In this document: one piece after another, positions 1-43,865 of the stretch
How positions within the stretch are numbered: the stretch's first letter is position 1
Layout of the letters: each line of letters opens with the position of its first letter
NCBI GenBank assembly: GCA_043797265.1
Contig: JAZDPV010000014.1
Location: 1-43,865 of the forward strand
Length of the DNA: 43,865 nucleotides
From: an archaeon
Lineage (GTDB): Archaea > Nanobdellota > Nanobdellia > Pacearchaeales > GW2011-AR1
Reading direction: 5' to 3'
Notes under the pieces: model-generated
What the model saw: only the letters and a program-made list of their open reading frames with translations
Databases searched by the model: none
What the model was told of the DNA's origin: nothing
Made by a program: the position numbers and the translations under genes

Positions 1-399
1 ACTGCTGCACTCCGTAGAGCTAGGAATAGTATCTCAGATTCCTTCTCGGGGCGACTCCGCTAAGAGCCCCTAACGATCATCGCCTTGGTAGGCAGTTACC
101 CCACCAACAAGCTAATCGTCCGCAGTCTCATCCTCAGGCTCGAGCAATTCACTTTTTCAAGAGATAAATAAAAGTATCTAGCGAAAATATAAATTGCGAG
201 AAATGTTTCAGGGTGGTCGCGTTCCAGCGACAAACCCCTATCAAGTATTAGCCTCAGTTTCCCGAGGGTATTCTTGACCTGAGGGTAGATTAACTACGTG
301 TTACTGAGCAGTTTGCTTTCCCATGATGAATCAAGGAAAAAACTTGCATGTCTAAACCCAAACCAAATAGCTGCATCCTCCAGCAGGATAAACTGGAAT
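1..399 (-). rRNA. rrs: 16S rRNA gene, 5' portion (continues beyond the left window edge); carries a ~60-nt extra hairpin in the helix-10/V2 region
   Basis: Reverse complement begins ATTCCAGTTTATCCTGCTGGAGG (archaeal 16S 5' end) and contains CATGCAAG, GGGAAACTG..GCTAATAC and CTGAGA..CTACGGAGTGCAGCAG. Confidence 0.97.
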
Positions 400-663
400 T
401 AAACAAATTTATGTAATCAACCGAAGTTGTACAAATCCTTGCTTCTCAAAGATTAAAGGTAACCTCTGAAAAATTGCTACTAATAAAATTAGCATCTAAC
501 TAAAATTAGAAAGATCGCTCCATTGCTTTAAGACATAACTAGAATGGTCATCATCACATCAGACCCAATCGTCCGACGCTCATTCTAGCCTCAAAATCAT
601 AAATTGAAGCCTTGGATATTATCTCCAAAGTTTTCATTTTGTAATACTACTGGCAAAAATCAG

Positions 664-671
664 TTTATAAA
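664..671 (-). promoter_or_regulatory. Putative TATA box of the rRNA promoter
   Basis: TTTATAAA lies about 265 nt upstream of the mature 16S 5' end, just after the P-type ATPase stop. Confidence 0.55.
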
Positions 672-693
672 TCTGTCGCAATTCTAAAAAAAT

Positions 694-3237
694 TCACCGA
701 CGATTAAAAAAAGATTTCCAAACCTTCATCCCCTCAAACACAACCAAGCTACTTAATCCAGCCAAAACACAAATTCCAAGTTGGCCAATCGAAAGTGGAA
801 CGAACCCAAACACATTCCCAAGCAAACTATAAATCGCCAGCAAATGTAATCCCGCCGAAATCAAGACGGCATAAATTAAATACTTGTTATTCAGAATCCC
901 AGTCTTAAACAAACTCTTATCCGACTTGCAGGAAAAAACAAAAAACCATTCAAAACAAATCGCCGTGCTAATCGCCATCGTCCTCGCCACATCAATTCCA
1001 AAATTTGTCCAACCATAATCAAAAACAAAAAGAGAAACAATAACCATTAAAACTCCGGCAACCAAAATAGACATCCAAATTCCAGACAATAATCCATTAG
1101 ACTTCGGACCTCTCTTCATGACATTCACGTCGGCGGGCTCAACAGCCAAAGCCAAACCCGGCAAAGAATCCGTAACCAAATTCATCCACAAAATCGCCAA
1201 CGGCAAAAATATCAATGGCAATCCAAACATCAACCCAAATATAACAACAAAAATCTCGCCAAGATTTGCTACCAACAAAAATTTAATAGACTTTTTTAGA
1301 TTATCAAAAATTCTACGGCCTTCGCGAACAGCCGAAATAATCGACGCAAAATTATCATCGAGCAAAACCACATCGGAAGAATCTCGCGCAACATCACTCC
1401 CGCGAATCCCCATGGCAATTCCAATATCGGCCCGCTTCAAAGCCAAAATATCATTAACTCCGTCACCAGTCACAGCCACCGTCTCATTCTGCCTTTTCAA
1501 AATTTCAACAATCTTCAATTTTTGCTCTGGCGTCGCCCTTGCAAAAATAGTTTTAGTCTTGACAACCTCATACCATTTATCATCTGTCAACCTGTCAAGT
1601 TCTTCTCCCTCGATAATCTCGCCTCTTAGCCCAATCTTTTTAGCAACCGCCTTTGTCGTCAAAGCCGAATCCCCGGTAATAATTTTAACCTTAATTCCGG
1701 CGCTAATCGCCTCACGAATCGCCTCAGCAACTTCCTTCCTCGGCAAATCAATCATCCCAACAAACCCGGCGAATATCAATCGATTCTCGGCCTCTTCCTG
1801 TGACACTTTAACAATCTGCTTAAACCCAAGCCCAAGCACCCTCAACCCAGAACTCTCCATTTCTCTCGAAACTTTCACCAACTCTTTTTTTCTCGTCGCT
1901 GTCATCAACTTAACTTTCCCATTCACCAACTCACGACTACATCGAGCCAAAACAAACAACGGCGCCCCCTTCACATAACTCGTATTTATTTTACCATCAG
2001 CCCGCACAACCGACATCATTTTTCTCTCAGAATCAAACGGAAATTCTTTGACCTTAACATTCTCCTCAGTCAACTCCTTCTTATTCAGCCCAAACTTCTT
2101 CGCAATCTTAATCAACGCAACTTCCGTCGGGTCCCCAAGAATATCATCCTCTTCATCTCTCGCATTATTACACAACGTTCCAATTTTCAAAACCATCTTC
2201 TTATCTTTCTCCAAAGCATAAATTTTATCTACGCTGAGTTTCTCTTCAGTAAGCGTTCCTGTCTTGTCCGTGCAAATCACCGTCGCCCGCCCCAAAGTTT
2301 CAGCCGCCGGCAATCGTCGAATTAAAGTATTGACCTTATACATTTTCTTAATTGAAACAGCCAGAGTAATCGCAATAACAGCGGGCAGCCCCTCGGGAAT
2401 CCCGGCAATAGCCAAGCTCACAGAAACCAAAAACATCTCAATCATTTCAATTCCGACAGAAACACCAACAACAAAAGCAAACGCAACCAAAAATAAAATC
2501 ACAATAGAAATATTCCGCGAAAAAATATCAATCTTTTTTTCCAGAGGCATCTTCTCATCCTCTGTAGTTTGAACCAAATCAGCCAGTTTCCCAAACTCAG
2601 TTCTATGCCCCGTTTCAACAACAACCGCCGTCACATTTCCTCGGACAACCGCCGTCCCGGCATAAAGCATATTTTTTCTATTCGCCAGAACAACATTCTT
2701 TCCCAAAACTCCGGCAATCTTGTCAACAGGAAAACTCTCCCCGCTCAAAACAGCCTCGTTAACTTGCAAATTCTCCATCTCCAAAATCCTGCAATCAGCC
2801 AAAATTTGCCTCCCCGCCTCAAACAAAACTATATCCCCGGGCACAAGAAATTTAGAATCAATTTCTTTTCTGGCCCCATCTCTCAAAACCATAACTTTAT
2901 ATCTCAAACTCCGTCGCAGTTTCTCAATAATTTCCTCTGCCTTATATTCCTGCACAAATCCAATCACCGCATTCAAAATAACAATAACCCCAATCACACC
3001 GGCATCAATCCAATGCTCCGTCACTCCCGACAAAATCATCGCAACAATCAAAATATAAATCAGCAACGAATTAAATTGCCTCAACAAAAGTCCCAGTCGG
3101 CTTTTTTTCTTATGTTCCCGAATCACATTTTTCCCAAACCGCGCAAATCTTTTTTGCACCTCGCCATTATTCAATCCCATCTCAGAACCCCCGACATTTC
3201 TCAAAACCTCTTTCGACGACAACGCATGCCAATCCAT
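694..3237 (-). CDS. Type II P-type cation-transporting ATPase (Ca2+-ATPase-like)
   Basis: DKTGTLT phosphorylation motif, PEGL, SGES (TGES variant), KGAP, TGD, GDGVND and multiple TM segments. Confidence 0.95.
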   Translation of the reverse strand: MDWHALSSKEVLRNVGGSEMGLNNGEVQKRFARFGKNVIREHKKKSRLGLLLRQFNSLLIYILIVAMILSGVTEHWIDAGVIGVIVILNAVIGFVQEYKAEEIIEKLRRSLRYKVMVLRDGARKEIDSKFLVPGDIVLFEAGRQILADCRILEMENLQVNEAVLSGESFPVDKIAGVLGKNVVLANRKNMLYAGTAVVRGNVTAVVVETGHRTEFGKLADLVQTTEDEKMPLEKKIDIFSRNISIVILFLVAFAFVVGVSVGIEMIEMFLVSVSLAIAGIPEGLPAVIAITLAVSIKKMYKVNTLIRRLPAAETLGRATVICTDKTGTLTEEKLSVDKIYALEKDKKMVLKIGTLCNNARDEEDDILGDPTEVALIKIAKKFGLNKKELTEENVKVKEFPFDSERKMMSVVRADGKINTSYVKGAPLFVLARCSRELVNGKVKLMTATRKKELVKVSREMESSGLRVLGLGFKQIVKVSQEEAENRLIFAGFVGMIDLPRKEVAEAIREAISAGIKVKIITGDSALTTKAVAKKIGLRGEIIEGEELDRLTDDKWYEVVKTKTIFARATPEQKLKIVEILKRQNETVAVTGDGVNDILALKRADIGIAMGIRGSDVARDSSDVVLLDDNFASIISAVREGRRIFDNLKKSIKFLLVANLGEIFVVIFGLMFGLPLIFLPLAILWMNLVTDSLPGLALAVEPADVNVMKRGPKSNGLLSGIWMSILVAGVLMVIVSLFVFDYGWTNFGIDVARTMAISTAICFEWFFVFSCKSDKSLFKTGILNNKYLIYAVLISAGLHLLAIYSLLGNVFGFVPLSIGQLGICVLAGLSSLVVFEGMKVWKSFFNRR

Positions 3238-3271
3238 AAAACATTAAACAAAAACAGAATTATAAAGTTAC

Positions 3272-4120
3272 CTAAACTCCTTCCTCAACTTCTTCTCCAA
3301 CCGAAATACTTTCCTCTTCTTCATCCTTCCTGTTTAACACCGACTTCGCTTCCTCATCCGCCTTCTCAGCCAACTCCCTCATCTTCTCTTCAATCGCGCT
3401 CTCCCCACTCTTCAACTCTCTCTCCTTCTTCTCCCTCGCCAGCTTCTTCTTTCTCGGCTCTTCCAAAACCAATTCTTCCCCGACAAAATCTTCCAGCGAC
3501 GGCAACGGCTTGTCAATTTTATGCGCCTTCATATACTCCCTCGCCATCAACCAAAAAAACAATCCCATCGACTTGTTCGACTTATTATTCCCAATCATCA
3601 CGACGTCAACATTCACAGTATGATTATTAGTATCACAAATCGCCGCCACCGGAATCCTAATATTTTTCGCATCCGCCAGCGCGTTCTTGTCCATCCATGG
3701 GTCGCAAATCATAATCATCTTCGTCTCGATAAAATTATCTAAAATAGTATTAGTCAAAATACCGCTCGGATATTTCTTCGTGAAAATTCTAACTCCAGTC
3801 AACTCCGCAAACATCTTCACCGCTCTCCATCCCGCCTCTCTCTTGCAAACCAAAGTCCAATCCTCCGGCTTAAATTGCTTCACGAAATCAATCCCGTCCG
3901 CCAGCTTCTTGTCAACCAACAAAGTATTTAAAATCGCCAACCCGTCCAATCTCCGTCGGTAAACATACTTCCTCATCGTCGGCGTGATAACTTTCGTCCC
4001 CAAATAAGCCGCCGTCTTGATATAATCTTCAAGCGACGTCAAAATCGTCTGGTCGTCCTTCTTCTCCTTCTCCAAACTACCATCCTCAACTTTCTCGACA
4101 ATTTCCTTTTCTTCTGCCAT
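3272..4120 (-). CDS. rps2: 30S ribosomal protein uS2 with a charged C-terminal extension
   Basis: MRKYVYRRR.DGL, DP..D..A..DA...IPV.AICDTNN and GNNK motifs; follows enolase as in the conserved archaeal cluster. Confidence 0.95.
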   Translation of the reverse strand: MAEEKEIVEKVEDGSLEKEKKDDQTILTSLEDYIKTAAYLGTKVITPTMRKYVYRRRLDGLAILNTLLVDKKLADGIDFVKQFKPEDWTLVCKREAGWRAVKMFAELTGVRIFTKKYPSGILTNTILDNFIETKMIMICDPWMDKNALADAKNIRIPVAAICDTNNHTVNVDVVMIGNNKSNKSMGLFFWLMAREYMKAHKIDKPLPSLEDFVGEELVLEEPRKKKLAREKKERELKSGESAIEEKMRELAEKADEEAKSVLNRKDEEEESISVGEEVEEGV

Positions 4121-4221
4121 AATATTTATAATTCTGCTCGGGAGTAAACGCTACTACTTGTCTCCAAGCCCCGCACCCGACCAATAACAAAAAAGAGAAA
4201 TCCGACTTTAAAAACTTATCC

Positions 4222-4413
4222 TCATACTCCCAAGAATTTAAGCAATCCATGAACCACAATCGCCGGCCAGACAATCGATTTCAAGATTCCCAAAACTCCC
4301 ATCCAAAACCCAGTTGCCGTCGACAAATAGTAAATTACAGAACCAATAAAACCCAGTCCATAAACCGCTCCGCACGAACCACATCCGCAAATTTCTTTCG
4401 CTTTCTTTTTCAT
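4222..4413 (-). CDS. Small two-TM membrane protein, conserved hypothetical
   Basis: GAVYGLGFIG..YY...ATGFWMGVLGILK.IVWP hydrophobic pattern; GGAGG-type SD upstream. Confidence 0.75.
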   Translation of the reverse strand: MKKKAKEICGCGSCGAVYGLGFIGSVIYYLSTATGFWMGVLGILKSIVWPAIVVHGLLKFLGV

Positions 4414-4439
4414 TTTTCCTCCCTCCTTTTATTTCCCTG

Positions 4440-4478
4440 CAAGCGCGGACGAACCGCGCAACAAACACTACCACCTAC
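4440..4478 (-). repeat. 39-bp post-stop hairpin element, copy 1 (abuts the eno TGA)
   Basis: 34/39 identical to 11482-11520; stem GCGCGG/CCGCGC. Confidence 0.8.
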
Positions 4479-5678
4479 TCACTTCAAACTTCGTTCAATT
4501 TCAATAACTCTGCGAAGTTTAATAAGTCTTTCCTTTCCCCAAATTCCACACTTAATAAATTGCCCCCCAAAACCGACGCAATAATCCGCCAAAATATCAT
4601 CCATCGTCTCCCCGCTCCGATGCGAAAAAATCATCACAATCTTGTTCTTCTTGCAAAACTCAACAACTCTCTTAACCTCCAAAATCGAACCAATCTGATT
4701 CGGCTTCACAATCATCGCATTAATAACTTTCCCCTCAACCGCCCGCCGAACCAACTTTAAATTCGTCGTCGTCAAATCATCCCCGACAACCAAAACATTT
4801 TTACCAATATTATTCACAATTTCTTTGAAACCCGAAAAATCTCCTTCGTTCATCCCATCCTCAACATAAAAAATCCCAAACTTCTTCACTAATCTCTCAA
4901 TATAATCCGCTTGATCAACCTTGTCCCGAATCAAATTCTTGTTCTTGTACATATAATACCCTTTATCATAAAAAGTCGACGCCGCAACATCAACTCCAAT
5001 TCGAACGCCAAATTTTTTTCCAAGTTTCTGCAAAATTTCTAAAACTTCCTCATTAGTTTTTTTTGTCATCCACGCCCCTTCATCATCTTTCTTTCCTATT
5101 CCCAGCAATTTCCTCGCAAACTCATAAGCCCTCAAATTCAAAGTCACCGCTCGCGCAAAACTTTTCTCTTTCGGAATTAATAAAAATTCCTGAAAATCCG
5201 GACGCTTCCCGTCGACAAATCTCGAATGCAATCCCCCGCCAATACAATTCCCAACCGGCATCGGCATCTTTGGCTTCAACCCGCCATTAACATCGTCGTT
5301 GATAAATTCCCACAATTCCTTTTTCCTCCACGCCGCCGCCGCCTTCAAAAAAACTCCCTCGACGATATAATTAACATTCCCACCAAATTTTCCGTGCCTC
5401 GCCTCGAACTTCCGCATCAACCCGACGACCTCCTTCAAGTCATCAACTTCCTTAATCATAAAATTCCGATGCTTCAAACTCCGGCAAAAAACTTTCAACA
5501 TCTTAAAACTATGTCCAATCCCTTTCGAACTCCACGGCTCAACCTCACTCCGCCCCCGCGACTTTCCCGTCGGCGCCGAACATTTAAAATTCCCCTCGTA
5601 ACTATCCAACTCAATCTCAATCGTCCTCTCGCCCCGCGAATCCCGAATCAATCTCGGCACAACCTCTCTAACAAACAT
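4479..5678 (-). CDS. eno: Enolase (divergent)
   Basis: DSRG, GG.H, DFQEF, DEG, GVDVAAS, VGDDL, KPNQIG, SHRSGET and IKCG motifs; rpoK-eno-rps2 synteny. Confidence 0.93.
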   Translation of the reverse strand: MFVREVVPRLIRDSRGERTIEIELDSYEGNFKCSAPTGKSRGRSEVEPWSSKGIGHSFKMLKVFCRSLKHRNFMIKEVDDLKEVVGLMRKFEARHGKFGGNVNYIVEGVFLKAAAAWRKKELWEFINDDVNGGLKPKMPMPVGNCIGGGLHSRFVDGKRPDFQEFLLIPKEKSFARAVTLNLRAYEFARKLLGIGKKDDEGAWMTKKTNEEVLEILQKLGKKFGVRIGVDVAASTFYDKGYYMYKNKNLIRDKVDQADYIERLVKKFGIFYVEDGMNEGDFSGFKEIVNNIGKNVLVVGDDLTTTNLKLVRRAVEGKVINAMIVKPNQIGSILEVKRVVEFCKKNKIVMIFSHRSGETMDDILADYCVGFGGQFIKCGIWGKERLIKLRRVIEIERSLK

Positions 5679-5726
5679 ATTAACAAAAGTAAAAGAACAT
5701 TAATAAAACTTTTCAAATCCGAATAA

Positions 5727-6092
5727 TTATTCAGCATCTTTCTTATTCAAAAATCTAATCACTCCAAACAACATTTTCCCTATCTCGTCCAACTCTTTCA
5801 TCAAAGAATTCTTTTTCTCGACGGTAATATACCCATTTCTAAAAGCCAGCATCAATTGATTCTCAAGTTCCTTCACGCTCCCAATAGAATTATGAAGATA
5901 AGAAATATAATCCTTTCTCGTCCGCTTCCCGCATCCCTCGGCAATATTAGAACTTATACTCTCCGCCGACCTCCTCATCTGATCACCCAAAGCATAAACC
6001 TCGAACTTCGGAAACCCCATCGTAATCTTCAAAACTTCTTCATACAAATCAACCGCCCGTCGCCAAACCTTCAACTTCTTATAATCATACAT
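5727..6092 (-). CDS. Four helix bundle protein (23S rRNA IVP / Avd-like family)
   Basis: Y..L.VW, FP..E.Y.L..Q.RRSA.SI.SNIAEG.G and GS..E...QL family signature. Confidence 0.92.
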   Translation of the reverse strand: MYDYKKLKVWRRAVDLYEEVLKITMGFPKFEVYALGDQMRRSAESISSNIAEGCGKRTRKDYISYLHNSIGSVKELENQLMLAFRNGYITVEKKNSLMKELDEIGKMLFGVIRFLNKKDAE

Positions 6093-6139
6093 ATCACAAC
6101 ATCACATACAAACTATAAAAATCTAACCCAGCCCACCCC

Positions 6140-6266
6140 CGCGGACGGCAAAGCCGTCCTACTTCCAACAAAACCAAAGTTTTTGCGGACTTCCAGAAAA
6201 AATCCTTGATTTTTTCGAACTTCCAGCATCGACAAAGTCGATGCGAACTTCCAGCGAAGCGGACTA
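6140..6266. repeat. 127-bp five-hairpin array, copy 1 (includes the rpoK TAG)
   Basis: Five triloop hairpins separated by (G/T)(A/G)ACTTCCA-type linkers; 121/127 identical to 12327-12453. Confidence 0.92.
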
Positions 6267-6659
6267 CTCAGCGTCCTCAACTTTCTCTTCGCTAATCGCC
6301 TCATCATTCTCGGACTCCTCTCCAGAATCAGCCAGCTCCATCATCTCCCCGCCCTCAGAAATATCCCTCTCTTCTTCCCTCTCCGTCCGAATTTTCTCAG
6401 CATCAGAAACCACGCTCTCCTCAATCTTAATCTTCTCAATATTCTCCTCGCTCCGTGCCGGCATCGGCCTATTAACAGAAATCGGCAAGACTCCCGAATC
6501 TAATTCCTTCTCCGCAATTCTCAACGGGTCATAATTAACACCTTCCAGCTCCTCCTCATCTATATCAATCAGCAACGGCGCATCCATCGAAATCTGCAAC
6601 CCTCTCGCCCCGATTATCCGCGCTCTTTCATACTTCGAAAATTCCTGCTTCTCAACCAT
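6264..6659 (-). CDS. rpoK: RNA polymerase subunit K (Rpo6) with acidic tail
   Basis: FSKYERARIIGARGLQISMDAP and P..IA.KEL..G.LPI.V.R. Confidence 0.95.
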   Translation of the reverse strand: MVEKQEFSKYERARIIGARGLQISMDAPLLIDIDEEELEGVNYDPLRIAEKELDSGVLPISVNRPMPARSEENIEKIKIEESVVSDAEKIRTEREEERDISEGGEMMELADSGEESENDEAISEEKVEDAE

Positions 6660-7020
6660 TTACGCCAGCACACTCCCCGCTCCTCTCACGCCGTTTATAA
6701 TTCGCTATATAATAAATATCCATCGGAGTCAAACTCTCAAGAATTTCCTCCCATGACGAAACCGACATTAAAGAAAAACGATAACCATAAGAAGGATCAT
6801 TAGAAAATTTTCCGACTTCCACTAATATTTTCCTCCCTCTTTCACTAATTCCACCACCAGAAAAATCCCACGCATCATACGCCCCTAATCTAAACATAAT
6901 ATCCACAAAATCAATTCTCTTAACTCCAAGGGCCTCAAGTAGCACCTCACTATCAATCTCAACATCACCCTCTAATCCTAAAGATCCCCTTATAGCATCT
7001 CTTACTTCTTCAATATTCAT
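6652..7020 (-). CDS. Hypothetical protein with an acyl-carrier-protein-like pattern lacking the attachment serine
   Basis: L.E.LGVKRIDFVDIMFRL resembles LG.DSLD..; overlaps the rrp42 stop and the rpoK start. Confidence 0.6.
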   Translation of the reverse strand: MNIEEVRDAIRGSLGLEGDVEIDSEVLLEALGVKRIDFVDIMFRLGAYDAWDFSGGGISERGRKILVEVGKFSNDPSYGYRFSLMSVSSWEEILESLTPMDIYYIANYKRRERSGECAGVNG

Positions 7021-7841
7021 TTGCCAAACACATATTCCTTAACTTTAGGGAACAGTTCCGCCCATTTATCTTCAATCATCTTTAAAATATTTTCCATGTC
7101 CCCGGCACTAATAGTTCCGGCCTTTCCTTTTTGCATCGCGGTAATCCTCGGCTCGCCGTCATTATCCCCTACAGCGACGCTAAGTCTAAAGTCAGAAATA
7201 AGTTCCTCATCTCCCTCAACATCAGCAACAATAACATCGCCAATCTTGTGAAACGTCATATTAAATGATAAAGCATCCTTGTCTAAAGGAATAGAATTTT
7301 TACTAAAACCCTTTTCAACAAGTCCTGTCTCAGAATTATAAATTGGCATTTTCGCACTCCCGATAGCAATTAGGGCCGCAAGTCCCGCAACATCCAGCAA
7401 ATTCCCGTCGTCATTAATCGCGACAATATCAACAAAAACCTGCCAAACCTTCTCCCCTTTCTTGATGCACAACTTCTTGAAATCAATCAACCCACTCTTG
7501 CGAATTCCCCTGTCGATAACTCTCGCCAACTCAACAGATTCAATCCCCGGTCTGCCAATATCAAACTCATTCGAAGCCATCGGGTGCAACTCAGCGCTCG
7601 TCATGAAAGTCCCTTCATCGGGCGAATCAGGATACGGAATAGCCAAAGCCAAATGGACTCCGGCATAAACTTCAGTCCTCCCAAATCTAACTCTCACGCT
7701 CGAAGCCGCATTCTTGCTAATCCCTTTCTCGACGACAATTTCACGATAATCTCTAATTCCCCGCCCATCCAACCTCTTCCCCTCGCCCAAACACTCAATA
7801 ATCTTTTCCCTCTGCAAATTCGGCATAACGTAATCACCCAT
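7017..7841 (-). CDS. rrp42: Exosome complex component Rrp42 (start reassigned to ATG 7841)
   Basis: GKRLDGR...YR, PYPDSPDEG, ELARVIDRGIR, NDDGNL.D; GGAGG SD upstream of 7841. Confidence 0.94.
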   Translation of the reverse strand: MGDYVMPNLQREKIIECLGEGKRLDGRGIRDYREIVVEKGISKNAASSVRVRFGRTEVYAGVHLALAIPYPDSPDEGTFMTSAELHPMASNEFDIGRPGIESVELARVIDRGIRKSGLIDFKKLCIKKGEKVWQVFVDIVAINDDGNLLDVAGLAALIAIGSAKMPIYNSETGLVEKGFSKNSIPLDKDALSFNMTFHKIGDVIVADVEGDEELISDFRLSVAVGDNDGEPRITAMQKGKAGTISAGDMENILKMIEDKWAELFPKVKEYVFGK

Positions 7842-8586
7842 CTTCCTTCCTCCCAAATTTTCGATTTTCAATTTCCGACATCTCGCGAAGCGCATCAACC
7901 TGAACTTTCAAAACATCCTCGCACGCTTTCTTCCCCATCTCAATAACTTTCATCAACTCATCAGGCGAAATCTTCCCATCCAGTTGCAACAACGCAATCC
8001 CTTTATTCCTCGACGTCACAGCCAACGGAATATCAGTCGAACCCTCGCCTTCTTTAAAATCTTCCTCTTCCTTGTTCACATCAACAACCAGCGTCTTGTC
8101 AATTTTCCCGACGGCAATCGCTGAAATCATTTCTCTCATCGGAATCCCGGCATGAGCCAAAGCAATCGCCGCCGCGTTCAAACCGGCAACCCGCGTCCCA
8201 GCATCCGCTTTCGGAATCTGAATGAAGACATCAACAACAGTATTCGGGAACCCGCTCAAATCAATGACAGAACTCAACGCCCACTCAACAACTTTCGAAA
8301 TCTCCTCACTCCTTCTCGACGGCCCCGGTCTAATCCTGTCGCTCACCGAAAACGGCATCATCCCGTAATTAACTCTCAATATCCCGGTTTTCGGGTCCTG
8401 CATATGTTGTGGATGCAAAGTCCTCGGCCCACGCACGACCGCAATCGCTTTCGTCCCCCCGGTTTCGAAACTCGCCGAACCATCCGCCGACGGCACAATT
8501 CCAATCTCGGCAATCATCGGCCGAACTTCATCAACTTTCCGCCCATCAACTCGCTTTGTATACAAACTTTTTTTAGCTACCATCAT
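7834..8586 (-). CDS. rrp41: Exosome complex exonuclease Rrp41
   Basis: RVDGRK.DE.R, ADGSA, GPR, PFSV.DR.RPGPSRR and DAGTR phosphate-binding motif. Confidence 0.95.
   Translation of the reverse strand: MMVAKKSLYTKRVDGRKVDEVRPMIAEIGIVPSADGSASFETGGTKAIAVVRGPRTLHPQHMQDPKTGILRVNYGMMPFSVSDRIRPGPSRRSEEISKVVEWALSSVIDLSGFPNTVVDVFIQIPKADAGTRVAGLNAAAIALAHAGIPMREMISAIAVGKIDKTLVVDVNKEEEDFKEGEGSTDIPLAVTSRNKGIALLQLDGKISPDELMKVIEMGKKACEDVLKVQVDALREMSEIENRKFGRKEDG
7851..7892. repeat. Heptamer tandem repeat plus CGC-GAA-GCG minihairpin inside the rrp41 3' end
   Basis: ttttcga-ttttcaa-tttccga followed by cgcgaagcg; encodes ALREMSEIENRK. Confidence 0.6.
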
Positions 8587-9344
8587 TCCTCACCCTCGTC
8601 GGTGTTTTCCGCAATAATCTCAACTTCTTCCGACTTCCGACTTCCGACTTCCGACTCGCGAAGCGACAATCCCATTTCGCCAATAAACTTCTCAACTCTC
8701 TCCGTCAACCCATTCGTCGTCACATTATCAGCAATCAACTCAATAATCTTCTTCGCTGCAATCTCACTATCGGTGTTGTGTCCCGAAATCCAAATTTTCC
8801 CGTTCTGCCCGACGGTAATCTCGCACCCAGTCGCGTTCTTGATAATTTTAACCATGCTCCCCTCTTTCCCAATCACACGCGGAACCTGATTCGCCCCAAT
8901 CGAAACAATCATCCCGCCCTCGATTTTCCCAAACCCTCTCATCTTCATCGATACATCAACCCCACGCGATTTTACATCCCAAACTTTTACAATCACGCTC
9001 TCCCCAAAATCCAAAAATTCCCTCATTTCATTCTTGTTAATATATCTCGGCACTTCAGCCACCGGCAAAAACGCGTTCTGCGCCCCGCCAAAATCAATCA
9101 ACCATCCGTTAAAAGTAATATCAACAATCGTCCCAATAATTGTGTTCCCGCGCCGAGGATAATACGCCCCCGAAATCGGCACAACCCGAACGTGTTTTTC
9201 GGAAACATTCATAATCCCATAACGTCCCGCAACAACATCGGCCCCATCGCGATAAGCGCCATCGCCAGGCAGAAATTCATTTCCCGAGACTATCGTCTCT
9301 CCCGGAATTACTATTTGTCTTCTTTCCTTAACCATTTTATTCAT
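8583..9344 (-). CDS. rrp4: Exosome complex RNA-binding protein Rrp4 (S1+KH)
   Basis: IVIPGE, YYPRRG..IIG, VPRVIGKEGSM and VGQNGKIWI. Confidence 0.95.
   Translation of the reverse strand: MNKMVKERRQIVIPGETIVSGNEFLPGDGAYRDGADVVAGRYGIMNVSEKHVRVVPISGAYYPRRGNTIIGTIVDITFNGWLIDFGGAQNAFLPVAEVPRYINKNEMREFLDFGESVIVKVWDVKSRGVDVSMKMRGFGKIEGGMIVSIGANQVPRVIGKEGSMVKIIKNATGCEITVGQNGKIWISGHNTDSEIAAKKIIELIADNVTTNGLTERVEKFIGEMGLSLRESEVGSRKSEEVEIIAENTDEGEE
8627..8666. repeat. (CTTCCGA)x4 plus TCGC-GAA-GCGA hairpin inside the rrp4 C-terminus
   Basis: Perfect 7-bp tandem repeat read directly; encodes SLRESEVGSRKSE. Confidence 0.9.
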
Positions 9345-9428
9345 CGAGATAATCTATAATCAAATGACGCCCACCGGCGCCCAAATTTTTCTCGTACAAC
9401 CATCCCTAAGAAAAAAGCTTTTTAAACT

Positions 9429-10100
9429 TTACGATTTCAACTCCTCGCTCATCACACTTCCACTTGTCACAGAATTAACCCTGTCATAAAAATCCATAAT
9501 CAACCCAGCCGGCACCTCGACGACAACTTCTAAATCCCCATTATCTTTCCAGTTTTCCCTAACCATAAATTCCTTAACAACCCCATAAGCCTTCCCTGTA
9601 TGAACCGCCGGCACGACCAACTTCACCTTCTTTGTTTCAATATTAATCGGCAGCACCTTCGCCAACTGCTCAACAATCTCGCCAATCTGCGACTCAATCG
9701 ACTTATTCTTCACATTAACATGCGCCTCACCCAAAGCTTTCATAACCCTGTCCGGCGTATATGGCCGACCTTCAGGCGACACCGCATTCCTAACCAAAAA
9801 ATCAACAACCTGCTTGTACTTCGCATCATGCCCAGCCCTAATCGAATCCGTCGTCTTCACAACCTCACCACCCTTAATAATTTTCTCAGCGACCTCCATA
9901 ATATCACTCGTCCCAAAATTCTCTTCCAAGTCCTCAGCCGAAGCGTGCTCCCCCGATTTCAAATTATAAAAAACCGCATTCGTCAAAACAGCGACGCCAA
10001 CACTCCCCTCACCTTTCCGAACTCTCAACGCCTCGTCCAAATCAACCAAAATCTCAAAATGCTTCCCACCCCTTTTAATCCTCGCCGTCGTTTGCGACAT
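9429..10100 (-). CDS. Ribosome maturation factor SBDS/Sdo1
   Basis: ARIKRGGKHFEILVD, FGT.D...VA..II..GE, P.TP.R...AL.EAHV; lies between psmA and rrp4. Confidence 0.93.
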   Translation of the reverse strand: MSQTTARIKRGGKHFEILVDLDEALRVRKGEGSVGVAVLTNAVFYNLKSGEHASAEDLEENFGTSDIMEVAEKIIKGGEVVKTTDSIRAGHDAKYKQVVDFLVRNAVSPEGRPYTPDRVMKALGEAHVNVKNKSIESQIGEIVEQLAKVLPINIETKKVKLVVPAVHTGKAYGVVKEFMVRENWKDNGDLEVVVEVPAGLIMDFYDRVNSVTSGSVMSEELKS

Positions 10101-10206
10101 TTTATGAAATTAATTATCTAACTCCTTTATTTTAATTTTATGAAATGGAGTTACCATAATAAAATCAAATAGTTAACCTTTATTAAGATTTCTACAATAA
10201 AATATT

Positions 10207-10734
10207 ATGCATAAAGAAAAAGTTGCAATTTTTATCGACGGAAGCAATTTTTATCACAACACTAAAAAATTAAAAGTAGTTGACAAAATTGACTTTCAAA
10301 AATTAATCAAAGAATTAACAAAACAAAGAGAGTTAGTAAAAGTATTTTATTACAATGCATCTCTGGACCAAGGGCTAAATCCAAAAATATATTGGGAACA
10401 ACAAAAATTTTTTAACACCTTAAGAAGTATTCCAAAATTCAAAGTAATATTATGTAAACTCAGAAAAACAAAAAGAGAAGGCAAAATTATCTACGAAATG
10501 AAAGGCGACGACACCCATTTGGTAAGCGATTTTGTCGGAGAAGCTTATGAAAATTCATACGATACAGCAATTATTGTAAGTGGCGACGAAGATTTTATTT
10601 CCCCGATAAAAAGAGTAAGAAAACTTGGAAAGAAAATAGAAAACGCATATTTCAGTTCAAGCTCTTCCTACAACTTAAGAAACGCATGCGACCACTCAAT
10701 AAACCTTAATAAAATAATAAACAAAATAATATGA
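10207..10734 (+). CDS. NYN domain (LabA/DUF88, PIN-like) protein
   Basis: IFIDGSNFY, KGDD, YD.AIIVSGDEDF and L..ACD motifs; AT-rich. Confidence 0.92.
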   Translation: MHKEKVAIFIDGSNFYHNTKKLKVVDKIDFQKLIKELTKQRELVKVFYYNASLDQGLNPKIYWEQQKFFNTLRSIPKFKVILCKLRKTKREGKIIYEMKGDDTHLVSDFVGEAYENSYDTAIIVSGDEDFISPIKRVRKLGKKIENAYFSSSSSYNLRNACDHSINLNKIINKII

Positions 10735-10798
10735 ACGGCTCAGCATTGCCCGAGGACCATACTGAGCTTATATCAATATTAAGCAATTTCATAAATAT

Positions 10799-10867
10799 TT
10801 AAACCTTTCGAACCAAAATCTCAAAATGCTTCCCGCCCCTCGTCACCCTCGCCGTCGTCTGCACCAT
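10799..10867 (-). pseudogene. Remnant duplicate of the SBDS 5' end (19 codons, then RKV-stop)
   Basis: Translates MVQTTARVTRGGKHFEILV versus the intact MSQTTARIKRGGKHFEILV at 10044-10100. Confidence 0.85.
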
Positions 10868-10905
10868 AATAAATCCAAAAATCTAATCTTTATTAACCTT
10901 CCCAA

Positions 10906-10944
10906 AAAATCCGTGTCCATCCGTGTCCATCCGTGAGCAATTTC
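10906..10944. repeat. ATCCGTG-core 9/10-mer tandem repeat, copy 1
   Basis: aaatccgtgtcc-atccgtgtcc-atccgtgagcaatttc; related copy at 26531-26568. Confidence 0.8.
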
Positions 10945-10952
10945 CTAATCCT

Positions 10953-11444
10953 TTAATTCGTGAACCTCCTCCACTCTCCCTTGCTCTTATTAGTCACCAT
11001 CTTCGCCATCACCAACTCATCATAAATCCCGTCAAGCAAATCAATCCCCTTCGCCTCTTCCAAACCAACCCACCTAAACTCATCACATTCCTCCTCTTGT
11101 AAAACAACTTCACCAGCCTCCCAATCCGCAACGCAAGAAATAACCAAACTCGGCGCCCCATCCTCATGCACCGTCGCCAAACTCGTCACATACTCAATAT
11201 TCCGAATATCAATCCCAACCTCTTCCTTAACTTCCCGTCTCAAAACTTTCTCCAAAACATTATACCAATAATCCTTCGTGTCCTTCGGCAACTCAACATA
11301 ATCATTTGTTTCAAGTTTTCCACCCGGCACCGTCCACATATTCGGAAACCGCCTCTTCGTCGCCGACCGCTTCGTTATCAAAAACTTTCCATCCTTAACA
11401 ACAATCGCCGTCACCACAACCTCATGCAAAAATTTATTTTCCAT
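10953..11444 (-). CDS. NUDIX hydrolase (start reassigned to ATG 11444)
   Basis: W.VPGGK.E ... REVKEEVG Nudix box with an internal insertion; TATA about 22 nt upstream. Confidence 0.88.
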   Translation of the reverse strand: MENKFLHEVVVTAIVVKDGKFLITKRSATKRRFPNMWTVPGGKLETNDYVELPKDTKDYWYNVLEKVLRREVKEEVGIDIRNIEYVTSLATVHEDGAPSLVISCVADWEAGEVVLQEEECDEFRWVGLEEAKGIDLLDGIYDELVMAKMVTNKSKGEWRRFTN

Positions 11445-11481
11445 AACATACAAAAATAACCAATCTTTAAATAATTATCCA

Positions 11482-11520
11482 CAAGCACGGACAAACCGCG
11501 CAACATTCACTACCAACTAC
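11482..11520 (-). repeat. 39-bp post-stop hairpin element, copy 2 (abuts the psmA TAA)
   Basis: 34/39 identical to 4440-4478. Confidence 0.8.
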
Positions 11521-12216
11521 TTACTGAAATTTGGCTCCGACAAATTTCTCAATCCCCCTCTCGCTCAAAACACCGACGTCAAACCTATCAATATTAAAAT
11601 CATCCTTCTGCACTTCCTTGAAAATATCCAAAGCCAACTTAACTCCTTCTTTCGAAGTCATTCCATCTATATATTTTTCCCTCAACATTTTCTTAATTTT
11701 CTCATCATCCTCCCCAATCGCATTCGCCTTGTATCTCAAATAATTCCCGGTAATATCAGTCGTATACAAAGTCGGCTTCCCATCAACCCCGGCAAACATC
11801 ATCGAAGCACCAAACGGTCTCGCCCCGCCATACTGAGTAAATTGTTGCTTCAAATCCGCGACATCCCGAACAATCGACTCGACACTCGGCGCCGAATCAT
11901 AAGTTACCCAATGTTGCTGCGCCAAAATCCGCGCCTTCTCAATCAAAACCCTCGCATCCGAAGTAATCCCAGCAAAAACAACCATGATATGCCCATCGAC
12001 CTCGTTAATCCGATTTGCCGACTCTTCAATCAACAACTTGTCTCTCTGCCGCCTGTCCGCAACAATCACAACACTATCCCTGCAAACAATTCCAATCGAC
12101 GCCGAGCCCAATCTAATTGTCTTCTCCGCATATTCTACCTGAAGTATGTGCCCGTCAGGCGCGAACATCGTCGCCGCCCTGTCATACCCCATTTGCTGAT
12201 GCTGAATATCTTCCAT
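11521..12216 (-). CDS. psmA: Proteasome subunit alpha
   Basis: GYDRA.TMF.PDG...QVEYA, G..SDAR.L and TQYGG.RPFG. Confidence 0.96.
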   Translation of the reverse strand: MEDIQHQQMGYDRAATMFAPDGHILQVEYAEKTIRLGSASIGIVCRDSVVIVADRRQRDKLLIEESANRINEVDGHIMVVFAGITSDARVLIEKARILAQQHWVTYDSAPSVESIVRDVADLKQQFTQYGGARPFGASMMFAGVDGKPTLYTTDITGNYLRYKANAIGEDDEKIKKMLREKYIDGMTSKEGVKLALDIFKEVQKDDFNIDRFDVGVLSERGIEKFVGAKFQ

Positions 12217-12326
12217 TTTCGTTTATCGTAAATAGTATAAAGGTTATACAACCTTCTTCCATCCCAAAACCAAAAAATCTCCCTTAATAAGTTTTATTGT
12301 TCCACATTTAAATCACCCCCAAATTT

Positions 12327-12453
12327 CGCGAACAACAAAGCCGTCCTACTTCCAGCAAAACCAAAGGTTTTGCGGACTTCCAGAAAAAATCCTTGATTTT
12401 TTCGAACTTCCAGCGTCGACAAAGTCGATGCGAACTTCCAGCGAAGCGGACTA
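12327..12453. repeat. 127-bp five-hairpin array, copy 2 (includes the pop5 TAG)
   Basis: Same length and orientation as 6140-6266, with 6 substitutions. Confidence 0.92.
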
Positions 12454-12726
12454 TTTGAGTCCCTTAATCGTCCCGCTAACTTTCTCAATTCTAATCCCCG
12501 CAAAAGCCAACGCCGCCCGAACATCCTCCAACGATTTCACCAAACAACTTCCCACGATTTTACCATCAATTTTCTCAACAAACATATAAGCAGATTTCCC
12601 AAAACCCAAAATACCAATATATTCCAAAATCGCTTTCTCAACTTTCTCATTCGTCGCCTCAACCAAAAAATATCTTCTCTTGTCCCTCGCCGACGGCCTA
12701 AGTTTTAATCTTTTTCCTTTCACCAT
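12451..12726 (-). CDS. RNase P protein component Rpp14/Pop5
   Basis: LRPS.RDKRRY, G.LG and VSGTIK motifs; upstream of psmA as in the exosome superoperon. Confidence 0.82.
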   Translation of the reverse strand: MVKGKRLKLRPSARDKRRYFLVEATNEKVEKAILEYIGILGFGKSAYMFVEKIDGKIVGSCLVKSLEDVRAALAFAGIRIEKVSGTIKGLK

Positions 12727-15316
12727 TCTTTTCTTTGCTCTTCGAACTTTTTAACCTCTTCCTTTTTATCACGGAAAAAATCAAAACAATCAAAACAAAA
12801 ACAATAACCAAAATAGCAACTGCCCACGAATAATTCTCAATATCTCCATCCTCGTTCTCAACAACATTCCCAGTAATCTTGGCCGTCCTAATCTCAATCG
12901 GCTCGTTAATCAACTGAATTGTCAACTCCGCCGCGTCCCCGACAATCGCGTTCAATCTCACAAACAAATCATAATAAATCACCGACGTCAAATTCAATTT
13001 AACAGACTGCCCGACGCCCAACTTCAATTTAATCGGCTCGCTCTCAATAGTCAACTCAACATAATCAACCTCAATCTCATCAATACTCAGCAAATGTCGC
13101 CCGCCCTCAAAATCAAAAATACTAAAATTAACCCTGTCGTCTTTTTCTAATTTCTGGACATACCCGAACTTAATTTCATCAACCCCAACTTCATAAATTT
13201 TAGGCACAAAAGAAACGCTCGCCGAACTCCCGCCCCCACCAGAAAAACTAACCGGATTCACGACAGCGCCCGTCACAAAACTATCAGAACGATTAACGCA
13301 ATTCCCAGCCCCGTCACAAGAAACCAAAACATAATTATAAGTCGTCGACGGAGAAAGCCCCGAAATTACAATCGAATGATTTGTCGCATAACTACTCGAA
13401 CTCCCGCTAATCTCACCGCCAACCGAAAAATTCGCGGACTCATCCGTCGTCCAACTTATCGTCGCACCAGAAACACCAACACTTTCCGAAAGCGAACTAA
13501 CCACCGGCGCCGTCACATCAAAAACAAAACTATAATTAAAATCCCCCCACGAAGAATTACTCGCATTATTCACCCCAAGGCAATTCCATAAATAATTTCC
13601 CTCGTCGGCAAAACTATAATTAAAAATACTTGCATTATCAAAACCAGAAATATTTTTAACAGAACTATTCGCCAACCCCCCACTCGAATTCCACAAATAA
13701 AACGTCACATTAGAAACAAAATAATTTTCTTCAGAAACAACCCGGCAACTAAAATTCATATCATTAACATTAGCATATTTATTATCCGCAGGCAACAACA
13801 ACATCGTCGAAATCCCGCCAATAGTCAAGCTAAAATTCGCAGAAGCATAAGCCGAATTCCCGACGACATCAACCCCAAGACAATTCCAGAAATAATTTCC
13901 CTCGCTCATATTCGCGACATTAAAACTCGTTCCATTCCCCGTCGCATTATAATAAAGCCCGCTCGAATTCCAGATATTCAAACTCAAACTCGCCAACTGC
14001 CAGTCCGTCGCATTGCAAACAAAAGTCCGGTTCGCATTCATGTCAACATCATAATTAACCGGCGACACAAGCGCAACTTCCGGCGCATCAACATCAAGCG
14101 ACAAGATAGCAGCATAAACATCAACGACAGAAAAACTCAAACCAGAACCGCTATCATTAATCCTCCTCCCAGTATTATTCAAAATACTTTCAATCTCCGT
14201 CGGTGTTTTACTCTGTCCGCTCAAACTCAAATATTGATTTATCAAGCCAATCACCCCAGCAACCATCGGCGTCGCCATCGAAGTCCCGCTCGCAATCGCA
14301 TAACCGCCAAGAAAATACGTCGAATTAATATCCCTTCCCGGCGCCAGCAAATTCACCAAAAAATTCCTGTCGGCAAACGAAGAAATTAACCCATTCTTAT
14401 CAATCGAAGAAACTGCAATAACATTTTGAATACACGCAGGAGAAGAAATTTTTTCAACACTCCCGAAATTCCCAGACGCAGCAACGACAGAAATATTATT
14501 AGCAACAGCGACGTTAATCGAATTAGCTATAGCAGAATTAAAACAACCATCATCAACACTATCGCAATAAGAATTATACCCGTCAGCAGTCGCGTTACAA
14601 CCAAGACTCATGCTTATTACACTAATATTAAATTGCGGCGCATTGTCAACACACCAATCTATCGCAGAAGCAAGATCCCCAGGATTACCGCCCCCAGAAT
14701 TATCAAGAACTCTGACAGCGACAATTCCAACACCAGGAACAACGCCACTAATTCCACCCGACGCCGCAACAATCCCGGCAACATGAGTCCCGTGCCCAAA
14801 CCCATCCATGGGGTCATCATCATCGTCAACAAAATCATACCCGCCCAGATAATTCCCAATCAAATCCGGATGAGAATAATTAATCCCACTATCAATCACG
14901 CAAACACTCTGCCCGACGCCAGTCAAACCAACGCCAGAAGATTCCAACCCCCAAGTCGAACTGACATTAATAATACCGACAGAATCTTGAAGCAGCGCAT
15001 AAATTTTCCCCATTTTCACGACGGACTCAACATTATGACTCCTGCTCAAGACATCCAAATCCCTTTCATTAATCTCCACCGCAATACTATTTTCAAATCG
15101 ATACGTAATTTTCTCCTCATCAATAACATCATCCAAAGAATCAAAACAATTATCTAATTGAAACGCTCCAATTTCAAGAGAGTCATTTTTCAACTCAACA
15201 ATCACATCAACATTCTTCTCTCCCTCTCTAAATTCTCCAATAACATCATCATCAATACCAACAGAAGAAACAAATCCCAGCATCACAACTACCAGCACCA
15301 CAAGTATCCATCTCAT
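12698..15316 (-). CDS. Secreted/membrane-anchored S8 subtilisin-like protease with Ig/FN3-like stalk and C-terminal TM (start reassigned to 15316)
   Basis: Signal peptide; VIDSG / HGTHVAG / SGTSMATP triad; many N-x-S/T sequons; Gly/Ser linker; C-terminal TM followed by a basic tail; ATGA overlap with the upstream gene. Confidence 0.93.
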   Translation of the reverse strand: MRWILVVLVVVMLGFVSSVGIDDDVIGEFREGEKNVDVIVELKNDSLEIGAFQLDNCFDSLDDVIDEEKITYRFENSIAVEINERDLDVLSRSHNVESVVKMGKIYALLQDSVGIINVSSTWGLESSGVGLTGVGQSVCVIDSGINYSHPDLIGNYLGGYDFVDDDDDPMDGFGHGTHVAGIVAASGGISGVVPGVGIVAVRVLDNSGGGNPGDLASAIDWCVDNAPQFNISVISMSLGCNATADGYNSYCDSVDDGCFNSAIANSINVAVANNISVVAASGNFGSVEKISSPACIQNVIAVSSIDKNGLISSFADRNFLVNLLAPGRDINSTYFLGGYAIASGTSMATPMVAGVIGLINQYLSLSGQSKTPTEIESILNNTGRRINDSGSGLSFSVVDVYAAILSLDVDAPEVALVSPVNYDVDMNANRTFVCNATDWQLASLSLNIWNSSGLYYNATGNGTSFNVANMSEGNYFWNCLGVDVVGNSAYASANFSLTIGGISTMLLLPADNKYANVNDMNFSCRVVSEENYFVSNVTFYLWNSSGGLANSSVKNISGFDNASIFNYSFADEGNYLWNCLGVNNASNSSWGDFNYSFVFDVTAPVVSSLSESVGVSGATISWTTDESANFSVGGEISGSSSSYATNHSIVISGLSPSTTYNYVLVSCDGAGNCVNRSDSFVTGAVVNPVSFSGGGGSSASVSFVPKIYEVGVDEIKFGYVQKLEKDDRVNFSIFDFEGGRHLLSIDEIEVDYVELTIESEPIKLKLGVGQSVKLNLTSVIYYDLFVRLNAIVGDAAELTIQLINEPIEIRTAKITGNVVENEDGDIENYSWAVAILVIVFVLIVLIFSVIKRKRLKSSKSKEKNGERKKIKT

Positions 15317-15630
15317 TCTCCGACGCACTCCCCGTCAATACATCGACATCCAACAATCTCGCAATTATAAACCGCCGCACAAATCATCGTCTCAGAACAA
15401 TTATCCAGCCTCGACAAATAATCCCCCTCAAAAGACCTCGCAACACATTTTTCAGCCCCGCCCATATTGCAAGCACAACACCCAACCTGAACTTTCACGC
15501 AATCATCGTCAACCTCGCATCTCAACTCTTCATTAGTCTCCCCACCCAATTCCCCAACAAACCAGAAAAATCCCACAACCAGCAAGACCACAACCAACAC
15601 AATCAACCCGACCAAACCTTTTTTCTCCAT
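15313..15630 (-). CDS. Small Cys-rich membrane-anchored extracellular protein
   Basis: N-terminal TM followed by C..DDDC...CC.C...C...C..C..C...C.C..G.C; coupled to the protease. Confidence 0.8.
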   Translation of the reverse strand: MEKKGLVGLIVLVVVLLVVGFFWFVGELGGETNEELRCEVDDDCVKVQVGCCACNMGGAEKCVARSFEGDYLSRLDNCSETMICAAVYNCEIVGCRCIDGECVGE

Positions 15631-15703
15631 ACACAATCAAAACATCCAACGATTAAAAACATTACTACAATAATTTAAAAACTCAAACCACTAAACATAA
15701 CAA

Positions 15704-17035
15704 ATGATGAAAATACATACAGTCGGCGGTTTCTCCGAAGTCGGAAAAAATATGGTGGTAGTCGAGCTCGAAGAAGACGCGTTCATTTTCGACGAGGGCT
15801 TCTTCCTCCCCGCAATCGTATCAATGCAGGAACGAGACAAAATTCTCACCGAAAAAAAATTAAAATTAATCGAGGCAATTCCGCAAGACTCAGTAATAAA
15901 CAACATCCGGCACAAAATCCGCGCACAGTTCATCAGCCACGCCCACCTTGACCACGTCGGCGCAATCCCATTCCTGTCCAATAAATACAACGCCCCGATT
16001 TACGGAACCCCGTTCACAATCCAGGTCCTTAACTCCATTCTTCTCGACAACAACATCACTCTCCGAAACAGAGTCCACGCAATCAAGCCCAACACAACTT
16101 TTTACATAAAGGGCAAAAAACAAAAATACAAAGTCGACTTCATAAACATCACGCACTCAACCGCGCAGTGCCTCATGATTGCAATCCACACTCCAAAAGG
16201 CGCGGTCCTCTACGCAAACGACTTCAAGCTCGACGACACTCCAATCTTCGGACTAAAACCAAATTACAAAAGACTAAAAGAAATTGCAAGAGAAGGAGTC
16301 CTCGCCTTCATCGTCGACTCATTATATTCAGGCTCCGAAAGAAAAACCCCATCAGAAAAAATCGCAAGAGCGCTGCTCCAGGAAGTTCTCCTCACAATCC
16401 AAAACAGAAACGCAGGAATGATTATAACAACATTCTCGTCGCACATAGCCCGATTAAAATCAATCGTCGAATTCGGCAAAAAACTAAACCGCGAAGTTGT
16501 CTTTCTCGGAAGAAGTCTGGACAAATATTCAACCGCGGCAAAAAACGTGGGCATAGTGCCGTTCCTCAAAGACATAAGAATATCAAAATACCGACGACAA
16601 GTTGAAAAAACACTTCACAAAATAGAAAGAAAAAGAAAAGACTACATGATAGTTTGCACGGGGCACCAGGGCGAACCCGGTTCAATTCTCGAAAGATTAT
16701 CCAGGCACGAACTCCCATTCAAACTAAACCGCGACGACAACATCATTTTTTCTTCAAGTGTAATCCCAACACCAATCAACAAAGAGCAATTTGCAAAAAT
16801 GGAAAATCGTTTGAAAAAAAGCAAGCCAAGAATTTTCAGAGACGCTCACGTTTCAGGCCACGCCGGCAGAGAAGACCTCAGGGACATAATACACATAATC
16901 AACCCACAACACATAATCCCGTCACACGGCGGTCTCGATAAAACAAAGCCAATGGCCGACCTATCAAGAGAACTCGGATACAAACTCGGCAAACAATGTC
17001 ACCTGATGCAAGACGGAGGCACTCTAAAATTGTAG
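15704..17035 (+). CDS. rnj: Ribonuclease J (beta-CASP metallo-beta-lactamase)
   Basis: GG..EVGKNM, HAHLDH, THS, DFK.D, TFSSHI.R, GHQGEP, HVSGH and P.HG. Confidence 0.93.
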   Translation: MMKIHTVGGFSEVGKNMVVVELEEDAFIFDEGFFLPAIVSMQERDKILTEKKLKLIEAIPQDSVINNIRHKIRAQFISHAHLDHVGAIPFLSNKYNAPIYGTPFTIQVLNSILLDNNITLRNRVHAIKPNTTFYIKGKKQKYKVDFINITHSTAQCLMIAIHTPKGAVLYANDFKLDDTPIFGLKPNYKRLKEIAREGVLAFIVDSLYSGSERKTPSEKIARALLQEVLLTIQNRNAGMIITTFSSHIARLKSIVEFGKKLNREVVFLGRSLDKYSTAAKNVGIVPFLKDIRISKYRRQVEKTLHKIERKRKDYMIVCTGHQGEPGSILERLSRHELPFKLNRDDNIIFSSSVIPTPINKEQFAKMENRLKKSKPRIFRDAHVSGHAGREDLRDIIHIINPQHIIPSHGGLDKTKPMADLSRELGYKLGKQCHLMQDGGTLKL

Positions 17036-17388
17036 CACCACAAACACCAAACCGAGAAGAAGAATTAAGCGGCGGACTGCGAAACGCACTATTAAGAGGA
17101 GAGAACATAAACAAGGCAAAACAAAGTTTCATCAGCGCCGGATACAAACCCGAAGAAGTCGAGGCAGCATCCCAAAAAATTCCATCAACTTTGAAAAACT
17201 TTCAGCAACCAACTCCGACAAAATTCCCGTCGGAAAAACCGCAATTAGAACCTCTCACTACCACCACAAAACCTCAAAAAAAACCAAGACAAATATCAAA
17301 AAAATTTCTGATAATAATGATATCAATAGCCGCGCTAATTCTTGTCGGCTCCGCATTGCTCGGAATTTTCTGGGACAAAGTATTTTAA
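16996..17388 (+). CDS. Hypothetical membrane protein (true start probably near 17030)
   Basis: Helical LRNAL.RGE....AKQSFI.AGY..EEVE.A domain, P/T/K linker, C-terminal TM; fills the rnj-hemK gap. Confidence 0.7.
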   Translation: MSPDARRRHSKIVAPQTPNREEELSGGLRNALLRGENINKAKQSFISAGYKPEEVEAASQKIPSTLKNFQQPTPTKFPSEKPQLEPLTTTTKPQKKPRQISKKFLIIMISIAALILVGSALLGIFWDKVF

Positions 17389-17389
17389 A

Positions 17390-17944
17390 ATGGAAATATA
17401 CCAGCCAGCCGAAGACTCTTACTTTTTCGTAGACTTCCTAAAAAAATATTTCAAAAACCAACAACCCAACACCCACAACCCAACACCCACATTTTTATCT
17501 TCGATAAAAATGTTAGACATGGGCACCGGCTCTGGCATTCTCTCTGAAACAGCATCACAATTCATAAACAAAAAAAACATAATTCCCGTCGACATAAATC
17601 CAAAATCAGTAAAACTTCTCAAACAAAAAGGGTTCAACGCAGTCAAGTCAAACCTCTTTCAAAACGTCAAAAGTAAATTCAACCTAATAATTTTCAACGC
17701 TCCTTATCTCCCGCTCGACAAACGCGAACCAAAATCATCCCAAGTCGCAACAACTGGCGGCAAAAACGGCGACGAAATATCAATCAAATTTTTAAAGCAA
17801 GCGAAAAATTATCTAACCAAAAACGGCAAAATTTTCCTCCTAATTTCGACTCTGACTCCAATGGGCAAAATAAAAAAATTCAACCCAAAAATTGTCGCCA
17901 GAAAAAAAATATTCATGGAAGAATTACTAATTTTAGAATTATAA
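17390..17944 (+). CDS. HemK/PrmC-related (release factor glutamine) methyltransferase (start reassigned to 17390)
   Basis: IYQPAEDS, LDMGTGSG, FNAPY (NPPY variant) and GG..G. Confidence 0.88.
   Translation: MEIYQPAEDSYFFVDFLKKYFKNQQPNTHNPTPTFLSSIKMLDMGTGSGILSETASQFINKKNIIPVDINPKSVKLLKQKGFNAVKSNLFQNVKSKFNLIIFNAPYLPLDKREPKSSQVATTGGKNGDEISIKFLKQAKNYLTKNGKIFLLISTLTPMGKIKKFNPKIVARKKIFMEELLILEL
17455..17489. repeat. Heptamer tandem repeat inside the HemK-like gene
   Basis: aaaccaa-caaccca-acaccca-caaccca-acaccca; encodes NQQPNTHNPTP. Confidence 0.8.
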
Positions 17945-17991
17945 AACCCAACCCCAACAATCCTTATAAACAAACCATAATTTTTCCCAAC

Positions 17992-19188
17992 ATGACAAAA
18001 TTCGCGCACTTAGCAGATTGCCACCTCGGAAGCTGGCGGCAGGAAGAACTCCAAAAACTAAACCTGCAATCCTTCCAAAAAATAATCGAAATATGCATTC
18101 GCGAAAAACTAGACTTCATTCTAATTTCTGGCGACCTCTTCGACTCATCATATCCGCCAATCGAAATTCTGAAAGAATCCTTCGCCGAGTTCAAAAAACT
18201 TCACGACGCCAAAATCCCGGTTTACATAATTGCCGGCTCGCACGATTTCTCAGCCTCGGGAAAAACTTTTCTGGACGTTTTGGAAAAAGTAGGCTTCTGC
18301 AAAAATATCGAAAATTGGGAATATCAGGAAGACGGCAAAATAAAATTGAAACCTCAAATGCACGACGACATAGCAATCTACGGATACCCCGGCAGAAAAT
18401 CCGGCATGGAAATCGAAGACCTTCAAAAAATCTATTTCGAATCCATCCACCAATTCACAATCTTCATGATTCACACAACAATAAAAGACGTCGTCGGCAC
18501 AATCCCGATGGACTCAATCGAAAAACACAAACTCCCGCTGGCAAACTATTATGCGATGGGACACATCCATCAAGTTTTCAAAACAGAAGAACCAAATTCC
18601 CAATACGTTTATCCCGGCCCGACATTCCCAAACAATTTCCAGGAATTAAACGACCTGAAATACGGAAGTTTCCAATTATGCGAAATCACCAACGGCAAAA
18701 TAAAATCACAAAACATAAAAATCCCAATCAAAGAAATCGTCTCAATCGAAATCGAAATCACCAACGCACTGGCAGCAACTCAAAAAATAATATTAGAATT
18801 AGACAAATACAACCTGAACGACAAAATCGTCCTGCTAAAATTAAAAGGAACGCTGACTCAAGGCAAAACCGGCGACATCCGGTTCAACGAAATCGAAGAA
18901 TTCATAAAAAAGAAACAAGCATACACTTTCCTCAGAAACATTTCTTCAATTAAAATTCAAGAATCAGGGTTCGAAATAGAATCATCTCTCATCGACAACG
19001 TCGAAAACATCGAACGAAAAATACTGGGAGAATACTCGAAAAAAAATCCGACAAACTTTAACAAATATTTATTTCAACTAATGACGACGCTGTCTCTCGA
19101 AAAAAATGAAGACGAAAAAATAACAATCTATGAAGACAGGCTCATATCAGAACTAAAAAACGTTTTGGAAATAAACCAGATATTATAA
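17992..19188 (+). CDS. mre11: Mre11/SbcD-family DNA repair nuclease
   Basis: AHLADCHLG, SGDLFD, GSHD, GHIH and YPG motifs; coupled to Rad50. Confidence 0.9.
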   Translation: MTKFAHLADCHLGSWRQEELQKLNLQSFQKIIEICIREKLDFILISGDLFDSSYPPIEILKESFAEFKKLHDAKIPVYIIAGSHDFSASGKTFLDVLEKVGFCKNIENWEYQEDGKIKLKPQMHDDIAIYGYPGRKSGMEIEDLQKIYFESIHQFTIFMIHTTIKDVVGTIPMDSIEKHKLPLANYYAMGHIHQVFKTEEPNSQYVYPGPTFPNNFQELNDLKYGSFQLCEITNGKIKSQNIKIPIKEIVSIEIEITNALAATQKIILELDKYNLNDKIVLLKLKGTLTQGKTGDIRFNEIEEFIKKKQAYTFLRNISSIKIQESGFEIESSLIDNVENIERKILGEYSKKNPTNFNKYLFQLMTTLSLEKNEDEKITIYEDRLISELKNVLEINQIL

Positions 19189-21230
19189 TGTTATTCAAAA
19201 AATTAATTATGCAAAATATCAGAAGTTATGAAAATCTCACAATCGAATTTCCAAAAGGCTCGGTTCTTTTGGCGGGCGACATCGGTGCCGGAAAAACATC
19301 AATTCTTCTCGGGTTGCAATTCGCACTTTTCGGACTGCAGCCGGGACAAAAAGGAACATCGATTTTAAGACACGGGAAAGACACGGCATACATACAATTA
19401 GACTTGGATATCGACGGAGAAACAATAACAATAGAAAGAACAATAAAAAAATCAGCGAACGGGAGCATCACCCAAGATTCCAACATTCTCACAATCGGCA
19501 CGACGAAAGAAGAACTTTCAACATCAGAAATGAAAGACAGGATAATTAAACTCCTGAATTACCCGAAAGAATTCATCAAAAAATCCAATCTGCTTTACAA
19601 ATTCACCGTCTATACTCCGCAGGAAGAAATGAAATCAATCATTCAAGAAAAACCCGAAATCCGGCTCGACACACTAAGACACATTTTCGGCGTCGACAGA
19701 TATAAAAAAATAAAAGAAAATTCCCAAATCTTTCTTCAAAAAATCAAAGAAGCAATAAAAATCAAGGAAATTTTGTCGTCAGAATTAAATCTCCTAAAAG
19801 AAAAATTTACGCAGGAAAACGAAAAAAAAATAATCTTGGCAAGAGAAACCAATAATTTAAAATTAGAACATCAAAATCTCGTTCTGGCAAAACAGGAATC
19901 AGAAAACAAATTAATATCAAGCCAAAAATTAATCGACGAAAAAAAAGAATTAGAATCAGAGTTAATGAAAACAAATCTGCTTATAGAAAGCAAAAAAGAT
20001 TTAGAATCCAGAATTAAAAAAGAAATAATATTAATGCAAAAACAAATTCATGAAAAAATAGATTTTTCAGAAGAAAGATTAAAAACGACGACGGAACTGC
20101 TCGAAAAACACAGACAAATCTTAGAAGAAAAAAATTCAAATTTTTTAAAAATTTCCTCGCAAATATCAGTTCTCAATTCTCAAAAAGAAGGCCCACTAAA
20201 ACTCAGGGAGCAAATAATTTCAATAGAAAATTGTCCAACATGTTTTCAAACCGTCGGGCAAGAACACAAAAACAAAATCGCAAAACGAACGCAATTCGAC
20301 ATTGAAGAAATAAACAGGGAACTCGAGCAAAAGCTCCAGCAAAAACAATTTCTAATTAAAGAAATAGAAACAGAAAAAGAATTGGTCGGGGGATATGAAA
20401 CAGACAAAAATAATTTTCAGCAGGACAAAATAAAAGCCGAACATCAAAAAACAATTGAAATAAAAATCAAAAGCGACGCATTTACCCTCGACAGAATTTC
20501 AAACGAAATAAAAGAATTCCAAGACAAAATAGAAAAATTCCAAATAAAAATAGAAACCTTCAAAGAATCCCAAGATATTTTCGACAAGACAAAAAAAGAA
20601 TTTCAGGAAATAAGTGAAATATTTAGAAAAAAAGAAATTGAAATAGCGACAAAAAACAGGGAGCTCGAATTATTAAAAATAAAATTAGAGGAATTATCAG
20701 GCGAAATCAGCAACAAGGAAAAAATCCGAAGCCAAATTGACCACCTTCGAAAACTACAGGACTGGCTTCAGGAAAAATTCATCACGATGATAGACCTCAC
20801 CGAAAAAAATGTTATGACAAAACTCCGAAACGAATTTTCAAACATTTTCGCCGAATGGTTTTCCATGTTGGCTTCAGACAATTTATCAGTAAGGCTAAAC
20901 GAAGACTTCACGCCGATAATCACGAATCAAGATTACGAAATCGACTACGCTTTTCTTTCTGGCGGCGAACGAACAGCGATAGCATTAGCATACAGACTTT
21001 CCCTAAATAAAATTCTAAATTCAATGCTGTCAAAAATAAAAACAAAAGATGTGGTAATCCTCGACGAACCAACCGAAGGATTTTCAACAAAGCAAATCGA
21101 CAAGATGCGCGACATTTTCGAACAGCTCAAAGCCGACCAAACAATCCTCGTCTCTCACGAAGAAAAAATCGAAAGCTTCGTCGACCACGTAATCCGAATC
21201 AAAAAAGACAGCACGAGCAAAATAGAATAA
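19188..21230 (+). CDS. rad50: Rad50/SbcC-like ATPase (short coiled coil)
   Basis: NIRSY, GDIGAGKT Walker A, central CPTC zinc hook, LSGGE, LDEPT and SH. Confidence 0.92.
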   Translation: MLFKKLIMQNIRSYENLTIEFPKGSVLLAGDIGAGKTSILLGLQFALFGLQPGQKGTSILRHGKDTAYIQLDLDIDGETITIERTIKKSANGSITQDSNILTIGTTKEELSTSEMKDRIIKLLNYPKEFIKKSNLLYKFTVYTPQEEMKSIIQEKPEIRLDTLRHIFGVDRYKKIKENSQIFLQKIKEAIKIKEILSSELNLLKEKFTQENEKKIILARETNNLKLEHQNLVLAKQESENKLISSQKLIDEKKELESELMKTNLLIESKKDLESRIKKEIILMQKQIHEKIDFSEERLKTTTELLEKHRQILEEKNSNFLKISSQISVLNSQKEGPLKLREQIISIENCPTCFQTVGQEHKNKIAKRTQFDIEEINRELEQKLQQKQFLIKEIETEKELVGGYETDKNNFQQDKIKAEHQKTIEIKIKSDAFTLDRISNEIKEFQDKIEKFQIKIETFKESQDIFDKTKKEFQEISEIFRKKEIEIATKNRELELLKIKLEELSGEISNKEKIRSQIDHLRKLQDWLQEKFITMIDLTEKNVMTKLRNEFSNIFAEWFSMLASDNLSVRLNEDFTPIITNQDYEIDYAFLSGGERTAIALAYRLSLNKILNSMLSKIKTKDVVILDEPTEGFSTKQIDKMRDIFEQLKADQTILVSHEEKIESFVDHVIRIKKDSTSKIE

Positions 21231-21264
21231 CAAACCTTAAAAACCAATTTTATCCAATATATAG

Positions 21265-21519
21265 ATGGAAGTCAAAATCATAAAAGACGAAAAAAACGAT
21301 CTCGACATAGAATTATCAAGCCTGACAATCGCCGAAGTTCTAAGGGTTTACCTAAACAAAGAAGGCGCAAAACTCGTCGCATGGAAACGCGACCACCCGA
21401 CAAAAAACCCAGTTCTTCATATCGAAGCCGACAACCCAAAAAAATTCTTAAAAAAAGCAATCGCAACACTCGAAAAAGAAATTGACAACGCCGTCGACGA
21501 ATTCAAGAAATTAAAATAG
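21265..21519 (+). CDS. rpoL: RNA polymerase subunit L (Rpo11)
   Basis: 84 aa; T.A..LR.YL, AWK.DHP...P.L.I and C-terminal helix. Confidence 0.82.
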   Translation: MEVKIIKDEKNDLDIELSSLTIAEVLRVYLNKEGAKLVAWKRDHPTKNPVLHIEADNPKKFLKKAIATLEKEIDNAVDEFKKLK

Positions 21520-21525
21520 TTCCCA

Positions 21526-21602
21526 TCTTAAGCGCAAGCGTTCTTAATTCTTAAGCAAAGCGTTCTTAAGCCAAAGACGTTCTATAATTGCGCAGCAATT
21601 AT
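21526..21602. repeat. TTCTTAA units interleaved with minihairpins between convergent genes
   Basis: Four tcttaa units with gcgcaagcg / gcaaagc / gccaaagac inserts; terminal ATAATTGC-GCA-GCAATTAT overlaps the DUF4389 stop. Confidence 0.75.
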
Positions 21603-21874
21603 TTAAACTTCCCCATCTTCTTCATCGGCGCAAACGGGAACGGCCTCTCATTCGTCACAAAAGTCAAATACCTGATAAACCTGTAAACCTCACTATTCCA
21701 ATAATCACAAAAATCCGCAATCCCCTTGTCTCTCTTCCCAGAAAACAAAACCACAAACCAATTAGCAATCGCCAAGACAAAAATCAAAACTTTCCAAATG
21801 TTTAAAATTATTCCACTAATTATACAGACCAAAATTCTCCACAACAACTCGCCCCTCTCCGACCTCTTCGTCAT
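21599..21874 (-). CDS. DUF4389-like membrane protein
   Basis: Hydrophobic N-terminal half, W..VLFSGKR and RY.TF.T.ERPFPF. Confidence 0.8.
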   Translation of the reverse strand: MTKRSERGELLWRILVCIISGIILNIWKVLIFVLAIANWFVVLFSGKRDKGIADFCDYWNSEVYRFIRYLTFVTNERPFPFAPMKKMGKFK

Positions 21875-21986
21875 AAAATTAAATATTTTTCCACTATATA
21901 AATATATTTAATTATAGTCACCAAATCATAACTTAATCCCAAACTTCGCATCCCAATCCTAACCCCGCGTTCCCGTTCCCTTCCCC

Positions 21987-22120
21987 GCAAATTAAAATTT
22001 TAGGCGCAGGTTGTCCGTTGCGAAGCAATGGACGGCGCCGTCGAGCAATTCGCTTTCTTGAATACAAATACCAACTATCTTTCGAGAATGCAAATTGCGA
22101 GAGAAAAAATTTTAATTTGC
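21987..22120. mobile_element. MITE-like structured element with 15-bp perfect terminal inverted repeats enclosing two hairpins
   Basis: GCAAATTAAAATTTT (21987-22001) / AAAATTTTAATTTGC (22106-22120); inner GTCCGTTGC-GAA-GCAATGGAC hairpin and a 62-nt hairpin homologous to the 16S insertion. Confidence 0.6.
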
Positions 22121-22220
22121 ATTAAATCGTGAACGAAGTTCACCATCCAGAAAAAGTTGGTAAGAAAACTTAGTGTTCTTACAATATAAATCCTTTTAAC
22201 TCAAATAAACTTATAACCAA

Positions 22221-22976
22221 ATGACAGAACAAAAAATCTCCGCCGGCTCTTACGAACTAAATACATTCCTCCAAGGCGGCTACGAAACCGACATCATCAC
22301 GACAATCTACGGCCCCGGCGGCTCCGGCAAATCAAACCTCTGCATCATCGTCGCAGTATCCCAAGCCAAAAAGGGAAACAAAATAATTTTCATCGACACC
22401 GAAGGCGGTTTCTCGACGGAAAGATTCAAGCAAATCCACCAAGGCACGAAAGAAGAAATCGAAGCAGACCTCCAAAACATCCTGCTCCTAAAACCAACTT
22501 CATTCGCCGAACAAGAAAAAGCCTTCGACCAAATGTTAAAGTATGTAAAAAAAGAAAACATCTCGCTAATAATAATTGACAGCATCGCAATGCTCTACCG
22601 ACTCGAACTCGGCGGCGCAATCACATTAAAAGACAACGAAAAAATATCAGAAGTAAACCGCAAACTCGCAAACCAACTCCGAGCCCTGAACGAAATTGCT
22701 CGCAAACAAAACATCCCAATCATCGTCACAAACCAAGTCTACTCCCAATTCGAACCCGCTACCCGCTACCCACTATCCGCTACCGACGGAACGCTCGAGC
22801 GTTCCGTCTCTATGGTCGGCGGCGACCTTCTAAAATATTGGTCCAAATGTCTAATCGAACTCAAAGGCTACAACAACAAACGAAAACTCATCCTAAAAAA
22901 ACACCGCTCACTCCCAGTCAAAGAACTTGCTTTTGAAATCACTCGAACCGGCATCAAGAAAAGAGGATTATTTTAA
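22221..22976 (+). CDS. radB: DNA repair and recombination protein RadB
   Basis: GGYE...IT.IYGP.GSGKS, IDTEGGFS.ER, IIDS, TNQVY and C-terminal KHR; no RadA N-terminal domain. Confidence 0.92.
   Translation: MTEQKISAGSYELNTFLQGGYETDIITTIYGPGGSGKSNLCIIVAVSQAKKGNKIIFIDTEGGFSTERFKQIHQGTKEEIEADLQNILLLKPTSFAEQEKAFDQMLKYVKKENISLIIIDSIAMLYRLELGGAITLKDNEKISEVNRKLANQLRALNEIARKQNIPIIVTNQVYSQFEPATRYPLSATDGTLERSVSMVGGDLLKYWSKCLIELKGYNNKRKLILKKHRSLPVKELAFEITRTGIKKRGLF
22754..22781. repeat. Heptamer tandem repeat inside radB (L2 loop region)
   Basis: acccgct-acccgct-acccact-atccgct; encodes PATRYPLSA. Confidence 0.85.
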
Positions 22977-23015
22977 CCACAATAATCCTTAAATAGAATA
23001 AAAACACAAAACAAT

Positions 23016-23306
23016 ATGAACAAATTAGATTTAAAACGAGCCGAAAAAATAAGAATAGAAGAACTAAAATCAAATCATCCAAATAATTCAATTTATATAG
23101 GATACAACTATTACGAAAAGGAAAAAGAAGACAAAGAATTCAATTATAAAGCCTATCAAATGATGACTCCAGAACAAATACTTTCCAGCGAAGATTATTT
23201 TTGCAAAAAACACACGGCAGAATTTGAAAATTTTATAAAGCAATTAGATGAATTCGAAAAACTCTCAAGAAAGTCAAAGATTGTTTGTTCATCACGGGCA
23301 GCCTAA
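23016..23306 (+). CDS. Hypothetical protein
   Basis: 96-aa AT-rich ORF with its own TATA about 25 nt upstream; convergent with topA. Confidence 0.6.
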   Translation: MNKLDLKRAEKIRIEELKSNHPNNSIYIGYNYYEKEKEDKEFNYKAYQMMTPEQILSSEDYFCKKHTAEFENFIKQLDEFEKLSRKSKIVCSSRAA

Positions 23307-25519
23307 TTTTTTTTAATCTTCCCTCTCTCAACAACTTTCCCATCCTCGCCAACCTTAATCTCGCCGCTCGCAATCTTCGCCTTAAACTCCTCTTTCTTTT
23401 TAGTCAACTCCTCATTCGACGGACATGCCGGATTAAAACAAAATTTCCACGGCGCTCGCCCTTTCTGAAAACTCATCATCAACGGGAACCCGCACTCCGC
23501 GCACATCTCCAACTCTTCTGGGTCCCTAATATCTGATATCTGATTTCTGACACCTTGATGAAGCCGTGCCGGCTTCATCATTCCCCTCGGCGGCAGCGAA
23601 TAAATCGTCTTGCAATTCGGATAAGCATCGCACGAAACAAAATACCTCCCAAACTTTTTCCCATACATCACCCGCAATTTTCCCTTGTGGCAAACCGGGC
23701 ACTCGCTCATCGTGTTCGCCTCCTTCTCTTGCTCCCAAACAACCGCGTTCGCGTCAGCCAAACTTTTTCCCATTTTCTCCAAATTCGCATTCATCCCCTC
23801 GGCAATCTTCGTCACAACTTTCTTCGCTTCGTCCAAAACTTTCTTCTCCATTTTTTCCAGCTCTATTTTCTGATTTCTATTTTCTATTTTCTCAAAATTA
23901 AAATTTTCAATAAATTCTAATTTTGTTGTCATCTCCGCCGTCAGCCCCTCATCCAAAATAATCGGCGAATATTTCTCAAGCGTTTCCTCCATCCTCATCC
24001 CCAGCTCCGTGACCTCGATGCTCTTGTTTCGCACATATCCACGAGAATACAACGTCTCAATAATATCGGCCCGAGTCGCCTTCGTCCCAAGCCCGCGCTT
24101 CTCCAACTCCTTAACCAACGACGCAGCAGAATATCTTCTCGGCGGTTTCGTCTCTTTCTCCTCGGTCCTAATTTCCAAAACATCAACATCCCCGTCAATA
24201 GTCGGCACCCTGAACTCTTTCAACAACGACGGATAAACATTCATCCACCCTCTCTCTTTAATCACAACACCCCTCGCCCCAAAATCCAACCCATTCACAA
24301 CAACTTTGATATTTTTATTCTCAGTCCTCGCAGATTCACAAAAACAAGAAATAAACCTTCTCACAATCAAGTCATAAACTTTCTTGTCCCTCTCAGAAAT
24401 CTTGCCCTCGCCCGTCGGATAAATCGCCGGATGCGCCGGATCAACCTTCGCCCCCTCCGTCGGCTTCTCATTGACAGCATACTTGACCGCCGCCGTATAT
24501 TTCTTCAATCTTTTCAAAATCTTGTCATAACCAATCGACGCATCATACTTCTGGCTCGAAGTTCTCGGATAAGAAATTGCCCCGGCCAAATACAAACTCT
24601 GCGCCACCTTCAACGTCTGCGACGGAGTAAACCCGCAATTCTTGTACGCCTCGGTCTGTAGCGTCGTCAAATCAAAAGGCACCGGCGCCTTAATTTCCTC
24701 GTCCTTAATCGTCGTCGACGCAACCCCACTCTTCCCTTTCAAGTGCCTGAACTTCAACAACTCGCTCTCGTTAAAAATATCTTTCGGATATTTCACTTCA
24801 ACCTTCTGCCCTTTGATATCCCTCACATTCAAAAATACATCCCAATACGGCTCGCTCTTAAAATTTTGTATCTCCTTCTCCCTGTCCGCAACAATTTTCA
24901 GCGCCGGTCCCTGCACCCGACCAATCGACAAAATCCTAAACATCCCCGTCGACGAAAGCGCCTTCATCAGTCCCCGCGACAAATTAATCCCGTAAAACCA
25001 GTCAATATAATGCCTCGTCTCACCCGCAATCGCCGCACCCCAATTCAGCGTCGGCAACAAATTTTCAAACGATTTATCCAGCGCCTCTTTTGTCAAAAGC
25101 GAAAACTTCATCCTCTTCGCGTCCTTCTTCCCGCAGACAAACCTCACGACATTCCATCCAATCACCTCGCCCTCAACATCAAAGTCCGTCGCGACAATAA
25201 ACTCGTCCGCCCCCTTCGCCAACTTTTTCAAAACATCCAGATATTTTTTCGTGAAAGCCCCGCTCTTTTTGTTATAAGCCGCCCTCCACTCAACATCAAA
25301 ATTAGGAAACGCCCCCCTCTTGTCAACTTGCTGAATTCCAAACAAATGCCCGACCGCGCACCCGACAATATACTTCCGCCCATCCCGGCTAAATTCATAA
25401 TACGAAACCTTGTTCTTGTTAGTGATTTTCTCATCTGTCGCCCCACTCAACGCCGCCGCTATCTTCTCCGCCGCCGCCGGCTTCTCAGTAATTATCAGCG
25501 TCGCATTTTTCTTGACCAT
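23303..25519 (-). CDS. topA: DNA topoisomerase I (type IA) with C-terminal Zn ribbons (start reassigned to 25519)
   Basis: IITEKP, GHL, ATD.D.EGE.IG, SIGRVQ.PAL, ISYPRT, AHPAI.PT, GLGT.ATR and CxxC ribbons. Confidence 0.96.
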   Translation of the reverse strand: MVKKNATLIITEKPAAAEKIAAALSGATDEKITNKNKVSYYEFSRDGRKYIVGCAVGHLFGIQQVDKRGAFPNFDVEWRAAYNKKSGAFTKKYLDVLKKLAKGADEFIVATDFDVEGEVIGWNVVRFVCGKKDAKRMKFSLLTKEALDKSFENLLPTLNWGAAIAGETRHYIDWFYGINLSRGLMKALSSTGMFRILSIGRVQGPALKIVADREKEIQNFKSEPYWDVFLNVRDIKGQKVEVKYPKDIFNESELLKFRHLKGKSGVASTTIKDEEIKAPVPFDLTTLQTEAYKNCGFTPSQTLKVAQSLYLAGAISYPRTSSQKYDASIGYDKILKRLKKYTAAVKYAVNEKPTEGAKVDPAHPAIYPTGEGKISERDKKVYDLIVRRFISCFCESARTENKNIKVVVNGLDFGARGVVIKERGWMNVYPSLLKEFRVPTIDGDVDVLEIRTEEKETKPPRRYSAASLVKELEKRGLGTKATRADIIETLYSRGYVRNKSIEVTELGMRMEETLEKYSPIILDEGLTAEMTTKLEFIENFNFEKIENRNQKIELEKMEKKVLDEAKKVVTKIAEGMNANLEKMGKSLADANAVVWEQEKEANTMSECPVCHKGKLRVMYGKKFGRYFVSCDAYPNCKTIYSLPPRGMMKPARLHQGVRNQISDIRDPEELEMCAECGFPLMMSFQKGRAPWKFCFNPACPSNEELTKKKEEFKAKIASGEIKVGEDGKVVERGKIKKN
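23523..23580. repeat. Heptamer repeat plus 11-bp perfect triloop hairpin inside topA
   Basis: tatctga-tatctga-tttctga then TGATGAAGCCG-tgc-CGGCTTCATCA. Confidence 0.85.
23862..23889. repeat. Second heptamer repeat inside topA
   Basis: tctattt-tctgatt-tctattt-tctattt; encodes KIENRNQKIE. Confidence 0.75.
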
Positions 25520-25577
25520 CAAAACACCAAAACAACACCCTATAATAATATTACGCTCATCCAATCCGCCAAGCCCC

Positions 25578-25667
25578 CAGCGAAGCTGAACTTTTCCAGT
25601 CGCAAAGCGACTGAACTTTTCCATGCGAAGCATGAACTTTTCCGCAAACAAAGTTTGTGAACCTCTC
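25578..25667. repeat. Four-hairpin array with a constant AACTTTTC linker
   Basis: CAGC-GAA-GCTG, CAGTCGC-AAA-GCGACTG, CATGC-GAA-GCATG and CGCAAAC-AAA-GTTTGTG, followed by AACTTTTC x3 and AACCTCTC. Confidence 0.9.
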
Positions 25668-25675
25668 AAGCAAAA

Positions 25676-26269
25676 TCATACTTCTATGATTTTGCCCCTC
25701 CGCCCAACCTGCACAACTCTTGTCTTTCCAATCCTGTCCTCAATCCCCTCGCCCTCATGGATATGCGCCGCAATCAGCAAATCCGGCTCAAACTCATCAA
25801 CCGCCCTTCGAACAATCTCGTCGCCAGCAATCCCCGAAAACTCCGCCGCAGTCCCAGCCGCGTGCAAATGCGAAACCAAAATCCGCTTCTTCGGCTTCAT
25901 CATCTCAAAATTCCGCCTCATCTCAACCAAATCATTTTCATCCAAGCTCAACTTCCAATTTGGGTTCCCAATCCCCGCAATCCCGACGTCCCCATAAGTC
26001 ACATAATAATTATGAATACTCTTCGCCTTCTTCTTCAACATCTCGTGCTCCTCGTCAAAATCACAATTCCCCGGCACAAACACAACTTTCTGCCCCGCTT
26101 CAGCGAACGCCCCTAAAATGTCCTCATCTCCCTCGGCATACCCATAAATGTCCCCAGCCAAAACAACTAAATCCACTTTATTCTTCCGCGCCTTCACCGA
26201 CAACTTTCGCGCAATATCCAAACTCCCATGCAAATCCGCCGCAGCAAGTATCCTAAGTTTCTTCTTCAT
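25676..26269 (-). CDS. Calcineurin-like metallophosphoesterase (Icc-related)
   Basis: ADLHG, LAGD, PGNCD, SH and HIHE. Confidence 0.9.
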   Translation of the reverse strand: MKKKLRILAAADLHGSLDIARKLSVKARKNKVDLVVLAGDIYGYAEGDEDILGAFAEAGQKVVFVPGNCDFDEEHEMLKKKAKSIHNYYVTYGDVGIAGIGNPNWKLSLDENDLVEMRRNFEMMKPKKRILVSHLHAAGTAAEFSGIAGDEIVRRAVDEFEPDLLIAAHIHEGEGIEDRIGKTRVVQVGRRGKIIEV

Positions 26270-26289
26270 ATAGCAACTACATAAAACAA

Positions 26290-26484
26290 TTATAAAAATC
26301 TTTCCAACAATCTTTCCCTCGCTCCACTCTCGTTACCAACAACCCCTTGCATAAAATCTCCCAAAAGCCGATTCAAATCTTTTAACCTATAATATACATG
26401 CTCTTCATAAAATTCCCTCATATCCAAAACCCATCTCGCCGGACACGCCACCGCAACATAATCTTTCAACTCTCCATTAAACAT
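26290..26484 (-). CDS. Small hypothetical protein
   Basis: 64-aa ATG ORF filling the gap before the divergent valS promoter; no recognisable motif. Confidence 0.45.
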   Translation of the reverse strand: MFNGELKDYVAVACPARWVLDMREFYEEHVYYRLKDLNRLLGDFMQGVVGNESGARERLLERFL

Positions 26485-26530
26485 AACAAAACGAAAATTC
26501 CAATCTTTTTATATTTTATGTCCACAAATG

Positions 26531-26568
26531 AAAATCCGTGCCCATCTGTGAAATCCGTGAGCAATTTC
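26531..26568. repeat. ATCCGTG-core 9/10-mer tandem repeat, copy 2
   Basis: aaaatccgtgccc-atctgtgaa-atccgtgagcaatttc. Confidence 0.8.
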
Positions 26569-26582
26569 TCCAATACCAAATC

Positions 26583-26590
26583 TTTTAAAT
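26583..26590 (+). promoter_or_regulatory. TATA box for a leaderless valS transcript
   Basis: TTTTAAAT 21-28 nt upstream of ATG 26611; similar spacing at rnj, mre11, rpoL, radB and 30232. Confidence 0.55.
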
Positions 26591-26610
26591 CTCTTCCCAT
26601 TCCATTATCT

Positions 26611-28986
26611 ATGAACTTCAAAGACATAAAAAATTGGAATGTCGAAATAGAAAACGAAATAACAAACAATTGGAAAAACCAAGAACCTTTCACATTCAAT
26701 CCAAAAACAAAAAAGAAAATCTATTCAATTGACACACCGCCACCATATGTCAACACCCCAATCCACATGGGCCACGCCGTCACCTACTGCTTCATGGATT
26801 TTTTCGCGCGCTACCGAAGAATGAAAGGATTCGAAGTTCTCTTCCCGCTCGGCCTCGACCGAAACGGACTCCCAATCGAAATGGCAACCGAAAAAAAATT
26901 CAACGCATCCCCGTTCAAAGTCGGCCGAAAAAAATTCGTAGAATTATGTGAGCAACTTTTATCCGAAGCATCAGCCGAATCAATCGACTCATTCGCAAAA
27001 CTCGGCATCTCGTTCTCTTCCTACAACACCGACGACAAAATCGGAGCAATCTATAACACCGATTCACCAGAATACCGAACCCTGACCCAGACAACATTCG
27101 CCAAACTCTTCAAAAAAGGATTAATCTACGAAGACACAAGAATAAATAATTGGGACCCAAAACTCCAGACAACAATCGCCGACTCTGAAATCGAATACCA
27201 AGAAATCCCGTCAACATTCAACAACATCAAATGGAAAGTCAAGGAAACCGGCGAAGAAATAATAATCGGCACGACACGTCCAGAATTAATCGCAACCTGC
27301 GGAATGGTTATCTTCAATCCCGACGACAAAAGATACAAGCATCTCGACGGCAAAACTGCAATCTCGCCAATCTTCGAAAAAGAAATCCCAATCAAGCCGC
27401 ACCCGCTCGCACAAATCGATAAGGGCACAGGACTCGCGATGATGTGTTCAGTAGGAGACCTGTCAGACATTCAATTCTTTAGGGAAATGAAACTAACCCC
27501 ACAAATCGCAATCGGGCAGGATGGCAAAATGAACGAAAAAGCTGGAATTTTAAAAGGACTAAAAGTAAAAGAAGCACGAGAAAAAATAATAGGACTAATC
27601 AAAGAAAAAAAACTGCTCACAAAACAAGAAAAAATAATTCACCGAACTCCAATCTCCGAACGCTCGGGCGCCGAAATCGAATTCATCGAGATGCCGGAAT
27701 TTTATTTGAAACAAATAGACCTAAAAAAAGATATTCGAAAAATAATCAAGCAAATAAATTTTTATCCAAAAAGCTCAAAAAAAATTCTCGACGACTGGAT
27801 AGATTCAATATCAATCGATTGGCCAATTTCCCGACGACGATACTACGCAACACCAGTCCCGTTATGGTATTCAAAAAATTTAATAGCAATCGCACCCGAA
27901 GGAACATATACCGAACCATGGAAACAAAACCCGCCAAAAGAATCTGAAGTAATCGACACTAAGACAAAAAAAATATTAGGAACAATCGCCGACTTCCCAG
28001 AAAATAAATGGACAGGCGAAGAAAGAGTTCTCGACACATGGTTCGACTCTTCAATCTCAGAACTCAATATGCTCAAATACAAATCCGACGACGCATTCTT
28101 CAGAAAATCATACCCAGCGACGCTGAGACCACAAGGAAAAGAAATCGTCAGAACATGGCTTTACTACACAATCCTTCGCGGCTTCCTCGAAACAAACAAG
28201 CCATGTTTCAAAGACGTTTGGATTCACCAGCACATCCTCGACGCCAACGGACGAAAAATGTCAAAATCACTCGGCAACATAATCGACCCTCAGCAAATCC
28301 TGAAAGAAGACGGAGCCGAAGCCCTAAGGTTATGGTCAGCAACAGAAGGCGACCTATCAAAAGGAGATTTCATCTGCTCCCGCGAAAAAATCAAAGCCGA
28401 AAAAAAATCCCTGAATAAATTGTTAAACATTTCAAAATTCGTAATGCTATTCGACAAACCAAAAACAAAACCGACGCTGACATCGACAGACAAACTTTTC
28501 ATCGACCACATAGAAAACCTGACATCAACCGCCGACAAATTCTACGAAACTTACAACTTCAACTACCCGGCCCAGCAACTAAGAAATTTTCTATGGGAAA
28601 CTTTCGCGTCCCACTACATCGAGCTCGTAAAAAACCGCGCCTACAACGAAAACAAAAATTTCACCGACGACGAATCCGCCTCCGCAAAATACACGCTCCA
28701 CTTCATCCTCGAAAGATTACTAATTCTCCTTCACCCAATCATCCCGCAAATCACGACGCTAATCGCAAAACAAAAAAACATCAACCTCCTAAAATCCGAA
28801 TGGCCGAAATCACCTACCCCCTACCCCCTACCATCTACCATCTACAACCTAATCAACTTCAATTCCCAAATCTGGAAAATAAAAAAAGAAAAAGGAATTT
28901 CTTTAAAGGGACCCATCAGCGAAATCAAAATCCCAAAAGAACTAATACCATTCGAAAAAGATTTGAAAGCCTGTCACAACATTTAA
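26611..28986 (+). CDS. valS: Valine--tRNA ligase (start reassigned to 26611)
   Basis: IDTPPPY, HMGH, GTTRPE, KGTG, DW.ISR.RY, VLDTWFDSS, LRPQG.EI.RTW and KMSKS. Confidence 0.95.
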   Translation: MNFKDIKNWNVEIENEITNNWKNQEPFTFNPKTKKKIYSIDTPPPYVNTPIHMGHAVTYCFMDFFARYRRMKGFEVLFPLGLDRNGLPIEMATEKKFNASPFKVGRKKFVELCEQLLSEASAESIDSFAKLGISFSSYNTDDKIGAIYNTDSPEYRTLTQTTFAKLFKKGLIYEDTRINNWDPKLQTTIADSEIEYQEIPSTFNNIKWKVKETGEEIIIGTTRPELIATCGMVIFNPDDKRYKHLDGKTAISPIFEKEIPIKPHPLAQIDKGTGLAMMCSVGDLSDIQFFREMKLTPQIAIGQDGKMNEKAGILKGLKVKEAREKIIGLIKEKKLLTKQEKIIHRTPISERSGAEIEFIEMPEFYLKQIDLKKDIRKIIKQINFYPKSSKKILDDWIDSISIDWPISRRRYYATPVPLWYSKNLIAIAPEGTYTEPWKQNPPKESEVIDTKTKKILGTIADFPENKWTGEERVLDTWFDSSISELNMLKYKSDDAFFRKSYPATLRPQGKEIVRTWLYYTILRGFLETNKPCFKDVWIHQHILDANGRKMSKSLGNIIDPQQILKEDGAEALRLWSATEGDLSKGDFICSREKIKAEKKSLNKLLNISKFVMLFDKPKTKPTLTSTDKLFIDHIENLTSTADKFYETYNFNYPAQQLRNFLWETFASHYIELVKNRAYNENKNFTDDESASAKYTLHFILERLLILLHPIIPQITTLIAKQKNINLLKSEWPKSPTPYPLPSTIYNLINFNSQIWKIKKEKGISLKGPISEIKIPKELIPFEKDLKACHNI
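28811..28852. repeat. Six-unit heptamer repeat inside valS
   Basis: cacctac-cccctac-cccctac-catctac-catctac-aacctaa; encodes SPTPYPLPSTIYNL. Confidence 0.88.
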
Positions 28987-29064
28987 TACCCAAACTTTAA
29001 AACTCCCACTTCTCTAATATTAACATGACAACAAATAAACAAATAGCAAAGCCGAACAAGTTAT

Positions 29065-29109
29065 GCCAACAGCCAATGGCTAACAACTAATAGCTGCGAC
29101 GAAGCCGCA
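29065..29109. repeat. Heptamer repeat plus GAA-loop hairpin directly upstream of aRF1
   Basis: gccaaca-gccaatg-gctaaca-actaata then tgcgac-GAA-gccgca. Confidence 0.7.
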
Positions 29110-29110
29110 A

Positions 29111-30202
29111 ATGGACGAAACACAAAAATTCGAACTCGAAAGTTTGGTCGAAGAACTCGAAAACTACCGAGGACGACACACCGAACTAATCACCGTAATG
29201 GTCCCAGCCGGAGCAACGCTAACCCAGACAACAAAGCAACTCGAAGACGAGAAAGGAACCGCGACAAACATCAAATCAGCCGGAACACGAAAAAATGTAA
29301 TCAATGCTTTAGAGCGGGTAATCCGAAAATTAAAAGAAATAGGAAGAACGCCAGAAAACGGGCTCGCGGTATTTTCCGGAAACGTAACAAAAGACGGAAA
29401 AGAATCTCTCGAAATCTGGGCAATCGAACCGCCAAAAAAACTCAAAGTAAAAATTTACAGGTGCGACCAGACATTTGTCATCGAACCGCTAAAAGAAATG
29501 CTCGAAACAGAAGAAGTTTACGGACTCTTAATCATCGAACGAAACGAGGCCTCAATCGGAATCCTCGACGGCAAACACATCAAGCTCTTGCAAAACATGA
29601 CATCTGGAATTCCTGGCAAAACACGAGCCGGCGGACAATCATCCCAAAGATTCGCACGAATTCGGGAATCAATGACAAAAGAATTTTTCAAACGAGTAGC
29701 AGAACACATGAAGACACATTTTTGGGACAACAAAAAATTAAAAGGAATTCTAATCGGCGGGCCAATCCCGACAAAAGACGAATTCCTCGAACAGGGCCAG
29801 CTCGTAACAGCACTCAAGGACAAAGTAGTCGCAGTAAAAGATTTGGGCGGGACCGGAATGCACGGACTCGAAGAACTCGTCGAACTTTGTCAAGATGTTT
29901 TATCCGAACAGGAAATCACAAAACAACGGCAAATCCTCGACCTCTTCTTCGAAAAACTCGCAAAAGAACCAAACAAAGTTTCATACGGCGAAGCCGAAGT
30001 CGAGGACCGACTCAACCGGGGCGCTGTCGAAAAACTAATCATCTCAAAATCACTCCCAAAAGAAAAAATAAAATTCCTTGAAAAACTCGCGCAGGCATCA
30101 TCGTCGGAAATTCATCTCGTCACAAAAGAAACCGCCGAAGGCGTCCAGTTCGACAACCTCGGCGGGACGGGCGCAATCCTTAGATTCGAAATCCACGATT
30201 AA
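29111..30202 (+). CDS. prf1: Peptide chain release factor aRF1
   Basis: GRHTELI, NIKS, YRCD..F, GGQS..RF.R and GG.GAILRF. Confidence 0.96.
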   Translation: MDETQKFELESLVEELENYRGRHTELITVMVPAGATLTQTTKQLEDEKGTATNIKSAGTRKNVINALERVIRKLKEIGRTPENGLAVFSGNVTKDGKESLEIWAIEPPKKLKVKIYRCDQTFVIEPLKEMLETEEVYGLLIIERNEASIGILDGKHIKLLQNMTSGIPGKTRAGGQSSQRFARIRESMTKEFFKRVAEHMKTHFWDNKKLKGILIGGPIPTKDEFLEQGQLVTALKDKVVAVKDLGGTGMHGLEELVELCQDVLSEQEITKQRQILDLFFEKLAKEPNKVSYGEAEVEDRLNRGAVEKLIISKSLPKEKIKFLEKLAQASSSEIHLVTKETAEGVQFDNLGGTGAILRFEIHD

Positions 30203-30231
30203 TTTAAATATATACTTTCCTTCAACCATCC

Positions 30232-33200
30232 ATGAAAAAAAGAAGGGAAATATTCATAGTCGTCGGCTTCTTGCTTCTAATCTCATTTTTCGCGCTGATA
30301 TTATACTACTCGGACTCATACTCAATAACAGGCTTCGTAATATTCAATTCACAGCCAAACGTCACAAACGGAAAGGATACTTACATAAGAGAACTCTCAT
30401 CAACAAATTACGGCGACTCAACGACGCTAAACATAGGAACAGCATCAACGGGCGGCGGCCGGGACTTCAAAGCGTTATTATATTTCAACCTATCTTCAAT
30501 CCCGCCAGAAAACACCATCGTCAGCGCCAACCTTTCAATCTATATCTCATCCTCAAGCAACGAAAACAACATCACGCTGAACGTTTACAGAATAACATCA
30601 AACTGGACGGAAGACGAAGCAACATGGTACGCCATGAACTCATCAACAAACTGGACATCCGAAGGCGGCGACTATAACACGCAGATATTCAACTCATCCA
30701 TCATCACAAACCAGACCGGCTGGGTCAACTTTTCAATAAGTCTGCTCGCAAGAAATTGGGTAAACGGAACTTACGAAAATCTCGGATTAATATTATACGC
30801 CCCGGACGCAGTCCCCGGCGACTACAAAAGTTTCTACTCGTCAAATTATACCGACGACGCATCACTCGTGCCAAAATTAATAATCGAATACGTCACCAAC
30901 GCCGCCCCTTCAATAAATTCAATAACATCAAACTCATCCCAGGCATCGCCAACTCCAATCGGAGACAAGATTCTGTTCACATTAAACTGGACAGACCTCG
31001 AGAGCGACAACGCGAAAATCTACATATGCAACTCAAGCAACATAACTTTTGCAGGCGGATGCGAAGACACAACATTCTGCTCAACATCTTTGGCGTCGAC
31101 AAATCCGGCAACATGCACATACACGACGCTAACCACCGACAATCGGACAACAAGTTTCTGGGCAGCAGCATGCGACTCGATAAATTGCTCTTCAGTCTCG
31201 GCAGAAAATTATTTTTATGTAAATCATAATCCACTAATCTCACTAACCCAGCCAAACGGCGGCGAAACAGTCAATCAATCACAAGGAAACTATTCAATCC
31301 AATTCTCGGTAAGCGATGCAGATTCAGACGACCTCACGGCAACACTTTACTACGGCGAAACTTCCGGCTCAACGACAAACACGATAGCAAACATAAATCT
31401 CTCCGGCTATTGCATCGACGCCGACGGCGACACAGCAACAACAAACACATGCAACTACTCATGGAACAGTATAGGAATTTACGGAACATATTACATGACA
31501 ATCGTAATCAACGACTCATACACAACAACAAACGACACGTCCGACGCAACCTTCGACGTTCGAAGCATCGTGGACATAGAAGCCCCGCAAATAACATCAA
31601 CATCAATCGACTCAACAATTTTCTCAGGCAAAACAACAACAATAAACGCGACAATTACCGACGACAACATAATCACGGCAATAGTAGACCTGAATTACAC
31701 ATCAACAAACTTATCAATGACAAACTCATCGCCAACATCTTTCAGCACAACGTTCGTCGCACCCGCCATAGGCACATACAAATACAAAGTCTACGCATCA
31801 GACGTAGTAGGAAACGCAAACGACTCATTAGCATGGCAAGAATTCACAGTAATAAAACCAACAGCAACGGCGCAAAACACACAAGCCCCATCAATCGCCC
31901 TTCCATACAGCACAATCAAAGTCACCTCGCAGTTAAACGCCACCGACGCTGTCAAAGGGATATACGCATATCTAAATGCCCCATCAGGATTCACGTTCCT
32001 CACTGGCTACGCGCAAAACCAAGAATTAGGCAACTTCACAACAGGACAAACTCAAAACGTAACATGGTTTCTCTCCGTCCCAATCACTGAAGCCACATAC
32101 ACGCTGAACATAACATACACCGACGGATACTCAAACCAATGGAACAGCTCCAGCGTCCAAATCCAAGTCACATCAGCAATCGGCGGCGGCTATACTCTCG
32201 ACATCGCGGGCTACCCTGAAGTCGAAACCGGCGGGACTTATTACGTCGAATCAAAATTCAAGCAAGATGAAACATACACCGCCCCAGATTCAGTCACAAT
32301 AAAAATATACGACGCGCTAGGAAGTCTAATAGTTGGTCCGGTGGCAATGACGCAAGAGTCAACCGGACAGCACAACTACACTTACACCGTCGGAGCATCA
32401 GTCGCCGAAGGACAATGGGAAACAATAATCAACGCAACCAAATCATCAGCATCATACTTCGCAAATCATTTCTGGAAAGTCATCGGCGGACCATTCGACG
32501 TCCGAAATATCACCGTCCTAAATTCCTCGGTAAGCAACTTAGTAATCAACGTCACGACAGAAAATACCGGAGGCGCAAATAAGGACCTGACTCTCGAATG
32601 GAACCTGACAAAAGAAAGCGACGGCTCTCTCCTTGACTCAGGCGCGGACACATTCATGGTCACGGCCGGCTCGACAAGATTATGGACAGTAAATCCGACG
32701 ACAACATTTATCGGCCAAGTCCGGATAACAATGCTCGGATATTATTCAGGCACGGAAAAAGCCGGCGCATACAAAGTATTCAGCACGACATCAGCAGGAG
32801 AATATTGTGGCGACGGGACATGTAACAACGGCGAGACCTGCTCAACCTGTCCCGCAGATTGCGGAAGCTGCACAACTCCGAGCACAGGCGGCGGCGGAGG
32901 CGGCGGAGGCGTAACACCAAAAGTAGAAAAAGCCGGACTAATATTCCAAAATTTTCCAGAAATAATCGAACTCGCGACAGGCATCGAAAAAATAGTCACA
33001 TTCACCGTCGAGAACATCGGAACAATCGACCTGACAAATTTAATCTTAACTTTCGAAAATCTTTCCTCGGATTATTACACCATAACCCCGCTCACGATAA
33101 ACACACTAAAAGTCGGCGAGACAAAACAGTTTTTCGTCAAATTTTTCATAACAGATTTTTCAGGAGAAAAAGAAACCATCGCAAAAATAACATCAAGTCA

Positions 33201-33714
33201 AATTGACATAACACAGCCAATCACAATCAACGTCCTCAACATGCGCGACTACCTCATCAGCGAATTTGAGAAACTCAAAGAAAAAATTAACCAGTTAAAA
33301 CAAAAACTAACCGGAGAAGACAAGTTAACTCTCGTCGAAGAACTGAAAACCTGCGAGCAAATTTTATCCAATCTGAAAAATAACATCGAAAAAGAAGAAT
33401 TTATTAATGCAAACAACAATGTAAAAGAAACAGAGGATTGTATTAAAGATATCGAGGACAAATCCTCAAAGCTCAAAAAAATTCCCTTCACTGAAATACA
33501 AATGGCAGGATACATAGTTTGGATAATCACATGGTCCCTAATCCTAATCCTGATAGCAATTCTCATAATAATAATCTGGCTTCTTTACAAAAAATTCAAC
33601 CTGCTAAATTTCATCAAAAAGAAAGAATCAGAAACTACAACAAAAACAAAACCAACACGCGAAAAAGAATTCATCGACGACAAACTCAAACGAATTAAAG
33701 AAAATTTAGGCTAA
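30232..33714 (+). CDS. Large cell-surface protein: DNRLRE/CBM96-like domain, Ig-like repeats, Cys motif, coiled coil and C-terminal TM
   Basis: N-terminal TM; DTYI......NYG....L.IG..ALL.F.LSSIP....I.SA.L ... W.E...TW; D..GN Ig motifs; CGDGTC..GETC..CP.DC; poly-Gly; TM. Confidence 0.88.
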   Translation: MKKRREIFIVVGFLLLISFFALILYYSDSYSITGFVIFNSQPNVTNGKDTYIRELSSTNYGDSTTLNIGTASTGGGRDFKALLYFNLSSIPPENTIVSANLSIYISSSSNENNITLNVYRITSNWTEDEATWYAMNSSTNWTSEGGDYNTQIFNSSIITNQTGWVNFSISLLARNWVNGTYENLGLILYAPDAVPGDYKSFYSSNYTDDASLVPKLIIEYVTNAAPSINSITSNSSQASPTPIGDKILFTLNWTDLESDNAKIYICNSSNITFAGGCEDTTFCSTSLASTNPATCTYTTLTTDNRTTSFWAAACDSINCSSVSAENYFYVNHNPLISLTQPNGGETVNQSQGNYSIQFSVSDADSDDLTATLYYGETSGSTTNTIANINLSGYCIDADGDTATTNTCNYSWNSIGIYGTYYMTIVINDSYTTTNDTSDATFDVRSIVDIEAPQITSTSIDSTIFSGKTTTINATITDDNIITAIVDLNYTSTNLSMTNSSPTSFSTTFVAPAIGTYKYKVYASDVVGNANDSLAWQEFTVIKPTATAQNTQAPSIALPYSTIKVTSQLNATDAVKGIYAYLNAPSGFTFLTGYAQNQELGNFTTGQTQNVTWFLSVPITEATYTLNITYTDGYSNQWNSSSVQIQVTSAIGGGYTLDIAGYPEVETGGTYYVESKFKQDETYTAPDSVTIKIYDALGSLIVGPVAMTQESTGQHNYTYTVGASVAEGQWETIINATKSSASYFANHFWKVIGGPFDVRNITVLNSSVSNLVINVTTENTGGANKDLTLEWNLTKESDGSLLDSGADTFMVTAGSTRLWTVNPTTTFIGQVRITMLGYYSGTEKAGAYKVFSTTSAGEYCGDGTCNNGETCSTCPADCGSCTTPSTGGGGGGGGVTPKVEKAGLIFQNFPEIIELATGIEKIVTFTVENIGTIDLTNLILTFENLSSDYYTITPLTINTLKVGETKQFFVKFFITDFSGEKETIAKITSSQIDITQPITINVLNMRDYLISEFEKLKEKINQLKQKLTGEDKLTLVEELKTCEQILSNLKNNIEKEEFINANNNVKETEDCIKDIEDKSSKLKKIPFTEIQMAGYIVWIITWSLILILIAILIIIIWLLYKKFNLLNFIKKKESETTTKTKPTREKEFIDDKLKRIKENLG

Positions 33715-35163
33715 TTATTCTTTGGAACCCTTCTTCTTCCCGTGCCACTTTTTTTTCTTACCGCGAGAACACTTCTTCTTTCGCTCTTTTTTCTCCTTCC
33801 CTCTCTCAACCTTCCTCTCTCTCGGTCTAACTCTCGTCGCAATTCTTTTAATCATCCCCCCAATCCCAACCCTCGGCTTAATTTCCTTAACCTCCCCCAC
33901 TTCCCCAATCTTTTTCTCAACCTTTTCCAAATCTCTCTCGCCCTTCTCCGCAATAAGATTCTTCTTCCCTAAAAATTCCTCCGGCTTCAGCTTCGGAACC
34001 TCGGCAACTTTAACTTCCGCAACTTTCTCAGCCGCCGCATCCGAAGGCTTGACAATTTTTTTAACTCCAATCTCCTTCGATACTCGCAACCCGACCTTCT
34101 TCCGAACTTCCGCAAGTTGTTTCGAAAGTGTCTCGATAATCCCAACAATTTCCATCAACTGATTTTCATAATCACTCACTTTCTTCACGTCGCTCGCCCC
34201 GACCTTTATCCCAATCTCCCCAATATCCTCCTCGTTCCTCCTCGAAACCGACAAGCTCGTCTCAATCAGCCCGCTCATCTCATTCAAGCTTTGCTTAATC
34301 CCCTCGACATCAGAAACATTATTATCAAATAAAACCAGTTTATTCCCATATGTTTTTTTAAAATCCAAATAATCAGACCTCTTCACGACCTCCCCATAAT
34401 CCAGTTTCAATTTCTCAACCTCTTCCTTCAACCCGGCATAAGAGCTATCAAGATTCTCGACGATAGCCCCAACTTTCTGACTCTCGGCAAACCCCTTCCT
34501 CAACTCCATGAAAATTTCCTGCGCCTTGTCCGCCTGCATTCTCGTCTTCGAACCAAGTCTTTGAACTTCAATCAAATCTTTTTTCGTGTCGCTGTTCAAC
34601 TTCATCAAACCCTCGGTCCCGATAAAAACTTCCGACTTCCGCCTCAGCTCATTCATCTCGCCCATCACCTCATCCATAAACAATTTGTTCGCCTCAATTT
34701 TTTCAGCCAACGCAGTCATCTTCATGTCCGACTTCTGGTAACTAACTCTCAACTCTTCCGGCTTCACTTCCTTGACAACATCAATAACTTTCTCCGCATC
34801 TCTCATCGCCTCAGAAATCCGCTTTTCGTTATTCACCGTCATCGTCCGAATTTCCCCGATACTCTCGCTCACATAAGAAAACCTTTCATAAAACTGCTTA
34901 ATCCATTCGACAATAGAATCAATCCTCGTATTTATTCCCTCAATCTGCACCTCGCTCAATCCAGCCCCAGCATTTTTGTCTACAACAGATTTGACCTCAC
35001 GAGCAATATCTTGTGGCACATCGCCTTTTGTTTTTCCCTTCCCTGTTGTCTTCCCCTCGGCATCCTCGCCAAACTCGCCACTAAGCCCCTTCTTCTCGTC
35101 ATACTCTTCCTCCTGCCCAACATCAGGCGGAGCATCACCAACACCTTTTCTAAACAACCCCAT
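33715..35163 (-). CDS. Cytoplasmic coiled-coil protein with a very basic C-terminal tail
   Basis: E/K/L-rich heptad helices, no TM, tail KKKERKKKCSRGKKKKWHGKKK; ATG 1 nt after the giant gene's stop. Confidence 0.85.
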   Translation of the reverse strand: MGLFRKGVGDAPPDVGQEEEYDEKKGLSGEFGEDAEGKTTGKGKTKGDVPQDIAREVKSVVDKNAGAGLSEVQIEGINTRIDSIVEWIKQFYERFSYVSESIGEIRTMTVNNEKRISEAMRDAEKVIDVVKEVKPEELRVSYQKSDMKMTALAEKIEANKLFMDEVMGEMNELRRKSEVFIGTEGLMKLNSDTKKDLIEVQRLGSKTRMQADKAQEIFMELRKGFAESQKVGAIVENLDSSYAGLKEEVEKLKLDYGEVVKRSDYLDFKKTYGNKLVLFDNNVSDVEGIKQSLNEMSGLIETSLSVSRRNEEDIGEIGIKVGASDVKKVSDYENQLMEIVGIIETLSKQLAEVRKKVGLRVSKEIGVKKIVKPSDAAAEKVAEVKVAEVPKLKPEEFLGKKNLIAEKGERDLEKVEKKIGEVGEVKEIKPRVGIGGMIKRIATRVRPRERKVERGKEKKERKKKCSRGKKKKWHGKKKGSKE

Positions 35164-35164
35164 T

Positions 35165-38100
35165 TTATTTTTTCTTCACAACTTTTTTATCTCTCCCACT
35201 CTCACTGAGCACTCCTCCCCCACCCTCGCGAAGCACGAGCGCCCTCTTCAATTCATTAATTTCAATTGCAATACTTTGAGAATCTTCAGAAGGAATAACA
35301 CCCTTGAACGGCTTTAATCTTTCTTCAAGACCCTTCACCCTTATCGCAACATTTGAAGTGTCCTTGCCTCCTTTTTTCAACGCCTCCATCCTCTCTTTCA
35401 ATTTGGAGACCTCTTCTTTGAACGATATTCTCTTTTCGGGATTTTTCTTTAAATACTTTGCTCTTTCAATCTTCGCAATCTGGACAGCTTTCGCAATCTC
35501 TGCAGAAGCAATCTTCTTCCTCACAATATGCATCGGCTCTTTCCCAATCTTCTTCCAATACCCAATCAGCTTCGGCTTCAGCGTCTCCAAATACATGTCA
35601 GCCATCTGGAACTGCCCCGACTTTACTTTCGCCTTCGACAACTTAATCTCCAGCTCAACATCCAGCGTATCAATCCCTAATTTCTTCAACTGTTCCGCCT
35701 GATAATCCAAATCCTCAATCTCCATAAAATATTTCTCATACTTCGCCAGCTCATCATTAGACAATCTTCTCGTGCTATGCAGCAACGGCCTATACGACAC
35801 GAAATACGGTCGCCCATTATTATATTCGGCATTAACATTCATCCCGGTCCCAATCGGCTCCTTCACAACCGATTTCAAAACATCGTCGCCATACTTCATA
35901 CTGACCCGCTCCAAGTCGCCCTCATACCTCGTCCCCATCTGAATCTCCGTCCCGATGTTCGCCTTAATTTCCCCGACGAAGTCGCTCAAGACCTGTGAAA
36001 TCAAAACCAACCCAACCCCCCACTTTCTAAATTCCCTCGCTCCTCTCTCAAGCTGGATAAACCCTTGCCCCGACCCGCCAAACTTCGGCAACAACCTGTG
36101 AACCTCGTCATAAACAATCAGCGTCTTCAACTCCTTCGACTCTTCCAGTTTCAATTTGAATATTTGCTCAATCGTGCTCGCCACAACAACATCAATCTCT
36201 TTCGGCGACAAGTTACTGACATTAAAAATCGAAATCTCCCCCGGCCTGTCCATATACTTCGCAATATCAATCATCTCATACGGGTCATGAATCGTCTTAA
36301 TGCTCCCGTCAAACGCTCTCGCCTGCCCCGTCTTCATATCAAAATACTTGTACCTCTTCAGCATCCCAGCATCCTCACACCCTCTCAAGAATCCAGTCCA
36401 TTGCGCCGTCGGGTCAAAAACAATAACGCTCTTTTTGTGCAGCAACGCTGACTCAACAATATCCTGAGCCGCGACCGTCTTACCACCACCAGTCGCCCCC
36501 GCAATCAGCGTATGCATCTGCAATTTATCCAAATCAACAAACGTCCTAATCCCGGTCTCGGCAATCTTCCCGACAAACTCAGAATGCGTCGTCGCCTGAG
36601 GCAGTTTCGAAACATCCAGCTGAACCTTAAATCTCTTCTTCCTGTATTCCAAATAATTCCATAAATAATAACCGCCGACAATTACCCCAATCAACATTAA
36701 AGCCAGCCACCACAACCACACATAAATTCCAAGTAATTTCCTCTTGAAAAAATGATATTGCACCTGAACATAAGCAATCGAGCTCGCCTGCATCGTCCCC
36801 TCCAGTTCAGCGTTCGAATAATAAGCAACCCCCTTTACCATGTATCTCCCTGGCTCGACATATTCAGGAACCGTCAAATTCTTGATGGTGCTCAACGACG
36901 TCTCAACCGCAAACGCCTCCTCCTGCCTCGTCACAATCTCGCCGGTGTTAACATCAATCAACTGCAAATCAAACTGGACATCAACGCTCTTCGTCTTCCC
37001 CAGATTCAACAAGTCAACCTGCAATCTCAAAATCTCGCCCGGAGCCACCGTCGGCGTCAACGGCTGGACCTTCACATCAAGCAACTTCCCCTCTGGCGGC
37101 AAAACCTTAATCGTGAACGGAATCACACCCTCTTCCTCGCCCGACGTCACAACCAAATCCCCATCATAATCTCCAATCCGCGCAAACTTCGGAATAATTA
37201 TTTTAATCGACACATCTCTCCTCTCACTCGCCTTCAAAACAATATTCGTCGACTCAAAGAAAACCAACGGAATAATATCCCCGGTCACCTTGAGAGAAAT
37301 AGGTGTATCCGAATTAACAGTATTCCTCAGCTTAATCCTGACAGTCGCGGTATCTCCCGGGAACAACTCCTTGTAAATCGAAGTCGTCTCCAGTTTAATC
37401 CCGCCAATATCCAAAAAGCTTTTCACAATTCTTTCTATCTCCGCCAAATCACCACTACTCAACCCGCCGCCGCCACCCCCACCCCCACTCGAATAAGTTG
37501 TAGTCGTCGTCGTAGTCGTCGTCGTCGCAACACAATCAGCCGAACAAGTCGTCGTCGTCTCTCCATAAATCGCTTCACATGCCCCATTCCCGCATTTGTT
37601 CTCCGCAAGGAAATAAGCGCTAAGTCCACTCGCATTCCCAGTGATAGTTTTCAAATCAATATCTCTCGAAGAAGTCAGCGCACTCCAGCTCCCGGAACAA
37701 GACCTATCCGTATAATTCCAAACACTGCATCTCACAACCCCCAACGCCAACGGCGAATCATAACCATATCCGCTATAATTAAACACAGCACTCACGGCAT
37801 TCGAACTCAACCCGCTCGAATTCACTGCAATCCCGATAAACGGCTCATACAAAGTTATAACATCATCCACATCCTCGCCGTCAATCCCATAACCATTAAA
37901 ACTAATATTGCTCGTCGTCCAGTTCGTGAAATTAACATTTTTGATTCTCAAACTATCATTCGCAATCTTGAAATCAAAATCATAAAATCTCTTGTTAATA
38001 TACAACTGCGCAACTCCGCTCGCATTCGTCACATTACTAACTAAAAGCGTCGTCGTATCCGGTCGGTACAAACTGACATTAACATTTGGGACAGCGGTCC

Positions 38101-41100
38101 CGGCATAATCAGTCAAAGTCAAATACCAATAATACCTGTCACGAACTTCAAACCAATCACTCGTCGAATTTTCATTCCCCGTCGAATCATTCGCGCTGTA
38201 ATTAATCGCATACTCACCGGCCAAATCCAACACAAAACTATCATTAACATAAAGCCCGCCCGAAGAACTGAGAGTCAAATTCAAAGTCGTCTCATTAGGA
38301 TAAGTCAAAACTCCCCAGACACTATCAACCCCAACAGCGTCGCTAACATTCACGGACAAATTAATATTCCCACCCAACTCAACATGATTCCTCGTGACAA
38401 CAAACTTCGGCGCAGTCAAGTCCCGATACACAATAGAATCATTGCTAATCTTGCTAACACTCCCATAACTCGGATGAACCAATGTCAAAGTCAAATCATA
38501 AGTCACCCCATCCGTCAAGCTCGGCGCCAGACAGGATATATTCCAATAAGTATTATTAGAATCAAAAAAGTAACTCGCATTAACACAATCAGTTCCATTA
38601 ATCGTCGCGCTCCACGTCAAACTTTCATTAATCACGATTCCGCCATAAGTCGCATTCGCAGCCATCGTCAAGTTATCCCCAGCAGTCACATTGGTTATCG
38701 GCGAAACATTCGTCGGCGACGTTATATTAGCCACGACATCCGTCGCAGTCAAATTAATTTGCACGACATCCGTCGTCGGGTTAGCCGAAGAATTTCCAAT
38801 TGTAATATTCACGTAATAACTTCCTTCAACTTCCGGAGCCGTATAATTAATCATGAACGTCCCCGTTGTCCCAGCCGAAACTAAAATCGACGAGACATTC
38901 GGCTGGATAATAGTCGCATTCGTGCTATTCAATCCAAAATTAATATTCATATTCCCAGTATTATTAATCACGACCGCTTGAAGCGTATCAGATGTCCCGG
39001 CAACCTTCGTCCCATTAATTGCCGTCGGCGTCACGTCCCAAGTCCATGTCTCAGGCACCGTCACATAAATATAAAACGTATTTGAAACGCCAACCGCAGA
39101 AATATTTATGACCCCGTTATAATTCCCACCAGCATAACTTGGCGCCGCAGTCACGCTAACATTTACATCGCTACTTGAATTAATCGGCACGCTAAATGCC
39201 GACGCATTATATCCGACGGTAAACGCACTGCAAACAGTCCCAGATTGGCAAGTGAAATTCACAGAAGTCAAAGGAGCGTTCCCCGTATTATTAACAGTCA
39301 TCAAACTCGAATTCGTCGCCCCAGAAGGAATTGTCAAGCTCAGCGACGACGGGCTATAACTAAAAGAACTATTACTCAAAACACTAATCGTCAAGCTATC
39401 AGTATCAGTCGAATAACTATTATCAGGATTTCTCCATCGGGCAGTCACCGGCACAACATAATTCCCAGGAGCCGACATCGCCGAAACATTAAACGAAACA
39501 ACAGCACTCCCGGCAACTCCCGCCGACAAATTACCCAATGACGCATTCGTCGCGCTCACATTCCCCGGCAAAGTAAATCCAATCGTCGGCGAATACATAT
39601 AAACCATCCCGGTATTATTCAAAGTAAAATTAATCGAAACATTCTCGCCATGCGTCCTGTCAATCTTGCTCAAAGTCACAGCCGAATCATTCAAACTCAA
39701 GGCGCCCGTCGTAACCAAATAATTCATAAAACTATAACCACTCGCCACGTGATTTTTCCCGCCATTATCATAAATACTAACGACAACATTATGCACACCG
39801 GCGCCAGTCGGCGTAAAATTAACGCTAAAATTATCAGCAGTTCCACTCCCGCTCAAGTGAGTCGCATTCAAGTAAGTGGTGGTAACACCATTAGTCACAT
39901 TAACCGTCGTCGCGCTCTCATTAATCGCAACATCATCCGTCGTCGAAATCATGATAGTCAAATTCTTGTTCGCCTCGGAAATACTGCTATTGACTCCATC
40001 CAAAAGGAACCAAACGCCAGTCACGTTCGGCGCCTGCTCCACAATCCACCACGCATCCTGGTAACTTCCCGAAGTCGGCGTCGCATCGCTGTCATTCCAC
40101 ACAACATCAACTCCGATATCAGGCCAAGGGGCGGCGCTCCCCTCTTGGTACATGCTAATCACGGCACTCCCGCCCTTCGTCACATTCAGCTGAGTCGGAT
40201 TTCTAACCAGCCCGCTCACATTATTATTCTCGGTAAAAATATTAGGGTCCCTGTAATCCGTCGTCCTCGAATTAGCATAATCAACATCAAAACTCAAATT
40301 AATATTCCCAGTATTATAAATAGTAATATTCCCAATTTCCCCAGCCGTGTTCAAGGCAAAAGTATTATTATTAGTCAAATTAACCATCGGTGAATAATGC
40401 CACGAACTATTAACAGGAACCTCAACCGTCAAATTAATCGAACCGCTCCCGCCGTTGGAAGAATTAACATTAATCCTCCCGCTATAATTTCCAGATGAGG
40501 TCTGAGCCGGAACACTCACATTAACTTTTACACTCTGCCCAGTTCCGCCATTCAAAGTCGCAATCGGATTCGGGCTAAACACAACCCAATCGCTCGACAA
40601 ATTCAAATGTCCCACGCTTAAATTCCCCTCAATTAAAGAACTATTAATATTCGTAACAATATCCGTCCCGGTTGAATCAACATTAAAGTAAAAAATACCA
40701 GACCTGTCATGTTGCACGGTCAAACTCTTGGCGCTCTCGTTAATCGTCATCGTCGCGTTCAAAGTAATCTCAACAGCCATATCATTATAATTAATATAAT
40801 CAGAACCTTCGGCAATAGTCCCGTCGTTATTTGTCCAGTTCGCCCTCCACTTAATAGCATTAACCGAAGCACCAATCCCCGCCTTAATAACAACCAACAT
40901 CGACGCATTACAACTCTCGCCAGGATAAATTCTCGTGCAAGGCGTCACCTCGGTAATACTTGAAATATTATTGCTCCTGAGAAAAGCATTATCAAATACA
41001 TTCACGCCCAGCATCGATGCATTCCCATTGTTAGTCAGCGTCGCATTCACATACAACTCATAAGTCGTCGCCGGGTTATAATCACTAATCGTCTCATTCT

Positions 41101-43864
41101 CAACATACAAACTCCCAGTCGTGCTCTTCTGCTCCAACCAATCAATATACCCAGCCGAAACATTCCTATAATACTCACTCTCATTATGAGCGCTCACATT
41201 AATCGTATAATTTCCATAACCAAAATCACCAGGCACCAGCCACGACGCTGTGCATTGCGAAACTCCCGAACATTGCTGGCTATCCAAAACACCGCCGCTC
41301 AAATTCCCGAGACTAATATTAAACGTCCCATTAATCAAGTCCCCGTTATCAACTCTCGTCCAATTAAACGTCACAGAATAATTTGTCTGCACCCCGGAAT
41401 AATTCGCATTAGTCGAATAAGGCAAGCTCGTCTGCGCCCAAACTTCCAAGTCCTGCGACTTCGTCCCGACAATCCCCGTCAAACTATTTTCATTAACCGT
41501 AATCTCCAACGGAACAACCCCAAGCGAGTTCGTCGGAATCGTAATATTATAAGCGAACCCTCCGCTCGAATTCGTCGTCGCATTAAAATACAAAATCCTC
41601 ACATCGCTCAAGCTCGGCGTCACCGAACCATTCGTCGTCGTCAACCACGCCCGATATTGCACATAATCCTTGCTCAATGCCGTGATGTCATTATTCAACC
41701 CGCTCGTATAATTCGTCCCCCACGCATCCCAGCTCAACCCATCATCGCTCTCCGTCAGTTGAATCTTCACATCAGTCCCCGTCGGCAAATTCTCGCTCCA
41801 CCTCAAAACCGTGTAAGTAACATCAGCCAGATTAATCGCAGGCGAAGTCAGGTTCCCAACCGAAGCATAATCATAACTCGAATAATTAATCTCAATCGCA
41901 GTCACCGGATTCTCCTTGTCAAACCCGCTCGACACATCCGAAATAACTTTCACATAAAAGTTCTTGTACCCATCAGCCGGAATCGTCCCGCCAATCGTGA
42001 CACCCGAACTCGTCGTCGACTGAAGCAAGGCGTAACTGCTATCATCAAAGCTATACCAAACACTTGTGTTTCCCCCGCCATCCGAAGGCGAACTAAAAGT
42101 ATCAACATAAGCCGACGCATTGTAAAACTTAGTCGCCGACGTAAATTTGTAAGTGATATTCCCGGTCTGCTGAATCATGTTATACAATTCAAACAAGACA
42201 CCATCACCGGCGTAAAACCCGACATTGGAATAATTATAACTATCCAAAGTATATCCCGTCGTCGTATAACTATCACTATAACTCGTCACACTACTTTCAG
42301 AAGTAAGATTCAACTGAGCAACCGACGACAAATTCATATTCACCCCAGTCGCGCCAGTGAAATTCGTATGATTCAAAGTATTCGACGACACCGTCACGTT
42401 ATTAAGTTTAATCACGAACAAATTATTCGGCACGCTCCAATGAGCCGTCCCGTTAGTCCTGTTTATCTGTCCTTCAACCAAAAGCGTCTGCGTCGTGTTC
42501 GCCTCCGAGCCAACAGCAATTCCAATCGAAGTATTCTGCACGCTGAAATTACTCGTCACGCTTTTCACGACGCCAAACCCATTCGTCAAGTTCGCAAAAT
42601 AAGTCACAGCATAATCTCCAAGCGCCATCGAATGATTAAAACTATTATTCCAAATTCCGCCATCCGCCCCGTCGCCATCCTCCGCGCTCAAACTCAAATT
42701 TAAACTCGTCGTGTTCGGCCTCAAAATATTTACCCAAACCGCCGACACATTATATCCCGCAATGGTTTTATTAATCTGGTTCCCGGTCACATCGACGCTG
42801 ACATTCACATTCTCATTATAATTCACATAAATCTTCTCCGTCGTAAATCCAACCGAACTATTCGAAGTCAACGGAATTCTAATATTTACAACTCCGCTAT
42901 CAGTTTGCAACTCATAACCAATCTTGCTACAATTTGTGTTCCAGCTATAATTCCCCGCATAATCAAAAGTCCTATTAGAATAATACAATTCGGCCGTCGC
43001 ATTATAATCCATATCATAAGTCCCAGATTCCCCGCCATCGCTAAACGTCACATTACAAGTCGCGCCAGCAACAGACGCCGACGAATTATCCATAGTATAA
43101 TTAGCAAAGAAATAAGTCAACTCAGTTGGCAACGGCTCATCCTCGCTCAACCATCCCGCCTTGTTCTCCGAATCATCCTCGCTGTCCCAAGCATCAATAC
43201 CGCCAAGCTCCGTCACATTAATATAAGTCACATTCTCATTATTTGTCTCATCGCTTTCCGGAATCACATTAGCAGGGTCGACCGTCACATTTAATTTCTT
43301 GTTCCACCCAGATGTCGTCGTCAAAGTGCAATTCGTCAAATACCAACCCGCCCCATCAACCTGCGCAATCGACTTGCTCTCGAACACAACATCATCCAAG
43401 TAACACGAAACATTCACATTTATCGCGTTCGGCGGCGACGGGTTCGAAATATTTATCTCAATAAAAGTCGAGTTCGAATAAATTATATTAGGCAAACTAA
43501 CATAATCAATAGTCAAATCAGTCAGGGTAACATCAAAATTATTCTCCGTCGCAGAATTCCAATTCCCCAAACTATCATTGCACGAAACAGTCAAATTATG
43601 CACTCCGTGAGTTATCCCGGAATAACTATAATTAAACCACGACGAATTAAACATCGTCATCGTCAAATTTTCCGCCCCATCCAAACTCGCCAGACAACTC
43701 TCAACAGAAAACAACGCATCACCAACGCTAACATTAAAATCAATCAAAGAAGAATAATGACTCGTCCCATTATCCGGATACACTATTATAATAACAGGAG
43801 GACTAACATCCAAAGTAATATGCCTCACGGAAGTCGAATTCTTATTCCCCGCCGCATCACTTAT
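35165..43864 (-). CDS. Giant surface protein (CARDB/Ig-like repeats) fused via one TM to a HerA/VirB4-like (DUF87) ATPase; 5'-truncated by the window edge
   Basis: Frame is open to the window end (ISDAAGNKNSTSVRHITLD); VDPAN.I.ESDETNN CARDB motif; dense N-x-S/T; TM at about 36658-36737; HTLIAGATGGGKT, VIVFDP, LIVYDEVH and REFRKWGVGLVLISQ. Confidence 0.93.
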   Translation of the reverse strand: MSDAAGNKNSTSVRHITLDVSPPVIIIVYPDNGTSHYSSLIDFNVSVGDALFSVESCLASLDGAENLTMTMFNSSWFNYSYSGITHGVHNLTVSCNDSLGNWNSATENNFDVTLTDLTIDYVSLPNIIYSNSTFIEINISNPSPPNAINVNVSCYLDDVVFESKSIAQVDGAGWYLTNCTLTTTSGWNKKLNVTVDPANVIPESDETNNENVTYINVTELGGIDAWDSEDDSENKAGWLSEDEPLPTELTYFFANYTMDNSSASVAGATCNVTFSDGGESGTYDMDYNATAELYYSNRTFDYAGNYSWNTNCSKIGYELQTDSGVVNIRIPLTSNSSVGFTTEKIYVNYNENVNVSVDVTGNQINKTIAGYNVSAVWVNILRPNTTSLNLSLSAEDGDGADGGIWNNSFNHSMALGDYAVTYFANLTNGFGVVKSVTSNFSVQNTSIGIAVGSEANTTQTLLVEGQINRTNGTAHWSVPNNLFVIKLNNVTVSSNTLNHTNFTGATGVNMNLSSVAQLNLTSESSVTSYSDSYTTTGYTLDSYNYSNVGFYAGDGVLFELYNMIQQTGNITYKFTSATKFYNASAYVDTFSSPSDGGGNTSVWYSFDDSSYALLQSTTSSGVTIGGTIPADGYKNFYVKVISDVSSGFDKENPVTAIEINYSSYDYASVGNLTSPAINLADVTYTVLRWSENLPTGTDVKIQLTESDDGLSWDAWGTNYTSGLNNDITALSKDYVQYRAWLTTTNGSVTPSLSDVRILYFNATTNSSGGFAYNITIPTNSLGVVPLEITVNENSLTGIVGTKSQDLEVWAQTSLPYSTNANYSGVQTNYSVTFNWTRVDNGDLINGTFNISLGNLSGGVLDSQQCSGVSQCTASWLVPGDFGYGNYTINVSAHNESEYYRNVSAGYIDWLEQKSTTGSLYVENETISDYNPATTYELYVNATLTNNGNASMLGVNVFDNAFLRSNNISSITEVTPCTRIYPGESCNASMLVVIKAGIGASVNAIKWRANWTNNDGTIAEGSDYINYNDMAVEITLNATMTINESAKSLTVQHDRSGIFYFNVDSTGTDIVTNINSSLIEGNLSVGHLNLSSDWVVFSPNPIATLNGGTGQSVKVNVSVPAQTSSGNYSGRINVNSSNGGSGSINLTVEVPVNSSWHYSPMVNLTNNNTFALNTAGEIGNITIYNTGNINLSFDVDYANSRTTDYRDPNIFTENNNVSGLVRNPTQLNVTKGGSAVISMYQEGSAAPWPDIGVDVVWNDSDATPTSGSYQDAWWIVEQAPNVTGVWFLLDGVNSSISEANKNLTIMISTTDDVAINESATTVNVTNGVTTTYLNATHLSGSGTADNFSVNFTPTGAGVHNVVVSIYDNGGKNHVASGYSFMNYLVTTGALSLNDSAVTLSKIDRTHGENVSINFTLNNTGMVYMYSPTIGFTLPGNVSATNASLGNLSAGVAGSAVVSFNVSAMSAPGNYVVPVTARWRNPDNSYSTDTDSLTISVLSNSSFSYSPSSLSLTIPSGATNSSLMTVNNTGNAPLTSVNFTCQSGTVCSAFTVGYNASAFSVPINSSSDVNVSVTAAPSYAGGNYNGVINISAVGVSNTFYIYVTVPETWTWDVTPTAINGTKVAGTSDTLQAVVINNTGNMNINFGLNSTNATIIQPNVSSILVSAGTTGTFMINYTAPEVEGSYYVNITIGNSSANPTTDVVQINLTATDVVANITSPTNVSPITNVTAGDNLTMAANATYGGIVINESLTWSATINGTDCVNASYFFDSNNTYWNISCLAPSLTDGVTYDLTLTLVHPSYGSVSKISNDSIVYRDLTAPKFVVTRNHVELGGNINLSVNVSDAVGVDSVWGVLTYPNETTLNLTLSSSGGLYVNDSFVLDLAGEYAINYSANDSTGNENSTSDWFEVRDRYYWYLTLTDYAGTAVPNVNVSLYRPDTTTLLVSNVTNASGVAQLYINKRFYDFDFKIANDSLRIKNVNFTNWTTSNISFNGYGIDGEDVDDVITLYEPFIGIAVNSSGLSSNAVSAVFNYSGYGYDSPLALGVVRCSVWNYTDRSCSGSWSALTSSRDIDLKTITGNASGLSAYFLAENKCGNGACEAIYGETTTTCSADCVATTTTTTTTTTYSSGGGGGGGGLSSGDLAEIERIVKSFLDIGGIKLETTSIYKELFPGDTATVRIKLRNTVNSDTPISLKVTGDIIPLVFFESTNIVLKASERRDVSIKIIIPKFARIGDYDGDLVVTSGEEEGVIPFTIKVLPPEGKLLDVKVQPLTPTVAPGEILRLQVDLLNLGKTKSVDVQFDLQLIDVNTGEIVTRQEEAFAVETSLSTIKNLTVPEYVEPGRYMVKGVAYYSNAELEGTMQASSIAYVQVQYHFFKRKLLGIYVWLWWLALMLIGVIVGGYYLWNYLEYRKKRFKVQLDVSKLPQATTHSEFVGKIAETGIRTFVDLDKLQMHTLIAGATGGGKTVAAQDIVESALLHKKSVIVFDPTAQWTGFLRGCEDAGMLKRYKYFDMKTGQARAFDGSIKTIHDPYEMIDIAKYMDRPGEISIFNVSNLSPKEIDVVVASTIEQIFKLKLEESKELKTLIVYDEVHRLLPKFGGSGQGFIQLERGAREFRKWGVGLVLISQVLSDFVGEIKANIGTEIQMGTRYEGDLERVSMKYGDDVLKSVVKEPIGTGMNVNAEYNNGRPYFVSYRPLLHSTRRLSNDELAKYEKYFMEIEDLDYQAEQLKKLGIDTLDVELEIKLSKAKVKSGQFQMADMYLETLKPKLIGYWKKIGKEPMHIVRKKIASAEIAKAVQIAKIERAKYLKKNPEKRISFKEEVSKLKERMEALKKGGKDTSNVAIRVKGLEERLKPFKGVIPSEDSQSIAIEINELKRALVLREGGGGVLSESGRDKKVVKKK

Positions 43865-43865
43865 A

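Follow-up and report, generated by a model that had tools for sequence, protein, structure and literature searches.

How does a 16S rRNA gene come to carry, at the position of helix 10, a hairpin that has a look-alike 22 kb further along the same contig? The window that raises this question, by which we mean the whole stretch of 43,865 nt analysed here, is contig C14 of a metagenome-assembled genome (G000; 625 kb, 18 contigs, 83% complete) and opens inside a 16S rRNA gene, whose 5' part (model positions 1-339) occupies 1..399 on the minus strand (cmscan, RF01959, 259.7 bits, E 3.8e-73). The contig start truncates the gene and the remainder is absent from the assembly; BLAST with the loci of four relatives found no further 16S piece in G000, leaving this as its sole assembled 16S. 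Whole-genome family searches for 16S and 23S gave no match, a result of little weight, as they also missed the truncated 16S of the window itself. The relatives used for comparison are MAGs labelled Candidatus Woesearchaeota, Pacearchaeota or Nanoarchaeota.

An earlier note on this sequence had estimated that the 5' part of the gene is about 60 nt too long, and this excess was confirmed. While the 399 nt span model positions 1-339, 65 nt of them stand opposite only 8 model positions (cmscan), and the corresponding span measures 324-344 nt in the 28 relatives whose 16S spans were compared, a 29th locus being partial. MAFFT alignment shows a single gap of about 61 columns in 28/28 relatives. The extra nucleotides occupy the helix-10 position, with h9 on one side and the 3' strand of h7 on the other. 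Here G000 reads GAAACATT, followed by the insert (TCTCGCAATTT...GAATTGCTCGA) and GCC, whereas the relatives read GAAA-CATATG/CACGTG/CTCGTG-CC and have only about 6 unpaired nt and no helix at the site. The closest relative, G023, is likewise without the insert, with a flank that is about 95% identical and a syntenic upstream region (80% over 1705 nt).

The limits of the insert can be read from its empty site. Contigs in four public runs (X1, X2, X3 and X7) contain a joint 141->203, recorded as 'skips 61' with 'both = 0', so that the insert comprises 142-202 (61 nt, minus strand) and the empty site is GAAACAT^GAGCC in 16S sense; the value 'both = 0' means that there is neither a target-site duplication nor microhomology. 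The empty site, the gap in the relatives, cmscan, the fold and a covariance model all mark the same hairpin, and the interval of 140-201 (62 nt) first proposed is shifted slightly, its quoted letters being the reverse complement of what the 16S strand contains. The insert-free contigs differ from G000 at 1 position in 64 nt (records 11 and 24, runs X2 and X7), hence an insert-free strain exists that is nearer to G000 than any GTDB relative. In runs X2, X3 and X7, of which X2 and X3 are guessed to be DNA, window 145-192 has zero cover, which we read only as the insert-bearing strain missing from those contig sets. Taking the relatives and the near-identical strain together, which all lack the insert, the insertion event is recent. 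A second, insert-free rRNA operon may also exist, the assembled 16S consisting of the first 339 model positions only.

As the contig begins inside the 16S gene, and as rRNA genes often misassemble in metagenome bins, the insert could be thought an assembly chimera at a MAG contig end. Yet a 133-nt contig in another public RNA run, which may or may not be the source sample, crosses both junctions with 0 mismatches, and correct 16S sequence aligns to the model on both sides of the insert, making a chimera highly improbable.

The likeness to the second locus was then put on a quantitative footing. As first noticed, 140-201 and 22041-22102 are both 62 nt long and match ungapped at 43/62 positions, with the first 11 and last 11 positions identical, and both fold as hairpins. 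None of 100,000 shuffles of the 16S copy reaches 43 (maximum 33), and the next best unrelated 62-mer, with both strands of the window considered, reaches 34; the element's own palindromic reverse strand scores 38. The two copies also find each other in a within-genome BLAST over 625 kb (E = 4.3e-5), and a leave-out HMM built from 16 other family members, containing neither window copy, recovers both at full length (E = 0.018 for the 16S copy and E = 5.6e-9 for the 22-kb copy). The paired stem changes claimed for the two copies held in part: one pair is fully compensatory (A-U vs G-C, alignment columns 12/55), two others are one-sided changes to G-U, and in the 22-kb copy a third pair (19/48) is not formed. 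One could still argue that the block is ordinary length variation of helix 10 and its resemblance to 22041-22102 accidental, given that both are AT-rich hairpins with only 69% identity whose apical halves differ. The shuffles, the identical 11-nt ends, the full-length HMM match of the 16S copy and the presence of some 6 nt rather than a helix in all 28 relatives speak against this, and we give it almost no credence.

Both copies belong to a repeat family, here called H. Searches with nhmmer give about 21 full-length copies in G000, 20 of which are recovered by an HMM made from 18 aligned copies, among them a previously missed one on C16, and a covariance-model scan of the relatives, which the earlier note had proposed as a check, detects H in 41/49 genomes of the genus with 1-29 copies each, among at least 309 matches across the genus, 150 of them listed. 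The insert in the 16S gene scores 59.7 bits with covariance model R1, having itself been among the training rows. The 18 aligned copies share a single hairpin of 13 pairs, and 97.4% of the 234 cells pair, compared to 83.0 +/- 1.6% in shuffles (0/500 reach this value) and 30-51% in slid controls. Moreover, 8 of the 13 pairs show compensatory change (7/500 shuffles) and 29 cells are compensatory (0/500 shuffles). The claim that a dispersed hairpin has inserted at the helix-10 position is thus upheld by its absence from 28/28 relatives, by the insert-free form in public contigs and by a covarying repeat family, within whose variation the 16S copy nests.

The highest conservation in H is found at unpaired positions, namely A14, an AAG run and two 2x2 loops, and this pattern in the alignment points to recognition of the folded form. 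The two strands differ in how well they fold: the 16S-sense strand has 200 Watson-Crick, 28 G.U and 1 A.C cells, whereas the opposite strand has A.C mismatches at all 28 G.U cells and tandem G.A in place of both TC x TC loops (in part by inspection). The copies end as (C)GAGCAATT...AATTGCGAG. H is one long hairpin without duplication and so differs from a MITE, with its terminal inverted repeats and target-site duplication. Integron attC sites have R''/R' core sites (RYYYAAC ... GTTRRRY) and an adjoining cassette array; in H no GTTRRRY core was seen by eye, and its copies lie beside tRNAs and not in cassette arrays.

The locus 22 kb away had been described as an intergenic element. It is indeed a repeat copy, although not a free-standing one: the H copy at 22041..22102 (minus strand; 43/62 to 140-201, supported by the leave-out HMM) is nested as a filled site in a larger repeat, element A. 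The left part of element A (21985..22040, plus strand) combines the AT-rich outer arm, GCAAATTAAAATTT, with a GC hairpin that is conserved and whose stem covaries in an eight-copy alignment, and the right outer arm (AAAAAATTTTAATTTGC; 22103..22127, plus strand) pairs with the left arm according to the fold and the same alignment. The composite of element A and H folds with -54.1 kcal/mol (z -6.6), and a search of Rfam at this element gave chance matches only (mir-234, E 2.9; HOTTIP, E 3.9). In general, element A has an outer stem of 15 bp that is rich in AT, a GC hairpin whose stem covaries and in which CAGGTTGTCC...GGAC is a conserved motif, and a tail with a GTGAAC-GAA-GTTCAC hairpin (window part 22103-22150); arm-like matches occur across the genus.

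Eight copies of element A are present in G000, the other seven at C12:4402, C12:102014, C15:3116, C15:4853, C17:3566, C2:26990 and C5:9992. Two of the eight are filled by H and six are empty, and H occupies one fixed position (GCGCCGT^AAAAAATTTT), so that filled and empty copies provide a second proof, besides the 16S gene, that H is a module in its own right, about 61 nt long and bounded in the same way in 16S and in element A. The 22-kb copy was considered as the direct donor of the 16S insert and rejected, being only 76% identical to it. The best match of the 16S copy anywhere in the genus is also 76% identical, its closest kin being the copies embedded in element A, and the donor copy is therefore unsampled. 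An exact 30-mer of the insert is absent from metagenome_contigs and viral_contigs, and the H family pattern is absent from viral_contigs. The reverse direction, a hairpin that arose in the rRNA and was then copied to intergenic sites, has nothing specific in its favour beyond the divergence of the 16S copy from all other copies; H occurs in 41/49 genomes, yet a search of 29 relatives' 16S loci (73.7 kb in total) found no match, and the 16S copy lies inside the family variation, rendering this order of events hardly credible.

The orientation of H follows the DNA strand. Every contig of G000 has a strong (G+T)-(A+C) strand skew (|0.19-0.32|), and the locally G+T-rich strand is the one that carries the 16S-sense form of H in 21/21 copies. 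This includes 22041..22102, which has the same orientation as the 16S copy, the minus strand being the G+T-rich one and bearing its 16S-sense form. The copies have no common direction with respect to the nearest tRNA, 10 pointing the opposite way and 7 the same way. Among the relatives (40 loci from 31 relatives), 35/45 H copies obey the rule, and where |skew| is at least 0.1 it holds in 23/28, with 5/28 exceptions. Overall, the orientation of H tracks the G+T-rich DNA strand and not the direction of the host gene, a rule that is not absolute in relatives. It is not an artefact of composition, because the G+T-rich strand contains an invariant A.A mismatch and C-containing TC x TC loops.

Such strand behaviour is known from single-strand, replication-coupled elements, i.e., IS200/IS605, REP and attC. 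H shares with PATE and REP elements the lack of target duplication, the palindromic form and the strand-specific orientation, and no conserved target tetranucleotide was seen for it. The only IS200-type Y1 transposase gene in G000 (C18:86986-87297; NF033573, 69 bits; HUH and Tyr motifs, N-terminus short) has flanking hairpins of its own that are unlike H. Y1 genes are present in 12/49 genomes of the genus compared to 41/49 for H, and 31 of the 41 H-bearing genomes are without one. With unlike hairpins and a Y1 gene missing from so many H genomes, a Y1 transposase as the mobiliser of H is unsupported. A tyrosine recombinase gene (C18:84904-85377) adjoins the IS200-type gene.

The genomic context of the other copies is dominated by tRNA genes. 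In G000, 17/21 H copies lie within 150 nt of a tRNA predicted by ARAGORN, 33/45 copies in relatives are equally close to a tRNA, and 23/54 metagenome loci with the H family pattern have a tRNA within 500 nt. A typical unit starts with a complete tRNA, followed by the reverse complement of its T-loop/T-stem and a copy of the T-stem 5' strand, and ends with H, which takes the place of T54-C56, and a repeat of the tRNA's terminal ~17 nt. Tandem arrays of such units are common, with two units after tRNA-Met and three or four after tRNA-Ile (C12:84436-84730; C9:150-640; C18:8440-8830; C5:19980-20440, one case preceding the tRNA). The duplicated tRNA 3' ends around most H copies are not accounted for by simple cut-free insertion. 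A tRNA-Pro gene is duplicated as well, one copy being split by H in the T-loop. The possibility that H copies are functional tRNA introns was discarded: removing the intervals and running ARAGORN on the joined flanks yielded a tRNA in 1/20 copies, and this sole case (C18:8710, in the T-loop of tRNA-Pro) adjoins an intact tRNA-Pro and shows no bulge-helix-bulge (BHB) geometry by inspection.

H is also found in other rRNA genes. In 6/54 metagenome loci it is part of an insertion in an archaeal 23S gene, always at the same conserved position (model ~2030, UCUUA^AGGUAG), the six contigs representing about two sequence types and hence not being independent (L187, 392-793, with L181 and L183; and L176, L179 and L209). 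In all six cases the orientation of H to the rRNA is opposite to that in the 16S gene. One sequence type, with an insertion of 402 nt, additionally has a group I intron match directly after H. At a further metagenome locus (L192), 18 nt separate an H copy at 501-557 from a match to RT-16 RNA (575-736; RF03019, 74.5 bits), an RNA motif linked to reverse-transcriptase genes.

A gene of the 23S rRNA IVP family, to which the earlier note had drawn attention, does exist in the window (5727-6092, minus strand; PF05635, 124.6 bits), and nothing ties it to the hairpin. It sits between rpoK (6264-6659) and the enolase gene eno (4479-5678) and is absent from the enolase loci of 22 relatives. G000 has five 23S_rRNA_IVP genes, and a link with H was rejected, as no H copy adjoins any of them; we treat the gene in the window as an unrelated mobile cassette. 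Upstream of it, about four small hairpins are arrayed at about 6100-6263, with CTGGAAGT leading each of them.

Whether the insert remains in the rRNA is informed by one RNA-library run. In run X1, the 133-nt contig mentioned above spans window 113-245 at a depth of 562, free of mismatches and gaps, and an exact contig covers the hypervariable, species-specific V1 region (295-364) at a depth of 360. Run X1 has zero depth at 409-700, beyond the 5' end of the 16S, showing that the signal is RNA and not carried-over DNA. In the fold of 241 nt, H forms an independent arm in the h7 multiloop, with h7, h8, h9 and h11 kept as in the model. The contig through the insert is consistent with retention and favours it, without being proof. 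The alternatives named at the outset, an expansion segment or an intervening sequence derived from a genomic repeat, are thereby narrowed: the repeat origin is supported, and the RNA contig leans towards the former.

The main competing explanation is post-transcriptional removal of the hairpin as an intervening sequence or intron, which would be either spliced out or cut out to leave a fragmented 16S, the contig through the insert then representing precursor. Run X1 does contain the insert-free joint, at a depth of 925 compared to 562 for the insert contig, these contig depths being crude and strains not separable from contigs. Moreover, several Campylobacter 16S genes carry structured intervening sequences in h10 (PMC11261738), CPR rRNA genes are described as insertion-rich (PMC11270868), and H copies themselves occur inside archaeal 23S insertions, one of them with a group I intron match. 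However, the same joint appears in runs guessed to be DNA that have no cover of the insert, so that an insert-free strain exists and explains the joint, and the insert contig, at a depth of 562, is no shallower than the species-specific V1 contig, at 360.

The junctions argue against splicing, too. In archaeal BHB introns, the exon-intron junctions show two 3-nt bulges separated by a 4-bp helix. By inspection, no such geometry is present at the 16S junctions as fixed by the empty site: AAAC, before the last two exon bases, cannot pair with UUGC, before the last two insert bases, and the foot of the 16S hairpin is a 2x2 internal loop, not a pair of staggered bulges. Neither RNase III (PF14622) nor the splicing endonuclease EndA (PF01974) was found in G000, a weak argument with an assembly that is 83% complete; the gene for PF01974 may lie in the absent 17% of the genome or be too divergent. 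ARAGORN predicts 5 intron-bearing tRNAs out of 36 in G000 despite the missing PF01974. Weighing both sides, we regard removal of the hairpin as unlikely, though well short of negligible.

We therefore consider it probable that H was recently inserted into the 16S gene at the DNA level and is retained as a new arm of the rRNA. In this scenario, a non-autonomous palindromic element of about 61 nt would have entered the 16S gene of a DPANN archaeon of the Woesearchaeota/Pacearchaeota type as DNA, presumably by a single-strand or replication-linked route and possibly guided by a putative protein that recognises the folded hairpin. Since the sense strand of the 16S gene is the one rich in G+T, the strand of H that ends up in the rRNA would be the one that pairs at 97% of cells. 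Once transcribed, H would most likely stay part of the mature 16S and form a surface arm, in effect an expansion segment of very young age, rather than being spliced or cut out. A more far-reaching interpretation, which we offer tentatively and which may well prove wrong, is that we see the birth of an expansion segment at its polymorphic stage: a replication-strand-specific hairpin transposon, mobilised as ssDNA by a non-Y1 enzyme, would seed an es3 arm, the family would at the same time remodel tRNA ends and populate 23S introns, and the mismatched loops (tandem G.A / TC x TC) would serve as a protein recognition code.

Compared to known systems, the insertion resembles several and fully matches none, the closest being a Rickettsia palindromic element (RPE) in a tmRNA gene, the helix-10 intervening sequences and PATE/SMR elements. 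An expansion segment is conserved throughout a lineage, whereas this insert is strain-specific; like an intervening sequence, it is a hairpin in a variable surface helix that varies between strains or copies. Archaeal BHB introns of 16S and 23S rRNA and of tRNA, for which transposition has reportedly been proposed in a study of Thermoproteales, are likewise short non-coding inserts common to tRNA and rRNA genes. H differs from them in having no BHB motif at the 16S junctions or at the copy in the tRNA-Pro T-loop, in occurring in both orientations to tRNA and in a genome in which EndA was not found.

Bacterial helix-10 intervening sequences are excised by RNase III, leaving a fragmented 16S, and they are not known to be copies of a dispersed genomic repeat. 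Here, in contrast, there is a repeat family of about 21 copies, an RNA contig that runs through the insert, and no RNase III gene found. With the Campylobacter cases the insert shares the helix, the structured hairpin-type form and a presence that varies by copy or strain; those are about 230 bp long, (PMC11261738), compared to 61 nt in an archaeon here. Of the RPEs, 526 are reported in R. bellii, with 53 in protein genes and one in the tmRNA gene (available portion of PMC1458961). Like H, they are short palindromic repeats of a reduced genome that are tolerated inside essential genes, including a structural RNA gene, and the same portion of PMC1458961 mentions none in rRNA. Unlike H, they belong to another domain of life and have no sequence relation to it, the link to tRNA ends and the DNA-strand rule being features of H. 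With the transposase-free palindromic repeats of the PATE/SMR/REP type (Haloquadratum, PMC3119063), H has in common the non-coding length, the palindromic form, the lack of target duplication and the nesting in other repeats; its strand-specific orientation is what single-strand DNA elements of the IS200/IS605 kind would lead one to expect. H departs from these in that the only Y1 gene has no matching hairpins, Y1 is missing in 31/41 H genomes, and no conserved target tetranucleotide was seen.

Helix 10, the site of the eukaryotic es3, emerges from the very junction that holds the insert. In E. coli, 16S rRNA tolerates 31-nt Tn5 insertions in h10: of the 16 sites that proved functional, 3 lie there, and at two of these the doubling time equalled that of the wild type. 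Helix 10 (es3) is described as a cluster of tolerated insertions, and expansion segments are proposed to begin as genetic insertions (PMC2441807). The E. coli insertions were engineered and left target duplications of 9-10 nt (PMC2441807), whereas the present one is natural, without duplication and polymorphic between strains. In the literature searched, there is no description of a dispersed repeat that forms a 16S insert in archaea, and the H repeat family of DPANN archaea is undescribed there.

The idea that expansion segments originate from insertions rests mostly on engineered insertions (PMC2441807). Our findings add a natural insertion at the es3 hot spot that is traceable to a donor family, polymorphic between near-identical strains and present in RNA. 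In addition, a mobile hairpin that adds 61 nt to 16S V2 affects amplicon length and alignment for DPANN archaea, and the link between hairpin orientation and the G+T-rich strand provides a testable handle on the movement of a repeat family that is widespread in DPANN archaea.

Follow-up and report, generated by a model that had tools for sequence, protein, structure and literature searches.

Rickettsia palindromic elements (RPEs) are in-frame selfish DNA forming sequence families of 100–150 bp, REP/BIME elements with their RAYT are intergenic mosaics of small hairpins and linkers with a strand bias, and the cyanobacterial STRR are multicopy elements built of tandem heptanucleotides. Tandem heptamers are also known from Geobacter metallireducens, where a fourfold repeat of GGGACCG is present in 49 copies, within genes as well as between them, and MTYCTGA is repeated five times (PMC2700814), and as the TAACTGA repeats of Beggiatoaceae, Cyanobacteria and Bacteroidetes (PMC4679880); a regulatory role has been proposed for both (PMC4679880, PMC2700814). 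Of the proteins relevant here, the S23p (PF05635) family is encoded by an ORF within the intervening sequences (IVS) of the 23S rRNA of Leptospira and Coxiella, small insertions that are regarded as selfish (PMC4990558), and Avd forms a pentamer whose five protomers all take part in clamping an RNA stem-loop (bioRxiv 10.1101/2023.10.23.563531). The main texts of PMC2700814 and PMC4679880 contain no mention of S23 or IVS proteins. We found no link in print between tandem-heptamer elements and the gene described here; the elements themselves are already known (Geobacter, Beggiatoaceae).

That gene encodes a four-helix-bundle (4HB) protein and lies in an archaeal window (the whole 43,865-nt stretch of DNA analysed) from a 625-kb genome with five 4HB copies. 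Profile searches matched the protein to PF05635 at 124.6 bits (cut-off 33.8) and to TIGR02436 at 117.9 bits (cut-off 24), and its AF2 model, four helices with a pLDDT of 95.3, gave a TM of 0.91 against 2GSC. Deposited PDB relatives have five chains, and the 4HB protein probably forms pentamers. The gene is flanked by eno (4479-5678) and rpoK (6264-6659), which by BLAST coordinates are adjacent, 4–16 nt apart, in three of five relatives (G019, G015 and G024); G023 has a 217-nt spacer without a 4HB gene, and G006 shows no synteny in this region. The original prediction that the gene interrupts an rpoK–eno pair, with a five-hairpin array directly upstream, is borne out. Unlike an IVS, the element is located between these two genes and not in rRNA, it is flanked by tandem heptamers or hairpin mosaics, in this archaeon on the upstream side only, and many further arrays have no ORF.

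The array beside the gene starts at the TAG stop codon of rpoK, which falls inside the last linker. Over 6143-6260 its hairpins are GGACGGC-AAA-GCCGTCC, an imperfect CAAAACC-AAA, GAAAAAATC-CTT-GATTTTTTC, GCATCGAC-AAA-GTCGATGC and GCGAAGC. TTTATAA boxes similar to the one in the likely promoter read between array and gene also stand after the arrays of the C5 and C12 4HB copies. The second array copy is flanked by psmA and a 91-aa gene (12451-12726, no Pfam match), without a 4HB gene, and the same spacer in G023 holds an array with a GTTCTACAAG linker. As predicted, the same repeat vocabulary recurs at more than 12 sites within 5727-29109 (Table 1); the mosaic at 25578..25695 terminates in a ccgccaagccccca motif that it has in common with the C5 4HB copy.

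Table 1. The 4HB gene, its upstream region and the repeat sites of the window
Feature	Position	Strand	Context or basis
4HB gene, 121 aa, PF05635 / TIGR02436, Avd fold	5727..6092	-	HMM scores, AF2 model; 1 of 5 genome copies
Likely promoter and leader of 4HB gene, TTTTTATAG box ~40 nt before ATG	6093..6142	-	read from sequence
Five-hairpin mosaic array, G(G/A)ACTTCCA linkers	6143..6263	+	sequence; same linker array in L046
Degenerate heptamer tract, ATTTTCG type, then cGCGAAGCg	7857..7892	+	in Rrp41 tail / Rrp42 start overlap
CTTCCGA x4.3 (perfect) + tCGCGAAGCGa	8627..8666	+	translated within Rrp4 C-terminal tail
Second hairpin-array copy, first hairpin truncated	12336..12453	+	97.5% identity over 118 nt to 6143-6260
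CCAACAC-type heptamers x4.4 + 9-11 bp hairpin	17458..17513	+	in frame near methyltransferase N-terminus (17342-17944, +)
Intergenic hairpin array, GTTCTTAA linkers (GCGCAAGCG, GCAAAGC, ... AATTGCGCAGCAATT)	21530..21602	+	
ACCCGCT x4.4 + hairpin GACGGAACGCTCGAGCGTTCCGTC	22754..22808	+	in frame in Rad51/RadB-like gene (22221-22976, +)
ATATCTG x3.1 + 9-bp hairpin	23529..23580	+	within topoisomerase gene (23303-25669, -)
TCTATTT x4.4	23862..23892	+	in frame within topoisomerase gene 23303-25669 (-)
Hairpin mosaic, TGAACTTTTCCA linkers (GCGAAGC, GTCGCAAAGCGAC, GCGAAGC, CAAACAAAGTTTG) + 9-bp hairpin	25578..25695	+	
CCTACCC / CTACCAT heptamer tract	28813..28851	+	near 3' end of gene 26398-28986

The arrays are real and beyond chance. 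There are 67 tandem-heptamer tracts in the genome, most of them 30–33 nt long and each locus with its own 7-mer, and a stricter detector returned 37 tracts in the genome and none after local shuffling. The lengths of perfect period-7 runs form two modes, the second at 29–33 nt, and are capped at 33 (one run of 39), and none of the other periods from 4 to 12 shows such bimodal, capped run lengths. Read on the C-rich strand, a hairpin stands just 3′ of 31 of the 67 tracts and just 5′ of 11, compared with 16.7% of 2000 random positions, and the polarity recurs in G023 (8 vs 2, 13 arrays) and G019 (9 vs 1, 11 arrays). It goes with the DNA strand and not with gene direction, being present in genes of either strand (19:2 and 5:1); intergenic arrays have no polarity (7 vs 8).

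Heptamer repeats had been predicted to end often at GCGAAGC hairpins, which is true of part of the set: in a by-eye count (c)GCGAAGC(g) forms the end of 10 of the 67 tracts, including 7857-7892 and 8627-8666 in the window, whereas others, such as 17458-17513, 22754-22808 and 23529-23580, terminate at different hairpins. The GAACTTCC motif is present seven times in the window, where 1.47 copies would be expected, and none of 100 shuffles reached seven, and GCGAAGC is found 112 times on the C-rich and 35 times on the G-rich strand, with zero-order expectations of 11 and 14. Triloop hairpins (stem of at least 3; C-GAA-G, C-AAA-G or C-GCA-G) lie mostly on the + strand of the window, as foreseen (23 vs 8; genome-wide 271 vs 96).

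Like RPEs, the tracts are short, palindrome-bearing in-frame insertions tolerated in conserved protein genes. Of the 67, 25 are mid-gene, in conserved proteins and on either strand, and their core-gene hosts include PheRS, PolB, PolD, Cbf5, an aldolase, RadB and a topoisomerase. Comparison with orthologues gives net insertions of +27, +15, +30 and +36 nt; the +30 is the tract at 8627..8666, absent in G023, G024 and G015, and the +36 that at 17458..17513, absent in G024. Tracts and hairpin elements are present or absent between sister species, and the 8627..8666 array is found in other contexts, at 12 or more places in G023 and in two metagenome runs. Orthologous tract sites do not keep their heptamer sequence: at four shared sites, tracts of equal length are built from different heptamers, and a further comparison adds a fifth. 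At the site of 7857..7892, G023 has CTGTCGT x4 followed by cacgaagcg. Hairpin arms at shared sites change together, and in two cases a new 5′ arm faces a 3′ arm with homology to the sister genome's native sequence. Unlike RPEs, only the architecture is conserved here, and the insert is partly copied from local sequence.

The link between gene and repeats, which the original prediction based on one adjacency, is considerably broader. A hairpin or heptamer array lies directly upstream of all five 4HB genes in this genome and, by eye, of 7 of 10 4HB loci in relatives. By a fixed criterion, with array and flank thresholds set after data inspection and with crude, ad hoc gene calls, 4 of 5 4HB genes have an array, compared with 52 of 642 genes overall and 39 of 190 intergenic spacers of at least 100 nt, the flank enrichment that had been proposed as a check. 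The nearest orthologue (L046, 75% amino acid identity) has the same CTGGAAGTTCG-linker array upstream in a different gene neighbourhood. Among 80 loci from several phyla, many of them orthologous and not independent, heptamer arrays abut both gene ends in 33, with median distances of 12.5 nt upstream of the start codon and 4 nt downstream of the stop, and 30 of the 33 pairs are inverted, so that the ORF of these bacterial relatives is bounded by inverted repeats as in an IVS; in this genome arrays are upstream only and not in inverted pairs. Of the 164 arrays at these loci, 97 are no more than 130 nt from an end of a 4HB ORF, a zone of about 5% of the sequence, and an array length mode of 30–35 nt is common to both data sets. 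Arrays are not exclusive to 4HB flanks, occurring in 87 of 172 4HB-flanking spacers and in 24 of 95 (25%) other spacers of at least 60 nt.

Heptamer density also tracks 4HB copy number among 19 genomes, in agreement with what had been anticipated, and other repeat periods do not. The only heptamer-array-rich genomes are the four with 3–9 copies: G023 (6 copies), this genome (5), G019 (9) and G015 (3) have 13.0, 10.6, 8.8 and 3.0 arrays per 100 kb, respectively, against 0–2.0 in 15 genomes with 0–1 copies. The same four share the strongest GC skew and multicopy genes of GxxExxY, a PD-(D/E)XK nuclease family distributed over the same genomes, which confounds the correlation; all four belong to one genus, perhaps to a single clade, so one event may lie behind the correlation. 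None of seven GxxExxY genes has flanking heptamer arrays, which makes the array link specific to 4HB.

We tentatively favour a reading in which the window contains one small selfish 4HB cassette with a structured 5′ array, together with about a dozen solo repeats, and the 4HB protein is a trans-acting factor on hairpin and heptamer structures. The vocabulary comes in two linked forms, a tract of ~31–33 nt with ~4.5 locus-specific heptamers, usually next to a perfect hairpin of the C-rich strand, and a GAA/AAA-triloop hairpin mosaic with a constant, heptamer-sized linker. Both may arise in the DNA itself, through templated re-copying where a hairpin forms a barrier on one replication strand, with the last 7 nt copied again up to a limit of ~32 nt and the new hairpin arm produced as a fold-back copy of adjoining sequence, with only harmless products surviving. 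The protein would recognize such structures in its own cassette and at solo arrays, promoting or stabilizing their formation. As it has no catalytic domain, the chemistry would fall to host replication enzymes or to the co-distributed GxxExxY nuclease family. There are ~60 solo arrays of more than ten heptamer types but only five 4HB genes, which strains the idea that each paralogue recognizes a specific sequence, and a match between a pentamer and 4.5 repeats is so far numerology. On this tentative reading, 4HB becomes a candidate protein partner for a long-unexplained repeat class.

A doubtful but still appreciable alternative is that the arrays are by-products of slippage and fold-back at hairpin barriers under extreme replication-strand asymmetry and reduced repair, with the 4HB cassette either bringing along arrays that serve it in cis, such as an IVS-like mRNA stem, or landing in array-rich spacers, and the protein having no role at solo arrays. 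The |GC skew| of 0.29–0.53 in all 18 contigs and a polarity set by the DNA strand fit this explanation, fold-back hairpin arms and concerted rewriting are compatible with it, and 20% of spacers of at least 100 nt have elements but no 4HB gene. In many prokaryotes, moreover, heptanucleotides outnumber all other long simple repeats, and polymerase slippage has been named as their source (Mrazek 2007, as cited in PMC4679880). Heptamer density correlates with skew too (rho 0.50, 19 genomes), yet G005, with a skew of 0.34, a minihairpin bias of 22:6 and no 4HB gene, has just 1.0 heptamer array per 100 kb. The same genome speaks against the proposed tie between GNA-triloop bias and 4HB, as the bias tracks GC skew and not 4HB count. 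Nor would simple slippage predict a hard cap at ~33 nt, inverted arrays close around the 4HB ORFs of low-skew bacteria, or the joint movement of array and gene.

It is improbable that the arrays act at the RNA level, as terminator, insulator or translational-operator sites with 4HB binding and regulating its own mRNA and others. Post-transcriptional binding sites were proposed by MacGregor 2015 (PMC4679880), Avd binds RNA stem-loops, arrays extend from stop codons to just short of TATA-like boxes, and the inverted pairs so close to bacterial start and stop codons would close the mRNA into a stem. The mid-gene tracts on either strand, the polarity by DNA strand and the unconserved heptamers at orthologous sites argue against such a role, and the minimal GCUUCGC has an RNA stem of just 2–3 bp.

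The proposed search for RT, HUH and GxxExxY genes found, besides the multicopy GxxExxY family, one complete DGR (RT at C3:9909-10928; 15 of 15 TR/VR mismatches at TR adenines) and one IS200-type Y1_Tnp gene (C18:86986-87297, 81.3 bits). Neither is needed to explain the arrays. The predicted analogy with Avd, a pentamer clamping stem-loop RNA, stands for the fold (TM 0.78 to bAvd, 4DWL; see also 8UBE) and is weak for the DGR. We regard it as very unlikely that the five 4HB genes are dispersed avd genes serving the C3 DGR, with GNA-loop hairpins as DGR-type target recognition: no avd gene lies beside that DGR, which would leave room for such a role, but none of the five 4HB copies adjoins it either, the Avd equivalog profile scores 38.2 bits against a cut-off of 80, the arrays have no TR-like donor and the heptamer tracts no DGR counterpart. 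An RT was also not found in G019, G023 and G015 (assemblies 72–83% complete), of which G019 and G023 are as repeat-rich as this genome. It is scarcely credible that the Y1 (IS200/RAYT-type) transposase mobilizes the arrays in trans as REP/BIME-like elements, by way of single-stranded DNA at replication forks: the arrays do resemble REP/BIME as strand-polar, intergenic small-hairpin mosaics with linkers, and a CT|CG junction recurs by eye at the hairpin foot, but no RAYT is flanked by these hairpins, the transposase sits in an AT-rich, integrase-bearing island with flanking hairpins unlike the arrays, elements also occur within genes, locus-specific heptamers and hairpins do not make a sequence family, and a hairpin arm drawn from local sequence is not unit transposition.

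Among described elements, the tracts share with those of Geobacter and the TAACTGA repeats (PMC2700814, PMC4679880) a make-up of 4–5 tandem heptamers, multicopy occurrence within and between genes, and a frequent position just before start codons. They differ in their locus-specific heptamer, adjoining hairpin, DNA-strand polarity, rewritten orthologous tracts and clustering with PF05635 genes. An xCTGAxx motif is common to those elements and the tracts found here.

The four-helix-bundle (4HB) gene of the window interrupts rpoK-eno and carries a five-hairpin array directly upstream, just as originally described. In three related genomes (G019, G015 and G024) rpoK and eno are only 4-16 nt apart, and in a fourth, G023, they are separated by a spacer of 217 nt without a 4HB gene; this identifies the gene, together with its upstream array, as inserted DNA. 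The encoded protein of 121 aa scored 124.6 bits against PF05635 (cut-off 33.8) and 117.9 against TIGR02436 (cut-off 24), and its nearest named relative comes from a 'Candidatus Woesearchaeota archaeon' MAG. The AF2 model is an up-down four-helix bundle (pLDDT 95.3), closest to 2GSC (TM 0.91) and 2RLD (TM 0.76), for each of which five chains are listed, and then to bAvd 4DWL (TM 0.78) and the ribonucleoprotein structures of diversity-generating retroelements (DGRs). An alignment of 14 sequences has R41, N49, E52 and G53 in every member and S45 in at least 90%. Excerpts from PMC3936711 give the family motif as GxxRxxxSxxxNxxE (R..S...N..E(G)) and mention PF05635 genes inserted inside cas operons, those from PMC10053308 describe PF05635 as the commonest DGR-associated family, and the Bordetella DGR work, as excerpted, has an 11-bp stem-loop RNA with which each of the five Avd protomers makes contact (bioRxiv 10.1101/2023.10.23.563531).

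The original prediction tied gene to repeats through one adjacency only, a restriction that no longer applies. The genome (G000) holds five 4HB genes, one each on contigs C5, C12, C14 (the window), C16 and C18, and all five lie on the G-rich strand, each with an array that follows the upstream stop codon and precedes a TATA-like box; arrays also stand just upstream, as judged by eye, at 7 of the 10 4HB loci in relatives. When the 200 nt upstream had to contain either a heptamer array or two or more minihairpins or strong hairpins, four of the five 4HB genes qualified, compared with 52 out of 642 genes and 39 out of 190 spacers of at least 100 nt; the hand-calculated binomial P values, about 2e-4 and 0.01 respectively, belong to a post hoc criterion, set after seeing the data. 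At an orthologous locus (L046), the 4HB gene (78% nucleotide identity) has the same linker array, and its neighbours match other contigs of G000.

Copy number and repeat density were compared across genomes, as had been suggested for both period-7 repeats and triloop hairpins, and the expectation held for the former only. Among 41 genomes, 4HB matches numbered nine in G019, six in G023, five in G000 and three in G015, with 0-1 elsewhere. Heptamer arrays per 100 kb came to 8.8, 13.0, 10.6 and 3.0 in the same four genomes and to 0-2.0 in the other 15 (all of G000, and 47-124 kb from each of 18 genomes). The genomes are related to one another, and the correlation across the 19 (rho 0.51) therefore does not count as independent evidence; repeats with periods of 5, 6 and 8-10 show no such relation to 4HB copy number in them. 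The minihairpins part company with the gene in G005, which has a skew of 0.34, minihairpins at 22:6, no 4HB gene and 1.0 heptamer arrays per 100 kb, and which thus separates the minihairpin and skew phenomenon from the heptamer arrays.

The predicted enrichment of repeats at the flanks of the gene was borne out across phyla. A protein query returned 80 loci, mostly from Bacteroidota, with others from Acidobacteriota, Gemmatimonadaceae, Phycisphaerae, Thermoplasmata and further DPANN lineages; since many Bacteroidota loci are orthologous to one another, the effective sample is below 80. Period 7 leads their tandem repeats (196 of 467). An array was present in 87 of 172 4HB-flanking spacers vs 24 of 95 other spacers of at least 60 nt (odds ratio 3.0), and the 130 nt next to 4HB ORF ends, about 5% of the sequence, account for 97 of 164 arrays. 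Arrays stand on both sides of 33 of 89 4HB ORFs, with medians of 12.5 nt to the start codon and 4 nt from the stop codon, and 30 of these 33 have upstream and downstream heptamers that are reverse complements of each other (at most two mismatches). At one Thermoplasmata MAG locus (L085, 3359-3391 and 3574-3606), the 4HB gene is directly followed by AAACTGA/CAACTGA heptamers, one base off the Beggiatoaceae TAACTGA repeat, with the inverse AGTTGTT/AGTTGTC upstream.

In G000 itself, TRF detected 67 period-7 arrays (at least 3.5 copies, at least 80% match), mostly of 4-5 copies, and a stricter detector found 37 in the genome and 0 in the locally shuffled genome. More than 10 heptamers are represented, each specific to its locus (for example, CACTTCC, CGCCCGT, CCTGACG, TTCTGAC and TGCGACC). 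Perfect period-7 runs have a second length mode at 29-33 nt and stop at 33 (one run of 39), a pattern absent in all other periods from 4 to 12, and across the phyla array length again peaks at 30-35 nt: the length of the heptamer tract is fixed. Read on the C-rich strand, a perfect hairpin (stem 4-14 bp) lies directly 3′ of 31 of the 67 tracts and directly 5′ of 11, the control being 16.7% of 2000 random sites. The same polarity occurs in G023 (8:2) and G019 (9:1) and is tied to the DNA strand, since it holds in genes of the two orientations (19:2 and 5:1); the intergenic tracts lack it (7:8).

Of these tracts 41 are inside genes (25 mid-gene, 16 near gene ends), eight are at ORF edges and 18 are intergenic. 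The core genes that bear them include those for PheRS, PolB, the PolD large subunit, Cbf5/TruB (twice), a class I aldolase and a GTPase and, in the window, those for Rrp4, Rrp41/42, a methyltransferase, a Rad51/RadB-like ATPase and a type IA topoisomerase. As the ORFs stay open, translation of a tract would give a peptide of about 11 aa that repeats every seven residues. Compared with sister genomes without the element, G000 has a net gain of +27, +15, +30 (vs three relatives) or +36 nt, in each case a multiple of three. At two sites the sister's native sequence can be aligned to the 3′ arm of the hairpin and the 5′ arm is new, so the hairpin would have been made by reverse copying of its neighbour. 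Tracts common to both genomes at one site have equal total length and a different heptamer in every copy (CGACTTG vs CGAACTC; CCGAACT vs CCGACAC; CTGAAAC vs CGACCCA; Rrp41/42 junction); both hairpin arms have changed together in one rewritten site, and the psmA spacer array occupies the same place in G023 with another linker. These comparisons show concerted rewriting rather than one old slippage event. Three DNA sequencing runs (shares 0.13, 0.08 and 0.08) contained no indel or joint at arrays, at a contig cover too sparse to judge strain variation.

The observation is real and not an ordinary one, and we regard a link between the 4HB cassette and the arrays as very probable. The best-supported reading, which was the original inference and is an argument from association, is that the protein is a structure-recognising factor tied to the repeats. 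Whether it acts in trans at solo arrays is a separate matter, and there we put the chances slightly below even. The five-hairpin array beside the gene, with its G(G/A)ACTTCCA linkers, recurs in the window at 97.5% identity with no 4HB gene adjoining the second copy (Table). In the main rival explanation, the solo arrays are products of slippage and fold-back at hairpin barriers that need no 4HB protein; the sites with a native 3′ arm and a new 5′ arm, and the shared sites rewritten in place, are consistent with it.

Several known systems resemble parts of this picture. The Rickettsia-type palindromic element (the RPE, reportedly from Ogata in 2000) shares the in-frame insertion into conserved genes with open ORFs, but has one consensus of 100-150 bp, whereas the G000 copies differ in flanks, heptamers and hairpins. 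Tandem heptanucleotide repeats have been catalogued for decades in cyanobacteria (the STRR, reportedly from Mazel in 1990), Beggiatoaceae, Bacteroidetes and Geobacter, and we know of no origin or binding partner identified for them. Excerpts from PMC2700814 list, for Geobacter metallireducens, 49 copies of a four-fold GGGACCG element within and between genes, and five MTYCTGA repeats at 15 sites. According to those from PMC4679880, TAACTGA repeats, most of them immediately ahead of start codons, occur in marine Beggiatoaceae, cyanobacteria and some Bacteroidetes, and the author raised the idea that an unidentified repeat-binding protein might itself be the mobile element. The Geobacter H4 and TAACTGA elements resemble the G000 tracts in having four to five tandem heptamers in many copies inside and between genes, but each has one heptamer consensus, whereas G000 has more than 10 and orthologous sites differ. 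The intervening sequence (IVS) of 23S rRNA sits in a 23S helix and has inverted repeats round its ORF; the window gene is instead between rpoK and eno, and the G000 copies have upstream arrays only, in contrast to the inverted pairs of the doubly flanked ORFs elsewhere. DGR Avd normally stands beside a reverse transcriptase (RT) and template repeat (TR), whereas the 4HB copies are away from the sole RT, on C3, and the protein falls short of the NF033474 equivalog cut-off (38.2 bits vs 80) and of Pfam bAvd (28.3 vs 40), so that it was rejected as an Avd equivalog. In REP/BIME systems the RAYT, a Y1 transposase, is flanked by the same hairpins, unlike the TnpA of G000. A G-quadruplex or i-motif of four repeats was rejected by eye (many heptamers have no GG or CC). 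Also rejected were a BHB intron or intein (the hairpins are perfect and unbulged and the ORFs open) and a CRISPR-like array (no spacer-sized unique units).

The suggested search of the genome for RT, HUH/RAYT or GxxExxY genes turned up a complete DGR on C3, one IS200-type TnpA and seven GxxExxY genes (Table). The DGR RT scored 63.5 bits and all 15 mismatches between TR and variable repeat (VR) are at TR adenines; no avd or 4HB gene lies beside it, and Pfam gave no match for its target protein. G019, G023, G015 and G005 (assemblies 72-87% complete) yielded no RT, so an RT does not seem needed. The TnpA has flanking hairpins of its own, with no relation to the arrays; the AT-rich island on C18 is probably an integrated element. 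The GxxExxY genes (TIGR04256/PF13366, PD-(D/E)XK nuclease family; one frameshifted) are distributed across the same four genomes as the multicopy 4HB genes, which makes them candidates for the missing enzyme and at the same time confounds the correlation between 4HB genes and array density. Heptamer arrays flank none of the seven in G000; each is followed by repeats of about 10 nt of the CACGGATT / CGCGGATT type, and two are bracketed on both sides by direct repeats of this type. Genes and repeats together look like a second kind of small cassette.

Table. Coordinates of the features discussed (C14 is the window)
Feature	Location	Content
SSU rRNA gene, 5′ part (Rfam, gathering thresholds)	C14:1-399	start of window
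4HB gene	C14:5727-6092, minus	between eno and rpoK
Five-hairpin array	C14:6143-6260	
Second copy of the array	C14:12336-12453	
DGR, complete (L021)	C3:8819-10928	target gene with C-terminal VR, TR, 339-aa RT
AT-rich island	C18:84853-91081	tyrosine recombinase, N-terminally short IS200-type TnpA with own hairpins, several winged-helix-like small ORFs
GxxExxY gene	C13:619-957	
GxxExxY gene	C12:28312-28647	
GxxExxY gene	C2:42957-43295	
GxxExxY gene	C11:889-1227	
GxxExxY gene	C16:19173-19505	
GxxExxY gene	C16:22453-22785	
GxxExxY gene	C2:45804-46126	

The stability of d(GCGAAGC) and the strand bias of IS200/IS605 have both been the subject of earlier work. In G000, GCGAAGC occurs 112 times on the C-rich strand and 35 times on the G-rich strand, with about 11 expected, which is a roughly tenfold excess on the former. 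The claim that GAA, AAA and GCA triloop hairpins are mostly on the + strand stands (23 vs 8 in the window) and extends to the genome (271 vs 96, C-rich vs G-rich); the bias is 129:33 in spacers, 68:11 in genes of the C-rich strand and weaker, at 74:52, in those of the G-rich strand. Stems of 4-6 bp were too near the shuffled background to be used (7159 vs 6121; 918 vs 638), and the measures retained were stems of at least 7 bp, the GC[GA]AAGC motif and TRF arrays. Of the exact 14-mer CCAGCGAAGCGGAC, G000 has 13 copies and three of 40 relatives have one each, so this sequence family is species-specific. The arrays of the window matched no curated RNA family (Rfam, gathering thresholds).

The strand bias has a compositional setting. 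All 18 contigs of the 625 kb assembly have an absolute whole-contig GC skew of 0.29-0.53 with matching AT skew, which persists across genes of both strands; the + strand of the window is the C- and A-rich one. Skew in relatives ranges from 0.05 to 0.43, and 437 of 656 genes lie on the G-rich strand (strand-aware gene caller; crude, uncurated calls). Our literature search found no paper on the GC skew of these archaea.

Few small proteins of unknown function are as common as the PF05635 proteins, whose only characterised relative, to our knowledge, is the DGR factor Avd. A far-reaching reading, which we consider unlikely, is that they are the missing trans-acting factor of tandem-heptanucleotide repeats (STRR, TAACTGA, Geobacter H4 and the archaeal tracts) and would represent a new class of minimal elements that propagate themselves. 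The protein, a structure-binding oligomer that has neither a polymerase nor a nuclease domain, would then use host replication, and heptamer tracts of about 32 nt with fold-back hairpins would be written round its own gene and at secondary sites, including essential genes. A physical PF05635-repeat link would make the origin of the repeats and the function of the protein both directly testable. Our literature search found no paper connecting PF05635 or 4HB genes with heptanucleotide repeats; the supplements of PMC2700814 and PMC4679880 (genes adjacent to repeats) and subscription papers may bear on novelty. The archaeal case shows with unusual clarity that DNA is written and then rewritten at one site, with in-frame insertions tolerated in polymerases, a tRNA synthetase, a topoisomerase and exosome subunits, and its extreme strand polarity bears on replication mechanics in DPANN archaea.

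Some further observations concern the repeats and their surroundings. Contigs are broken inside heptamer arrays or array-containing 100-nt repeats (C15:1-28, C6:8443-8574 and C13:8415-8446), so the assembly under-counts these elements; in another relative, G006, an N-gap falls within a long heptamer array adjoining its 4HB gene. A repeated element of about 60-90 nt is present in at least 12 places in G000 (for example, C12:30290, C12:67655, C5:10117, C5:12174 and C2:26913), with a partial copy near 35228 of the window; it comprises the hairpins GGCGGC-GAA-GCCGCC and GAGAACC-GAA-GGTTCTC with AAAGATAT between them, and about 70 nt after the two hairpins comes a C-rich tract ending ctcGCGAAGCg.

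ARAGORN found no tRNA genes in the window. Its intergenic stretch at 21990-22150 (aggcgcaggttgtccg ... ggacggcgcc ... gtgaacgaagttcac) resembles the G023 rpoK-eno spacer and may be a small structured RNA; it had no Rfam match at the gathering threshold. On the minus strand an open-ended ORF of 2899 aa (35165-43864) runs off the contig end. Finally, a low-GC segment (0.335) at 10100-11546 contains an NYN-domain gene (10207-10734) and a putative Nudix-like gene (10953-11453, by motif only); it is absent at the corresponding G023 site, where 1.36 kb separates rrp4 from the next gene.
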